A stretch of 64,000 bases of DNA from an uncultured cyanobacterium (GTDB lineage Bacteria > Cyanobacteriota > Cyanobacteriia > Cyanobacteriales > CAWCAG01), in the NCBI GenBank assembly GCA_963803805.1, contig CAWDOD010000002.1, positions 864,001 through 928,000 on the forward strand, given 5' to 3'. A program made the position numbers and the translations under genes. A model generated the notes under the pieces. That model was not told where the DNA came from and made no database searches. It worked only from the letters and a program-made list of their open reading frames with translations. Position 1 is the first letter of the stretch; the number at the start of each line of letters is the position of its first letter. This document shows positions 1-64,000 of this stretch, one piece after another.

Positions 1-512
1 TGGGTGCAGCAATTGGCCTAACGGCTGGTGCATCGGGGACTGATGCTGGTGCAGTAGGGCTTGGTGTTGGTATTTGGGCAGTTATTAGTCTGTTAATTGC
101 TCTATTTATTGGTAGTTGGGTAGCAGCAGCAGGTTGTAGCCCCATGAATAAAAAAACCGCATTGCTACATGGGCTAATTCTTTGGGCAACAACATTGGCT
201 ATAAGTGCTTGGCTATTGACTAGTGGCGTATCGGGAGCTTTTGGTATGGCAACTTCTAATGCCGGGGAAGTCTTAAACCAAGTACAGCAACCCGGAGGAG
301 TGGACATTCCTAACCAAGTTCCCAATGTATCACCTCAACAATTGCAACAAGTAGCAGGAAATTCTGCCAAAGCAGCTTGGTCATTTGTAATTGGCTCTTT
401 ACTCGGACTAGCCGCATCTCTGATTGGCTCTTCTGTTGGAGCCAAAAAGCCCAGACCAATTCGTACTGGAGTTGCTCCTATTCCTCAAACCGCAGAGAAT
501 TTCACTAGGTAG
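1..512 (+). CDS. 5'-truncated hypothetical multi-pass membrane protein (Gly/Ala-rich helices)
   Basis: The frame of ORF 144..512 is open back to base 3 (GAAIGLTAGASGTDAGAVGLGVGIWAVISLLIALFIGSW), with several hydrophobic helices. Confidence 0.75.
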   Translation, partial: GAAIGLTAGASGTDAGAVGLGVGIWAVISLLIALFIGSWVAAAGCSPMNKKTALLHGLILWATTLAISAWLLTSGVSGAFGMATSNAGEVLNQVQQPGGVDIPNQVPNVSPQQLQQVAGNSAKAAWSFVIGSLLGLAASLIGSSVGAKKPRPIRTGVAPIPQTAENFTR

Positions 513-581
513 AAAAGAATGGCGTTGGTGAACAGAGAATAGCATGAAATCATTCACCACCTCCCGCCATTCCGGCAAAGT

Positions 582-1775
582 CTATTGTTCATCAATTTTA
601 AGGGCTTCTTTAGCTGTTGTCCCTTCCCCTTGAAAGCCAAAATACCAAAGGGTAGCTGCTGCCTCAGCGCGGGTAACAGGTTTTTTCGGTTGAAAAATGG
701 TTATGTAACCGAAAGCACGGCGTATATTGGCTTGTTCGCCGTTTTGGAAATCTAAATACAGGGCAGGCAACACTTGAGGATTAATCTTGCTAGCATCTTG
801 AAAACCCCAGGTTTGTTGAATCGAATCTAAGGTTGTTTTCGGTAAAGCTTGGCGAGTATCTAAAGGGACTTTCCACCAGACTAAATCTTCCCTGGTTAAG
901 GGTGCATCAGGGCGAAAAAGCCCCGCATCAGTATTTCCAGTCAAAGAAGAAGGAATTAACCCTGCTTCTGCTAAACCTTGAATAACAGCAAAATCAGGGT
1001 CTGATTTTTTAACATCTTGGAAAGCAGGTTGTTGGGCATTCTCTATGAGGCGTATCTGTTTGCTGGGGGTATTTTCATAAAGCAAATTATTCGCTGTAAC
1101 CAACCAATTAGCATAGTCTCTGCGGGTAATAGTTTGATTAGGTTGAAACTGTTCATCTTGATTTTTACTACTTGATGAAGCGAAAACCCCTAATTTCCCT
1201 AATTCCTGAATATATTCAGTTAATTGGGGATTAATTTTATCAAGATCAAAAAATTCTTGAGGTGCATTTTTAACGACTGGCTTGGTTTTTAACGGAGTGG
1301 CTTCGCGCTGATATTCAATCAGAAATTCTGTACCTTTTTCCCCCTCTTCTTTAGTTGTCGGAGTAATCACAGAAACTTTCACTTCCAAATCATTCTTACT
1401 CGCAACTAAAGTACTATCATCTGCTACCTCAGAAGGTTCAACTTCCCAGTCATTCTTTTGAAATTCTTCTTGATAAAAACTAGCAATCAAATTACTAGGA
1501 TCTTCAGATTGCCAACGGGTAAGAGTACCTTTGCCAGCAGGTTTAGTTTCCAAACGTTTCGCTTCTGGATAGGTAGGAATTTCTTCAGGAAACTCTTCTG
1601 TTGCAGGAGTTGGTGTAGGAGTCGGCTTTTTAGCAGCAGTTTCAATGGTTTCAGGACTCTCTTGAAGCTGAGGATCTGGTGCTAACTTATTTTGTAGATC
1701 CTGACTACAAGCGTTTAAGCCCAGCAAACTGAATAGGAGAAAACTAGTAGCGAAGCGTCGATTAAACAATACCAT
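582..1775 (-). CDS. S-layer homology (SLH) domain lipoprotein
   Basis: Lipobox LLGLNAC; SLH-type motifs FQPNQTITRRDYA, FRPDAPLTREDL, FQPKKPVTRAEAAA. Confidence 0.85.
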   Translation of the reverse strand: MVLFNRRFATSFLLFSLLGLNACSQDLQNKLAPDPQLQESPETIETAAKKPTPTPTPATEEFPEEIPTYPEAKRLETKPAGKGTLTRWQSEDPSNLIASFYQEEFQKNDWEVEPSEVADDSTLVASKNDLEVKVSVITPTTKEEGEKGTEFLIEYQREATPLKTKPVVKNAPQEFFDLDKINPQLTEYIQELGKLGVFASSSSKNQDEQFQPNQTITRRDYANWLVTANNLLYENTPSKQIRLIENAQQPAFQDVKKSDPDFAVIQGLAEAGLIPSSLTGNTDAGLFRPDAPLTREDLVWWKVPLDTRQALPKTTLDSIQQTWGFQDASKINPQVLPALYLDFQNGEQANIRRAFGYITIFQPKKPVTRAEAAATLWYFGFQGEGTTAKEALKIDEQ

Positions 1776-2032
1776 TAAGCAAAAGGGAACAAAACATTCT
1801 TACTTAAGTTTAAGCTAACGCATCTGATACTTTTCTAGTAGTTTATCAATTTGTACAAAAATAAATTCTGGGTTTCCTCGCGTTAACTCAGCCTATAGTG
1901 ATTGTGCGATCGCAACTGTAGCAGAGGTTCGATAATTTCCCATTCTTTGTTTGTTCGGCTACTTGAGTATGTCATTATTCCCTGATTTCTGGTTTCACTG
2001 GGTAAGTCCTATCTCTTTTAATAGCCAAAAAT

Positions 2033-2060
2033 AAGCACTCACCGTTAACGGTGAGTGCTT
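2033..2060 (-). terminator. Perfect 28-bp palindrome downstream of ndhJ, likely terminator
   Basis: aagcactcaccgtt|aacggtgagtgctt, followed on the minus strand by ATTTTT. Confidence 0.7.
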
Positions 2061-2105
2061 TTACATAAAATTAGTTACCTTATACCATTTTTTAAACGGT
2101 ATTAC

Positions 2106-2636
2106 TTAATAAGCATCCTGTAATTCGTAAAAATCAGGGGAGATATAATCCTTGCGTAAAGGCCAGCCTACCCAATCCTCTGGCATAAGAATCCGCTTCA
2201 AATTAGGATGTCCTTCATAGACAATGCCATACATATCGTAGGTTTCTCTTTCTTGCCAATCAGCCGCTTTCCAAATCCAGTAAACTGAAGGAACTTGAGG
2301 CTGATCTCTCGGTAAAAATACTTTAACCCTAACCTCCTCTGGCCGATCAGCATTGTCACTGAGCTTAATAAGATGGTAGAAACTAACCAACTCCTTACCA
2401 GGGCCAAGATCATAGCCCCCTTGACATTGGAGATAGTTAAAACCGTAAGCAAATAAAGCAGTACAAATAGGAATAAGAAACTCTGCATCTACTTTAATTG
2501 TTTCAGTGCCTAAATGATCTCGTTCTAAAGCTTCATTATCAAAGCCATTTTCCCTTAACCAAGAGGAAACTTGACCAGCTTGGACAATTTCAGAACCTTC
2601 AGAGTTTTCTTCCTGTTTAGTCTCTTCTTCAGCCAC
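2106..2636 (-). CDS. ndhJ: NAD(P)H-quinone oxidoreductase subunit J
   Basis: [40 protein letters not shown]; third gene of ndhCKJ. Confidence 0.97.
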
Positions 2637-3378
2637 GCTCTACCTCCTCTTTTACTTTCTCCTGGAGAGGGGTTTGCATAGGCATACCTGTTGCCGCAGC
2701 TAATTCCTTGGGCGGTGCTTGGCGAGTTTCCGCTTCAATGTACTCTCCTGTGAGAATAGGAGCAACCGCTTTCATTTCATGGGGAATAGTATAATAGCGG
2801 TTGGTTTGCTCCATCACCGCACTTCTTTCTTGCAAGGATTCATTAGCAACCTTCTTACGCAGTTTGATAATGGCATCCATAATTGCTTCAGGGCGGGGAG
2901 GACAACCAGGAATATACACATCCACAGGGATTAATTTATCAACCCCCCTCACGGCACTAGGAGAATCCATACTAAACATTCCTCCAGTAATGGTACAAGC
3001 TCCCATGGCGATCGCATACTTTGGTTCAGGCATCTCTTCATAAAGCCTTACCAAAGCAGGAGCCATTTTCATGGTGATTGTACCTGCTGTGATGATCAAA
3101 TCAGCCTGACGGGGACTAGCACGGGGGACTAAACCGAAGCGGTCAAAATCGAACCTAGAGCCAATCATGGCTGCAAATTCAATAAAACAGCAAGCAGTAC
3201 CGTACATCATCGGCCAGAGACTAGAAAGTCTGGCCCAATTATAAAGGTCGTCTACTGTTGTTAAGATGACATTCTCTGATAAGTCTTGGGTGACTTGAGA
3301 ACTACTAACAGGATTAAAAATTTTGTTGGACTGCTCAGCAAAAGCAGCATCATTAGTTGAGTTAGAATTCATGACCAT
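2629..3378 (-). CDS. ndhK: NAD(P)H-quinone oxidoreductase subunit K
   Basis: [17 protein letters not shown] and IPGCPPRPE Fe-S motifs. Start probably MVMNSN (3378) rather than 3399. Confidence 0.96.
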
Positions 3379-3731
3379 TCTAGCGCTCCTTTTCTCCAAG
3401 CATATACAAGAGCAACCACAAGAATTGCGATGAAGATTAAAGCTTCGATGAAAGCTAGTAATCCCAATTGATTAAAGGCAACTGCCCAGGGATATAAGAA
3501 TACAGTTTCGACATCAAACACTACAAATACTAAAGCAAACATATAGTAGCGAATGTTGAATTGTATCCAGGCTCCACCAATTGGTTCCATACCAGATTCA
3601 TAGGTGGTACGTCTTTCCGGTCCACCAGTACGAGGTCGTAAAAGTTTAGAACCGGTTAACGCCAAAACAGGGACTGCGCTACAAATGAGCAAGAATCCCA
3701 AGAGATATTCGTAGCCACTAAGGACAAACAC
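3369..3731 (-). CDS. ndhC: NAD(P)H-quinone oxidoreductase subunit 3
   Basis: [22 protein letters not shown]...[12 protein letters not shown]...KGALEWS; GTG start. Confidence 0.97.
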
Positions 3732-3908
3732 TAGGAATTTCTAAGTTATAACTTCTTTACAATTACCTATTTATTATAAGGTCGATTGGTGAGTTAGTGG
3801 AGGGGGAAAATAAATTAATTGCCTTGAGAATCAATCTCAGATAACTGAATTAAACCAATTTATGCCATAATTTTTAACATACATTTAAGGTTTGCCTTCC
3901 TTTTCGCA

Positions 3909-4256
3909 ATGACTGAGCCTGGACAAGAACAGACACTTGCAGAACAAGCCCCTTCTCGTTATGAATGCCGTAGCTGCGGTTATGTTTATGAACCGAGTAA
4001 GGGAGATAACAAGAGTGATATCCCTCCTGGAACTCTATTTGAAGACTTGCCCAAGGGGTGGAAATGCCCTGTGTGCAGCGTTAGTCGCGCCCAGTTTAAG
4101 GATATAGGCTCTAGTGGCGCACCTTCAGGGTTTAAGGAAAATTTAGATTATGGCTTGGGGATAAATCGTTTAACTCCAGCCCAAAAAAACCTACTCATCT
4201 TTGGTGCTTTGGCTCTAGGCTTTATCTTTTTCCTTAGTCTTTATGGCTTGCAGTAA
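3909..4256 (+). CDS. rubA: Membrane-anchored rubredoxin RubA
   Basis: CRSCGYVY and WKCPVC pairs, C-terminal TM helix, conserved position before ycf48-psbEFLJ. Confidence 0.95.
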   Translation: MTEPGQEQTLAEQAPSRYECRSCGYVYEPSKGDNKSDIPPGTLFEDLPKGWKCPVCSVSRAQFKDIGSSGAPSGFKENLDYGLGINRLTPAQKNLLIFGALALGFIFFLSLYGLQ

Positions 4257-4338
4257 AGAGATTAAAAGTTAGTAGTTTTTCAGGAAGGCAACAAAAATAT
4301 ATATGAACAAATTTTCTTCATCATTTTCTTTAAGTGCT

Positions 4339-5343
4339 ATGAACTCCTTAGTGAGAAAGTTAAAACAAATAGTTGTCTTGGTAGCTGTTGTTTTATTTTG
4401 CGCAAGCTGTAGCAATATTAGTTCTTTAAGTAATAACCCTTGGAAACCTCTTCAGCTTCCTACCGAAGCAAGTTTCGCTGACATTGCTTTTACCAATAAT
4501 CCAAGCCATGGCTGGTTAGTTGGTACTAAAGCAACTTTATTTGAAACTACAGATGGAGGAGATACTTGGGAACAACGTAATTTAGACTTGGGGGAGGAAA
4601 AAGTCAGTTTTAACTCCGTAAGCTTTTCTGGAGAAGAGGGCTGGATTACTGGAGAACCGGCAATCTTACTACATACTAAAGACGGTGGCACAAATTGGTC
4701 ACGTATACCCTTAAGCGCAAAGCTACCTGGTGCGCCCTATAATATTGTTGCTTTAGGCCCTGATTCAGCCGAGATGGTAACAAACTTAGGAGCCATTTAT
4801 GAAACCACTAACGGTGGCCAAAATTGGCAAGCCTTAGTCCAAGGAGCAGTGGGTGTAGCCCGAAATATTGCCCGTTCTCCTGATGGAAGATACTTGGCTG
4901 TTTCTGCTAGAGGTAATTTTTATTCTACTTGGGAACCAGGGGACGATGAGTGGACACCCCACCAACGTAATTCTTCCCGACGGCTACAAAATATGGGCTT
5001 TGGCAAAGATGGGCGGCTTTGGCTTTTAGCTAGGGGGGGTCAGTTGCAATTTAGCTCTTTAGAAGAAAAAGAGATTTGGGATGAAACCAAATACCCAGAA
5101 ATTGCTGCTAGTTGGGGACTGCTTGATATGGGGTACCGTACTCCAGAAGAGATTTGGGTAGCTGGAGGAAGCGGTAACTTACTTCGTAGTAGCGATGGGG
5201 GTCAAACTTGGGAAAAAGATCGCGATGTAGAAGGTATTCCTTCTAACTTTTATGAAGTGATCTTCTTGAATTCTGAACAAGGATTTATTCTCGGTCAAAG
5301 AGGAACTTTACTCAAATATGAGCAACCCCAAGAAGCTGCTTAA
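4339..5343 (+). CDS. ycf48: Photosystem II assembly factor Ycf48 (HCF136)
   Basis: Lipoprotein signal, repeated T-D-G-G-x-(T/N)-W BNR motifs, RNSSRRLQNMGF, synteny. Start is 4339 or 4303. Confidence 0.95.
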   Translation: MNSLVRKLKQIVVLVAVVLFCASCSNISSLSNNPWKPLQLPTEASFADIAFTNNPSHGWLVGTKATLFETTDGGDTWEQRNLDLGEEKVSFNSVSFSGEEGWITGEPAILLHTKDGGTNWSRIPLSAKLPGAPYNIVALGPDSAEMVTNLGAIYETTNGGQNWQALVQGAVGVARNIARSPDGRYLAVSARGNFYSTWEPGDDEWTPHQRNSSRRLQNMGFGKDGRLWLLARGGQLQFSSLEEKEIWDETKYPEIAASWGLLDMGYRTPEEIWVAGGSGNLLRSSDGGQTWEKDRDVEGIPSNFYEVIFLNSEQGFILGQRGTLLKYEQPQEAA

Positions 5344-5427
5344 AAAAGACTGAGCTTGTAGTGAAGCTTACAAGTTCTTTATGATGTAAAGTGAATTTTA
5401 AAATGTTGTAAAAGGAGAACATTATCT

Positions 5428-5673
5428 ATGTCAGGTACAACTGGAGAACGACCATTTTCGGATATTGTTACTAGTGTCCGTTATTGGATCATCCATAGTA
5501 TTACCATTCCTATGCTTTTTATTGCAGGATGGCTATTTGTTAGCACCGGCTTAGCTTACGATGCTTTTGGTACACCTCGCCCGGATGAGTATTTTAGCCA
5601 AGATCGTCTAGAACTACCGATTGTTTCTGATAGATATCAAGCAAAAGATCAAATTAAAGAGTTTAGTAATTAA
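5428..5673 (+). CDS. psbE: Cytochrome b559 alpha subunit
   Basis: [36 protein letters not shown]. Confidence 0.99.
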
Positions 5674-5699
5674 ATTGTTTTAAAATCAAGTAAAACACT

Positions 5700-5834
5700 A
5701 TGACAAGCAACAACCCAAATCAACCAGTTTCTTATCCCATTTTTACTGTTAGATGGATAGCTGTTCACACCCTAACAGTACCCACAGTATTTTTCTTAGG
5801 CGCGATCGCCGCAATGCAGTTTGTACAAAGGTAG
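5700..5834 (+). CDS. psbF: Cytochrome b559 beta subunit (44 aa, absent from the ORF track)
   Basis: Hand translation: [44 protein letters not shown]. Confidence 0.98.
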
Positions 5835-5842
5835 AAAAAATA

Positions 5843-5962
5843 ATGGATCGTTCACCCAATCCAAATAAACAACCAGTTGAATTAAATCGTACATCCTTGT
5901 ACTTAGGTTTATTGTTAGTTTTTGTACTAGGAATCTTATTTTCTAGCTATTTCTTTAACTAA
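5843..5962 (+). CDS. psbL: Photosystem II protein L (39 aa)
   Basis: [39 protein letters not shown]; true start 5843. Confidence 0.98.
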
Positions 5963-6015
5963 CTAAAAGTTGATCAAGCTATTTTTTTCAGAACACAATT
6001 AGGAGATAAAAAAAT

Positions 6016-6135
6016 ATGTCTGGAGACGCGAGAATTCCCCTTTGGATCGTCGCAACTGTAGCAGGAATGGGCATCATTACTGTTGTCGGAATTTTCTTTT
6101 ACGGTGCTTATGCTGGGGTTGGTTCTTCTATGTAG
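6016..6135 (+). CDS. psbJ: Photosystem II protein J (39 aa, absent from the ORF track)
   Basis: Hand translation: [47 protein letters not shown] at 6001. Confidence 0.97.
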
Positions 6136-6175
6136 AAGTTAAGACCCTTAGTAGTTAAAATTCAATTAAAATCTG

Positions 6176-6212
6176 AAGGCTAGCTGTTTTTAAAAATTCA
6201 GCTAGCCTTTTT
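6176..6212 (+). terminator. Rho-independent terminator of psbEFLJ
   Basis: aaggctagctg...cagctagcctt stem followed by a T tract. Confidence 0.8.
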
Positions 6213-6305
6213 GTAGTCTAGGTTTTCAAAACCGAGCCTGTAGCAAAGCCTTTTGACTTAAGACAAAGCGATGTTAATATTTGGTGACGAAACTTAAAAA
6301 AAACT

Positions 6306-7784
6306 TTGAAGGCAACAACTTTAAAAAACGAATGGTTCTCAGATATTCCCGGTAACTTATTAGCCGGAGTTGTCGTTGCCCTCGCTTTAATTCCAGAAGC
6401 GATCGCCTTTTCTATTGTGGCTGGGGTAGACCCGAAGGTTGGTTTATACGCTTCTTTTATCATGGCAGTGACTATTGCCTTTACTGGAGGTCGTCCAGGG
6501 ATGATTTCAGCGGCAACCGGGGCGATGGCCTTATTAATGGTTTATTTAGTTAAAGACCATGGCATAGAATACCTTTTTGCTGCGGGTATCCTGACTGGAA
6601 TTTTACAAATTATTTGGGGATTACTGCGGGTGGGGCGGCAAATGAAATATGTACCCCGTTCAGTTTTAGTAGGATTTGTCAATGCCCTAGCTATCTTAAT
6701 TTTCATGGCTCAACTGCCTCAGTTTGTGGGAGTGGGTTGGGAGATGTATGCTATGGTGGCTGGGGGTTTGGCGATTATCTATCTCTTGCCTCGCTTCACC
6801 AAGGCAGTACCTTCCCCCTTAATCGCTATTATTCTCCTCACTTTAATTGCTTTAATTGGTAATGTGAATGTTCCCACCGTAGGGGATATGGGAGATTTGC
6901 CTAGAACTTTACCAGCTTTCCACATCCCCCAAGTACCTTTCAATCTAGAAACCCTGAGAATTATTTTTCCCCACGCCCTCACCCTTTCAGCAGTGGGTTT
7001 GTTGGAATCTTTCTTAACAGCTTCAGTACTTGACGATCTTACTGATACCCTAAGCAATAAAAATCAAGAAGCGAGAGGCCAAGGCATCGCCAACATTATC
7101 ACTAACTTTTTCGGGGGTATGGCAGGTTGTGCCATGATTGGACAATCGGTTATCAATATTCAATCTGGGGGACGAACCCGTCTTTCTACCCTTAGTGCCG
7201 GGGTTTTCTTACTTCTTTTTATGCTAATTCTAGGGAGTTGGGTGGAAAGAATTCCTATGGCTGCATTGGTAGCAGTGATGATTATGGTTTCTATTGGAAC
7301 GTTTAATTGGAAGTCTTTGAATTTTAAACGCTTGCCGAAAAGCGAAACAACAGTGATGTTAGTTACAGTTGCTATTACTGTGATTACCCACAACCTGGCT
7401 TTAGGAGTGCTGTTTGGTGTTGCTTTAAGTACCTTATTCTTTTCTCGCAAAATTGCTCAATTGGTATTTGTAGAAAGTGAACTTAGCGCTGATGCTACCA
7501 AGCTAACTTACTATGTTAGTGGTCAAATCTTTTTCGTTTCTATTAACGATTTCTTGGCTGCCTTTGATTTTAGAGAAGATTTAGAATTGGTAATTATCGA
7601 TTTAACCCAAGCCCATTTATGGGATCAATCTGCTGTTGTTGCCATTGATAAAATCATTCTCAAGTTCCGTCGTAAGGGGGCTGAAGTTAAACTTGTGGGA
7701 CTTAATGAAGCTAGTGCCACACTATTAGATAAACTTGCTATCCACGATAAACCTGAAGGGTTAAAGGATTTAGCAAGTCACTGA
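6306..7784 (+). CDS. SulP-family inorganic anion transporter with C-terminal STAS domain
   Basis: [40 protein letters not shown]-like [15 protein letters not shown]. Confidence 0.92.
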
Positions 7785-7851
7785 TTATTAGGTAATAGGT
7801 AATAGGTAATAGGTCTGTTTTTGATTTCTAAATCCCTCTACTCCTTTTAGT

Positions 7852-8721
7852 ATGAAAAAGATTCTTCTGTGTACTGATGGTTCGGCTTTCGCTCAAATTG
7901 GCTATGAATATGTTGCTTGGTTAGCCAAACAGATACCTATAGAAATTGAAGTTTTATATGTCACTGATAGACGCAAAGAACAAGCAGTACAAACCCATGA
8001 TTTTAGTGGCAATTTGGGCATTGATACTTACCAAGAATTGTTGGATAAGTTAGTAGATTTAGAGCATGAAAGGGCGAAGGTTAATCACCTTCGGGCAAAA
8101 ATGATTTTAGAAGCCGCTCAACAGTTTTTTCTTGACCATCACATCCCCCCGGAAACAATTACCCTAACCCATGAAACTGGTTTCCTGGTAGATAAATTTC
8201 ATGAACTGGAACAAGGGGCAGATTTAATTGTTTTAGGTAAGCGAGGGGAAACAGCTAATTTTGCCACAGAACATTTAGGAACCAATCTAGAACGTATTGT
8301 TCGTGCCAGTCATAAACCTTGTTTAGTTACTTCCCGCGACTTCCATGCCATAGAAAAGGTTTTGTTCGCCTACGATGGCAGTAAAAGTGTTGAGCAAGCA
8401 CTGCAATTTATTGGGCAAACACCTGTTTTTAAAGGCTTAGAAGTTCATATTGTTACCGTAGCCAAAAAATATGAAGATCAGGTGGCGATCGCTCGTTTAG
8501 AAAAAGCAGAAACAAGTTTGATTGAATGCGGGTTCAAGCCAGTTTGCCAATTACTGCAAGGTTATTCTGATGTGGCGATTGTTGACTATGCAAACAAAGA
8601 GAATATCGATTTTTTAGTCATGGGAGCTTACGGTCACAGTCGTATTCGTCATTTAGTACTTGGTAGTACCACTGCTCAAGTTCTGCGAAGTTCCCATATT
8701 CCTGTACTATTCTTTAGATAA
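7852..8721 (+). CDS. Universal stress protein (tandem USP domains)
   Basis: KKILLCTDGS, DLIVLGKRG, LFAYDGS, DFLVMGAYGHSRIRHLVLGSTT. Confidence 0.92.
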   Translation: MKKILLCTDGSAFAQIGYEYVAWLAKQIPIEIEVLYVTDRRKEQAVQTHDFSGNLGIDTYQELLDKLVDLEHERAKVNHLRAKMILEAAQQFFLDHHIPPETITLTHETGFLVDKFHELEQGADLIVLGKRGETANFATEHLGTNLERIVRASHKPCLVTSRDFHAIEKVLFAYDGSKSVEQALQFIGQTPVFKGLEVHIVTVAKKYEDQVAIARLEKAETSLIECGFKPVCQLLQGYSDVAIVDYANKENIDFLVMGAYGHSRIRHLVLGSTTAQVLRSSHIPVLFFR

Positions 8722-9101
8722 AAAAGCAACAATATATGACAAAAAAGTCTCTTTCACGAAAAAGTAAATTTGTCAAATATATTTTACTTTCGTCATAAAA
8801 CTTTTTTCTTCCTCCAACTCTTAAGCAAAGGATTTTTATCTTGACAATAACGTCTCATCTAGTTTGTGAATGTTGAAACTCACTTTAAGTTATAAAAAAC
8901 CCAGAATAACATTTCGCTAATATTGATTAAATCACGGATTTGCTTGCTTTGACAAGAATAATTTGCTTAATTTTTGACAAGTTTGAAGTTTTGTTATTTT
9001 AAAAATTCTAATGCTCAGGAATCAATAAGCCAGATTTTACTTATACGAACTTAGTTACATAAGTTTTGTACAGAGAAATTACAAATAATGAATATATTTC
9101 T

Positions 9102-9115
9102 GTAACAACCGCTAC
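9102..9115 (+). promoter_or_regulatory. NtcA-binding consensus upstream of a small membrane protein
   Basis: GTA-ACAACCGC-TAC (GTA-N8-TAC) 52 bp before ATG 9168. TAGAAT lies 18 nt downstream, which is non-canonical spacing. Confidence 0.6.
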
Positions 9116-9167
9116 TTTTTATTCTATTTGATGTAGAATGTACATAGATATAACTTAATTAATCATT

Positions 9168-9380
9168 ATGAACAGCCAAGATATTAACCACAACAATCCT
9201 TCTACTTTAAGTGCTTCCTCAGTTTCTAGTGATCATTCTGCTGTTAGCACAATTTTCTTAGTAGTTATTGCTTCCTTTATTTTCGGATTAATTCCTATTA
9301 TTGCCAGTTCCACCACCTCCGGAAACCAAAACGTCCCAGTTCTTGGCGAAGCTGGTGTTTGGAGTAGTTTAGGGAAATAA
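9168..9380 (+). CDS. Small hypothetical single-TM protein (70 aa)
   Basis: ATG-start ORF with a central hydrophobic helix; its stop codon directly abuts the narB stop. Confidence 0.6.
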   Translation: MNSQDINHNNPSTLSASSVSSDHSAVSTIFLVVIASFIFGLIPIIASSTTSGNQNVPVLGEAGVWSSLGK

Positions 9381-11600
9381 TTAAGCTCTTAATTCCGTAG
9401 TAACTTGCTCTTTGAGATTAGCCCGATTATCGGCTTCATTCAACTCAGCAGTAACAGGTACAAGCTGCACAGCACAAGCTTTTAACTCAGGTTGGAGGGA
9501 AGAAGGACAGGCTTCTGAATGAGTTAGGGCATTGACTTCCGCATCATCTGCCCACAAAGCACCCCAGTGCATTGGTGCAAACACTGTACCAGGAGCAATT
9601 GCTTTGGTAACTATGCTGGGCAAACGACAAGTACCGCGACGGGATCGCACTAAGAGCCAATCTCCATCTTTGATACCAACTTTTTTGGCATCATGGGGAT
9701 GGATTTCTAAAAAAGGCTCAGAGTGCATCTTGACAATCTTTTCGATGCGCCCGGTACGGGTTTGGGTATGCCAGTGGCCGTAAACCCTACCTATAGTTAA
9801 GACAAAAGGATAACCATCATCAGGAGGTTCTGCTAAACCTCGCGAATGGAACGCTGCGAAAACGGCTCTTTTATCCGGGGTATTAAATTGGAAATCTGTA
9901 TAAAGTCTTTTCCCATGGTCATTAGGAACATTGGCATTTTCTTGACCTTCCGGACAAGGCCATTGGATTGGCCCTTCTTTTTGCAAGCGTTCGTAACTAA
10001 TTCCTGTGACATCACAAGGGCGATCGCGGGTTAGTTGGGTAAACTCGGCATAAACAGCAGCCGAATCCGCAAAATTAAACTCTTTGCTAAAACCTAAACG
10101 TCGCCCCACCTCCGCGAAAATCTCCCAATCTGCTTTTGCTTCCCCTGGACGGTAGCGAAATTCAGGGCAAAGGGTAACAACTCGTTCTGAGTTGGTCATA
10201 GTGCCTGTTTTTTCACTCCACTGAGCAGCAGGGAGTAGTAAGTGGGCATAGTCTGAGGTTTCTGTAGGATAATATGAATCTTGATAAACAGTGAAGGGAG
10301 ACTTTCTTAAAGCTGCTTGAGTTCTGCGGATATCCGGCATACTCACTGCTGGATTAGTCGCCGCAATCCATAATAAACTCACCTCCCCTCGTTCCAATCC
10401 AGTAATCATACTCCAAGCATCTTTACCAGGATAAGGAGAAATACTACCTGATTCCAGTCCCCAAGCCTGTTCTACTTCAGCGCGATGTTGGGGATTCTTA
10501 ACAACTCGATAACCCGGTAAAATATGGGCCAGTCCTCCGGCTTCCCTTCCTCCCATGGCATTAGGCTGCCCTGTAAGAGAAAAAGGTCCTGCCCCTGGCT
10601 TGCCAATATTACCAGTCATAAGATGAAGGTTAATAATAGTCCGTACCTTAGCCGTACCTTCAGAAGATTGGTTAATCCCCATCGACCACATGGAGAGAAC
10701 ACGTTGAGAATTAGCCCAATAACGGGCGGCTTGTTCTAACTCATCCAGGCGAATGCCACACCTGCGGGCTACTAATTCTGGTGGGTAATAGGGAATAATT
10801 TCTGCATAGGCAGCGAAGTCTTTGGTACAGCTATCAATAAAAAGGGTATCCAATTTACCCCAACCCATCAAAAGATGAGCAATACCATTAAGTAAGTCAA
10901 TATCTGTGCCTGGTTTAATAGCTAAGTGCAAATCCGCAACTTCTGCTGTTGGGGTTTTGCGGGGATCAACCACAATCATTTTCACATGGCGATTTTTTTT
11001 GTGATGCTTCCGCAAGCGATTAAAAACGATGGGGTGACATTCTGCGGTGTTCGTACCAATCAAAAAAGCACAATCGGTTTCTTCTAGGTCATCGTAACAA
11101 CAAGGGGGGCCATCGGAACCAAAACTTTGACTATAACCAGCCACTGCTGAGGACATACAAAGACGGGAGTTGGCATCAAAGTTGTTAGTGCCAAGACAAC
11201 CTTTAAGCAGTTTTTGGGCAGTATAATAATCTTCGGTTTGAAATTGTCCAGAACCATACATACAAATAGCTTCCGGACTTTGAGTAAGGCGAATATTTTT
11301 GATTTTCTCTACTATATGTTCAAAAGCTTCTTCCCAACTCACGCGGCGAAATGGTTCAGTTAAAGACTCCCGGAACATGGGATATTTAAGACGGTCTTTA
11401 TCTAAGGATTCAGCAATGGTTGCTCCCTTGACACAAACTTGTCCTTTACTAGAAGGATGCTCGCGATCGCCCCTCACTCTCCAGAGCGGATTTCCTTGGC
11501 TATCGCGATTTGTCGGACGACCAGGAATTGCAGGAGGAGAAACTTCCAGCCCACAACCAACGCCACAGTAAGGACAAAGAGTTTTTGCTGAATCGGTCAT
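9381..11600 (-). CDS. narB: Ferredoxin-nitrate reductase
   Basis: CPYCGVGCG...CVKG 4Fe-4S motif, [29 protein letters not shown]. Confidence 0.97.
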
Positions 11601-11684
11601 TGCTTCCTGGTTTAATAACTTGATTACTTTTAAGCGGTGTATATAAAAAAATAAATTTGTTAACTGGGATTGAGAGTGAAGTTA

Positions 11685-11710
11685 GGGCAATCTACAATTT
11701 AAGATTGCCC
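11685..11710 (-). terminator. Stem-loop between nrtP and narB (attenuator or mRNA stabiliser)
   Basis: gggcaatct-acaattta-agattgccc inverted repeat without a clear U tract. Confidence 0.45.
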
Positions 11711-11743
11711 CGTCCTTCTTTTTCATGCTTTTACCAAAAGCGA

Positions 11744-13258
11744 TTAGTTCACAACTTCTCTGGTTTCCACAATAGGTTCTTCTGAGTGAGCATCTTCCCC
11801 TTCATGGAAATCGGCAAAGGAACCTTTGGGTTCTTTGAGAACAAAGAAACATAGGAAGCCCACTATCACAGCCACAACTCCTAATACTTGGAAGAAGATA
11901 CGGTTGCCCACGTCTCCTTCAGGTAACAAACTGTACATGGTTAAGTAAGCTACTGCACCAACGTTACCGTAAGCACCAACATTACCAGCAATTTGTCCAG
12001 TAACCCTACGCTTAATCAAAGGAACCATTGCAAAGGTAGAACCTTCACCAGCTTGGACGAAGAAAGAACAAGCCATAACTAGTAATACAGCAGCAGGAAG
12101 CCACCAACCTCCAGTTACGGTACTGAAAATAAGATAGCTAACACCCATACAGAAGGTAAGTACCCCCATGGTTAATTTACGGCTACCCAGTTTGTCAGAG
12201 ATTAAACCACCACCAGGACGGGACACTAGGTTCATGAAAGCGTAACTAGCGGCAATCATACCTGCAGCTTGCTTTTCTAAGCCAAAGGTTACTTCAAAAA
12301 ATGCAGGTAGCATAGAAACTACTGCTAGTTCAGAACCAAAGTTAACAACGTAGGTAAGTTCGAGAATAGCAACTTGAGCGAAGTTATAGCGTTCTTCCGG
12401 GGCGTAGCGTTTCCTGCCTGTCATTAAGTCTTTGTTAACTACCCAGCAGTTGTAAGCTTGGAACAGATACAAAGCAACTAAACAAGCCCAGGTAATATAC
12501 ATTGCTTGGATTGTAAAGAAACCCACTTTGTTTAAGCGCCAAGCTAAAAGACCAAGAATCAGGGAAAGGGGCGCATTCATTAAAAGTAAGAACCAGAAGT
12601 CACCTTTGCTAGTTACTTCGATTCCTCTAGCACTAGCAGGACGCTGATAAACTTTGCCGGGAGGAGTATTTTGAACACTAAAGTAGTAAATTACGCCGTA
12701 TACAGCAGCAATGATACCTGTTAAAGCGATAGTTAAGCGCCAGTTGAGAACATCGCCACCACCAAAAGTTAGTAAAGCAGCAATGGTAGGTAGGGTGAAA
12801 GCTGATGCTGCGGAACCAAAGTTACCCCAACCACCGTAAATACCTTCTGCTAAGCCAATTTCTTTAGGAGGAAACCACTCTGCTGTCATGCGGATGCCGA
12901 TTACAAAACCACCACCAACAATACTCAGGGCTAAACGACTGGCTACTAGCTGTCCGAAGTCTTGCGCTGAAGCAAAAGCTAGACAAGGAATAGCTGCATA
13001 GATTAGTAGGCAAGTGAAAGTAATTCTTGGTCCGAATCTATCTAACAGCATCCCAATGATAATTCGGGCAGGAACTGTTAGAGCAACGTTACAAATTGCT
13101 AGGGTTCTAATTTGCCCTTCATCTAAGCCAAAATCTGCCTTAATTGCTGTGGCTAGAGGAGCTAAGTTAAACCAGATTACAAAGGTTAGGAAAAAGGCAA
13201 ACCAGGTCATGTGGAGGATTTTATATCTACCTCGGAACGACCACATTTCTTTGAGCAT
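11744..13258 (-). CDS. nrtP: NarK/NNP-family MFS nitrate/nitrite permease
   Basis: Nitrate signature GLAEGIYGGWGNFG, FGSELAV, GAYGNVGA; lies between nirA and narB. Confidence 0.93.
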   Translation of the reverse strand: MLKEMWSFRGRYKILHMTWFAFFLTFVIWFNLAPLATAIKADFGLDEGQIRTLAICNVALTVPARIIIGMLLDRFGPRITFTCLLIYAAIPCLAFASAQDFGQLVASRLALSIVGGGFVIGIRMTAEWFPPKEIGLAEGIYGGWGNFGSAASAFTLPTIAALLTFGGGDVLNWRLTIALTGIIAAVYGVIYYFSVQNTPPGKVYQRPASARGIEVTSKGDFWFLLLMNAPLSLILGLLAWRLNKVGFFTIQAMYITWACLVALYLFQAYNCWVVNKDLMTGRKRYAPEERYNFAQVAILELTYVVNFGSELAVVSMLPAFFEVTFGLEKQAAGMIAASYAFMNLVSRPGGGLISDKLGSRKLTMGVLTFCMGVSYLIFSTVTGGWWLPAAVLLVMACSFFVQAGEGSTFAMVPLIKRRVTGQIAGNVGAYGNVGAVAYLTMYSLLPEGDVGNRIFFQVLGVVAVIVGFLCFFVLKEPKGSFADFHEGEDAHSEEPIVETREVVN

Positions 13259-13775
13259 TTTTTACTTCCTTTCAATGGAGGGGACAACAATAAAAGACTT
13301 CAACTTTAAAAAGCAGTATGCACTCTCGTTAGTTAAGGTTAAAAAAACATTTTTGATGTTCGCTTAACCCAGGAATAAAATCATTCAGGAAAGTCAACAT
13401 ATTCAGGGGGTTTGATGATGTTTCTCTTATCTAGTCTTAACTTTGTTAAGCAAAGAGAACTTTAAAAATCCAGTTCTTCTTTAGCTAGTCAAGTTAATTA
13501 AGATTTTTTGTTGTACTAGGTAAGAACATTGAAATTGATGCAATATAGCTACATATAATTAACCCTATTAAGTTTTGTTTTAGTATTCTTCGTAACAAAA
13601 AAACAAATTAAATTCGCTTTTTTCATAATGTTATACCTCAAAAGCATTAACGAATTTGTAAGCAAAACTGGCACAAAGTTACCATTGGTTAATAGTTTGT
13701 AGTTAACCAACCAAAAAAATAGATGAGCAAGACAATATCCTTCTTTTATAAAAAGGAGACAAATAGCTAAATCAT

Positions 13776-15317
13776 TTAACTTTGTCGAGGTTTAGCACCA
13801 AAATCTTTAATTAACAAATTGCGTAGAAATTCTGGCAAATCATCACAAGCAATGCCCTTTTGAACACAGTTACCAAGGTGCGCATCTTTGCCTACTTTTC
13901 CTCCCATATAAAGATCAACTCCTTCTGTGGTTTTGCCATCTTTGCGTACTTTAGTTCCCATTAAGCCGATATCGGCAACCTGGGGTTGTCCACAGGAATT
14001 AGGACACCCTGTCCAGTGGATACGTACCCTTTCTGGTATTTCCAACTCTGCTTCTAATTCACGAATCATCTTCAAAGCGCGATTTTTGGTTTCAATTAAA
14101 GCAAAGTTGCAAAACTCCGCCCCAGTGCAGGAAACTAGCGATCGCTCCAAAATGTTAGGGGCAATGGTGAATTTTTGCAAAAGAGGTTCTGCCAAAAACG
14201 CATCTAAGTTAGCATCATTGATGTTAGGAATAATTACGTTTTGTTCCACGGTAAAGCGCACTTCGCTGCTGCCATACACCTCTGCTAACCGCGCTAAATC
14301 AAACATTTCCTGGGCAGCTAATTTACCGACAGGAACATACAAACCAACGTAGTTTAACTCTGGTTGTTTTTGGGGATAAACCCCAATGTGGTCAAGTTTA
14401 TCCCAGTCTATAGCATCTTCTAGGGCTTCTGAGGCTAAGGGACGACCAAACTCTTTTTCCACCTCATCCCGGAATTTAGCAATGCCCCATTCATCAATCA
14501 GCCACATCATGCGAGATTTTTGGCGATTAGCCCGTGAACCATTATCTCGGTAAACTTTCAAAATCGCTAAAGAAAGATCAACAACATCTTTAGCTTGAGG
14601 AGGAACCCAAGCATGAAGAGGGATTGCAGCTTCACAACGCTTAGCAGAGAAAAACCCTCCCACAACCACATTAAAACCTAATTCCCCATCTTTGTAGGCA
14701 GGAACAAAAGCAATGTCATTAATTTCAGCATGAACTGAGTTATCCCTTCCTCCCTCAATAGCAATGTTAAATTTGCGAGGTAGATTGGTAAATTCATAGT
14801 TGCCCTCACCGCTATTAGTGATGGCATCTTGAACTTTTTGCACTAACTCCCTGGTATCAATCAATTCATTAGCATCAATACCCGCAACGGGGGAACCTGT
14901 GATGTTACGGACATTATCCATACCAGATTGCATAGAAGTCAAACCCACCTCATCAAAGCGGCGGAAAATATCAGGAATATCTTCTAGGTGTACTCCCCTT
15001 AGTTGCAGGTTTTGTCTGGTGGTAATATCGGCGCTACCGTCTTCTCCATAGCGCTGGACAATCTCCGCTAATACTCGCAACTGGGTACTATTAAGAATGC
15101 CATTGGGGGTACGCATCCGCAACATAAACTTGCCAGGAGTTACGGGACGATGAAATACTCCTACCCACTTGAGTCGATGTTGTAAGTCATCTGCTTCAAC
15201 AGCTTCCCAGCCTATTTGGGCAAGATGTTCTAGTTCATTTTTAATATCTAAGCCATCTTTTTGGGCTTTAAATTTTTCAAATTTGTTTAATTTAGCTGGC
15301 TTGGTAGCACTAGTCAT
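13776..15317 (-). CDS. nirA: Ferredoxin-nitrite reductase
   Basis: ITTRQNLQLR, GMDNVRN, NLPRKFN, CTGAEFC, HWTGCPNSCGQ siroheme/Fe-S motifs. Confidence 0.97.
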   Translation of the reverse strand: MTSATKPAKLNKFEKFKAQKDGLDIKNELEHLAQIGWEAVEADDLQHRLKWVGVFHRPVTPGKFMLRMRTPNGILNSTQLRVLAEIVQRYGEDGSADITTRQNLQLRGVHLEDIPDIFRRFDEVGLTSMQSGMDNVRNITGSPVAGIDANELIDTRELVQKVQDAITNSGEGNYEFTNLPRKFNIAIEGGRDNSVHAEINDIAFVPAYKDGELGFNVVVGGFFSAKRCEAAIPLHAWVPPQAKDVVDLSLAILKVYRDNGSRANRQKSRMMWLIDEWGIAKFRDEVEKEFGRPLASEALEDAIDWDKLDHIGVYPQKQPELNYVGLYVPVGKLAAQEMFDLARLAEVYGSSEVRFTVEQNVIIPNINDANLDAFLAEPLLQKFTIAPNILERSLVSCTGAEFCNFALIETKNRALKMIRELEAELEIPERVRIHWTGCPNSCGQPQVADIGLMGTKVRKDGKTTEGVDLYMGGKVGKDAHLGNCVQKGIACDDLPEFLRNLLIKDFGAKPRQS

Positions 15318-15414
15318 ATATTTCCCTTCTTAAAAGATTGCTCTATTGCCACTGATTTAGTTTAAAGATACAGCCCCATGGATATTTAAAGTGTTTTCCC
15401 TTAGTCTGTACAAC

Positions 15415-15457
15415 AGTTTAATAATGCAAGCTGCTTTCTTTCGGTAAAAAAAACTAC
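15415..15457 (-). promoter_or_regulatory. Canonical NtcA-activated promoter of nirA
   Basis: Minus strand GTA-GTTTTTTT-TAC (15457-15444), 23-nt spacer, -10 box TAAACT (15420-15415) matching TAN3T. Confidence 0.8.
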
Positions 15458-15503
15458 TTTTCATGGTTTCTGTTTAAGTTATTAGTATTTAGTTAGATAA
15501 AAT

Positions 15504-15517
15504 GTATAGCCTTATAC
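15504..15517. promoter_or_regulatory. Second GTA-N8-TAC palindrome upstream of nirA
   Basis: GTATAGCCTTATAC, 60 bp upstream of the first box. Confidence 0.5.
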
Positions 15518-15573
15518 TTTATGTTCTTTAAAATTCGTTTTACCAATAATAAAATGCAATTAGTGCATAAAAG

Positions 15574-15708
15574 TTAGATATAGCGATTCTCCAATTCATG
15601 AGGTACATTTGGTCGATTTCCATATTTCTACCAACCACTAGCTAATAGCTAATAGCAAAAACCAGAATCTATGGTGTACCTCACAAGTTGTAGAATTGCT
15701 ATATCTAA
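15574..15708. mobile_element. MITE-like element with 34-bp imperfect terminal inverted repeats
   Basis: Left end ttagatatagcgattctccaattcatgaggtaca matches the reverse complement of the right end, ttagatatagcaattctacaacttgtgaggtaca, at 29/34. Internal heptamer repeats, no ORF. Confidence 0.65.
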
Positions 15709-15759
15709 ATAAAGTATTTTCGTGACGATCGCTATTTTACGATCCACCTTGCTTCTACC

Positions 15760-15798
15760 ATTAGCCACTAGCAACTAGCCATTAGCCATTAGCCATTA
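15760..15798. repeat. Heptamer tandem repeats (STRR-like)
   Basis: About 5 attagcc/actagcc units. Similar heptamer tracts occur at ~7790-7813, ~17744-17778, ~27418-27447 and ~53510-53528. Confidence 0.7.
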
Positions 15799-15961
15799 AA
15801 ATGCTTCTTCCCAAAAGCACTACCCAAGTTTATCGAGATCTGGCTTGAGCCGATAGTCAATGATTGCTAACCTATTTCTCAATTTTTTGAAGAGATTATC
15901 ATACCAGATCCGACCTCCACAGAGCCTCTAAAATTATTGTATTTGAGGGATAAATCCTGTT

Positions 15962-16135
15962 TTATTGAGAATCTCCTAAAGAAATATCTTCTTCTAAAGG
16001 ATTTTCTAATTCGTCCCCTAAGAGTAAAGACATTTGTTCCAAAATTTCCTTGTCTTCTTCATTTAGGTCATCTTGTTGAGGATTGTGGGCAATGATGGGA
16101 AGATTCACTTCATATAAGACTTTGGTCAATGACAT
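15962..16135 (-). CDS. Small acidic hypothetical protein (57 aa, below the ORF-track cutoff)
   Basis: Hand translation: MSLTKVLYEVNLPIIAHNPQQDDLNEEDKEILEQMSLLLGDELENPLEEDISLGDSQ*. Confidence 0.5.
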   Translation of the reverse strand: MSLTKVLYEVNLPIIAHNPQQDDLNEEDKEILEQMSLLLGDELENPLEEDISLGDSQ

Positions 16136-16345
16136 GGTTTTTTCTCGTACTTACTTAGGTTTTTATATTCTCAGAGATTTTTATCCTTAATTCATTGACC
16201 TAAATCAGGAAAAAAGTGTGAATATCCTCAGTAAGGATGATGATGCAGGTGAAGTGATTTTGGCGATCGCCATACTACTTTAGTAGGATCTAAGTCACAA
16301 TAGCAGAGAGCGGGGAGTAGGGAGCAGGATTTCTCCTAAGTGAGC

Positions 16346-16374
16346 AAAAAAATAGGGACGCAATAGTGTCCCTA
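16346..16374 (-). terminator. chlP terminator
   Basis: tagggac...gtcccta stem followed by a T tract on the minus strand. Confidence 0.75.
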
Positions 16375-16399
16375 CTTTCCCAATCAATTAATGTTACAT

Positions 16400-17620
16400 T
16401 TACGGCGCTAAAGCATTACCCCGCAACAGGCTACCGATGGTTTTAGCGGTAATCTTCATTTGAATTAAAGGATTAGCAGGAACTACGGTTTTGTAGAGGT
16501 AGCTATCAAAAGTGAGTTTTTGGACATCTTCATCTGCACACATTTCCACAAAAGCTTCTCTAGTAGCATCGGAACGGTAAAAGACTCTTTGCAGGATATC
16601 TAGTACCTTATAAGTAATGCCATACTTCTTATCCCAACGCTTAAGATAGAGTTTTAAATCCGCTTCGGTAGGAATGGTAGCACCATTGTTAGAAGTTTCC
16701 ACAATGGTTTCGGCACACATCCGGGCTGATTTGGCTGCGAAATAAATACCTTCACCAGAAGATTTGGTAACTGTACCAGCCGCATCTCCTACCAAAGCAA
16801 CTCTACCCTGTACTCTCCGGGGTCTAGGATGCTCAGGAATGGGATGAGCCTCTACTTTGATGATTTCTCCCCCAGCTAACCTCTTAGCAGCACGGGCGCG
16901 GATACCAGCCTGAAGCTTTTTGATATCTGCTTTGTTGGCCTTCATTGTACCTGTACCGACAGCCACATGGTCATATTTGGGGAAAACCCAGGCATAGAAG
17001 TCAGTAGAGACATCATCCCCTACATACATTTCTGCTAGGTTATGGTAATAAGCCATTTTATCTTCTGGCAAGCGAATCCTTTCTTGGAAAGCGATCGCAT
17101 AATTATAATCCCCAGCATCAATGGCTTTGGCGATGCGAGAATTAGCCCCATCTGCCCCAATTACCACATCTGCCTTTAAGGTTTTCATTACCCCCATTTT
17201 GCTACCATTGGAGTGGTCTGCATAGTGGAGAGTATAAGGCTGTTTATCGGAAGAAGGAATATCTAGCTTATAAACAGTACCGTTGATTAAATTCGCCCCT
17301 AACTTAGCGGCGCGATCGCGCATGAAGCCATCTAAGACTTCCCGGCGACACATACCAATATATTCACCTTCGTTTTTAATATTGATATCAACCTCGACAT
17401 TAGATGGCGAGATCATTTTCATATTTCTGACCTTACGGTCAATAATTTTTTCTGGTAAATCAAATTCGCTCACCATACAAAGGGGAATTGCCCCTCCGCA
17501 AGGCTTCGCGTTATCTAGCTTACGCTCAAATAAATAAGTTTCAATACCCGCTTTTGCCAGGATTTCAGCAGCCGAAGAACCAGCCGGTCCTGAACCAACA
17601 ACAGCAACCCTTAATACCAA
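16400..17620 (-). CDS. chlP: Geranylgeranyl reductase
   Basis: VAVVGSGPAG FAD motif, NAKPCGGAIPLCM, SSGEGIYFA. TTG start at 17620 is preceded by AGGAG. Confidence 0.97.
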   Translation of the reverse strand: MVLRVAVVGSGPAGSSAAEILAKAGIETYLFERKLDNAKPCGGAIPLCMVSEFDLPEKIIDRKVRNMKMISPSNVEVDINIKNEGEYIGMCRREVLDGFMRDRAAKLGANLINGTVYKLDIPSSDKQPYTLHYADHSNGSKMGVMKTLKADVVIGADGANSRIAKAIDAGDYNYAIAFQERIRLPEDKMAYYHNLAEMYVGDDVSTDFYAWVFPKYDHVAVGTGTMKANKADIKKLQAGIRARAAKRLAGGEIIKVEAHPIPEHPRPRRVQGRVALVGDAAGTVTKSSGEGIYFAAKSARMCAETIVETSNNGATIPTEADLKLYLKRWDKKYGITYKVLDILQRVFYRSDATREAFVEMCADEDVQKLTFDSYLYKTVVPANPLIQMKITAKTIGSLLRGNALAP

Positions 17621-17847
17621 GGTTTTTCTCCTTTTCGCTTCTTTAGCTACGAAGAGCATCCTATCACGAGGATTTCGTCTTGGAGCGCTTCGGCTCAAGT
17701 TGCAATAGAGCTTAACAACAGTGGTAATAATACTTAATGTTTGCTAACGGCTAACGGCTAATTGCTAATGGCTAATTGGTAGACCTTAATGATTCCTACA
17801 TATGCTAGGCTAGCTGGGATTAATAGTGCTTGTGGGGGAGTGAGATT

Positions 17848-18903
17848 ATGGCTAAATTAAAGGTGGGTTTGTTGTTTGGTGGTTGTTCTGGTGAACATGA
17901 AGTCTCTCTTAGTTCTGCTGCTGCGATCGCCAACGCTTTGAGGGCTGGGGAAAATGCTGCTAAATATGAAGTATTGCCCTTTTATATTCAAAAAGATGGT
18001 ATTTGGCAAGCTGGGGAAATCCCTCAAAAAGTACTAGACTCAGGGGAAGCTATTCAGGAAAAAGGGGGCAATCTTTGGAGTTTTCCTCCCCAAGCAGCAG
18101 AAGTTGAAGTTTGGTTTCCTATACTTCATGGCCCCAATGGGGAAGATGGCACAATTCAGGGCTTACTTACCCTCATGCAGGTTCCTTTTGTGGGTAGTAA
18201 CGTTTTGGGATCGGCGGTGGGCATGGATAAGCTGGCTATGAAGTCTGCTTTCTCTACTTTAGGACTTCCCCAAGTTAAATATATGGCAGTTTCCCGTGAG
18301 GAAGTTTGGTCAAATCCCTGTGTATTTCCCAAAGTTTGTGATGAAATAGAAGAAAAATTAGGTTATCCCTGCTTTATTAAACCAGCTAACTTAGGTTCTT
18401 CTGTGGGTATCGCCAAAGCGAAAACCCGCAGTGAATTAGAAGCAGCCTTAGATAGTGCCGCTAGCTACGACCGACGCATTATAGTAGAAGCTGGGGTAGA
18501 AGCGAGGGAAATAGAATGTGCGGTTTTGGGTAACGATACTCCCCAGGCTTCTGTGTTGGGAGAAATCTGCTTCACCAGCGAGTTTTATGATTATGAAACT
18601 AAATACACCGCAGGCAAAGCAGATTTAAAAATTCCGGCCCCAGTTTCTCCAGAAATCACCACAAAAATTCAAGAAATGGCGATAGAAGCTTTTCTAGCTA
18701 TTGGTTGTGCAGGATTAACGAGAGTTGATTTCTTTTATGTAGAAAAAACTGGGGAAATTTTTATTAATGAAGTCAACACTCTTCCTGGCTTCACGGCTAC
18801 TAGTATGTATCCCCAACTTTGGGAAGCAACAGGTGTTCCTTTCCCAGAATTAGTTGATAGGTTGATTAAGTTAGCTTTAGAGCGTAAGAAAGTTAAATCA
18901 TAA
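17848..18903 (+). CDS. ddl: D-alanine-D-alanine ligase
   Basis: [50 protein letters not shown]. Confidence 0.96.
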
Positions 18904-18954
18904 GCCACAGTATAATCTAGTAGTTAGGTTGTTCCACATGAACCTATCCCCGTA

Positions 18955-18981
18955 ATCAAGGTTTTTAGCAAAACCTTGATT
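18955..18981. terminator. Hairpin between convergent ddl and the adhesin gene
   Basis: aatcaaggtttt-tagc-aaaaccttgat. Confidence 0.7.
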
Positions 18982-19009
18982 ATTTTGAGAGCTAGAAACC
19001 AGGATGGTA

Positions 19010-22000
19010 TTAAGCAATTTCAAAATCTGCTTCGTTTATTAGTGAGGATGATACACCCAAAACTGTCACCAACACTTCACTGCTAGCAGTATCGCTAATT
19101 AAGGTACTGTAACCATTAGATGTCACACTTAGCTGCCCAAAAGTTAGACCATCGGTAAGCAAGAAAGAATCCTCACCGTCGGTAAAATCAAAAATAAAGT
19201 CACCTCCTGAACCAGATTTTAAGAGGAACTTATCTGCACCGCCATCGCCAAAAATGCGATCGCTTCCTGTACCACCATCTAAGAGATCGTCACCTTCTCC
19301 ACCCCGTAGGAAGTCATCACCTGCACCACCAAGGAGGGTATCATTTTCGAGGTTCCCAAAGAGGATATCATTACCTTCTCCACCATCAAGGAAGTCATTA
19401 CCCGTATTACCTTGGAGAAAGTCATCACCTTCTCCACCAAAGAGTTGATCATTTCCTAGATCACCCTCAAGAATGTCATTATCAGCACCACCATCAAGGA
19501 AGTCATTACCTTCTCCACCTCCGAGGAAATCGTTACCTGAATTACCAAAGAGGTTGTCATCTCCATCATTCCCCAGGATATTATCATTACCTGCACCACC
19601 TTCAGCAAAGTCATCCCCTCCTTGCCCATCTAAAGTATCATTACCTTCCAAACCAAACAGAGAGTCGTTCCCACTATCGCCAACGAGGGTATCATCCCCA
19701 GGAGTGCCAATTAAAGTCATATCCAAGGCAGGATCTACAGTGATATTAACCGTGGCAGTGGATGTGCCACCATTGCCATCGGCAACTGTGTAGTTAAAGC
19801 TGTCTGCCCCCATGAAACCTGGTGTGGGAGTATAAATAAGTTGATCGTCCGTTGAATCACCAGGTGTACCATTATCATCTAAGGTGACGCTGCCACCAGC
19901 AACAGAGTTGGCATCAAAGCTATCGATGAATACAGAATCACCTTCTACAGGATCACTATCATTAGCGAGAACATCAATAGTTAAGGCTGTATCTTGGGGG
20001 GTTGTGGCATTATCATCTATACTCACCGGGTTATCGTTGACGGAGTTAACCGTCAGATTAACTACTGCACCAGAAGCAAATAAGGAACCATCGGCAGCAT
20101 TCCAAGCAAAGCTAGTATTACCGTTGAAGTTAGCATCGGGAGTGAAGTTGAGTTTGCCAAGATCCGCAGCAGCAATACTATCTCCCGCCCCGACAATAAT
20201 ATCATTTAAACGTAGGATACCAGAGGTGGGGAGAGAAACAATGTTGATTTGATTGAGACTATCACCTTCAACGTCGTTAAATACATCAGTAAAGTCAGCA
20301 GCAGTGAAGGAAATAACTGTGTCTTCGTCCCCAGTTTTGTTAATGTCGCTAATGGTTGGGGCATCGTTGACACCATTAATATTTAAGGTGACGGTAGCTG
20401 TATCTGTACCACCGTTGCCGTCATCAATGGTATAAGTGAAGCTATCGGTAGCGGTTTCTCCTGGGGCTAAATAATCGAAAGCGTTATTAGGGTTGTAGGT
20501 TATGTCATTAGCCGCGCCAATACTTACTTGCCCTAATGTATTGTTGGTGTCTAGGCTAGTCAAAATGAGAGTATCACTGGCATCAGTATCGCTGTCGTTG
20601 TCTAAGAAGCTAGCAGTTGTCAAAGGAGTATCTTCATCAATGGTGAAACTATCATCATTAGCAACAGGAGCATCATTAACTCCGTTGATGGTGATATTTA
20701 CCGTAGCTGTGTCTGTGTTGCCGTTGCCATCATCAATGGTGTAGCTAAAGCTATCAATGGCGGTTTCTCCTACAGCAAGGGATGCAAATTGACCATTAGG
20801 ATCGTAGTTAAATGTGCCATCGCCGTTGTAGGTAACCAACCCTAAAGTCCCTGTGGTATCGAAGCTAGAGAAGTTAATATTATCAATAGGCTCTGGATCA
20901 CTATCATTGCTTAAAACGTTGGAAGTTGTGAAGGGGGTTGCTTCATCGGTGCTGAAGTTATCATCATTAGCAATGGGACTTTCGTCAATGTCGTTAACGG
21001 TAACGTTCAAAGTTTGGGTATCCGTGCCACCATTACCATCATCGGCAGTTACTTCTACCTCATAAACATTATCCCCATCTGCATCAACAGGAGATTCAAA
21101 GTTAGGAGCATTCATGAAGCTTAATTCTCCTGTGGTTGAGTTGATGGTAAACAAACTGCTATCGTTTCCACCTGTAAGAGAAAAGCTAACCACATCATTC
21201 TCAGGATCTATTGCCGCAACAGTAGTAACTAAAGTTGTATTCTCATCCAAACCAGGAGTCAAATCAGAAGTAATAGTAGGATTGTCATTAACACCATTGA
21301 TAGTCACAGTGAAAGTAGCTGCAATAGTACCACCGTTTCCATCGTCAACTGTGTAACTGAAGCTATCAGAGGCTGTTTCTCCTACAGCGAGAGATTCAAA
21401 TTGACCGTTGGGATTGTAGTTAAATGTACCATCTCCATTGTTAACAACTGAACCTAATGTGCCAGTAGTATCGAGTTTACTAACGCTTAGGGTATCTCCA
21501 TCTACGTCGCTATAGTTGTTGAGAACATTAACTGTAGTGAAAGGAGTGTCTTCATCGGTTGTACTATTGTTAATATTGCTACGACCGAAGATGACATAGC
21601 TTTCTCCTGCATCACTATTGCCATTGGGGCTACCTCCCTTTGCCCCAATAATCAAATCGTCAATACCATCTCCATTAATGTCTCCTGCTCCACTTACCGA
21701 AGTACCAGAGAAGTCATCTAAATCAATGCCGTTGATAACAAAGCCATTGCTGCCATTCAGAGTTGATAATTCTATAGTCGCATCAAAGCCATTATTGCGG
21801 CCAAAGACGACGTAGCTTTTCTCCTGCACGAGTATTATCATTGGGATCGGCTCTGTTTGCCCCAATAATCAAATCATCAATGCCATCTCCATTAATATCT
21901 CCTGCTCCACTTACCGAAATCCCAGAGAAGTCACGTTCATTGATGCCGTTGATAACGAAACCATTGCTACCATTGAGGTCTGATAATTCCAAACTGGGAG

Positions 22001-25000
22001 CAAAGCCATTATCACTGCCAAAGACCACGTAGCTTTCTCCTGCACTAGAATTGCCATTAGGGTGAGCTGAGGATGCTCCAATAATCAAATCATCAATACC
22101 ATCACCATTGATATCCCCTGCTCCGCTCACTGAATTACCAGAGAAGTCAACTGAATCAATGCCGTTGATAGCAAAACCATTGCTACCATTGAGGTCTGAT
22201 AGTTCTAAGCTGGCATTAAAGCCATTATTACTGCCGAAGATTACATAACTCTCTCCTGCACGATCTTTACCGTTGGGGTCAACTAATTCTGCTCCAATAA
22301 TCAAGTCATCAATGCCATCACCGTTGATATCCCCTGCTCCGCTTACTGAATTACCGGAGTAATCAAATGAATCAATACCGTTGATGACAAAGCCATTGCT
22401 ACCATTGAGGTTTGATAATTCTAAGCTAGGAGCAAAGCCATTATTACTGCCAAAGACAACGTAGCTCTGTCCTGAACGATCTTTGCCAATGGGGTCGCCC
22501 CACCTTGCCCCAATAATCAAATCATCAATGCCATCTCCATTGATATCTCCCGCTCCGCTTACTGAAACACCAGATTGGTCAATTGGATCAATACCGTTGA
22601 TGACAAAACCATTGCTACCATCGAGGTCTGATAATTCTAAACTAGCATTAAAGCCATTATTAGTGCCAAAGACGACATAGCTCTCTCCTGTACTATAATT
22701 ACCATTAGGATCGGCTCTGTATGCCCCAATAATCAAATCATCAATACCATCACCGTTGATATCCCCTGCTCCGCTCACTGAATTACCGGAGAAGTCACGT
22801 TCATCGATACCGTTGATGACAAAGCCATTGCTGCCATCTAGGTCTGATAATTCTAAGCTAGTACTAAAGCCATTATTACTGCCAAAGACGACATAGCTTT
22901 TTCCAGCATCACTATTGCCATTGGGGTCAGCAAAGGGTGAGCCAACAATCAAGTCATCAATACCATCACCGTTGACATCCCCCGCTCCACTTACTGAATA
23001 ACCAGATTGGTCATCTGCATCAATACCATTGATGACAAAGCCATTGCTGCCATCTAAATCTGCGAGGTTAATGCTGGGATTGAAGAAGCCTGGTGCATTA
23101 TTCGCTACAGGTGCGTCATTTACCCCATTGATGGTAACGTTAACCGTAGCAGTGTCTGTGTTGCCATTACCATCATCAATAGTGTAGCTAAAACTATCAA
23201 TGGCTGTTTCTCCTACAGCAAGGGATTCAAATTGTCCATTAGGATCATAGTTAAATGTGCCATCTCCGTTATAGGTGACTAAACCTAAAGTCCCTGTGGT
23301 GTCGAAGTTAGAGAAGTTAATGTTGTCAATAGGATCTGGATCGCCATCATTGCTTAAAACATTGGCAGTAGTGAAGGCTGTTGCTTCATCAGTGCTGAAG
23401 TTATCTTCGTTAGCGAGGGGGCTTTCATTGACATCATCAACTGTAATGTTCAAAGTTTGCGTATCCGTGCCACCATTACCGTCATCGGCAGTTACTTCTA
23501 CTTCGTAGATATTGTCTCCATCTGCATCGACAGGAGACTCGAAGTTAGGAGCGTTGTTGAAGCTTAATTCTCCTGTAGTTGAGTCTATGGTAAATAAACT
23601 GCTATCTGTTCCTCCTGCGATCGCATAACTAAGATTATCCCCATCAGGATCTGTTGCTGTGATGGTAGTAACTAAAGTTGTGTTTTCATCTAAGTTAAAG
23701 TTACTGCCAGAGGTAATAGTTGGAACTTGATTACTTGCTCCGCCAAAGACAACGTAGGTACGGTAAAAGTTAGTAAAATCAGGGGCTTGATACTCGGAAC
23801 TCACCATTAAGTCAGCGAAACCATCATTGTTAAAATCTCCTGCACCGCTAACAGAATAGCCTGCTGATTTATACCCTGGGCTACCGTTAATTTTGAAACC
23901 ATTACTACCATCTAGGGTAGCTAAATCTAAGGTAGGGCCAAAGCCACTGTTGTTGCCAAAAATCACATAGCTACGACCGTTAATATTTTCCTGGTAGTCA
24001 CCAAGAATGATGTCATCGAAGCCATCACCATTAAAATCCCCAAGGCTACTAATAGACAAGGGAGAGGGAACATTGTTAATTGTTTCTTCCTTGATGCTAA
24101 AACCGTTGCTGCCATCTAGGCTAGATAAATCAAAACTAGGGTCAAAACCACTACCCTTACCAAAGATGACATAGTTGGTGTCTGTGTCGGGATCCACACC
24201 GACAACAATCAAGTCATCAAAACCATCACCATTAATGTCTCCTGCACTGCTAACACGTCTTCCTAAGTCATCAAATTGCTCCTTACCATCGATTTTGAAG
24301 CCGTTGCTGCCATCGAGAGTAGATAGGTCAAAGTTAGCAGCGAAACCAGTTGTTTTACCAAAGACAACATAACTGCTTCCCGGAAGAGTATTGTTGGAAC
24401 CATCTCCACTCGCACCAACAATCAGATCATCAATACCATCCCCATTGACATCTCCGGCATCGCTAACGGAGACTCCTAAGTCACTGTCGTACGCCTTGCC
24501 ATCAATCCTAAAGCCGTTACTGCCATCGAGAGTAGATAGATCAAAGTTAGCAGCGAAACCAGTTGTTTTACCAAAGATGATATAACTGCTACCAGAATAA
24601 TTACCGTTGTTATCAGCTCCATTAGCCCCGACAATCAAGTCATCAATACCATCCCCATTCACATCTCCAACATCATCAACAGAGATTCCTAAGTAGTCGC
24701 GTCCTCCCTCACCATCAATTTTAAAGCCATTGTTGCCATTGAGAGTGGAAAGGTCAAAATCAGCAGCAAACCCACTGGTACTGCCAAAAACCACATAGCT
24801 ACTGCCAGAGTTATAAGCACTAGAGTCTCTAAAAGGATCGCTAATAATCAGGTCATCAATACCGTCACCATTAATATCTCCTGCACCGCTAACAGCATTT
24901 CCTAAGCCTTGATTTGCTGCTGTACTATTAAGTTTGAAACCATTGCTGCCATCTAGGGTGTCGAGGTTAAGGTTAACATCAAAGCCAGTTTCTTTTCCAA

Positions 25001-27407
25001 AGACGACATAGCTAGTATTAATGTTGGGAGCGCCGATGATCACATCGTCAATGCCATCTCCATTAATATCTCCAGCATCGCTTACTCTGTTGTTAGCACT
25101 AGGAGTGGGAAAAGATGTTATTTCGCGCTCAATGATGAAGCCATTGCTACTGTCAATATCGGAAAGATTAAGTTCACTAAAAGTAACCTCGTTGGTATCA
25201 TTAACGCTGATATTCAAGGCTTGTGTGTCCACGCTACCGCTACCATCAATAGCGCTAACTTCCACCTCATAAGTGTTATCCCCATCTGCATCAGCAGGAG
25301 ACTCGAAGTTAGGAGCATTATTGAAGCTTAATTCTCCTGTGGTTGAGTCGATGGTAAAGAGATTACTGTCGTTTCCCCCTGCGATCGCATAACTAATCAC
25401 ATCCCCATCAGGATCTGTTGCTGTAACGGTAGTAACTAAAGTGTTATTTTCGTTGAGGTTAAAGTTACTGTCAGAAGTTATGGTAGGAGTTTCGTTAACA
25501 TTGTCAACAGTAATATTGAGGGTTTGAGTATCTACACCACCATTACCATCATCAGCAGTTACTTCTACTTCGTAAACGTTGTCACCATTAGCATCTGCGG
25601 GAGATTCAAAGTTAGGAGCATTGGCAAAGCTTAATTCCCCTGTAGTTGAGTCTATGGTAAAGAGGTTACTGTCGCTTCCTCCAGTGAGGGTATAACTAAG
25701 ATTATCTCCATTAGGATCTGTGGCTGTAACGGTAGTAACTAAAGTTGTGTTTTCGTTGAGGTTGGGAGTTAAGTTAGAAGTGATGGTAGGGTCATCATTA
25801 TCACCCGGCATTCCAACTTTGATCCCAATAGCTTTCACATTGTCGCTGTTATCAGTTTCCCCTTGCCTATTGTCATAGTCTGTAGCAAAGAGCAAAAAGT
25901 AATTACCTAAAGCTAAATTATCAGGGATATCAGCAGTGGTATTGACTGTATAGTTATCTCCTGCTTCTAAGGGTGGTTGAAACCCAGTATAGTGAAGTTT
26001 TATAGATGTATCGGAATTGTCGAGTACACCGTCTTGAGAGATATAGACTCTATCATACCAATCGTCCCCTGCTACTGCTGTGGCACTGCTGTTTTCTACT
26101 GTCCAGGAAAGGTTGACTGTTTCGTCTAAAGCAACTGATGTTACAGGGTTGCCTGCAAGATTGCTTACTTGTGCTGATGATACTTCTAAGTTTGGGGCTT
26201 CAATTTGAATAGGAATAGCTTTAACATTATCGCTGTTATCAGTTTCCCCTTGCCTATTGTCATAGTCTGTAGCAAAGAGCAAAAAGTAATTACCTAAAGC
26301 TAAATTATCAGGGATATCAGCAGTGGTATTGACTGTATAGTTATCTCCTGCTTCTAAGGGTGGTTGAAACCCAGTATAGTGAAGTTTTATAGATGTATCG
26401 GAATTGTCGAGTACACCGTCTTGAGAGATATAGACTCTATCATACCAATCGTCCCCTGCTACTGCTGTGGCACTGCTGTTTTCTACTGTCCAGGAAAGGT
26501 TGACTGTTTCGTCTAAAGCAACTGATGTTACAGGGTTGCCTGCAAGATTGCTTACTTGTGCTGATGATACTTCTAAGTTTGGGGCTTCAATTTGAATAGG
26601 AATAGCTTTAACATTATCGCTGTTATCAGTTTCCCCTTGCCTATTGTCATAGTCTGTAGCAAAGAGCAAAAAGTAATTACCTAAAGCTAAATTATCAGGG
26701 ATATCAGCAGTGGTATTGACTGTATAGTTATCTCCTGCTTCTAAGGGTGGTTGAAACCCAGTATAGTGAAGTTTTATAGATGTATCGGAATTGTCGAGTA
26801 CACCGTCTTGAGAGATATAGACTCTATCATACCAATCGTCCCCTGCTACTGCTGTGGCACTGCTGTTTTCTACTGTCCAGGAAAGGTTGACTGTTTCGTC
26901 TAAAGCAACTGATGTTACAGGGTTGCCTGCAAGATTGCTTACTTGTGCTGATGATACTTCTAAGTTTGGGGCTTCAATTTGAATAGGAATAGCTTTAACA
27001 TTATCGCTGTTATCAGTTTCCCCTTGCCTATTGTCATAGTCTGTAGCAAAGAGTAAAAAGTAATTACCTAAAGCTAAATTATCAGGGATATCAGCAGTGG
27101 TATTGACTGTATAGTTATCTCCTGCTTCTAAGGGTGGTTGAAACCCAGTATAGTGAAGTTTTATAGATGTATCGGAATTGTCGAGTACACCGTCTTGAGA
27201 GATATAGACTCTATCATACCAATCATCTCCTGCTACTGCTGTGCCGATATTTTGTACAGTCCAAGAAAGGTTAACTGTTTCATCTAAGGCAACTGAATTT
27301 ACAGTGTTGCCAGCACTATCAGTAACGAGGCTGTCTGTGACAATTAGGTTTGCTAAAACATCGTCAAGAGCATTAGGGAGAGAATTATCATTATTTGAAT
27401 TAGGCAT
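19010..27407 (-). CDS. Giant T1SS-type adhesin (CARDB-like x4, cadherin, FG-GAP, VCBS/Big repeats, RTX C-terminus), ~2798 aa, split by a +1 frameshift at 21817-21820
   Basis: ORFs 21792..27407 and 19010..21865 join to give ...RAGE-SYVVFG..., as in the sister repeats, if one T of the T4 run is removed. GDINGDGIDDLIIGA repeats, APNFESP cadherins, GGxGxD repeats, no Sec signal. Confidence 0.85.
25827..27330 (-). repeat. Four tandem 387-bp (129 aa) near-identical CARDB/Ig-like units
   Basis: An anchor sequence recurs at 25831, 26218, 26605 and 26992 (period 387). Confidence 0.92.
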
Positions 27408-27486
27408 GGTTATAAAAGGTAATAGGTAATAGGTAATGGGTAATGGGTTTTAGTGTTATTTCTTTTCCCCATCTCCCCTGTAAAAA

Positions 27487-28587
27487 CTAGCCAACGGTAA
27501 TGACGCGGCGAATCTCATCGGTACGCAAACCAATGGCCATCGGGCTGCGTATTTTAGGAATCACCGCCACATCATATAATTCACTGACTATGCCTTCAAT
27601 ACGCAAGGAGTGAACAATATCCCCGGTGCGTAAGTCAATAACCAACAAACCACAACGGGCTTCTACTTTTTTCTCCCGCAACATCTCATCTAAAGGCAAG
27701 CCGGAAAAGGTTTTATTTTCCCTCGGTTGAGACAAACCGACAATGGCAAAGTCACCATGGAAAGTACAACCCCTGAGATATCCGGGACAAAAGGCTACTG
27801 GCTCAAATTTTGCTGCTGCTAAATCAACATAGCCAAACTCTCCTGTACCAGAGTTGAGTAACCAGAGTTTGTCTTTGTACCAACGGGGAGAATGGGGCAT
27901 TGATAACCCGGTGAGAATAATTTCCTTACTCTCCACCTCAATTACACAACCACCATCTACCCTTTGATCTCGCCAACCCTCTGCAACATCAGACTGACTC
28001 ACCGCAGTTACATACTTTGGTTGTCCCTCCTTCATAGCTAAACCATTAAGATGACAGCGATCTTCTGCTGCTAAACGGGAAATAAAAGGCGGTTGCCACA
28101 AAGGAGTAAAACTATGGCTTTCGCTGACGGTAGCTAAACAACTAAACAGAGTGTTAACAAAAATTAAAGAAGGAGAAGATTCTTCCTCCACAAACCCCAA
28201 ATCATGAATGTCCAAATCCCCCGTCACATAACTCATTTGAGGAACATAAACACAATCATAACCATTCTGGGTTTGTCCCGGTGGCAGGGCATTTTCTAAA
28301 CGCCAGATTTGATAAAGGGAACTGAAATAAAGACTATTCCCCACAGCACATAAACCCATACAACGGTTAAAAGTGCGCTCAAAGATTGATAACTTACCAC
28401 TGGGTTGTAAACCGACAAAGAAAACTTTGCCAGCTTGGTAGGTGGTGAAAGTAAGACTGAGATTCTGTTCAGTTAACCAAGAGGTAAACTGTCTAGATCC
28501 CGTAATTTCTAATTTTGGAGTTGCCACAGGAATTTGATGTAGATGACTCTGGTGAGTTGATTTTATTGTATTTAAGTTAATTTCCAA
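27487..28587 (-). CDS. TIGR03032/DUF4915-family protein
   Basis: TTYQAGK, TGDLDIHD, FVNTLFSCL, EDRCHLNGLA, GLSMPHSPRW, FCPGYLRG. Start uncertain. Confidence 0.85.
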   Translation of the reverse strand: MEINLNTIKSTHQSHLHQIPVATPKLEITGSRQFTSWLTEQNLSLTFTTYQAGKVFFVGLQPSGKLSIFERTFNRCMGLCAVGNSLYFSSLYQIWRLENALPPGQTQNGYDCVYVPQMSYVTGDLDIHDLGFVEEESSPSLIFVNTLFSCLATVSESHSFTPLWQPPFISRLAAEDRCHLNGLAMKEGQPKYVTAVSQSDVAEGWRDQRVDGGCVIEVESKEIILTGLSMPHSPRWYKDKLWLLNSGTGEFGYVDLAAAKFEPVAFCPGYLRGCTFHGDFAIVGLSQPRENKTFSGLPLDEMLREKKVEARCGLLVIDLRTGDIVHSLRIEGIVSELYDVAVIPKIRSPMAIGLRTDEIRRVITVG

Positions 28588-28733
28588 ATATTTGGAGCTA
28601 ATTTAACTTAGTAGGGTTTATCTCTTACCCCAGCAAAGATATGCAGTTTTAACATTTCTTAAACAAAGTTGTTAATGGCTAGTGGCTAGTTGTTGAATTT
28701 CAGAGGATCTTTTATTTGTTGGAGTCGTTTTAC

Positions 28734-30233
28734 TTAACTGCTAGATTTAAGACTATCAATTTTGCGGGTAAACAAATCAGTAAAAATAGTAATAACTCGA
28801 CGCTTACGTACCTTAATATTGGCATTAACCGACATTCCCGATTGCAATTGTATCTTGTTATTTAAAGCTTGACTATCAAGGCTTATTTCTGCGGGGAAAC
28901 GGTAAAAAGGATAAACCTCATCAGGAGGTAAAGCATCGGAACCAATCTGTACTAATTTCCCCTTAATATCGCCAAATTCACTGTAAGGAAAAGAATCAAT
29001 CCTTACATCCACGACCATATTTTCCTCAACAAAACCAATATCTTTGTTAGTAATATAGACCTTAGCTATTAAGTTATCTTGAGGTACAACTTTGAGGAGT
29101 GGTTCACTAGAGTTAGCTACAAAACCAGGGCCATTAGGTTGTAAATCGAATACCTTGCCACTAACAGGCGCTCTCAATTCCTGATAGACAATAGTCTGAT
29201 TAATTTGACTAATTTGACTGTTAATCTCTTCGAGGCGCTTCTCATTTTCCAAAATCACCTTAGTTAACTGGCTATCAATATCAGCAATGCGTTTCTCATT
29301 TTCAGAAATTTTGCTGTAGACATCAGTATCACTAGTTGCTACTGTGTTGCGTAAACGCTCCTGAGCCTGAGTAATGCCGTATTGTAAACGTTTCTCTTCT
29401 TCTTGCAAACGGTTAACTTCAGCGGTTGCTGACCCAACTTCTTGTTGTTGGCGTAGGAGTTGCAACTCAGAAACAGCACCTTCTTTAACTAAAGGAGCAA
29501 TGCGGTTGACTATTTGTTGGTTAACTTGGAGAATATTCTTAGCATTTGCAAGCTGTCCCCGTACTTGATTTAGTTGTTGCCTGAGTTGATCTGCTTCTAA
29601 ACGAGTAACTTCGGCCCGAGAATCTGACTCTGTTTGGTCAGCTTGGAAGCGGTTTAATTGCTGTGGGTTCAAGTTGGAAGTGTCCCCCTCTCCTTGAAGA
29701 GTAGCTTGATAATAGCGATTTTCTGCTACCAAAGCAGCACGATTTTCTGTTAAAGTTGCTAACTCTGGGGAAATACTAATGTTTTCTGGTTTTTCTGTGG
29801 TTATGCCCTGAAGCTGAGAACGATAAAAGCGATTTTCTCCTTCTAACTTTTGGCGGATTTTGAGTAGGGATTGGGATTCATCTTTAGCAGTTTTCTGCTC
29901 AAAACTAACTAATAATTCCCCCTCCTTAACATCATCTCCTTCCTTAACATGAAGTTCCTCCACTACTCCCCCTACCGGGGCCTGCACAGTTTTTACAGCA
30001 CTTTTCGGTTCTAATTTACCTTGGGCAGGAACAGCCTCTTCAATTTTAGCAATGCAAGCCCAAGCAATAGTGAGGGAAGTAACTCCCACAATCGTCCCCA
30101 CAATAGCCCGTGACCAAAATGGAGACTGCCGTAAGATTACTTTACGGTCAAAAGGTTTACTAGATGCAACAATCTCCTCACCGGGAGTATCTGCGAAATT
30201 TGACGACGACATATTATTATTACCCATTACCAA
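28734..30233 (-). CDS. HlyD-family type I secretion membrane fusion protein
   Basis: N-terminal TM, VQAPVGGVV lipoyl-like motif, coiled coil, LRAPVSG, DSFPYSEFG, LQSGMSV. Start may be 30227 or 30212. Confidence 0.93.
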   Translation of the reverse strand: MVMGNNNMSSSNFADTPGEEIVASSKPFDRKVILRQSPFWSRAIVGTIVGVTSLTIAWACIAKIEEAVPAQGKLEPKSAVKTVQAPVGGVVEELHVKEGDDVKEGELLVSFEQKTAKDESQSLLKIRQKLEGENRFYRSQLQGITTEKPENISISPELATLTENRAALVAENRYYQATLQGEGDTSNLNPQQLNRFQADQTESDSRAEVTRLEADQLRQQLNQVRGQLANAKNILQVNQQIVNRIAPLVKEGAVSELQLLRQQQEVGSATAEVNRLQEEEKRLQYGITQAQERLRNTVATSDTDVYSKISENEKRIADIDSQLTKVILENEKRLEEINSQISQINQTIVYQELRAPVSGKVFDLQPNGPGFVANSSEPLLKVVPQDNLIAKVYITNKDIGFVEENMVVDVRIDSFPYSEFGDIKGKLVQIGSDALPPDEVYPFYRFPAEISLDSQALNNKIQLQSGMSVNANIKVRKRRVITIFTDLFTRKIDSLKSSS

Positions 30234-30237
30234 TTAC

Positions 30238-33201
30238 CTAAACCTGTGCTTCTTGTTGTTGATAAAGACAAAAATAACGACCACGCATAGCCATTAATTC
30301 CTGGTGGGTTCCCTGTTCCACAATACTACCTTGTTCCATCATCAGGATAAGATCAGCATTGCGAATTGTGCTAAGACGATGGGTGATAAATAGTACGGTG
30401 CGATCGCCGAAGGTTTTTTGTAAATTCAAACATACCTCTCTTTCTGTTTCATAATCAAGGGCGCTAGTGGCTTCATCCAGAATTAGGAGTTGAGGATTTT
30501 GCAACACTGTACGGGCGATGGCAATTCTCTGTCTTTGTCCCCCAGATAAAGATGAACCCCTCTCCCCCACCCGGCTACCGTAACCACTAGGCAAACCCAT
30601 GATAAATTCGTGGGCCGAGGCTACGGTTGCGGCGGCAACCACCTCATCGGAGGTAGCATCAGGGTTGGTGAGGGCAATATTGTCTTTTACTGAGCCATCG
30701 AAAAGGAGGCAATCTTGAGGTACAATACCAATTTGCCTGCGTAGGGAATAAAGTTCCACTTTATCTATATCGTAGTCATCGATAAAGATGCGTCCGTTGA
30801 GGGGAGAATAGAGGCGGGGGAGAAGTTTGGTGAGGGTACTTTTACCGGAACCACTTTGACCGACAATACCCACAAACCGCCCCGATTCTAATTCTAGGTT
30901 AACATTGGCTAGTTGCAAAGGGCCGCTTTTACCGAAGCGAAAAGAGACATTTTCGTAGCGCACTGCACCTTTAATGGGAGGTTGGGGAATCTTACGACGT
31001 TCTTCTGCATCGGCTTCTTGAGGGGTGTCAATTATGTCGCTGAGACGTTCTAAGGAGAGGGCTGTTTCTTGGAAGTTTTGCCAAATCTGTGCCAATCGCA
31101 ATAGGGGAGTGGTAACGTAGCCGGAGATGATACGGAAAGCGATGAGTTGACCGAGGGTCAAATCCCCTTGCAGCACTAAGTAAGCTCCCACCCACAATAC
31201 CAGCAATGCCGAAAACTTATTCAGAAATTGGCTAGCTGAACCCGCAGCCGTGGAAGTGAGTACGGTTTGGAAACCCGCAGAAACATAGCTAGAATAACGT
31301 TCCTGCCATTTCCAGCGCGATTGTAGTTCAATGTTCTGTGCCTTAACGGTTTGAATACCAGAGAGTACCTCAACTAAATAGGATTGCGTTTCTGCATTGC
31401 GTTCGGCTTTAGTACGTAGTTGTCGGCGGATGATGGGGGAAACCAAGAGGGTGAGGAGGATGAAAAGGGGGATGGTGCAGAGGGCAACGAGGGTGAGTAC
31501 CCAACTGTAGATGAGCATCACGACGATGTATACTACGGAGAAGATGGCATCCAATACCACTGTTAAGGCTGTGCTGGTAAGAAATTGGCGAATATTCTCC
31601 AACTCATTAACCCTGCTGGATAATTCCCCTACGGGGCGCTTTTCAAAGTAACGCAGGGGCAGGCGGAGGAGATGGTCAATAATTTCTGAAGCTAGGGTTA
31701 AATCAATGCGGTTGGTGGTATCGACAAAGAGGTAGGTACGCAGACTGCTTAAGATTGCTTCGACAATGGCAATAAAAACTAAGAAAGCTCCTAATACTTG
31801 CAAGGTATCAATACTATTACGGCCAATTACCCGATCAATAATTACTTGAATGGTTAAGGGGTTGACAAGGCTAAAAAGCTGGACGAAAAACGAAGCAGCC
31901 AGAACTTCTAAGAGTACCCGGCGGTACTTTTTCAGGGAAGGAATAAACCAACTTAAACCAAACTTTTTTTGCGGAGTTTCTTTAGTCGGTTGCAACAGCA
32001 GGACTTGCCCATCTTCAGTCCAGTTTTCCACAAAGTTGCTAGGACTATAGCGCAAGATACCTGCTTCTGGTACACCAAGGACTAACTCTCTGTCACTACT
32101 TTCATAAAGGAGGGCAAAGCTATCTTGCCATTGTAACAGGGCTGGACCCTCTAAACGTTTGATAGTATGGCTAGGGATAGTGACTAACTGCGCCTGTAGT
32201 CCCAGAAGTTCTGCGATCGCCCCACACAGTTGCAGGGATAGCCCCCCTGTACGGGCTAATTGGTCTGCTAGTATCCGTTGTACTACTTCCCTACGGAAGG
32301 GGATATTCAGATGTTGACAAAGCATTTGCAAGCAAGCCATAACTGCCCCCAATTGCCCTTTACCCCTGACATAGGGATAGTTTTTTTTGCCCCTCGGCTT
32401 TTCGGCGACAAAAGGATGTTCTAATTCCGGTTGGGGGGGATTTTCTGGGGCATAGGGAATGTCTTCTGCAATAGTATCTTGGGGAGGAGCAGCCGATGTT
32501 AAGGTATCGATGGGGACAGGTTGCAAGGTGGGAGTAGGTACACCGATTAATCTTACTTGTGAGGAGGAAGTTACCCTCAACTCCGTGTTAAGATCAAGGC
32601 GATCCCCCACTTCATATTCAGGGAGTTGTCCTCCTCCACTAAAGAACCAAATTTTACCGGAATTAAGGTTATGGGCAGGATGCTTGCCTTGAGTTAAATA
32701 GCTCACTTCTGCCGCTTCAGTAGCCTGCTGTACTATTGTTTTAAAATCTAGTTCTTGGGGTCGTTGTTTAATCTCTTCACTAAGGAGGGCAAAAATTTCT
32801 GTTGGGGAAACTTGTTGTTGAAAAAACTCGGCTAATTGTACCTCTTTAGAGAGGAGATTAAGAAAGCTGTGGGCAGGCAAGGTTAAACAAACACTTTCAA
32901 TCGAAGCGATCGCCGTTTCACAGGGGACACCTCGCACCAAACCCACCCAACCCATAATTGCCCCCGGTTGCAGTTTTTTTAAGGTTAAGGGTACATAGTT
33001 GGAAGGATCACGGGCTATTAATCTAGCCTCTCCTTTTTGGAGAATAGCAATTTGATAAGGTAGAGTTTCTCCCCTCAGAATATTCTGCCCTAAACGATAA
33101 CGTAGGGGCTGAAATAGTTGGCTCCACTGTTGTAGTTTCTCCTTACTTAATTTGTTAAAGGGAGGAGTTGTCGCCAGAAATTCTGGTATATCATTAAACA
33201 T
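30238..33201 (-). CDS. HlyB-family type I secretion ABC transporter (cNMP-binding-like and C39-like N-terminal domains)
   Basis: Walker A GQSGSGKS, LSGGQRQ, ILDEATSALD, TM domain, long N-terminal extension. Confidence 0.94.
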   Translation of the reverse strand: MFNDIPEFLATTPPFNKLSKEKLQQWSQLFQPLRYRLGQNILRGETLPYQIAILQKGEARLIARDPSNYVPLTLKKLQPGAIMGWVGLVRGVPCETAIASIESVCLTLPAHSFLNLLSKEVQLAEFFQQQVSPTEIFALLSEEIKQRPQELDFKTIVQQATEAAEVSYLTQGKHPAHNLNSGKIWFFSGGGQLPEYEVGDRLDLNTELRVTSSSQVRLIGVPTPTLQPVPIDTLTSAAPPQDTIAEDIPYAPENPPQPELEHPFVAEKPRGKKNYPYVRGKGQLGAVMACLQMLCQHLNIPFRREVVQRILADQLARTGGLSLQLCGAIAELLGLQAQLVTIPSHTIKRLEGPALLQWQDSFALLYESSDRELVLGVPEAGILRYSPSNFVENWTEDGQVLLLQPTKETPQKKFGLSWFIPSLKKYRRVLLEVLAASFFVQLFSLVNPLTIQVIIDRVIGRNSIDTLQVLGAFLVFIAIVEAILSSLRTYLFVDTTNRIDLTLASEIIDHLLRLPLRYFEKRPVGELSSRVNELENIRQFLTSTALTVVLDAIFSVVYIVVMLIYSWVLTLVALCTIPLFILLTLLVSPIIRRQLRTKAERNAETQSYLVEVLSGIQTVKAQNIELQSRWKWQERYSSYVSAGFQTVLTSTAAGSASQFLNKFSALLVLWVGAYLVLQGDLTLGQLIAFRIISGYVTTPLLRLAQIWQNFQETALSLERLSDIIDTPQEADAEERRKIPQPPIKGAVRYENVSFRFGKSGPLQLANVNLELESGRFVGIVGQSGSGKSTLTKLLPRLYSPLNGRIFIDDYDIDKVELYSLRRQIGIVPQDCLLFDGSVKDNIALTNPDATSDEVVAAATVASAHEFIMGLPSGYGSRVGERGSSLSGGQRQRIAIARTVLQNPQLLILDEATSALDYETEREVCLNLQKTFGDRTVLFITHRLSTIRNADLILMMEQGSIVEQGTHQELMAMRGRYFCLYQQQEAQV

Positions 33202-33257
33202 TTATCATTTATCACTAAACATTTATCATTTATCACTAAATATTTATCACTTATCAT
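33195..33257. repeat. Three 21-bp tandem repeats overlapping the hlyB start codon
   Basis: taaacatttatcatttatcac twice, plus a degenerate third copy. Confidence 0.75.
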
Positions 33258-33278
33258 TAGATATTTACGCTTTAACTT

Positions 33279-34017
33279 TTAATCTGGAGGTTGATCCGGT
33301 TGGTAGTTGACAGTTTGTAGTTGTTCTTCTAGCCACTTTTGCCAACATTCTTGGAGCAACTTCTGTTTCATCTTCTCATCTAATTGGGCAGGAACAAATT
33401 CTTCTAAACGAACAATTACATACCAATCATTAAGACGACTAGGAGGCCAAAGCTGCCCTGGTTTGCTAACACTAAGCATTCGCCCTAAGTCGGTATGGAT
33501 ATTGCTTAAGGGGACAGGGCCTACTTTACCACCTGTTTTTGCTTCTGCCCCTTGGGAATATTGTTGAGCTAGTTCTGTAAAAGAGGCTTCTTTTTCCAAA
33601 AGACGGCAATAAAGTTCTTGGGCCATACCCACATCTTTAGTTCTTAACAAAGAGTATATTACCTGATCAAAGTAAGCTTTACGTTTCAAAAAAATGCTTT
33701 CAAGTTTGCTGCCCCAAGTTTGCTCTTGAAATTTAGCAATTTTCCAACTTCGTGTTAGCTTTTTCTTGTAATTGTTGGGGACTTAAACCTTTTTGTTCTA
33801 ACCAAGTTTGTCTTTCTTGAGGGCTATAAAGTTTTTGTTGTTGATAAAATTTCTCACAATTTTGCGCCTCTTCTTCAACAGAACAGACTACATCTTTAAT
33901 AGCTAAGTCGGTAATAATTTCTCGTGCTAATTCAGGCAGAAGCTGATACTTTTGTAGCAAGGGAATAATCTCCTCTGCTGTAAAGGTTTGTTCACCTATT
34001 TGTAGAACAGTAGTCAT
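33279..34017 (-). CDS. Parvulin-type peptidyl-prolyl isomerase (~245 aa), split by a +1 frameshift at 33760-33764
   Basis: Removing one T joins ...QLQEK to LTRSWKIAKFQEQTWGSKLESIFLKRK...; SFTELAQQYSQGAEAKTGGKVGP rotamase motif; typical partner of cyanobacterial T1SS genes. Confidence 0.85.
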
Positions 34018-34062
34018 AAGATAGTAGTCTTAGCTAATTCAATAATATGCTGTTTAAATAAG

Positions 34063-34187
34063 TAAGCTGTCAGGCATTTAATTTACTTATTAGGTTTGAT
34101 GGGAAATAAGGGGATAGGGAGATGGGGGAGGGTTTTAGGGCTTATTTCCTAGTTGAGTAATACACAGTTTAAATGCACATCAGCTTA
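34063..34187. mobile_element. MITE-like element in the PPIase/T1SS leader
   Basis: taagctgtcaggcatttaaa ... tttaaatgcacatcagctta inverted ends (16/20), with TA at both termini. Confidence 0.55.
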
Positions 34188-34193
34188 ACAGCT

Positions 34194-34249
34194 TATTTAC
34201 TTATCTACTAAAAACAAGTTTTTTTTGCAAAAAGTACAGAAAACTTTTT
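34194..34249 (-). promoter_or_regulatory. Island motif copy 1, upstream of PPIase-hlyB-hlyD
   Basis: + strand tatttacttatctactaaaaacaagttttttttgcaaaaagtacagaaaacttttt, colinear with copies 2 and 3. Confidence 0.75.
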
Positions 34250-34313
34250 CTGTAGGGAATTTAGGTGATTTTAACAATTTTTAAAATCCTGGTTTTAGAA
34301 ACTTGCTTGAGTG

Positions 34314-34355
34314 GGCGATCGCATTTTCTATTTTATTGATGAAGATGCGATCGCC
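34314..34355 (-). terminator. HIP1-containing hairpin downstream of the RTX gene
   Basis: ggcgatcgcattttc...gaagatgcgatcgcc just after the stop at 34368. Confidence 0.55.
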
Positions 34356-34367
34356 TCTTAACTCAAC

Positions 34368-37300
34368 TTAGACGTTAGTGAAGCTTTCACTAGTTAGGGT
34401 GTCAGCTTGGAAATTTGTCAACGAGGCTAACAATTCACCTGTATTTACAAAACTGATAAATGCGTCCTTTTCTGAGGAACCACTTCCTTGACTAAAGGAA
34501 AGTTCTTGGAACTTCAAGCCTCCAGATAAACCGAAAATATCAGTACCAACTTGGAAGTCGAGGATAGTGTCCATACCTTGATTTCTAGCCATAATAAAGG
34601 TATCTTTGCCTTCTCCCCCTTCTAGGGTATCCTGACCGAAACCACCATTAATCAGGTCGTCTTCTTCTCCCCCGTAGAGGAAGTCATCACCAGATTGTCC
34701 TAGCAAGACATCATCATCCTCACCCCCATACAGAAAGTCGTTACCCGTGCCACCGTCTAGGTTATCACGTCCGTCTCCCCCATCAAGGATGTCGTCGCCG
34801 TCAGCACCGGAAAGTTCGTCGTGACCAGCATTTCCTTCCAAATTATCTGCACCAGAGCGACCAAGTAGAATATCGGCATCATCTCCTCCTTTGAGGATAT
34901 CATCACCTGCACCACCATCAAGGAAGTCCTTGCCTTTGTCACCAAACAACTCGTCGTTGCCTGCACCACCGAGTAGGATGTCTTTTCCGGAACCACCGTC
35001 AAGGATGTCGTTACCTATACCACCATCAAGGTTATCATAGTCATTACCTCCGTAGAGTTTGTCATCACCCGTGCCACCAATGAGGGTATCATCATCGTTG
35101 CCACCCTCAAGGGTATCATTGCCAGAACCACCATCAAGGTTGTCTTCACCACTACCACCGATGAGTTGATCATTCCCTGCACCACCGATGAGAATATCAT
35201 CCTCGTTGCCGCCATTTAGGGTATCATCCCCAGAGCCACCATCAAGGTTGTCTTCACCATTACCACCGATAAGTTGATCATTCCCTGCACCACCGTCAAG
35301 GTTGTCATCATTAGACCCCCCATCAAGGATGTCATTGCCTGCCCCACCGATGAGTTCATCCCGGCCTGTAGCCCCTTCAAGGAGGTCATTACCAGCACCA
35401 CCATCAAGGAAGTCATCACCATAACCACCATCAAGGAAGTCATCCCCAGCTTGACCGTAGAGGGTATCATCACCATCTTCACCTTTAAGTAGATCATTGC
35501 CACGACCACCATCTAGGGTATCATCTTCAGTTCCTCCGTAGAGAGAATCATCTCCGGCATCACCAAATAGTTGGTCATCATCATCGTTACCATAAAGGGT
35601 GTCATCTCCGTAGCCACCATCTAGCTCATCTTCTCCTTCCCCTCCAGAAAGGTCATCGTTGCCGTTGCCACCTTCGAGGTCATCATCCCCTTCAAAGCCT
35701 TGGAGGGTATCGTTGCCGTCACCCCCTTGAAGGGTATCGTTCCCATCACCACCATAGAGTAGGTCATTGTCATCTCCTCCACAAAGATGGTCGTCTCCTT
35801 CACCCCCTCTGAGTTCATCGTCTCCCTCTTGTCCCAGGAGGATGTCATCCCCTTGATCTCCAACGAGGATATCCTTGCCTTCGCCACCAGCGAGGGTGTC
35901 GTCCCCTCCTCTACCAAAAATCTCATCATTGCCACCAACACCAATCAGGAGATTATCTTGCCCATCACCTATAATTTTGTCGCTTTTCTCGGAACCAATA
36001 ACGTTCTCGATATCTCTGAGGATGTCATGATCTCCGTAACCATCGGTGGCAATTTGTTGGGCGAGATTAACATCAACGCTGCCGTTATCCCACTGGTAAC
36101 TAACAGTATCAATTCCTGCCCCTCCTTCAATGAGATCATTACCACCATGACCAGCGATGAAGTCGTCACCATCTAGGGTACGAATCCAGTTATCTTTGCC
36201 ATTCCCCATCATGACATCATCTTGATTGGAGGCTACGATGTCTTCAATGTTAACCAGGGTGTCGCTAGCATCCATTTCATCATAAACTTCACCAGGATCT
36301 AGGGCAAATCTTGGTTCAGGGTGGGGAACTTCAATATCACAGTCGTTGTCACAATATTCTTGGTCGTGGTATTCGTAGCTGTTGTCGTCATCAAGGTTGA
36401 TGCGGACTCCTACAGTTGAGGTGGCGAAGGTAACTTGGTCAACCCCTTCTCCACCGTCAATGAAGTCGCTGCCATCTCCTCCATCAAGGAAGTCGTCACC
36501 ATCGCCCCCATAAAGTTCGTCATCTCCTGCACCACCAATAAGGGAGTCATCTCCTTCTCCGGCATCAAGGATATCATCACCATTGCCACCATCAAGGGAG
36601 TCGTTACCTTCGCCCCCATAAAGTTCATCGTCCCCATCATCGCCGGCCATGGTATCGTTGCCTGCACCTCCTGAGAGAACATCATCTCCTGCACCTGCGG
36701 CAATATTGTCATCCCCTGCACCGCCATCAAGGTAGTCGCTACCGTCGCCACCGTTAATTTCGTCGTCGCCAGCGCCACCTTCTGCTACATCGTCTCCTGC
36801 CCCAGCATCAAGGATGTCGTTTCCTGAACCCCCTTCAAGGTAGTCATCACCAGTTCCTGCGTCGAGGTTATCGTTGCCAGCGCCACCATCAAGAATATCG
36901 TCGCCTTCACCAGCATCTAAGGTATCGTTACCATCGCCACCGAACAGTTCGTCATTTCCTTGGGCAGCATCAAGGTTATCATTGCCTGCGCCGCCGTAGA
37001 GGTAGTCATTTCCTTCTCTACCAAACAGTTGGTCATCGTCGTTACCGCCATCAAGGTAGTCGCTGCCGGTATCCCCATCGAGGTAGTCTTGACCATCTGA
37101 ACCAAGGAGGGTGTCGTTGCCAGCTTCACCAAAGATTTGGTCGTCTCCAGCGCCGCCGTCGAGGGTATCTTCACCTTCACGACCGTAAATTAAGTCAATA
37201 CCGTCGCCGCCATCAGCAAAGTCGTTGCCTGCGCCAGCGTCAATGAAATCTTCTCCGGCAGAACCAAAAAGGTTATCATGTCCGATTTCACCATAAATCT

Positions 37301-40300
37301 CGTCGTCACCAGCGCCACCGTCTATGGTATCATCACCAGCGCGACCGTAAATTAGGTCAGCATCATCACCGCCATCAACGTTATCATTGCCGATTCCTGC
37401 ATCGATATAGTCTTCACCACCGGAACCAAGAATGGTATCGTCATCTTCTTCGCCGTAGATTTCATCGTCACCAGCGCCACCGTCTATGGTATCATCACCA
37501 GCGCGACCGTAAATTAGGTCAGCATCATCACCGCCATCAACGTTATCATTGCCGATTCCTGCATCGATATAGTCTTCACCACCGGAACCAAGAATGGTAT
37601 CGTCATCTTCTTCGCCGTAGATTTCATCGTTACCAGCGCCACCGTCTATGGTGTCGTTGCCAGCGCGACCGTAAATTAGGTCAGCATCATCACCGCCATC
37701 AACGTTATCATTGCCGATTCCTGCATCGATATAGTCTTCACCACCGGAACCAAGAATGGTATCGTCATCTTCTTCGCCGTAGATTTCATCGTTACCAGCC
37801 CCGCCGTCTATGGTGTCGTTGCCAGCGCGACCGTAAATTAGGTCAGCATCATCACCGCCATCAACGTTATCATTGCCGATTCCTGCATCGATATAGTCTT
37901 CACCACCGGAACCAAGAATGGTATCGTCATCTTCTTCGCCGTAGATTTCATCGTTACCAGCCCCGCCGTCTATGGTGTCGTTGCCAGTACGACCATAAAT
38001 CAAGTCAGTGCCATCACCACCATTAGCAATGTCGTCGCCCGTACCAGCATCAATGTTATCATCGCCAAGCCCTCCATTAATTTCGTCATCGCCATCGTTA
38101 CCATAAAGTTTGTCATTTTCTGAACCACCATCTATAAAATCGTTACCAGCATTACCTTCAATGAAGTCTTCACCAGATTCTCCATAGATAGTGTCATCAT
38201 CATCTTGACCATAAATGGAGTCGTTTCCTGTCCCTCCCCAGATAGAGTCTTTTCCTGCGCCACCTTCTAGGATATCGTTGCCTGCATCACCATAAATTTC
38301 ATCGTTGCCAAAACCGCTATCTCCTTTAACCCAGTCATCGCCACCACCAGAGTGGATTTCATCATCTCCATCACCACCGCGAATAATATCTGCATCTCCA
38401 TTAACAGCATCGCCAACGAAGTCTCCCCAAATGGTGTCATTGCCATAGTTACCGAATAGCTTATCTTGTCCGCTACCTCCGATAACTTTGTCATCACCGC
38501 GTTCACCATAAAGCATATCGTCACCACCTTCGCCGGAAATGTAGTCATTTCCCATGCCTGCGGTGATGATATTGAGGTTGTTGTCTCCGACAATCGTGTC
38601 GCCCAAATCAGAACCAACTACATTCTCGAAATCGAAGATTTGATCATGGTCATGGTTAGCGAGGAAGTTATTATCTGCTTGGCTAAAGTCAAAGGGTAAC
38701 TTGCCTTGGAAGCCTTTAACAGTAAGATTGGCTTCTAAGCTGACGTGGACTGGACGCGCTGTATCGCTGTAGCTGAGGGTGTCAAGACCGAATCCAGCGT
38801 AGAGGTTATCCGTACCAGCACTACCGACAACTACATCATCTCCTCCTAATGCCCAAATGTAGTTGTTTTTATTGTTGCCAATAAGAATGTCATCAGTGAA
38901 ACCTTTAGTACCGTAATCTCCAAATTGAACTATGGGCTGGAAATTCCAATCTGTTCCCTTGATAGATTCTAGGTTTTCTAAGATATCAACAGTACCAAAG
39001 CCATCATAGGCGGTTCCAGAGGCGATTTCATAGTTAGGTTCTAGGTCAAAGAAGTATTCTTCAGGGTTTTCTGGACTGACTTCTTGATTAAATAGCAGGT
39101 TGCGATTGTGTTCAAAGAGGTTATTTTCATTAATGTTGACGATGACGGTGTTAGGGGAGAAGCTGTAGTCAACGGTGTCTCCTTGAGTTCCTCCATTTAT
39201 GTAGTCGTTGCCAAGTCCGCCGTCGAACCAATCAAATCCTCCATTACCAAACAGAGTGTCGTTGCCTGTCCCTCCAGCTAGAGTGTCGTCGTTAGCACCA
39301 CCACTCATGTAGTCGTTGCCAGAACCACCGGAGAGATAGTCGTTACCAGCGTCTCCATACATGGTGTCGTTGCCTTCTTGTCCGTAGAGAGTGTCTCCAT
39401 TGTCACCACCGTGTAAGGTGTCAGCGCCAATTCCACCGTATAAGGTGTCTGTGCCAGCGTCGCCCCACAGTTCATCGTTTCCTTCTTGTCCGTAAAGAGT
39501 ATCTCCGTCATCGCCACCGTGTAGTGTGTCTATGCCGAGTCCTCCTTCTAAGGTATCAATACCAGCGTCGCCCCACAGTTCATCGTTTCCTTCTTGTCCG
39601 TAAAGGGAGTCTCCATCGTCTCCACCATGTAGGATATCTTCGCCAAGTCCACCTTCTAGAGTATCAACACCAGCGTCACCCCAGAGTTCATCATTACCGT
39701 TGTTTCCATACAAGGTATCGTTTTCAGAACCACCATGAAGTTCGTCTTCTCCATCTCCGCCGTGTAGTTCGTCAATACCTTCATCACCCCAGAGTTGATC
39801 GTTGCCTTCTTGTCCGTAAAGGAAGTCTCCATCATCTCCGCCATGTAAGGTGTCTTCGCCGAGTCCACCTTCTAGAGTGTCAGTGCCAGCACCGCCTTCT
39901 AATGTGTCATCTCCTCTACGACCATACAAGTTATCATTACCAGAGCCTCCACGGAAAGTGTCATTGTAACTTCCTCCATACATTTCGTCGTCATAAGAAG
40001 AGCCTTCTATAATCTCAACGTTACCGACTGTATCTAATGTGCCGAAACCGTCTTCAATACGATAAACATCAGAGCCTGCATATTCTTCAGCACTTACTTT
40101 AATAGGGCTATTGCTGCTTGAGTAATCCGCAGTATCTTGTCCCTTTCCTCCATCTAGCAAGTCGTAACCTTCTCCACCAATTAAGGTATCGTTACCACCT
40201 TTGCCTCTGAGGACATCATTTCTTGCAAATCCCCCTATTCTGTCATTTCCAGAAGTACCTTCAATCCAATCATCATTTTGTGTACCTGCTACATTAGATT

Positions 40301-41909
40301 GATTTTGGATTTTGTCTTCTGAAAAATAGTATCCTGTCTTATTTAATTCATTAAAAGATTGAAGAAAATATTGCTGGGCTTCTTCTCCCCATGTAGGCAA
40401 ATAGCTATCTACAAATTTGTGTTCATCCAACCCATTTTGTAAAGTAGCAATTCCAGTATTGACTAAATTTGATAGTTTAGAGAATAAATTATTGTCACTT
40501 AACTGCAACTTAGTAACCGGATCATTATTATTGATAATATTTAAGCCATCTCCCAAATTTTGATAATATGTATCAGGTGAAACCATTGATAATCCTGCTG
40601 CTGTGTAAGAAGTAGGAGAACCAAAAGAAATAACTTTTGTTTGATTTTGATATTGAGAGCCTTCGATCAAAGCATCTTCAAGAAAAAAGTTTCCTTGAGA
40701 ATGTCCTATCAAAATCAAAGAATTTTGTGAATCATTATTTCCTAAAAATTGGGAGTCTATGATTTGATTGTATAAATCTAAACTAGGAGAAACTGGATCT
40801 GTAAACCAGTATTGTATAAGTGCTTCTTTTAAATCAAAACTATCGGGTAAAGCTTGAATGATAGAATTAATTTCACCCCCTAATTGTCCGGCGATAAAAT
40901 TAATTAAATCAGCAGTAAATTGATCGTCTTCTAAAAGACTAAAACTCGGATTTTGCCAAAACTGCCATACTATATTTGCAAAATCTCCTATTTGATCTAT
41001 CAAATCTATAAGTTCAATACTACCTAAAATTTTATCAAGTAAATAGCTACCTATAAATTCTAAAATCAATTCATCCAAATTTTCCAAAGAAGAAAGATTA
41101 TAAACAGGCTTTGAAATTAAAGAACCATCATCATTAGCAAAAAGGTTATTGTTAATCACAAAATTTTCTTCTGCTTTTGGCACAAAATCACCATAAAAGG
41201 ATAATGAAGTTGTGAATATACCATTAATAAGAACAACTTGGGTTTTGCTTGAATCCTTTAAAACTTTGTTCCAAACTTTCTCAAAATTAAAATCTAGCTC
41301 GTTATTATTTACTATTCCTGCTTGTTCAATATTAAATGTGCTGCTATGTACCTGGATGATTCCAGAATCGTTTTCAGATTGCAAAACCTCAACTTGAGAC
41401 TCTCTCAAATCAACACCTTGCACCACATTGGAAAAATATTCCCCCTCATCTCCCGGAGTATCCACCACATTCACTTGAGCATCAACATAATGCCCAAACT
41501 CCTCCAACAACACACCATTAATCGCCTCAACATCACCAGCAGACTCACGCAAGAAATCCTCAGCCAAATAAATAGTATTAGTCGCTGCTGCATAAGCCGC
41601 ATTCGCCCCACTCAACTCCGCACTACTGAGAATCTCGAAACTAGGAAAAGACTCAAACTCACCAGAAACAAACGACTCTTTTAACTGGCTATAATCATTC
41701 CCCTCCCCAAAAACAGACTCCATCTTGCTAACAAACTCAGCATCAGTCGCAAAACTCTGCAAACTCAAACTAAACTGTTCCAGAAAACTTTCAGCCACAT
41801 CCGTACTCTCAAAAAAGTCGCCAACAACTTCTAGCAAATCGTCAAAAGAATCCTTATTTGACCAATCTTCCAAACCAAAAACTTGAGACTCGGTATTAAG
41901 CAAATCCAT
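34368..41909 (-). CDS. Giant Ca-binding RTX protein with N-terminal EExGH domain and alpha/beta-hydrolase (lipase-like) domain
   Basis: Very many GGxGxDxLx nonapeptides; LILIGHSQG nucleophile elbow; VLLEEFGH; T1SS-type C-terminus (DTILDFQVGTD); adjacent to the T1SS genes. Confidence 0.9.
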   Translation of the reverse strand: MDLLNTESQVFGLEDWSNKDSFDDLLEVVGDFFESTDVAESFLEQFSLSLQSFATDAEFVSKMESVFGEGNDYSQLKESFVSGEFESFPSFEILSSAELSGANAAYAAATNTIYLAEDFLRESAGDVEAINGVLLEEFGHYVDAQVNVVDTPGDEGEYFSNVVQGVDLRESQVEVLQSENDSGIIQVHSSTFNIEQAGIVNNNELDFNFEKVWNKVLKDSSKTQVVLINGIFTTSLSFYGDFVPKAEENFVINNNLFANDDGSLISKPVYNLSSLENLDELILEFIGSYLLDKILGSIELIDLIDQIGDFANIVWQFWQNPSFSLLEDDQFTADLINFIAGQLGGEINSIIQALPDSFDLKEALIQYWFTDPVSPSLDLYNQIIDSQFLGNNDSQNSLILIGHSQGNFFLEDALIEGSQYQNQTKVISFGSPTSYTAAGLSMVSPDTYYQNLGDGLNIINNNDPVTKLQLSDNNLFSKLSNLVNTGIATLQNGLDEHKFVDSYLPTWGEEAQQYFLQSFNELNKTGYYFSEDKIQNQSNVAGTQNDDWIEGTSGNDRIGGFARNDVLRGKGGNDTLIGGEGYDLLDGGKGQDTADYSSSNSPIKVSAEEYAGSDVYRIEDGFGTLDTVGNVEIIEGSSYDDEMYGGSYNDTFRGGSGNDNLYGRRGDDTLEGGAGTDTLEGGLGEDTLHGGDDGDFLYGQEGNDQLWGDEGIDELHGGDGEDELHGGSENDTLYGNNGNDELWGDAGVDTLEGGLGEDILHGGDDGDSLYGQEGNDELWGDAGIDTLEGGLGIDTLHGGDDGDTLYGQEGNDELWGDAGTDTLYGGIGADTLHGGDNGDTLYGQEGNDTMYGDAGNDYLSGGSGNDYMSGGANDDTLAGGTGNDTLFGNGGFDWFDGGLGNDYINGGTQGDTVDYSFSPNTVIVNINENNLFEHNRNLLFNQEVSPENPEEYFFDLEPNYEIASGTAYDGFGTVDILENLESIKGTDWNFQPIVQFGDYGTKGFTDDILIGNNKNNYIWALGGDDVVVGSAGTDNLYAGFGLDTLSYSDTARPVHVSLEANLTVKGFQGKLPFDFSQADNNFLANHDHDQIFDFENVVGSDLGDTIVGDNNLNIITAGMGNDYISGEGGDDMLYGERGDDKVIGGSGQDKLFGNYGNDTIWGDFVGDAVNGDADIIRGGDGDDEIHSGGGDDWVKGDSGFGNDEIYGDAGNDILEGGAGKDSIWGGTGNDSIYGQDDDDTIYGESGEDFIEGNAGNDFIDGGSENDKLYGNDGDDEINGGLGDDNIDAGTGDDIANGGDGTDLIYGRTGNDTIDGGAGNDEIYGEEDDDTILGSGGEDYIDAGIGNDNVDGGDDADLIYGRAGNDTIDGGAGNDEIYGEEDDDTILGSGGEDYIDAGIGNDNVDGGDDADLIYGRAGNDTIDGGAGNDEIYGEEDDDTILGSGGEDYIDAGIGNDNVDGGDDADLIYGRAGDDTIDGGAGDDEIYGEEDDDTILGSGGEDYIDAGIGNDNVDGGDDADLIYGRAGDDTIDGGAGDDEIYGEIGHDNLFGSAGEDFIDAGAGNDFADGGDGIDLIYGREGEDTLDGGAGDDQIFGEAGNDTLLGSDGQDYLDGDTGSDYLDGGNDDDQLFGREGNDYLYGGAGNDNLDAAQGNDELFGGDGNDTLDAGEGDDILDGGAGNDNLDAGTGDDYLEGGSGNDILDAGAGDDVAEGGAGDDEINGGDGSDYLDGGAGDDNIAAGAGDDVLSGGAGNDTMAGDDGDDELYGGEGNDSLDGGNGDDILDAGEGDDSLIGGAGDDELYGGDGDDFLDGGDGSDFIDGGEGVDQVTFATSTVGVRINLDDDNSYEYHDQEYCDNDCDIEVPHPEPRFALDPGEVYDEMDASDTLVNIEDIVASNQDDVMMGNGKDNWIRTLDGDDFIAGHGGNDLIEGGAGIDTVSYQWDNGSVDVNLAQQIATDGYGDHDILRDIENVIGSEKSDKIIGDGQDNLLIGVGGNDEIFGRGGDDTLAGGEGKDILVGDQGDDILLGQEGDDELRGGEGDDHLCGGDDNDLLYGGDGNDTLQGGDGNDTLQGFEGDDDLEGGNGNDDLSGGEGEDELDGGYGDDTLYGNDDDDQLFGDAGDDSLYGGTEDDTLDGGRGNDLLKGEDGDDTLYGQAGDDFLDGGYGDDFLDGGAGNDLLEGATGRDELIGGAGNDILDGGSNDDNLDGGAGNDQLIGGNGEDNLDGGSGDDTLNGGNEDDILIGGAGNDQLIGGSGEDNLDGGSGNDTLEGGNDDDTLIGGTGDDKLYGGNDYDNLDGGIGNDILDGGSGKDILLGGAGNDELFGDKGKDFLDGGAGDDILKGGDDADILLGRSGADNLEGNAGHDELSGADGDDILDGGDGRDNLDGGTGNDFLYGGEDDDVLLGQSGDDFLYGGEEDDLINGGFGQDTLEGGEGKDTFIMARNQGMDTILDFQVGTDIFGLSGGLKFQELSFSQGSGSSEKDAFISFVNTGELLASLTNFQADTLTSESFTNV
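37310..37985 (-). repeat. Four near-identical 162-bp (54 aa) RTX blocks
   Basis: gtatcgtcatcttcttcgccgtag at 37435, 37597, 37759 and 37921. Confidence 0.9.
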
Positions 41910-42300
41910 AAATCAATTCCCCTGGTTAGAATAGAAAAAATAAACAAACATCGCCAAAGTGAAACCCTGCCATAAACTCCAGAAATCAGAGATACGGTTA
42001 GCCACTGTGAAAAAACTGACTTACTCAAAAAGAGCGATTCAGAACTCTCACTAAAGTCTTCTCAGGGAAAAACACTCGATATTATGCAGCGAGACAATTT
42101 TTATTACAAAACTTCACAAAACCCATCAGGGACACTGAAATAAAACTGTAATTGGTTTGAAATTCTCTGTTAAGGAGGATGATACTATTTTTCAAAAATA
42201 GCTTCAGCCTTGCTCAAGTAATTATCACTATTTTCGTCAACAACAAAGCTCTTTTCTCTTCAACTAAAATACGGTTGCAAAAACTTCCCACCAGTCTCCC

Positions 42301-45300
42301 CTACCAGGGGCTACCAATCATCGTAAAACCTGACCAATAATGGGGATGGGACAAGTCCTTTCCTTCCCAGTCTTGTAACTCTTCGGGCAAAGTAATTTCT
42401 TCTTTTAGTCCTTGGACTTTACCAACCTTAACTGTCAAATTTCCTTTCAGCATAGCGATTTGCGCTTCTTGCAAAACCTCAGCTTTGAGGGTAACTTCTG
42501 GAGTGCTAAGTTGGTCATAAAACTTGCTCATCAAAGCAAAGGTAGCAAAGTCATCAACCTGCCATAAACTAGCTAAGGTGGATTTAACCCCTGCCCGCAC
42601 TGCTAAACCCGCAAAGCCCATTTCTGACCTCAAATCACCTACAGCCGTTTCACAGGCACTTAAGGTTAATAGCTGCACCATTTTGCCATGATACCATCGG
42701 GCATCTCGGAGTCCATCCAAGCCGACTTTTTTGTCCCAAAATTGAATGTAGGGGTTTTTGTTGGTTGTAGTTGAGAATGAGGCATGGGTGGCAAGGTGAA
42801 TAATGTCAAAGCCCTTTTCACTACGTTGGTTACGGAGGTTGTTTAAGGTGAAGTGTTCATTGAGAAAAGATTCTCCGGGCCACATTTTGCCAGCAATGCT
42901 ATTTAACTCTGTGGGGACAGCAGGTAAATCATCTAAATTGTGGTGAGCAAAGCTGTCTGCCCCCATAGCCAAAACCTCTGATTTATCTAGGGTTTGGTAA
43001 CTGGTGTCCGTGAGGCTGATGCTAGGGACGGAACCAAGGCTATACTTTTCAATTAAGAATTGTTCCCCATCGTGCAAAGCAGCCAGGGGCAGGTGGCGCA
43101 AGCCCCCATCCATAATAAAAATCAGGGTATCAATTTCTAGGGTTTCTAGTTCAGATTCCAGGGGACTAATCAACCAATGGTAAAGCTTTTGGGCTTGGGG
43201 TAAATAGGTGCTAGGGTTGCTGATAGGTTTTGCTAAAGAGTTGCGGAATTTCTCTAATTCTATTTCCAAGGTTTGCTGGTTTGCTTCCTTAACTACTGTG
43301 GTTAGGGGAGGCCCTTGAGGACGTACTAAGGTGAGGTGCAAACCTTGTTTTGAGACAACGCCGTAGACAATAACTGCTTTGTTGCCAGTTTTCTCTTCAA
43401 TGTTGTTTAGGGTTTGCCGTAGGTTTTCAGCATTGACTTCTTTGTCGGTAATGTTCTCCTCGTAATATTCTTCAAGCTGATTTTCAAAGTATTGATCTAG
43501 AAAACTAACGATATCTTCCGAGGGAATGAGAGGCGCTGCATAGGGTAGGCTATTATTGGTAATTTGTAGAGGTAGGGCAGGAACATTGAGGGAGAGAATT
43601 TGTTGATCTGAGACAGGCCATTCTAGGTAGTAGTCTTCGCTATCAGGGTTTTGCTCTATCCTCGTTTCTACACCAAGAATATCACCAATGAGTAGGGCTA
43701 AATCAGTTACAGGGTTATCTCCTGAAGGAGGTTGCACAGGTGAAGTGGGGGTTGGCGTAACTACTATAGGAGGTTGCAGTTGTGGAGTAGAGATGATTTG
43801 GATTCTGTCTTGATCTTGCTTATGGGTGGGGTAGTAGGTTTGGGTAGGTGAGATGGTTTCTTCTGTTGCAGCATTTCCCCTAGTAAGGGCTGCGGTTGTG
43901 CCATTGATTGCACTATCACCGACGATAAAAGGAATGATGCCATTTCCTCCATGACGAATAACAATTGTGCCACCCTCCTGTCCTCCAGCAGTGGAAATGC
44001 TAGCGTTAATGCCATTTTGGTTGAGGAAAGAGTCGCTTGCTCGAAATAAACCTGTGGTGATATCAAGGTTTCCTCCCTTAGCAGCAAGACTTTGAGTGTT
44101 GATTTGGCTAACTTGAATATTATTAGGGGCTTGCAGAAAAATATTGCCTGCATTATTGAGAAAAGAGGTGTCGAGAATATTAGTAAAAATATTACCAGAG
44201 TTACTAGTAAGAGAAATTCCTTGTGGTGAAGTGATGTTTGCAGTGCTTAGATTCTGAACAGTGGTAATGTCTACTCCTGCTGGGTTAGTAGTGGTAATAT
44301 TACCTTGAACTTGCAGACTTTGGAGAGGGATGGCACTACCAACAGCATCATTGAGTTGCGTGAAACCTGATTCAGTTTCAATAGTTAAATTATGGTTACC
44401 ATCTACTGTTTTGTTGAAAAATATCTTACCCCCCTCAGAAGTTTTTACACTCAGGTTGTTGGCAATAGTTACCGGGGCATTAAGGGTAATATTATTTCTG
44501 CTGGTTGAGATGTTGCCGTTGCTAATAATATTTTGACCTGCTGTCAGGTTAATTTCGCCACCAGGTTGCAAGGGAGAGAAGGAAAGAGCATCTATGACAT
44601 CGGCAGTAATTTTGCCAAAGGCATCCAGAGTAATTTCACCTCCTGTACCATAGGCAGAGCCAGCAATTAAGGCTCCCTGGCTACTATCAATATTGCCATT
44701 ACTACTGGTAATGCTGAGGTTGCCACTGTTGCCCCCAAAACCACTAAAGAAAGAAGTTACTGTCCCTGTATTTATATCTCCTGGGGCAGAAAGAGTGATA
44801 TCCCCGCCATCAATACCCCCTGCTGCATTGATAATTCCGGCAGTGGTGTCAATACTTCCATTGAGGCTATTCAGGGTTATATTCCCTCCCCTTTCACCAG
44901 AGGTGACAATTTCCCCTGTTGTTATGTTGTCAACTGCGGTTAAAGAAACGAAACCTGCCTCAAGCAAGGATTGAGCATCTATAGTACCTCCTTCAACTTT
45001 GATTGCACCATCGCTGTCGAGAACAATATTTCCTCCCCTCTCAGAACCATAGGCAGCAATGCTGTTAATTACAATATTCCCCTCAGCATCAATGGAAACT
45101 TCACCACCTTTGCCAGCACTAGCAGCAAAGGCACTTATATTTTCTCCAACCTCAAAATAGCTGCCACTTTGTATTTTTATATCGCCGCCTCCTAGTTCAC
45201 CAACTGCAACAATTCCTCTGTTAATACTTATGCTACCTTTAGCTTCAAGATAGATATTGCTTGCTCTCGTGGGGGTAGTAGGAGGAGTATTATCATAAAT

Positions 45301-47421
45301 TTGAGCTTCGCTAGAGACAGCACCACCAACAAAAATTTCACCACTGCTAATGATATTGATATTGCCACTACTAGCATAGCCAGGAGACTCAATTCCTCCT
45401 GTAATGTTTATGCTACCTTGGTTTGTTTTGAGGGTAAGGTTTGCACCTCTAGCACCTTCTTGTCTTGTACCATTTGCTAGTATTCTTGTTGCTCCTGCAC
45501 TAATACCTGGAGTGCCAATAACAATATCATTTTTAGCTTCTAAGTTAATTTCAGCTACCCTATTCCCTGTAAAACTACCACTGCTGAGATTGCGAGCAAT
45601 ATTAATTGTGTCACCACTAGTGATAGTAATATTGCCACCGTTTATGTCTCCCTGGGAGTCGATAATACCGCCATTGATATTGACGTTACCCCCAGCATTA
45701 ATGACGTTACCCCCAGCATTAATGTTGATATTGCCACCATTACAATTATTACAAAAGTTTGTATAAATTGACTCTAAATTTGCTTCACTTCCTGCCTGAA
45801 AATTTAGAGAACCACCGGCGGTATATATATCATTGGTTATATTTATTTTTTCCCCTGCTAAGAAGGTGATTGTTTCACCAAATTCTTGATTAGTAAAAAC
45901 CAAATCTCCTGGGAGTTGCGAATTAATATCCTGGGTTGCTTGTAATGTAATGTTACCGGTTAAAGCAGTTAGTGCTGTTTTGCTAATAAAAAAATTTACC
46001 ATGCCACCATCAGAGGAACTGATCTGGCCATCTAAAACTTCACCATCATGGCTGCCTCTGTCTGTGATAATAATATTTCTCGGATCAAGTAAAACACTAC
46101 CATTTTCACCAACAACTGCCCCAACATCTACATCTCCCCAAAAAGCCAAGTTTTTCTTCCCTGATACTTCCACAAAACCACCGTTACCAAACTCACTACC
46201 ACCACGGGCATTAATGCTGCCATAAAACCCTGTGGCTTCATCTGCCCAAACAATTACACGGCCACCATTTCCTGTTAACCAGCTATCTGCATTAATCACC
46301 CCATCACTACTAACAAAAGTGCGAGAAGCAGTTGGTATTTTTCCCCTACCTTGATAATCTCCACCTACAAAAACATTGCCACCACCATTAGTACCAGAAG
46401 CATTAATTTCAACTCCCATTAAGAAAGTGCGATCGCCAAAAATTCCTACATCACCACCAACCCCTCCAGAATGAGAAACATCAATAGTACCCGTTGCGAT
46501 CGCACCCCCTCCTTGAGTAGTTATTTTAATACCAGAATCAGTCAACTGAATTTCCCCATTATCATCAAAATTCAATTCTGTTTCTACAGTTACAGCCGCA
46601 GTTAATAAAGCAGGTAAATCAAGAGGATTAATCGGTAAAACTTGCCCCTGATTATCTCTAGGAGGTTCAATTTCTAAACTTAATATTTGCCCCGGCTGAC
46701 TAATCTTAACTCGACTTGTTCCAGGAATAGCAGAAATAAGAATATTACCTCCTGATGCAGTCAACTTACCAGTATTAATAACACTCCCACTTAACAAAGT
46801 TAAATTCTGCCCTTCTCCTACGACTAAATCCCCAGCATTAATTATTACTCCGTTGTTAGATAAATCAAAAGCAAAACTATTAGGATCACCAATTAAATTT
46901 TGATAATCATTTGTACCAAAAGCATCAAACCAATTACCATCACGGAAACCAATACCTGTAGAAGTTGTAGCGGTGAAATCCCCCCCTACATTTAAACTTG
47001 CCCCTACACCAAAGACTATCCCTGCCGGATTCATCAAATAGAGGTTAGCATTACTGCCTGTAATTTGAATTAAACCATTAATAATCGAAGGATCACCCCC
47101 AACCACTCTACCTAAAATATTTTGTATACCAGGTTGAGAGAGGAAATTAGCAACTTGATTAGCATCCAAACCAAACTGTTGAAAACTGTGAAAAAGGTTT
47201 GTACTATCACCAGAAAGAGAACCACCATTAATGTTGAATTGATTACCGTCAATATTAATAATCGTACCAGTGCCATCATTAGCTGGAGTAATGGTTTGCC
47301 CTAGAACAGCTTGCCCGTTGATAATCAACCCAAGAGTACAAAAAGCCAACCCGAAACTTCCTGAAAAGTTGCCAATTTTCTGCTGGAAATTACTCGATAA
47401 AGCTAATTTACTTGTCTCCAT
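42301..47421 (-). CDS. Filamentous haemagglutinin (TPS domain, beta-helix) fused to a C-terminal CHAT protease domain
   Basis: Signal peptide; NLFHSFQQF and [14 protein letters not shown] motifs; [38 protein letters not shown]. Start is 47421 or 47454. Confidence 0.9.
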
Positions 47422-47471
47422 ATTTCTAACTTTCACTGGTAGATACCTTTCCAAAAATAAACTATGAATTT

Positions 47472-48551
47472 CTAGCGAAACTCCTCATCAAGTTGCTGCA
47501 ATTGCACCTTCAAACTTGCTACTTTTTCTAAATCACCCAATACTTCGTAACCTTCTTTAGCCGCCGTTAAATTTTGATGTGCCTTTTCTGAATCATCAAG
47601 GGAAATATAAACTTGCCCTAAACTATCTTGAATAGCTGCTTTGGCTTCAAGATTATCTGCATTAACTAACTCTAAAGCTTGCTTGTAATATACTTCTGCT
47701 TGGGGAACCAATAACTGTTCCAAGAAATATAAATCACCAAGCTGTTGATAAAGTGCTGCCGTTTGCACCTTGTTGATGACAGACTCTTCCAACAGTAACA
47801 AAGCTTCACTCTGCAAACCATATTCTAAATAAACATTAGCGATCGCGATGCCCTTACCCACATCATCCAATGATCCTTGCTGAATTTCGGCTTCTGCTGC
47901 ACGAAGTTGCTGCACCTCTGCTTCATCAAGAAGTTTAATTAAAGGGGACAGGTAAAACTCCCCCGTATCTGCTATCACAGTAATCAAATACTCCTTACCA
48001 GATTGTAGGGATTGTTCTCCTGCATAAACTACTTGAGTCTGACTAACTTCAGTTTGCCAAACAACCTGCCCACCCTCCTCCACGGTAACTGTGTAACTAT
48101 TCGCCCCCGGCACTTCTTGCCAGCGTAAACTTGGTTGAGCATTGAGTAATTTAGTATACCGAGGACTAATCAAATAAGGGGTTGGTTGTTGCTCCCAAGG
48201 AACTACTTTATCACCACGTCTAGGACAACGCTTCAACCCAGAAGTGCATTTATCCTCTGCTGCCACCTCCCCACAGTTATTAGCTTGACTAGTTTGAATA
48301 GATTGCAAAGTTAAATCAGCACATTGCACCACCACCTTGCTATTATTGAGGGAGATTAACTCATCCCCTGGATAAAGAAAAGTACCAATAGTCGCATTGA
48401 AAGTTTCTCTCGACTCCCTTTTGAGATGCACCTGACCAGCTAAGGAAATAATTTGCCCATTAGCAACAGAGTTAGAAACAGCATCTAAAGGCATTGCCAA
48501 GGTAGTAGTTAAGCCCAAACCAAGTAGATAAATAGTACCTTGAAACTTCAC
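47472..48551 (-). CDS. Exported protein with FecR-like N-domain, Cys linker, Ig/DUF928-like middle and TPR C-terminus
   Basis: Signal peptide; GQVHLKR...[10 protein letters not shown]...[16 protein letters not shown]...[15 protein letters not shown]-like helices. Confidence 0.65.
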
Positions 48552-48602
48552 AAGTCAATCTCCTCAACTAGCAGTTTGCTCTACAACTCTCAATCCGGTT
48601 AG

Positions 48603-48626
48603 AGCAAGGTGACTTAACCCCTTGCT
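48603..48626. repeat. REP-like palindrome
   Basis: agcaaggtgacttaaccccttgct imperfect inverted repeat. Confidence 0.4.
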
Positions 48627-48704
48627 AATTAGACTTTAGTCTTAACTCAACAAACAAAGAAATGCTTGTTGCTAATTGTACCTTGAGAACACCAAAATCG
48701 ATAA

Positions 48705-51464
48705 TTAAACCAAGAGAGAATCTGGAGCAACAGTGTTGATTTCCAAGTTAGTAACTCGAAAACGTTCACCATCTCCAGAAGAGAAAGAAACAGCATCAAA
48801 ACTCCTACCCAAACTGCCACCTAAGTCAGCCGCACCCATATAAAACTGCTCTTCTGTAAGATCATCAATCATGGCTGTTTGCACCTTAGTAAATGTGTTA
48901 CCCTGCTGTGACCAAAAATCTATCAGTACATCGGCTTGAGCATCAGCATTATCATTTGTAGCCTTGACAGCAAAGGAAACTCCTGTAGTCCCTAGGAGAG
49001 GATCTTTGAGGTCAAAAAACAGCATTTCATTAGCATTAATATCCTTCCCACCGCTAGTTGCTCCCTCATCACCCCCAAAACCTTCATCTTTACCGATACC
49101 ATTGCGATCTATACCAAATTCTAAATCAAAGCCGTCTGATTCCAGGGTAATCTTTTGAGAAATAAGTACTTTCTCATTATTATCAGGATCAAAAGCTTCC
49201 ATCTCCCCACTCTCAAAGTCAAAGCTAAATTGATTAGGGCTTCCTGCACCTTGCTTAAACTTAAAACCCTGGTAGTCAATCAAATCTTCCAGATCACCAG
49301 GAGAATTAGCAAGGTTGCTTTCCGGAATCTCAAAACCATAATCACGATTCTGATTAATTATCCCACCAGAATCATCTTTTTGATCAGTTAGTTGACGGCG
49401 TGCTTTTGAGCCATTACCATTATCAGCACCATTAAGTTGCCCACGATGTAATTCAGATTCCAATTCGATAGTACCACCATTGATAAGCTCAACTCTGGGG
49501 GTAGAAAATTCCAGATGAGAGTTAGCAACATCATCGTTAATGATTGTACCCATGCCTTGAGAATCGGCAAAGCTGACATTCCGACTATTTACTTGCAGGT
49601 TAGATAGGTTAACAAAGAATGTTTCATCTAGTTCTACTTTCAGATCCCCATTGATAGTAACTGGAATAGTTATAGTTTCACCGTTGACATCAACTGGAAT
49701 AGTTGGCGCTATTTGAATGTTACCAAAGTTGCTAACATAGTCAGCATCACCAATAGTTGCTGTGCCATCAACCGTCTCAAAATCGAGAAAAATATCCGTA
49801 TCAACAGGCTGATCCAGGGTTAAAGTGAAGTTGGCAATGGTACTGCTGCTATCCCCTTCCACGACGGTTACATCGTTAATAGATATTGTCGCATCATCAT
49901 CATTAATAATCTCCCCCACACCTTGAGAGTCAACAATAATTGCTCCTCCGGTTGGGTTGGATAAGTTGGCAAAGAAGCTTTCATTCAACTCCACAATATT
50001 ATCAGTTGTGATTGGCACTAATACCTCTTGACTAGTAACTCCTGGTGCAAAGTTTACCGGCCCAAATACGCTATTATAGTCCTGACCTGCAATAGCAGTG
50101 TTATCTGCTGTGGCAAAGTCCACAGTGTGAGTGATGTTACTTACCCGATCCATTGAGACAATAAATTTAGCAAAGTTGGAACCCCCTGTCCCCTCAATAA
50201 CCGGAGCATTGCTAATGGAAAATTCAGGGTTGTCATCATTAAGAATCCTACCAATTCCTTGAGTATCAGCAAAGGTTACAACACGCCCACTTGCTTGAAT
50301 TTCAAGTAGGTTGACGAAAAAATTCTCATCTATTTCTACCTTGCTGTCACCATTGATAGCAACTGAAATAGCCTCTGTTGTTTTAACACTACCAGACTTG
50401 CTAACATAGTCAGCATCAGCAACAGTTGCTGTTCCGTCAGCAGTCTCAAACTTAACAAAAACATCAGTATCAATAGGATTATCAACGCTTAAATTAAAGT
50501 TAGCTAAACTGTTTCCGCTATTCCCTTCCACAACAGTTACATCGTTAATAGATATTGTCGCATCATCATCATTAACAATGATTGCACGACCTTGAGGATC
50601 ACCAATAGTTGCTCCTCCAGTTGGGTTAAATAGATTAAGGTAAAAATCTTCAGTCAACTCAACTATATTATCGGTTACTATTGGAAGCGATACATTTTGA
50701 CTGGTAACTCCTGGTAAAAAGGTTAATGTCCCTGCTCCTCCTCCATAGTCTTCCCCAGCAATAGCAGTACCATTTGCTGTGGCAAAGCTTACAGTGTGGG
50801 TGAGTTCACTTGCCCGATTCATTGAAATAGTGAAATTAGCAAAGTTGGAACCTCCTGTTCCCTCAACAACAACAACATCGTTGATGAAAAATTGAGGTGC
50901 ATCTTGTCGTGTCAATTCTAACTGAAACGCACCCATTTTCTGATTTATAGGGCCGCTAGGAATACGATTACCGCTATTAATCTCGGTCGCATCGTACTTT
51001 CCATTCCCTTGGGCTGTAACACCGATGAAAAATGTATTAGTGCTTGGGGCTTGAAACAACAGTGTAGGATCTGCTGAGATGATTCCACTTTCAGGATCAA
51101 TACCATCGTCAGCAACTTTTAACTCTTTACCATTTGCGTTAAAAACGCGAATCATACTATCCAAATTGGAACGCTGCTTGAGACCAAAGTTATTTGGATT
51201 AAGAATTGCTCCCTTGCCATCATTATCTCGCGCATCAACATCAATGAGGAGAAATTCCCCTTGTTTTAGCTTAACCCCAAAAAGATCCACATCACTACCA
51301 TCTCTGGCAACATTGTTACCAATCATCTCTGTTGAATGAAACGGAGTCTGTAAGTAGTCTATGGGGCTAGTTAATTCAACTTTAACTCCAATGTCTAGCT
51401 CATTTCTTTTAACGATGTCTGCTAAACCGATTTTATCAGCTTCATTAATCCTTACTCTTGCCAT
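48705..51464 (-). CDS. Calx-beta repeat protein (4 repeats) with N-terminal PPC-like domain
   Basis: ISINDVTVVEG...GTA...DY...DNIVELxE.F...I.NDD four times; DVDLF/LDSMIRVF PPC-like segment; AGGAG RBS. Confidence 0.85.
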   Translation of the reverse strand: MARVRINEADKIGLADIVKRNELDIGVKVELTSPIDYLQTPFHSTEMIGNNVARDGSDVDLFGVKLKQGEFLLIDVDARDNDGKGAILNPNNFGLKQRSNLDSMIRVFNANGKELKVADDGIDPESGIISADPTLLFQAPSTNTFFIGVTAQGNGKYDATEINSGNRIPSGPINQKMGAFQLELTRQDAPQFFINDVVVVEGTGGSNFANFTISMNRASELTHTVSFATANGTAIAGEDYGGGAGTLTFLPGVTSQNVSLPIVTDNIVELTEDFYLNLFNPTGGATIGDPQGRAIIVNDDDATISINDVTVVEGNSGNSLANFNLSVDNPIDTDVFVKFETADGTATVADADYVSKSGSVKTTEAISVAINGDSKVEIDENFFVNLLEIQASGRVVTFADTQGIGRILNDDNPEFSISNAPVIEGTGGSNFAKFIVSMDRVSNITHTVDFATADNTAIAGQDYNSVFGPVNFAPGVTSQEVLVPITTDNIVELNESFFANLSNPTGGAIIVDSQGVGEIINDDDATISINDVTVVEGDSSSTIANFTLTLDQPVDTDIFLDFETVDGTATIGDADYVSNFGNIQIAPTIPVDVNGETITIPVTINGDLKVELDETFFVNLSNLQVNSRNVSFADSQGMGTIINDDVANSHLEFSTPRVELINGGTIELESELHRGQLNGADNGNGSKARRQLTDQKDDSGGIINQNRDYGFEIPESNLANSPGDLEDLIDYQGFKFKQGAGSPNQFSFDFESGEMEAFDPDNNEKVLISQKITLESDGFDLEFGIDRNGIGKDEGFGGDEGATSGGKDINANEMLFFDLKDPLLGTTGVSFAVKATNDNADAQADVLIDFWSQQGNTFTKVQTAMIDDLTEEQFYMGAADLGGSLGRSFDAVSFSSGDGERFRVTNLEINTVAPDSLLV

Positions 51465-51525
51465 GAGCTTCTCCTTGAAAGTTTTTATACTAAATTGCAG
51501 CTAGCAACACGTTTATTTAGCTTGC

Positions 51526-51581
51526 TATTTACTTATCTGCTAGAAAAAAACTTTTTTTGCAAAAAGCCCAGAGAAATTTTT
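51526..51581 (-). promoter_or_regulatory. Island motif copy 2, upstream of the Calx-beta gene
   Basis: + strand tatttacttatctgctagaaaaaaactttttttgcaaaaagcccagagaaattttt. Confidence 0.75.
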
Positions 51582-51646
51582 CAGATTCCCCAAAAATAGA
51601 GCTAATCTGCGAATATCAAGATTTATAAAGAATGGGTAAAAACTAT

Positions 51647-53458
51647 TTAATTACTATGGTTTAGTCTTTGCCAAGCCTTTTCAATACATTCTTCTTCTTC
51701 AGGAACACTTGATTTGGAGTATTGCCAAGTTTTTCGCCATGCTTTCATCGCTTCTGCATTCCTATCTTTCGCCTCTAAAGCCTGTGCCAATAAACAATAA
51801 GCATGGGGGCTTTTTTCTTCTAAAGCTATTGCTTTCTCCAAATCAACCAAAGCCTCATCTACACGCCCCTTTTGCCAACGTACCCAGGCACGATTTTTTA
51901 AACAGGAAGTTTTAACACTATCGTATTTAGTTTGGTTTAAACATTGCTCAACCGCCTTAAGAGCAGCTTCTGGATTGTTCTTTTTTATGTACAAACTGGC
52001 TACATCTGCAAAAGCTTCCGGTGATCCTCGCAAAGCTGCTTTTTGATAAGCTTCGACAGTGCAGTCTAAATCATCTAAAACATCATCGCAAAGTACCGCT
52101 AAATTGTAGTGAGGGGTAGCATAATTCAAGTCTAGTAAAGTTGCTAAACCATAGAAACCCTGTGCTAAAAAGTATTGTCCTTGATTATCTTTTTCTAAGC
52201 CAATATTATTCATTTGCCTAGCTAACTTAGAACCAAAAAACAAATAGCTAACAAATAAAGCTAAACTAGTTAATGTTACGAATTTGGTTATTCTTTTACC
52301 TATACCCAACCAAACTCTCTCTCTAGATTCTATTGCTGAATCAGACTGACTTGCATTACCCCATTCTTGCCAACTAGGAGGAGTAATAGCTGGATGCTGA
52401 CAAATAACTGGTAGCCAACTAGCCCCAGGGAAGTAATGTTCCAACCCTTTCAGTTGCTCCCTGGCTTGCCTCACTGCAACGTAAAAAGGTTCTCCATCAG
52501 CAAAGGCTCGGAAGAAGTACTGCAAAAAAGCAGGGGCGACAGGATCAGGAACCGGTTCCCGCATGACAATAATTGGTGGTAAAGGAACTTTGGCTTTTGC
52601 TAACTGCCGTGGTAAACCTAAACCATCACAGGAGTTGAAAATAGCTAGCTGCAAACCTTTGCTCACAGAGATATGCAATGCTTCTTGCAACTCAGCAATG
52701 GTTATACTATTATGGTCAGGAAGTTGATTGATAAAGAGGTTCCCTGTGGTGGCATTGGCATTGCTAGAACTATGACCTGCAAAAAATAAAAAATCCCAAC
52801 CTTGTTCCCAAAGTTGGGCTGTCAATTCATCTCTTTCTGGTTCAAATAATAGCTTTAGTTCTACTCCTGGTAGTTTCTTGAGTAACTGCAAATCCTCCTG
52901 AAGATTGATACCGTTGCTATTACCAAAAATAGCGAGGATTTTTATTTTTGCCCCCAATTTTTTGTTAATTAAAGGAGGTGGTGCAGGATATTCTGGTGTG
53001 CTGAGGGCTATTTCTGCATAGCGATAGTCTTCTTTAACTAGTTTCCATAATGACCAAGGTAATCGCCACACTTGCTCATCATCACTTTCAATGATTATTT
53101 GTATAGCTTGGTAGGGGGCTAACTGAGTCCTCAGTTGCTGCTCAATTTCGCGAAAGCCCTCGCTACCCAGCCAGTTGTTAATTTGTGTAGCTAAGTTTTC
53201 TCCTATAGTTTGGAACTCAACTTCTGAAACCTGGGTGATGCCCTCTGGTTTGATTTCAATGTCAGCCCTAGTTGTATTTTGATACAAAGCCAGATAAAGC
53301 AATTGCCAACGCCCATACAATTCAGGTAAATGGCGGGCTGGAGGTAAACTTCCTCTCAACTGCATGGTGAGATTCCCTGGTTTTCCTAACCTTGCTGTTA
53401 CCTGGGGAAAACCATCATCAAAGTTTCCTGATTCTAGATTTAAAACTACTAAATTCAT
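51647..53458 (-). CDS. CHAT (clan CD) protease - TM helix - TPR protein
   Basis: LFFAGHS and AIFNSCDGLG His/Cys dyad, IVMREPVPD, TM FVTLTSLALFVSYLFF, C-terminal TPRs. Confidence 0.88.
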   Translation of the reverse strand: MNLVVLNLESGNFDDGFPQVTARLGKPGNLTMQLRGSLPPARHLPELYGRWQLLYLALYQNTTRADIEIKPEGITQVSEVEFQTIGENLATQINNWLGSEGFREIEQQLRTQLAPYQAIQIIIESDDEQVWRLPWSLWKLVKEDYRYAEIALSTPEYPAPPPLINKKLGAKIKILAIFGNSNGINLQEDLQLLKKLPGVELKLLFEPERDELTAQLWEQGWDFLFFAGHSSSNANATTGNLFINQLPDHNSITIAELQEALHISVSKGLQLAIFNSCDGLGLPRQLAKAKVPLPPIIVMREPVPDPVAPAFLQYFFRAFADGEPFYVAVRQAREQLKGLEHYFPGASWLPVICQHPAITPPSWQEWGNASQSDSAIESRERVWLGIGKRITKFVTLTSLALFVSYLFFGSKLARQMNNIGLEKDNQGQYFLAQGFYGLATLLDLNYATPHYNLAVLCDDVLDDLDCTVEAYQKAALRGSPEAFADVASLYIKKNNPEAALKAVEQCLNQTKYDSVKTSCLKNRAWVRWQKGRVDEALVDLEKAIALEEKSPHAYCLLAQALEAKDRNAEAMKAWRKTWQYSKSSVPEEEECIEKAWQRLNHSN

Positions 53459-53624
53459 AATTGCTAAATCATACTAAATCAGGTTTGGTTGCACAAATTA
53501 TTTGTGGGGGTAGGGAGTAGGGAGTAGGCAGCAAGAGGAGTGAAACTTTATTGCTCGGATTCTACAATTAAGGTTTAATAACCGGATTTCGTATCATAGG
53601 TAAAAACAGGAAATAGTTGTTTAA

Positions 53625-54752
53625 TTAACCAAGTTCTTGAAAAGAAAAAGATTCACAGACACAAACATCATCAAGAGCTACCTGTATTTTAAATATAGTA
53701 ACAGGACTCACATAAAAAAGTCGAAGTTGAATATACAAATCTTGACCTCTAGAAACAACTTCTTGTAGTATTTCTTCGGTTTCAGATAACAGAATGAGTT
53801 TCATTTGTGGATATAAGTAGCGATCGCCCGAAGCGGGATGAAGCTGTACAATAATACTAATTCTTTGTTCAGATTCATGGGTTACTCCTACTAACAAAGT
53901 AGCTGCGCGATCATCTAGTTGAACCCCAAGATCAATTAGTTTAGCCCGCTTAACATCAGCTTTGGGTAAAAATTGAGGATTAATTTGTGCTGCTTTTCTG
54001 AAAGTACTATTAAGGGGAGAAGGAGCTTTAATAGAGCCTCGAAATTGCCTACTTGGCTGCGGAGTATTAAGTCTTGCTTCTAAGGTTTGCCAACCATTAC
54101 TGAAAATGTTCTTAAACCAATTTCCTACATTAACTACAGTACTTGTGGGAGGAGATTTCAAGTTCTTTGGCTTAGGTGTAGGAGTCAAAATTGCTTCTAC
54201 ATCTTGCCACTCACTATTAAAACTATTAACCAACCACTGGTTAAGGCTAACGGCAGATTTACCAAGACTTTGCAGGTGTCTCAGGAGAGAATCTAGGGGT
54301 TTTAATTGATTAATAACTAGTGTCCCTTCTTCAGCAGTGGGAGAAAAACCTAGCAACAAGGCTCTTTTAGCTTCCTCATCAATTCCTACTACTACATAAC
54401 CCAGACGAGCTTCTCGTGCTTCTAAAGGCACTGGACAACTGTTAGGTAAGTTATCTAAAGTAATCCTCACAGGACGACATTCTAGTTTCCCCAGCCCTTT
54501 AACTGCTAAATCTGCTACATCTTCGCACATATGCAGTACCGGATTCCAACTATCACCCTTTTCTAATTCAGTATCTATTTGCAAAAGTTGGAGATAATTG
54601 TTTACTACCCAAACTGCCAAGGTATTCAAGTAAATCCGTTCTCCCTGAGAAGCATGAGGTTGGGCAGCAGCAAAGCGTTTTGCGAAAGCGAAACCTGCAC
54701 TATCAATGGGCAGAGGTAAGTATTCTTGGTGAGCATCAATGGAACTATTCAT
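53625..54752 (-). CDS. DUF1822-family protein
   Basis: IYLNTLAVWVVNNYL, ADL...GKLECRPV, GYVVV, LLGF, AKLIDLG, YIQL. Start probably MNSSID at 54752. Confidence 0.85.
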   Translation of the reverse strand: MNSSIDAHQEYLPLPIDSAGFAFAKRFAAAQPHASQGERIYLNTLAVWVVNNYLQLLQIDTELEKGDSWNPVLHMCEDVADLAVKGLGKLECRPVRITLDNLPNSCPVPLEAREARLGYVVVGIDEEAKRALLLGFSPTAEEGTLVINQLKPLDSLLRHLQSLGKSAVSLNQWLVNSFNSEWQDVEAILTPTPKPKNLKSPPTSTVVNVGNWFKNIFSNGWQTLEARLNTPQPSRQFRGSIKAPSPLNSTFRKAAQINPQFLPKADVKRAKLIDLGVQLDDRAATLLVGVTHESEQRISIIVQLHPASGDRYLYPQMKLILLSETEEILQEVVSRGQDLYIQLRLFYVSPVTIFKIQVALDDVCVCESFSFQELG

Positions 54753-54775
54753 AACTTCACTTCCTAATAAATCTT

Positions 54776-55570
54776 TCAAATATATGCTTGAGACTTTGCA
54801 AATTGGCGTAAACGAGGACGGCATTGACGTTTATAAAAACTGTAGAGAGTTGACAAAGGGCAATTTAGTTCTGCGGCTAATTCTTCCCAACCTGTTTCTG
54901 GAGGTAGGCGGCGCAGAATCACCTTTTGGCAAGTAATATCTGGGCGTTTTTTCATGTGAGTACTGGTTAAGTCTCCATCAGGATCACTTCCTACCCAATT
55001 CCTAGTTTCTTCAAGAATAGGAGGTATTTCTTGGGGAGCTTCTGTAAAAGGTTCTGGATCATTGCTTTTTAATTGTTGGTAAAGTTGTCTATCTCTTTGC
55101 TTCTCGGTACGAAAATCTAGAAGTCGATATTTGAGATAGTTATTAAGCCAAGTAATTACAGAACTTCTGGCAGGATTATAAGGTTGACAACTGTTTCCTT
55201 CACAAAGGTTACGAACAAGATATAGCCAAGTTTGCTGTAAAGCATCCTCATAATAAAGAGCATTTTCTCGCCACAATCTCCCAGAATTGACGATGACTCT
55301 AATTAAGTGGTTGAGATATCTTTTTCGTTCCCAACTATCAGCAGGATATTGGCAGCTTTGGGCGACAAGTTGCTTGATTTGCTCTTCTTGTACCATTTTG
55401 GTGCAACACCTGAGTTGGGCTTTGCCTACAGGACTATTTCTCAAGGCTGTCCCTAATCTTCTGGAGTTGCTACCTTTTAAAGCAGAGTTTAGTTGATCAA
55501 GAAGGTTCTCCCCAGGAGAATAGCCATTTTCTCTTAGGTTACGAAAACTTACCCAGCTAGTAACATTCAT
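54776..55570 (-). CDS. Divergent sigma-70 (ECF-like) factor
   Basis: Region-2-like YEDALQQTWL and ITWLNNYL; region-4-like HTH WEELAAELNCPLSTLYSF. Start is 55570 or 55396 (MVQEEQ). Confidence 0.75.
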   Translation of the reverse strand: MNVTSWVSFRNLRENGYSPGENLLDQLNSALKGSNSRRLGTALRNSPVGKAQLRCCTKMVQEEQIKQLVAQSCQYPADSWERKRYLNHLIRVIVNSGRLWRENALYYEDALQQTWLYLVRNLCEGNSCQPYNPARSSVITWLNNYLKYRLLDFRTEKQRDRQLYQQLKSNDPEPFTEAPQEIPPILEETRNWVGSDPDGDLTSTHMKKRPDITCQKVILRRLPPETGWEELAAELNCPLSTLYSFYKRQCRPRLRQFAKSQAYI

Positions 55571-55610
55571 GATTAATTTTGCTCAGAATCTAGATATGTG
55601 TTTGCCTTGC

Positions 55611-55666
55611 TATTTACTTATCTGCGAGAAAGAAACTTTTTTTGCAAAAACCTCAGAGAAATTTAT
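55611..55666 (-). promoter_or_regulatory. Island motif copy 3, upstream of the sigma-like gene
   Basis: + strand tatttacttatctgcgagaaagaaactttttttgcaaaaacctcagagaaatttat. Confidence 0.75.
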
Positions 55667-55991
55667 CTCATTGAATTAATATTGTTTAAGTAGCAGTATA
55701 GGAAAAAAGTACTAGATAGATTTAGTACTTTAGTTGCATGAAATTTAGTCATATAGATCCTGTTCGGTGAAGATGCAGGTTCCTTAACATTTAATTAGGT
55801 GGGTCATAAGTTTCATTTCAATCCTGGGATTGTGAACAAAGATATACCTAAAATCAAACGCGATCGCACACATTAGTCATCTAAACTAGCGGTAAAAAGC
55901 ATCCAGTATCTCAAAACTCTACTCTGTCAAAAGAAATATAGCCAAAAGTGGCATAGCTGTTTGACATCCAACCAATTCTCCAAGGTTAACA

Positions 55992-58406
55992 ATGGGAACT
56001 TACAAAAAGGTCAACAAGTCAACTTCTCAACCCTCTAAGCTTTCACAAACTCCTAGTCCATTACAACGAAATTCCCTGCCTTCTGTGGCGCAACAGGGAA
56101 ATGGACAAACCTTAGAAGAAATGCAGGAGATGCGTGAGAGATTTGAAGCAGCAGGAAGTACCTTTTTGTTGAGTGATACTTACGATTCTCCAGCGCAACC
56201 AGAAGCGATACAAGCAAAGTTAACCATCGGTGAAGTGGGAGATCAGTATGAGCAGGAAGCCGACGCTGTAGCAGCAGATGTAGTTAAGAAAATTAATGCT
56301 CCTCCTTCTCCTAGCGATGTTGGTGGTAATAATCTCCAGCGTCAGGAAATCCCAGAAGAGGAGTTACAGATGAAACCCACTCTGCAACGTGATGGAGGAG
56401 TTGGGGGCGGTGCAGCTTCTGAGGAATTAGAACAAAATATTGAAAGTGCTAAAGGTGGTGGACAATCCTTAGACCCCAACTTACAGACGAAAATGGGTGA
56501 CGCGATGGGGGCTGACTTTAGTGGGGTAAAGATCCATACTGATGCAGCCTCAGATCAATTAAATCGTTCTATTCAAGCCAAGGCTTTTGCTACAGGACAA
56601 GATGTCTTTTTCCGTCAAGGAGCCTATTCTCCCCAAAGCGAAAGTGGACAGGAATTAATTGCCCACGAGTTAACCCATGTGGTGCAGCAAGGTGGGGCTG
56701 GGGTACAGGCAAAGCCTGCTGTACAAGCAAAAACTTTATCTCCAGGAATTAGCTTGAAACAAGGTGGTAGGGCTAATTTAAAATCAATTTCTCGCCAAGT
56801 TGATTCTCTCTCACCACAAAATAAAGCAGCTATAACCACTGCTTCGACAGCAACTTTACAAAGAGATGTAGACCATCAAGTATCGCCAATAATTACTCAA
56901 GGACTAGCACCAGCAGATCCTCAAGTAGCACCAGTAGACCTTGAACAACCATCCCCAGTTAACCCTGAAGTATCGCCAATAATTACTCAAGGACTAGCCC
57001 CAGCAGATCCTCAAGCACCATCAGCAGTAGACCCTCAAGCACCATTAGTAGCAGATCCTCAAGCCGCAGCACCAGCAGCGAATGCTTCCAATTCCCTAAG
57101 TCTGTTAACAGGAGATCCTCAATTTGCACTAGCTATTCATAAAGCAAAAAAAGGTGATCCCCCTCCTAAAGATTGGCCGAAAACGCAAAAAGCGCTCAAT
57201 ATCTGGAAGCAATTAAGTGCTGAAGCAAAGGCCAAGGATGAAGCCTCCTTATTTGAAGCTTCTGCCCTCAAAGTCTTTAAGACGATGTATGACACGGCTA
57301 TGGCTGAGCCACAAGCAGAGCAATCTGCGGATGGTCCAGTTAAGAAAGGACTTAAATTCGTTGGAAATTTGTTCTTCAAGTTCCTTAAAAAAGCTTTCTA
57401 TGATCCCATTGCCTATTGGACTAAAGGCCTTGTTAAGGAAGGTTATGGACTCCGAAAAGACATGGCTGCTGTCAAGCAAAACTTCTCTAATGCTTGGACT
57501 TACGGAAAGGGGCGAGAAGTATTAAAAGGAGTAAAAGGAATTATCGGTGCTATTGGTAAAGTTGCTGGGGGGATGGCTCTGTTAACAGGATTATTGGGGC
57601 TTATTCCTGGACTGCAACCAATTTTAGGTTTTACAGCAGTTGCGGGAACCTTAGCGATGTGGGCAGCAATGATTAATGGTTCTATCTCAGCCATAGAAAC
57701 TATTTATGATGGTGCGATCGCAGCTTACGAAAAAGTTAAAGATGGAGAAGTAAGCGCAGATAGAATGCAGAGCCTCAAGTTATCAGCTTTAGGTACAATC
57801 CAAGGAGGAGTTGCTTTTGCCACCTTCGGTTTATACCAATTCGCAGGAGGTTTCTCAGACGGTTTCCTCAGTGATCCTGTATCCAGAGCAGATGGGGCAT
57901 TTAATGATAAACTCCCCAACGTAGCTGATAATCAAGGTTATGTAGATAGTGCAACTAGCCCAAATACCGATGCTATAAGTCAAGGAGCAACTGCCACGGC
58001 AGAAAGAGCTACAAGAGGTGGTGTTGTTGGCCCTGGTGGCGCAGAGGCTCAGGGAAAAATCAAGGCTCAACATACGGCTCAACAAGATACTCAATTTTTG
58101 AAATCATGCCAAGCTCAATTGAGTAGCATCCAAGAGAGAGTCCTGGGTGTATCTTTGACAACATCTCAAACAGTTAGTGAGAGAAGGAATCAAGCCAACG
58201 CTCCTGTGAATCTGACTCAAGTAGCTCAGGATGTCGAAAGTGAATTTGGCGATCAGGTGGCACAGGAAGCAGGAGGGCCAGTAGAGTTTAATGAAGTAGA
58301 CGCTAGTAATGCGGTTTCAGAGGTTAAAGGAAAGACAGAAAAGGTTCAAGGTGTGGCGGAATCAATTGTAACTACAGCGCCATTAAGCGAGTCTGCCGAT
58401 GAATAA
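55992..58406 (+). CDS. DUF4157 domain protein with a hydrophobic, toxin-like C-terminal region
   Basis: QAKLTIG..D.YEQEAD, ADFSGVKIHTD, AKAFATGQDVFF, LIAHELTHVVQQ; Gly/Ala-rich hydrophobic helices later. Confidence 0.85.
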   Translation: MGTYKKVNKSTSQPSKLSQTPSPLQRNSLPSVAQQGNGQTLEEMQEMRERFEAAGSTFLLSDTYDSPAQPEAIQAKLTIGEVGDQYEQEADAVAADVVKKINAPPSPSDVGGNNLQRQEIPEEELQMKPTLQRDGGVGGGAASEELEQNIESAKGGGQSLDPNLQTKMGDAMGADFSGVKIHTDAASDQLNRSIQAKAFATGQDVFFRQGAYSPQSESGQELIAHELTHVVQQGGAGVQAKPAVQAKTLSPGISLKQGGRANLKSISRQVDSLSPQNKAAITTASTATLQRDVDHQVSPIITQGLAPADPQVAPVDLEQPSPVNPEVSPIITQGLAPADPQAPSAVDPQAPLVADPQAAAPAANASNSLSLLTGDPQFALAIHKAKKGDPPPKDWPKTQKALNIWKQLSAEAKAKDEASLFEASALKVFKTMYDTAMAEPQAEQSADGPVKKGLKFVGNLFFKFLKKAFYDPIAYWTKGLVKEGYGLRKDMAAVKQNFSNAWTYGKGREVLKGVKGIIGAIGKVAGGMALLTGLLGLIPGLQPILGFTAVAGTLAMWAAMINGSISAIETIYDGAIAAYEKVKDGEVSADRMQSLKLSALGTIQGGVAFATFGLYQFAGGFSDGFLSDPVSRADGAFNDKLPNVADNQGYVDSATSPNTDAISQGATATAERATRGGVVGPGGAEAQGKIKAQHTAQQDTQFLKSCQAQLSSIQERVLGVSLTTSQTVSERRNQANAPVNLTQVAQDVESEFGDQVAQEAGGPVEFNEVDASNAVSEVKGKTEKVQGVAESIVTTAPLSESADE
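56878..57015 (+). repeat. Direct repeat (48 bp x2, 90 bp period) in a Pro/Gln linker
   Basis: aagtatcgccaataattactcaaggactagc(a/c)ccagcagatcctcaag at 56878 and 56968. Confidence 0.8.
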
Positions 58407-58453
58407 AATCATTAGCATCTGGCTATAGATCAAGTAGCAATGGGGAACAATTA

Positions 58454-58915
58454 ATGGCAACTAATGGTATCAAACCCTATTTAACTTTAGGATTAATCGC
58501 TGGCATAGTTACAGGCTGGTTAATGGTGTTATTTGGCAATAGTAACGACTTACAAATATTAGCCCTTAACCTTGTTTTAGCACTAAAAATTATGTCCATT
58601 GTTATCCCCGTTGCCAGCCTATTGCTACAAGGTTATAAGCAATGGGCTAATCCCCAACAATCAAAAGTGACTAACCCTGTTGTCTTACTTCAACCTTTAG
58701 GCTTGGGTTCAGTAGCCTTTGTAGCAGCTTTGGCCTTATTTTTAGTTCCCATCTTAATTGCCCTGATGGTTATTAAAGGAGTGGATGGAGTCCAGTTAAG
58801 GGAGTTGATTTATCAACAAATGAATTGGCAATTTTGCTTCATTGGTTTAGCTGCAACTATTGTCAGCTTCTACATCAATGTATTTAGTAACTGGATTCGT
58901 TCTCCTCAACAATAA
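58454..58915 (+). CDS. 4-TM hypothetical membrane protein (candidate immunity protein)
   Basis: Four hydrophobic helices; 47 bp after the DUF4157 gene. Confidence 0.7.
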   Translation: MATNGIKPYLTLGLIAGIVTGWLMVLFGNSNDLQILALNLVLALKIMSIVIPVASLLLQGYKQWANPQQSKVTNPVVLLQPLGLGSVAFVAALALFLVPILIALMVIKGVDGVQLRELIYQQMNWQFCFIGLAATIVSFYINVFSNWIRSPQQ

Positions 58916-58921
58916 ACCCAT

Positions 58922-58949
58922 GTAGGGGGGAGTGTTCACTCGCTCCTAC
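58922..58949. repeat. GTAG-type REP-like palindrome
   Basis: gtagggggga-gtgttcact-cgctcctac. Confidence 0.5.
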
Positions 58950-58990
58950 TTTTTCCTGTTTTTAGAATAGTATTAATATCTTTTGATAAA

Positions 58991-60241
58991 ATGAAAACTA
59001 CTTCTGCTCAAATCAATCAACAGCTTATTTTCCAAACCAAATCTGGCGATTCTATAAAACTTGAAATCATTAAAATAAAACTTGCTAAAGAAAAGCAGGA
59101 AATTAAAGAATGCCAATTAATAGGCAACCTCGATTTAGCACTTTATCAACAAATAGAAAATCAGGAATTATTTCAACTTCAGCCTCAACTAAAAGGTAGA
59201 ATCTCTAGTGGTGAGTTTAACCCGAATTTGCCTTTAACCATAACTATTTACCTTGAGCCAGAATTACTTCCCAACTTAGAAAAACAAGCGGCTGGGGCAA
59301 AAAGTGCTGCTAATTACTTATTGAAGCTAGGTGAAACTCAACCGGACACGGAATTATTACAAACAGATAATTGGTTTACTCTAACAGTAAAACAACAACA
59401 ACCTAACCAAGAAATAACTCTTCGTACCTTCTGGGATTACTTAAATATCCCTCAAATTACCACAGAAAAAGCAGATATTACCGAGGACTTGCTTCATGAA
59501 GCGATGCTCAACTTTTGCCAAGATACAGTAACTACTGGATTAGTATCAGAACTTCCTAATTCTGTTAACCAAGAAGAAACTATTGCCGCAGCTAATCAAC
59601 TGCTCAGTAACTTATTTAGCAGTAATAGAGACGCAGAAGAATCAGAAAAAAATACTTTCCAAGGAATTGCTGATAGCCTGAGTTTATTGGAATCTTTAAT
59701 TCCTTCAGATATTACAGAAATTATTCAACGCCAAACTCTTAACCAAGAGGAAGTAGCATCCTTATCAAAGGCTACTTCACAGAGGCAATCTGCTTCTATT
59801 TTAACAGAAGTTAAAAGCTTTTTTGAAAATGAAAATTGGTCTTTTGAAGATATTGAAAATCAAAATATTCTGAGAATGTTCTTTCAAGGAGAAAATGGGC
59901 AATGGCTTTGTGTGGCAGAAGTAAAAGCAGAATTAGAACAGTTTATTTTCTCTTCAATTAGTAATACCAAAGCCCCAGAGATGGCCAAAGATGCTGTAGC
60001 TTCTTTACTAATGCGCTTTAATTGTGACTTAACTATTGGCAACTTTGAACTAGATTTTAGTGATGGAGAAATCCATTTTCGGACTAGTATTGATGTGCGA
60101 GGAAGTCGTTTAGATGAAGCTTTGATTAAAAACTTGGTTTACACCAACGTCTTGACAATGGACAAATACTTACCAGAAATCAACCGCTTAATCGAAGGTA
60201 AAACTGCTATGAGTAAATGGTTTAGTCAAATTCCTAGATAA
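58991..60241 (+). CDS. YbjN-domain (T3SS-chaperone-like fold) protein
   Basis: C-terminal FQGENGQW...GNFELDFSDGEIHFRTSIDV...MDKYLP. Confidence 0.8.
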   Translation: MKTTSAQINQQLIFQTKSGDSIKLEIIKIKLAKEKQEIKECQLIGNLDLALYQQIENQELFQLQPQLKGRISSGEFNPNLPLTITIYLEPELLPNLEKQAAGAKSAANYLLKLGETQPDTELLQTDNWFTLTVKQQQPNQEITLRTFWDYLNIPQITTEKADITEDLLHEAMLNFCQDTVTTGLVSELPNSVNQEETIAAANQLLSNLFSSNRDAEESEKNTFQGIADSLSLLESLIPSDITEIIQRQTLNQEEVASLSKATSQRQSASILTEVKSFFENENWSFEDIENQNILRMFFQGENGQWLCVAEVKAELEQFIFSSISNTKAPEMAKDAVASLLMRFNCDLTIGNFELDFSDGEIHFRTSIDVRGSRLDEALIKNLVYTNVLTMDKYLPEINRLIEGKTAMSKWFSQIPR

Positions 60242-60270
60242 TTGAGATGCTCATAATTGAGCATCGTAAC

Positions 60271-60684
60271 TTATTTCTCTATGGTCAGTTTAGTATCCCA
60301 CCTTCTCAGATAAAACAAAGTAAAGCAAGCCGCTAACATCGGCCAAGCAGCGAAAAATAATATGTTCGTATCTTGATAGGGAGCGAGATAAACCTTAAAA
60401 GGAGATAGGGTAGAAACTGAATGGAGAAATAGTACTGCTCCATAACTCAAAGTTTTTTTGATGCCCAGTACAAAACTGATAATAATTAATAGTTGAATCC
60501 CCCCAATTATATAAATGGGAATATTACTTAAACCAGAAATTAAGTAAAAGTTTTCAAAAACAGCAGAAGCGTGTTGTGGATTAATAAACTTGTCAAGAGT
60601 CCACACCAACATGACTAAAAATACCGACAATCTGAGGCTAACTAAAGCTGTGGCTACGGGGTTATGAGGATTATTGTTGGTCAC
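60271..60684 (-). CDS. DoxX-like membrane protein
   Basis: LRLSVFLVMLVWTLDKF, LFFAAWPMLAAC; 4 TM helices. Confidence 0.7.
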   Translation of the reverse strand: MTNNNPHNPVATALVSLRLSVFLVMLVWTLDKFINPQHASAVFENFYLISGLSNIPIYIIGGIQLLIIISFVLGIKKTLSYGAVLFLHSVSTLSPFKVYLAPYQDTNILFFAAWPMLAACFTLFYLRRWDTKLTIEK

Positions 60685-60771
60685 AATTGGTTTATCCTAG
60701 CAGTTTGAAGTTGCCCCCTGATTATAAAAGTCCAAAGTGATACTAAGCTTAATTTTTCCTGAACATAAAAA

Positions 60772-60800
60772 TTAGGGATGCAATTTGGTTCGCATCCCTA
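60772..60800 (-). terminator. Terminator hairpin
   Basis: tagggatgc...gcatcccta followed by a T tract on the minus strand. Confidence 0.65.
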
Positions 60801-60824
60801 AATTATTTTATTAAATTGCTTAGC

Positions 60825-61406
60825 TTACCAAACTTCTTGCTGATATTCTTGAACGCAACTATTGAGCATTTGCAAATCATTATCACTCAACTCACTCAAA
60901 GGTTGATAACCATCTAAACTAACCTCTGGTAAGTTAGGATTACCTTCTTTAGCAACGGTAGATTGAGATTTCAAAGCCACAGAATAAGGATAAGTTTCCT
61001 CATCATAAGGATCAACAACGGCAATATTCATTTTCTGAGGTTCAATGCTACCGTAGAAACAATTAAACTCAGATTGCGGGGCATAAAAAGCACCCACTAC
61101 TTTGTTGTTGCGTACCTGAAAAACCAAATACTCTGCACCTAATACATCTGGTTGAGGCGATCGCCCATAAAGATAGTTGCCATCAGCTAAAGATACTGTA
61201 GTAGCACCATCAGCCCCATTTCGTTCCCCTTCTAAAACAGCAACCATACTCTCGTACATCCGTTGCTGTTGTGCTGACTCGTGGTTTTGCAAATTGTAAG
61301 CAAACAAAGGAGCCGCACTAATTGCAATCAAGCCTGTACTGATTAATAAACCAACATTGAGCCAAGAAAGCTTTTTAAAATTTGTTTTTAAAATTCGATC
61401 CAACAA
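60825..61406 (-). CDS. Conserved-looking exported hypothetical protein
   Basis: N-terminal signal/TM; DGNYLYG.SPQPD..G.EYLVF...SEFNCFYG; TTG start with GAGGG RBS. Confidence 0.75.
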   Translation of the reverse strand: MLDRILKTNFKKLSWLNVGLLISTGLIAISAAPLFAYNLQNHESAQQQRMYESMVAVLEGERNGADGATTVSLADGNYLYGRSPQPDVLGAEYLVFQVRNNKVVGAFYAPQSEFNCFYGSIEPQKMNIAVVDPYDEETYPYSVALKSQSTVAKEGNPNLPEVSLDGYQPLSELSDNDLQMLNSCVQEYQQEVW

Positions 61407-61826
61407 AATATTCCCCTCACTCCCTCATATGACAATAGCTATTCAAAAACTTGCTCTTCTCGATCAAAGATATAACTCAATACTTAGAGTTAATACCAAA
61501 CTTCTTAAAGAACTACTTTTGTTAACTTGAGTATTTCCCTCTATTACAATTTACCTTTATTGGTATGGATCTTGCACCCTAAGCGTGACAGTTTTGTCTG
61601 TGGAACATTACGTAGCTACAGCAAAATTAAGGTAATTTACGCAAACAAATCTCGTTTTTGCCTCTAAATCCAGTTTAATTTTGCTATAAATATTTCTTAG
61701 GGAAGAGTTGGGATCGCAACCGAATCAAACTTTGGACTGTTATTTGCTGATTTTGCGGAGAAAGGGAAAAATATCCAAAAGTTAATACTTGTTAGTAAAT
61801 TTTTATTTACAAAAATTCATGGTTAG

Positions 61827-61889
61827 AGGGGTGACTCAATAAAATTAATCTCCTCAAGTTTTGAGCTGGAACTTGGGGAGTCACCCCTC
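61827..61889. other. Nested inverted-repeat structure downstream of sigB
   Basis: gaggggtgactc...gagtcacccctc encloses ctcctcaagtt...aacttggggag. Confidence 0.55.
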
Positions 61890-61928
61890 CAAAAGATGTC
61901 AATTGGATTGCTAGTTAAGCTTGCTCGC

Positions 61929-62915
61929 TTAACTAGCAGCAATATACTCACGCATATGGTTACGACGACGACGTAATTGATTGAGGGCTTGATTTTCCAA
62001 CTGACGGACTCGTTCGCGACTTAGATTCATTCTTTGACCAACTTTAGCCAGGGAAAGTTCCTTGCCATTATCCAACCCAAAGCGTAGGCATAATACCTCT
62101 CTTTGTTGGGGAGTCAATTCCGCTAGCATAGTTTGTAAATCTTGCCGCATGGACTCTTGGGTAATATAGTTGTCTGGAGAAGGACCGCTATCTTCAAGCA
62201 GATCAGATAATTCTGTATCTTGGTTATCCCCAACCCTAACATCAAGGGAAATCGGCTGGCGAGCAATACTTAAGTAATCACGGATTTGGCTGGTTTCCAA
62301 ATCCAGCACCTCAGCAATTTCTTTTGGGGTAGCGCTGCGACCCAACTTTTGAGCAAGTTCTCTTTGGGTTCTCTTGATTTTATTGAGCTTTTCGGTAATG
62401 TGAATTGGCAGGCGAATGGCACGGGCTTGTTGAGCGATCGCTCTAGTAATTGCTTGGCGAATCCACCAATAAGCATAGGTAGAAAACTTATAACCCCGCA
62501 TAGGGTCGAACTTTTCTACTCCCCTTTCTAAACCAAGAGTACCTTCTTGAATCAGGTCAAGAAACTCCATGTTACGCTTTTGGTATTTCTTGGCAATGGC
62601 TACAACTAAGCGTAAATTAGCTTCAATCATCTTAGCCTTACCGCCCTTGCCTTGACGTAGAATTTTCTTCAATTCCACTTCGCTTAACTCAACCTGATCT
62701 GCCCATTCTCTGAAACTGGGTTCACGGTCTAATTCTGCGGTTAGCTGTTCTTTTTTCTCTAGCAAGTTCATCATGGCTTGGACTTGCTTACCGTAGCGAA
62801 TTTCTTCGGTTTGAGTCAGTAAGGGGACACGACCAATTTCATGCAAATAGGTACGAACCATATCCGCCGATAAACTGGTTTTATCTGTTGTTTGGGCAAT
62901 TTTGGCAGTGGGCAT
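61929..62915 (-). CDS. sigB: Group 2 RNA polymerase sigma factor SigB
   Basis: MPTA...ADMVRTYLHEIGRVPLLT, ANLRLVVAIAKKYQKRNMEFLDLIQEG, KFSTYAYWWIRQ, SRERVRQ. Confidence 0.88.
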   Translation of the reverse strand: MPTAKIAQTTDKTSLSADMVRTYLHEIGRVPLLTQTEEIRYGKQVQAMMNLLEKKEQLTAELDREPSFREWADQVELSEVELKKILRQGKGGKAKMIEANLRLVVAIAKKYQKRNMEFLDLIQEGTLGLERGVEKFDPMRGYKFSTYAYWWIRQAITRAIAQQARAIRLPIHITEKLNKIKRTQRELAQKLGRSATPKEIAEVLDLETSQIRDYLSIARQPISLDVRVGDNQDTELSDLLEDSGPSPDNYITQESMRQDLQTMLAELTPQQREVLCLRFGLDNGKELSLAKVGQRMNLSRERVRQLENQALNQLRRRRNHMREYIAAS

Positions 62916-63263
62916 CTGTACGTAGTGACTCCGTAAACAAAGGAATTGAGTATTAAGTGGCTTATGGAGAGATGGTTATTTCTTGAGCTGTAGATAATAA
63001 ATTTGCATTCAGCAAAACAACTTTGTTAACTCACCTCTTGGAGGAGGGAGGGAAGTTTAAGCTTGTAGGTAATACTAGCATTTTTTTCTCACACAACACT
63101 ACAAAAGTTGATATAGAAGTATCGCTAGGTACTACTGTATGAGAATCGATATTTCTGGTATCGCTGAAGGTATAGTTACTCCTTGATTTAACCTTATACA
63201 TAAGAGAAGTAAACATCACTCAAGCAGTAATTTGAGCTAGATTTAGCTTATCTCGTTACTTAT

Positions 63264-63291
63264 TTAGACGAGCTTCAAGAATAAAAGGTTC
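63264..63291 (-). promoter_or_regulatory. ECF (RpoE/SigG-like) promoter upstream of sigB
   Basis: Minus strand GAACCT-N16-GTCTAA. Confidence 0.55.
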
Positions 63292-63731
63292 ATAATTCTT
63301 AGGGGCCCAAAAGAGGTATTCTTGTGCAGAGTCCTTAAGTAAGTAATACTGGGCTTCTCATTCCTCCTTAATCCTATGATGCCTCAGAGATCGCTCAATT
63401 ATAAAGGTGCGGTTGGTGTGGATCGCCGAACTATTAAACAGCTATAATTAAAAGCTTACTTTTTCTCAGCTAAATCTCAGTTAAATGTGGTTGTGTCAGT
63501 TGTTGAGGAACAGTTATCAACTCTCAACTATTAGAGCTGTCCATAAATCAAGAAAGCAAGTAGGAGTAAGGATTTAAGCAGATTAACATCTGTTTTGAGC
63601 AGAGTAGCATTTTTCCTGTTGTTCGTAGAGAAAGGCATTATTAGCATAGGCTTTTCCCTACTCAAAACTCAAGTCAAACATCTCCTCTTGGAGCTTGTAT
63701 CCAAGAGGAGGTAGGCTTTGTCAATGATTAA

Positions 63732-64000
63732 TCATGGTTTAAGAATAACCTTAATACAGTCATCTTTTTTTTCTTTGAAAATTTCATAGCCTTTAGGCGC
63801 TTCTTCTAAATTCATACGATGGCTGATGATATAAGAAGGATCAATCTCACCATTTTGAATCCGTTCTAACAGAGGCTGCAAATACTTTTGGACATGGGTT
63901 TGACCAGATCTTAAAGTCAGAGCTTTATTAACAATCGCTCCTAATGGTATATGGTCTACATAACCACCATAAACTCCCGGAATTGAAACTGTACCACCTT
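63732..64000 (-). CDS. 3' end of a zinc-dependent (formaldehyde/alcohol) dehydrogenase; 5' part lies outside the window
   Basis: Hand translation: [88 protein letters not shown]. Confidence 0.85.

Follow-up and report, generated by a model that had tools for sequence, protein, structure and literature searches.

A three-copy bipartite box as the candidate promoter of an ECF-like sigma factor in a cyanobacterial surface-protein and export island

The 64,000-nt stretch of an uncultured cyanobacterial genome analyzed here, referred to below as the window, contains three copies of one sequence motif, one of them directly ahead of a gene for a sigma-like factor. We asked which protein reads this motif and which genes it may control. 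The initial annotation had described three gap-free, colinear copies, and an exact scan of the window for the pattern TATTTACTTATC-N20-TGCAAAAA returned just these: three matches, with + strand starts at 34194, 51526, and 55611, where 0.01 would be expected and none of 100 shuffles reached three. Each match has 0 mismatches, and the number remains exactly three when 3 mismatches are allowed; the N3-CAGA tail follows the pattern in all three copies. Genome-wide (11 contigs, 5,306,316 bases, both strands), the window's copies are the only matches with 0 to 2 mismatches in the 20 specified bases, the runners-up being two sites with 3 mismatches. Three copies in 5.3 Mb, all within one island, and a single copy in a same-genus genome do not make a dispersed repeat or MITE, the case that the annotation had set against its own proposal. 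Four exact-pattern matches in metagenomes, on contigs of 30 to 36% GC with no sigma homologue by tblastn, were taken as chance.

The copies are near-identical, gap-free stretches of ~60 bases. On the minus strand their similarity runs from ~48 nt upstream to ~17 nt downstream of the G in GATAAG, with sharp edges, and the flanks outside the shared block fall to 2 to 5 identities per 10 bases. The ORF map agrees with the intergenic, co-oriented placement before minus-strand units that had been proposed: all three copies lie between ORFs and read toward the next minus-strand gene (Table 1). From the last base of GATAAGTAAATA to the next ATG there are 40 nt at copy C (sigma-like gene, 55570), 61 nt at copy B (Calx-beta gene, 51464), and 176 nt at copy A (first ORF of the PPIase-HlyB-HlyD unit, 34017); the distance at copy A is long because of a ~120-nt leader insertion, which is missing at that spot in the same-genus genome. 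Small repeats of ~120 nt move in these intergenic regions. An upstream A/T tract is common to the motif copies, including copy C, and in each of the three TTTTTGCAAAAA is a perfect palindrome of 12 bp. Between B and C the spacers are nearly identical too, not the boxes alone, and recent duplication fits this likeness as well as function does. No sigma70-type hexamer pair (TTGACA-16-18-TATAAT-like) overlaps a box in the three copies scanned; the sole sigma70-like pair in the scans around them lies at 34073-34044, downstream of copy A. The surroundings of the three boxes showed no terminator-like sites, and Rfam covariance models gave 0 matches at gathering score over the whole window.

Table 1. 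Motif copies and island genes in the window, with domain limits of the sigma-like protein
Feature	Position	Strand	Remarks
Motif copy C	55605..55670	-	Before sigma-like gene; -35-like GCAAAAA 55645-55639, -10-like GATAAG 55622-55617
ECF-like sigma P0001, 264 aa	54776..55570	-	Downstream of copy C
P0001 domains (modelled)	sigma2, residues ~60-165; sigma4, residues ~181-264		N-terminal extension of 57 residues
DUF1822 protein, 399 aa	53625..54824	-	Pfam DUF1822, E 8e-67; overlaps sigma gene by 49 nt
CHAT (caspase-like protease) + TPR protein, 603 aa	51647..53458	-	Pfam CHAT, E 3.6e-14; third gene of the trio
Motif copy B	51520..51585	-	Before Calx-beta gene; GCAAAAA 51560-51554, GATAAG 51537-51532
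Calx-beta repeat protein, 919 aa	48705..51464	-	First gene downstream of motif B
TPR protein, 359 aa	47472..48551	-	Motif-B gene string
TPS secretion domain + C-terminal CHAT, 1717 aa	42301..47454	-	17 nt after TPR gene
RTX repeat protein, 2513 aa	34368..41909	-	Preceded by a 391-nt gap without a motif copy
Motif copy A	34188..34253	-	Before PPIase-HlyB-HlyD unit; GCAAAAA 34228-34222, GATAAG 34205-34200
PPIC-type PPIase	33279..34017	-	Split by a frameshift (ORFs of 94 and 136 aa); heads the motif-A unit
HlyB-like ABC exporter, cNMP-binding and C39 peptidase domains, 987 aa	30238..33201	-	Motif-A unit
HlyD-family membrane fusion protein, 499 aa	28734..30233	-	Motif-A unit

Searches were extended to orthologous loci, of which the best 80 of 474 related ones were examined. 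Looking for TTTGCA and ATAAGT as exact words ahead of the orthologues was uninformative; the box was found there through within-locus repeats, as GCGAAAA-N16-GATAAC with constant spacing in other cyanobacterial genera. In these best 80 of 474 loci, the pattern GC[AG]AAA-N16-18-GATAA occurs 40 times, against 1 to 9 times in 20 shuffles, and 28 of the 40 occurrences, from 25 loci, lie on the sigma strand at 40 to 700 nt before the sigma gene. The pattern allowed spacers of 16 to 18, and the spacer is exactly 17 in 28/28 of these upstream sites. A fixed-spacer bipartite box that stands before the sigma factor's own gene and is kept among orthologues is what an autoregulated ECF-type promoter would present. 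The initial annotation was right that the conserved core is bipartite and wrong as to its extent: neither TTTTTGCA nor GATAAGTAAATA is conserved as a whole, and across orthologues only GC(G/A)AAAA and GATAA(C/G) persist.

The scan that the annotation had called for, over the genome and upstream of sigma/DUF1822 orthologues, was carried out with a 54-nt matrix seeded with 26 unique foreign sites, none from the window, picked by a pattern that was itself partly derived from the window copies. On the window's genome the three copies rank 1 to 3 (22.9, 19.4, and 18.5). The next-best sites (contig 7, 23936 and 27595; contig 2, 195798 and 199095) lie inside the coding sequence of histidine-kinase paralogues or antisense in WD40 genes and were set aside. 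Among the best 80 of 474 loci, 38 have a matrix match ahead of the sigma gene and 42 have none; the score is at least 12 in 30 loci, 7 of which were not seeds. A dyad search of the 42 box-less loci gave TGCAA..GTTAC at -32, which is the coding start of Acaryochloris sigmas and was rejected, and CTCAC..CTTGT, a block common to five Acaryochloris loci.

The distribution of the box was compared with a tree of the sigma factors. One clade of 30 sequences (support 91) contains 26 of the 30 strong-motif loci together with the window's sigma, which is sister to L006 and L009; the -10 region of these two loci, GATAAGTAAGTAAATAG, is close to the window's GATAAGTAAATAG. No upstream box accompanies the 36 sequences of another clade. 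In two metagenome-assembled genomes, one locus of each kind is present (L007/L045 and L004/L029). Judged from these sequences, the box tracks the phylogeny of the sigma factor and not the organism.

Is the presumed reader a sigma factor? P0001 itself gave no Pfam match up to E 10 and no NCBIfam match up to E 1. Its relatives number 590, several of them named "sigma-70 family" by NCBI, and a family profile collects 941 cluster representatives at E ≤ 0.001. When 74 divergent family members, recovered by that profile at E 8e-53 to 2e-28, were scanned with Pfam, Sigma70_r2 was found in 20 (best E 7.3e-11); support for region 4 is thin, with Sigma70_r4_2 in 2 and Sigma70_r4 in 2. Homology to sigma-70 in regions 2 and 4 is thus reached via family members, not via P0001 itself. 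A PDB search with a wide profile (A5) matched ECF SigE (2q1z, E 5.5e-6) and SigK (4nqw, E 1.2e-4); with a narrow alignment (A2), SigK was the only match, at E 0.3.

The AF2 model of P0001 (pLDDT 80) has nearly only sigma factors as its best Foldseek matches, yet at E 0.04 or worse. Residues 62-164 align with region 2 of SigW, SigC, SigK, and sigmaE at VIA Z 6.4 to 7.3 (SigW, Z 7.3 over 88 residues; SigC, 83/89 residues), and residues 181-264 align with region 4 of SigR, SigL, and sigma-H at VIA Z 6.2 to 6.9 (SigR, 64/65 residues); all these Z values are below 8, a range in which helical matches can be generic. The N-terminal extension is common only to the two closest relatives. By profile and by model, P0001 is probably a very divergent ECF-like sigma factor from a large cyanobacterial family, with a predicted two-domain (sigma2 plus sigma4) architecture, and the sigma-like factor originally called at 54776-55570 is supported by the Sigma70_r2 matches of its family, the PDB profile matches, and the model.

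The genes that follow the sigma gene are conserved with it: in the best 80 of 474 loci, DUF1822 comes after the sigma in 67 and CHAT-TPR in 62. We predicted the complex of sigma residues 58-264 with DUF1822. Three runs scored 0.83, 0.84, and 0.83, compared with 0.00 for the best of 3 controls, on a scale whose mark is reached by 116/157 solved complexes and 2/215 mismatched pairs; the runs have at least 81% of contacts in common, with a partner pLDDT of 68 or higher. In the predicted interface, DUF1822 residues 33-185 contact both sigma2 (77-119) and sigma4 (182-264). DUF1822 is thus predicted to sit between sigma2 and sigma4, as an anti-sigma factor would, and the overlap of the two genes suits a cotranscribed partner of this kind. 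The DUF1822 model is an alpha/beta plus beta-sandwich structure and not TPR-like; a fold search returned generic beta-sandwich matches only, at E 1.5e-3 or worse, with no anti-sigma fold listed. In the 603-aa protein, the CHAT domain begins at residue 107.

Downstream of copy B, the TPS-CHAT gene follows so closely on the TPR gene that it is probably part of the motif-B unit; the RTX gene is possibly a regulon member. Similar arrangements recur in other genera. A box scoring at least 12 stands before a PPIase-HlyB-HlyD operon (L056), before a PPC-domain gene heading a PPIase-HlyB-HlyD operon (L069), before both an RTX gene and a PPC-domain gene (L070), before the gene of a Laminin_G_3 protein (L008), and before the gene of a Gly-rich 115-aa peptide (L076). 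These boxes before PPIase/T1SS, RTX, and secreted-protein genes elsewhere support the suggested link of the sigma factor to T1SS and surface-protein genes.

On comparative and predictive grounds, then, the proposal of a -35/-10 promoter for the divergent sigma is upheld: the three boxes are probably promoters read by the ECF-like sigma that the island itself encodes, with copies C, B, and A driving the sigma operon, the Calx-beta unit, and the export operon, respectively. Each box would comprise the A/T tract, the -35-like GCAAAAA, a 16-nt spacer (ECF hexamer counting), and the -10-like GATAAG. Copy C would make the sigma-DUF1822-CHAT/TPR operon self-activating, copy B would drive the Calx-beta gene and, probably, the two genes that follow it (TPR and TPS-CHAT), and copy A would drive the PPIase-HlyB-HlyD export operon. 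DUF1822 would clamp sigma2 and sigma4 and so keep the sigma inactive; upon some signal, the CHAT protease would lift this hold, and the released sigma would bind core RNA polymerase and fire the three promoters. The outcome would be a closed, private circuit in which surface or secreted proteins come on together with their export pump. More tentatively, DUF1822 may be a cytoplasmic anti-sigma factor of a new class, clamping sigma2/sigma4 and being cut or displaced by the CHAT protease, perhaps in a ~95-residue disordered linker; caspase-type proteolysis could then lead to a private programme of giant surface proteins, including TPS-CHAT, and a T1SS-type exporter.

The box might instead serve a regulator other than P0001 (a dimeric transcription factor, or else a different sigma), with the sigma-like gene as a target and not the reader. 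The perfect palindrome in all three copies would suit such a regulator, as would two awkward cases. A same-genus genome (G001) has one perfect motif copy, upstream of an intact PPIase-HlyB-HlyD operon, and only weak matches to the sigma profile (E 3e-9 and above), so that the copy is there without a cognate sigma; on contig 9 of the window's own genome, a paralogous sigma-DUF1822-CHAT cassette (53% identity) has no box scoring at least 2 within 21 kb. Retention of the copy in G001 is, however, expected by chance at ~90% DNA identity, since the neighbouring DNA is 87 to 91% identical. The palindrome is not kept in other genera, where the core is GCGAAAA, whereas the spacing between the half-boxes is invariant in the upstream sites even though some latitude was allowed. 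Furthermore, even loci inside one metagenome-assembled genome differ in box type according to sigma clade, and Pfam finds no other DNA-binding protein in the island. We therefore regard a different reader as unlikely.

A related possibility is that the sigma-like protein does bind the box, as an ordinary activator or repressor, while the housekeeping sigma stays in RNA polymerase. Its divergence beyond the reach of the Pfam sigma models fits this, and the upstream A/T tract with the extended conservation would also suit an activator site. Copies B and C, however, have no overlapping or adjoining sigma70-type -35/-10 pair, the hexamer-16 nt-GATA geometry is that of ECF promoters such as B. subtilis SigW, and family members carry Sigma70_r2, the region of core binding and -10 recognition; we consider this role improbable. 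The closeness of the spacers, above all between B and C, and the mobility of ~120-nt repeats in these intergenic regions could also point to recently duplicated nonfunctional or mobile DNA that is intergenic by chance. Against this, there are only three copies in the genome, in one island and one orientation, originally 40 to 61 nt from a start codon; they lack terminal inverted repeats, the box also precedes orthologous sigma genes across cyanobacterial families, and the four metagenome matches fall on unrelated low-GC contigs without a sigma gene. We give this explanation very little credence.

Read as cognate promoters of P0001, the boxes can be compared with canonical autoregulated ECF promoters, for example that of B. 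subtilis SigW, with consensus TGAAAC-N16-CGTA. Like SigW-type promoters, they consist of two elements, an A-rich -35 hexamer and a short -10 element, set a rigid 16 nt apart, and one lies just upstream of the sigma's own operon within a small local candidate regulon. They differ in their sequence, which is AT-rich (GCGAAAA/GATAAC in the family, GCAAAAA/GATAAG in the window), and in a conserved upstream A/T tract; moreover, the Pfam sigma models miss P0001, and the box is lacking throughout one clade of the sigma family.

The gene module itself is known. Kaur et al. 2021 catalogued a neighbourhood of sigma, DUF1822, and EACC2-caspase (CHAT) genes, in which the EACC2 adaptor domain is N-terminal to the caspase domain; they proposed "a multiplicity of genes" as targets of the sigma and the trio as a link from caspase-like proteolysis to transcription; in the window, too, the sigma-like, DUF1822, and CHAT protease genes are adjacent and on one strand. 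What the portions of that study consulted do not give is a promoter, target genes, or a role for DUF1822, and the box, the candidate regulon, and the predicted clamp are added here. The initial view that this was not a described cyanobacterial promoter appears to stand, and the regulon, too, appears to be undescribed. In the ECF reclassification paper (PMC7826278), DUF1822, CHAT, and TPR are absent from the main text, and DUF1822 from part of one supplement.

In Myxococcus xanthus, DdvS/DdvA pairs an ECF sigma with an anti-sigma carrying a TPR-CHAT module, and protease action has been proposed to inactivate DdvA (PMC6061681). What the two systems have in common is the coupling of an ECF-type sigma to a TPR-bearing CHAT protease. 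The arrangement differs: DdvA is a membrane anti-sigma with TPR-CHAT as its extracytoplasmic part, whereas the window has a separate 603-aa CHAT-TPR protein and DUF1822 as the predicted sigma binder. The targets differ as well: CRISPR4-cas for DdvS/DdvA (PMC6061681), versus candidate surface and export genes here.

The trio is common in cyanobacteria, as the size of the sigma family indicates, and its output had not been described. A box with three candidate targets in the genome would be a readable output, and reporter fusions to the 60-bp box would show when the switch fires. The candidate targets, namely Calx-beta, TPS-CHAT, and possibly RTX surface proteins together with the PPIase-HlyB-HlyD exporter, hint at its purpose, and the predicted DUF1822 clamp is a testable first step. 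Box and sigma also form a candidate orthogonal sigma/promoter pair for cyanobacterial engineering. If DUF1822 is indeed an anti-sigma factor cut or displaced by CHAT, the switch would be widespread in cyanobacteria, with a defined promoter as its readout.

A pattern scan with TATTTACTTATC-N20-TGCAAAAA gave exactly three matches in the window, each with no mismatches where three were tolerated. The chance count was 0.01, and none of 100 shuffles reached three matches. Across all 11 contigs of the genome (5,306,316 bases; window at positions 864001 to 928000 of contig 2), copies A, B, and C, as we term them, are the only sites with 0 to 2 mismatches, the next-best two sites carrying three. Read on the minus strand, they share a block of ∼65 nt made up, in order, of an A/T tract, TCTG-N3, TTTTTGCAAAAAAA, a T-rich spacer, and GATAAGTAAATA; the sequences flanking the block are unrelated. 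The scan confirms the positions reported in the initial annotation as well as their setting, since all three copies lie between ORFs in one orientation and are directed toward minus-strand genes: PPIase-hlyB-hlyD, the Calx-beta gene, and the sigma gene.

Features of the island in order of transcription, followed by related features elsewhere
Feature	Location	Strand	Remarks
eCIS_core (DUF4157) gene, 804 aa	55992-58406	+	divergent from sigma gene, 421-nt gap; no box copy in the window oriented toward it
Copy C	55611 (plus-strand start)		40 nt upstream of ATG of 264-aa ORF
264-aa ORF (P0001)	54776-55570	-	first in transcription order
DUF1822 gene, 399 aa		-	overlaps 264-aa ORF by 49 nt
CHAT+TPR gene, 603 aa		-
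Copy B	51526 (plus-strand start)		61 nt upstream of Calx-beta gene
Calx-beta gene, 919 aa		-
TPR gene, 359 aa		-
TPS domain plus CHAT gene, 1717 aa		-
RTX gene, 2513 aa		-
Inverted repeat	34300-34345	-	from two GCGATCGC (HIP1-type) sites, between RTX stop codon and copy A
Copy A	34194 (plus-strand start)		176 nt upstream of PPIase-HlyB-HlyD string
Leader insertion	34066-34185		between copy A and PPIase start
PPIC-type PPIase gene	33279-34017	-	94-aa and 136-aa ORFs; frameshift near 33735-33745
ABC exporter gene, 987 aa		-	cNMP-binding and C39 peptidase domains
HlyD gene, 499 aa		-
DUF4915 gene		-	last of the string
G001 PPIase, 230-aa ORF	L092 109-801
G001 leader insertion	L092 715-839		between motif and PPIase start
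L093 mosaic	G001:C9:17556-19051
Second cassette	window's genome (G000), contig 9, 38339-47709	-
115-aa peptide	L076 9172-9519	-

Alignment of the copy-A leaders showed that the window and G001, a genome of the same genus, each have their own insertion of ∼120 nt, at different points; without it, copy A would lie ∼60 nt from the ATG, as for copies B and C. The insert in the window has numerous short matches elsewhere in G001 and looks like a small mobile repeat. The spacers of copies B and C are nearly identical, which is compatible with a recent duplication of the promoter cassette. The split in the window's PPIase gene is a frameshift, and intact homologues are found in G001 and in locus L056. 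The inverted repeat upstream of copy A was not called by a simple terminator scan because no T run follows it.

The 264-aa protein P0001 alone gave no Pfam match at E values up to 10 and no NCBIfam match at E values up to 1. It has 590 relatives with E values no higher than 1e-3, among which several carry the NCBI name "sigma-70 family RNA polymerase sigma factor," and a profile search gave 941 matches at that threshold among 1.84 billion representatives. We scanned a set of 74 proteins, P0001 plus 73 more distant relatives among the matches listed (E, 8e-53 to 2e-28), against Pfam; Sigma70_r2 was matched by 20 (best E, 7.3e-11), and Sigma70_r4_2 and Sigma70_r4 by 2 each. Compared with solved structures, the 74-protein profile matched the ECF factor SigE (2q1z; E, 5.5e-6) and SigK (4nqw; E, 1.2e-4). 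The AF2 model of P0001 has two helical domains (pLDDT 80), and its top Foldseek matches are nearly all sigma factors, weakly matched (sigmaE 1or7; E, 0.04). In VIA alignments, all with Z below 8, residues 62 to 164 resembled SigW (Z 7.3, rmsd 2.8, 88 residues), SigC (83/89 residues), and sigmaE region 2, while residues 181 to 264 resembled region 4 of SigR (64/65 residues) and of SigL. We conclude that P0001 belongs to the sigma-70 family as a highly divergent protein, its two-domain build probably ECF-like; its region 2 homology, traced through intermediates, is solid, and support for region 4 is thinner. Residues 1 to 57 form a low-confidence N-terminal extension common only to P0001 and its two closest relatives, P0002 and P0003. 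As most family members begin near residue 58, translation of P0001 may truly start at an internal codon.

For comparison we used 80 loci (the best 80 of 474), all cyanobacterial, with sigma relatives at 45 to 59% identity. A word search found the exact words of the window motif in none of them. Several have their own within-locus repeats 5' of the sigma gene, which share a single register with the window copies: GC(G/A)AAAA, 16 to 17 nt, GATAA(C/G). The pattern GC[AG]AAA-N16-18-GATAA gave 40 matches in the 80 loci versus 1 to 9 in 20 shuffles. Twenty-eight of these, spread over 25 loci, lie on the sigma strand 40 to 700 nt upstream of the sigma match, and the spacer is 17 nt in all 28, though 16 to 18 were permitted; the remaining 12 have mixed spacers. 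An upstream AAAATTTTT-like tract is common to the 26 unique foreign sites and is present in the window copies as well. These 26 sites, without the window copies, were used to build a 54-nt matrix, its seed pattern having been picked after the window copies had been inspected. At a threshold set at the 99.999th percentile of 1.15 million shuffled positions, 38 of the 80 loci have a match on the sigma strand 40 to 800 nt upstream, and 42 have none there; the upstream score is 12 or more in 30 loci, 7 of them non-seed (shuffled maximum, 12.0). Genome-wide, the three window copies rank first to third (22.9, 19.4, and 18.5), so that a matrix check of the genome and of sigma orthologues, as suggested in the initial annotation, came out in its favor. 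The next-ranked genome sites were discounted as boxes because they sit within paralogous coding sequences.

No sigma70-type hexamer pair overlaps copy A, B, or C, and searches with Rfam and the simple terminator scan found no Rfam family or terminator-like site at the boxes. With CAAAAA (CGAAAA in the family) as the −35 hexamer, GATA comes after a further 16 nt. Classical ECF promoters, such as that of SigW (TGAAAC-N16-CGTA), combine a hexamer, 16 nt, and a short −10 element, and the box has a geometry like that of the SigW consensus. The 12-bp palindrome TTTTTGCAAAAA is peculiar to the window's lineage; the family core GCGAAAA is non-palindromic.

Box type was then set against a quick IQ-TREE phylogeny of 80 rows, comprising 78 loci (L039 and L061 were left out by a length filter), the window's sigma, and its contig-9 paralogue. 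A 30-row clade (SH-aLRT 91) contains 26 of the 30 strong-motif loci, together with one weak locus, one with no upstream match, the window's sigma, and the paralogue. Sister to the window's sigma are L006 and L009 (support 92), whose −10 regions, CTGATAAGTAAGTAAATAG and CTGATAAGTAAGTAGATAT, most resemble the window's CAGATAAGTAAATAG. A second sigma clade, of 36 rows, has no upstream matrix matches. Two assemblies hold one locus of each kind (L007 with L045, and L004 with L029), and the box therefore tracks the sigma lineage, not the organism. This agreement supports recognition of the box by the sigma but falls short of proof, since kin share features. Within the box-negative clade, Acaryochloris loci L010, L015, L016, L025, and L058 have another block, GTGATT.A.CTCACA...TCTTGTA, 150 to 300 nt 5' of sigma, which may be that clade's own promoter. 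Five further loci of the clade (L012, L049, L056, L059, and L070) have box-like sites on the opposite strand, with a GTAAA-N5-GTAA upstream element and a CTGA(C/T)AAGT −10 region, facing RTX, PPC, or PPIase genes; the regulon may have been retained there without autoregulation.

Counter-evidence comes from the 42 loci with no upstream match, from the near-identity of the copy B and C spacers, and from G001, where one perfect copy (matrix score, 25.5) stands ahead of the intact PPIase gene, followed by HlyB and HlyD, and the sigma profile gave only matches at E values of 3e-9 or weaker. This is most simply read as recent island decay in G001, with an orphan promoter left behind. The DNA around the G001 box is 87 to 91% identical to the window, so the intact box alone is no evidence of selection; the gene content of G001 does show that presence of the exporter operon does not require this sigma. 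The 1.5-kb L093 mosaic consists of five short pieces end to end, which match the TPS-CHAT, TPR, and Calx-beta genes of the window at 81 to 98% identity, and looks like a heavily deleted island remnant; the G001 RTX homologue (86%) and T1SS operon (80 to 89%) are located away from it. In the window's own genome, contig 9 carries a second full cassette of sigma (53% identity), DUF1822, CHAT-TPR, TPR, and TPS-CHAT genes, and the matrix, scanned over 21 kb there, gave no box with a score of 2 or higher. The initial annotation had read the motif as the −35/−10 promoter of the island's own sigma, linking it to T1SS and surface-protein expression. Comparative evidence (matrix ranks, fixed spacer, and sigma tree) supports the promoter assignment, and we consider it likely that the boxes are promoters for this sigma.

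Elsewhere among the loci, boxes scoring 12 or more and not ahead of a sigma gene precede a PPIase starting MTTVLQIGN, like the window's (L056); RTX and PPC-domain proteins (L070); a PPC-domain protein with three tandem boxes, followed by PPIase-HlyB-HlyD (L069); a Laminin_G_3 protein (L008); a fragment akin to lanthionine synthetase N-terminal regions (L037); a 115-aa peptide whose tail is Gly-rich (L076); and HTH_32 proteins that may be transposase-related (L060 and L079). The window's PPIase, HlyB, and HlyD have homologues in 4 of the 80 loci apiece, the set of four varying by gene, and a strong box precedes the full operon in two loci, L056 and L069. The sigma/DUF1822/CHAT-TPR trio is itself conserved, with DUF1822 directly downstream of sigma and on its strand in 67 of 80 loci and a CHAT-TPR homologue in 62. 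The L076 peptide, which has no family matches, has a conserved leader-like N-terminal segment ending in GGGG before its Gly-rich core; it resembles the precursors with a double-glycine leader (NHLP-type) that C39-peptidase ABC pumps export.

Complexes of sigma residues 58 to 264 with DUF1822, predicted with a separate alignment for each, scored 0.83, 0.84, and 0.83 against 0.00 for the highest of three controls; the score mark was attained by 116 of 157 solved complexes versus 2 of 215 mismatched pairs. The runs have at least 81% of contacts in common (partner pLDDT, 68 to 70), with DUF1822 residues 33 to 185 touching sigma2 (77 to 119) and sigma4 (182 to 264). The modeling supports, but does not prove, binding of DUF1822 to the window's sigma. 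In the DUF1822 model, a disordered stretch (∼193 to 287) separates an alpha/beta N-domain from a C-terminal beta-sandwich; the model contains no TPR, and a structure search gave no informative match. Anti-sigma domains hold ECF sigmas by gripping both sigma2 and sigma4, and given the like contacts predicted here, we propose that DUF1822 would sequester the sigma. The CHAT protease would lift this hold, a proteolytic step that we purely infer, and the released sigma would fire copy C, in positive feedback, as well as copies B and A. The nearest studied analogue is DdvS/DdvA of Myxococcus, in which the anti-sigma itself bears the TPR-CHAT module (PMC6061681).

The sigma/DUF1822/CHAT gene module is already known, the trio having been described computationally by Kaur et al. 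(eLife 2021). The literature searched gave no description of its promoter or regulon, in line with the initial annotation, which did not recognize the promoter as a described cyanobacterial one; DUF1822 is absent from the main text and one partial supplement of an ECF reclassification paper (PMC7826278). The evidence supports reading the locus as an ECF-type circuit under autoregulation, in which the AT-rich promoter is undescribed, the predicted anti-sigma is non-canonical, and the partner is caspase-like; the unusually clean three-promoter regulon of this locus makes the system testable.
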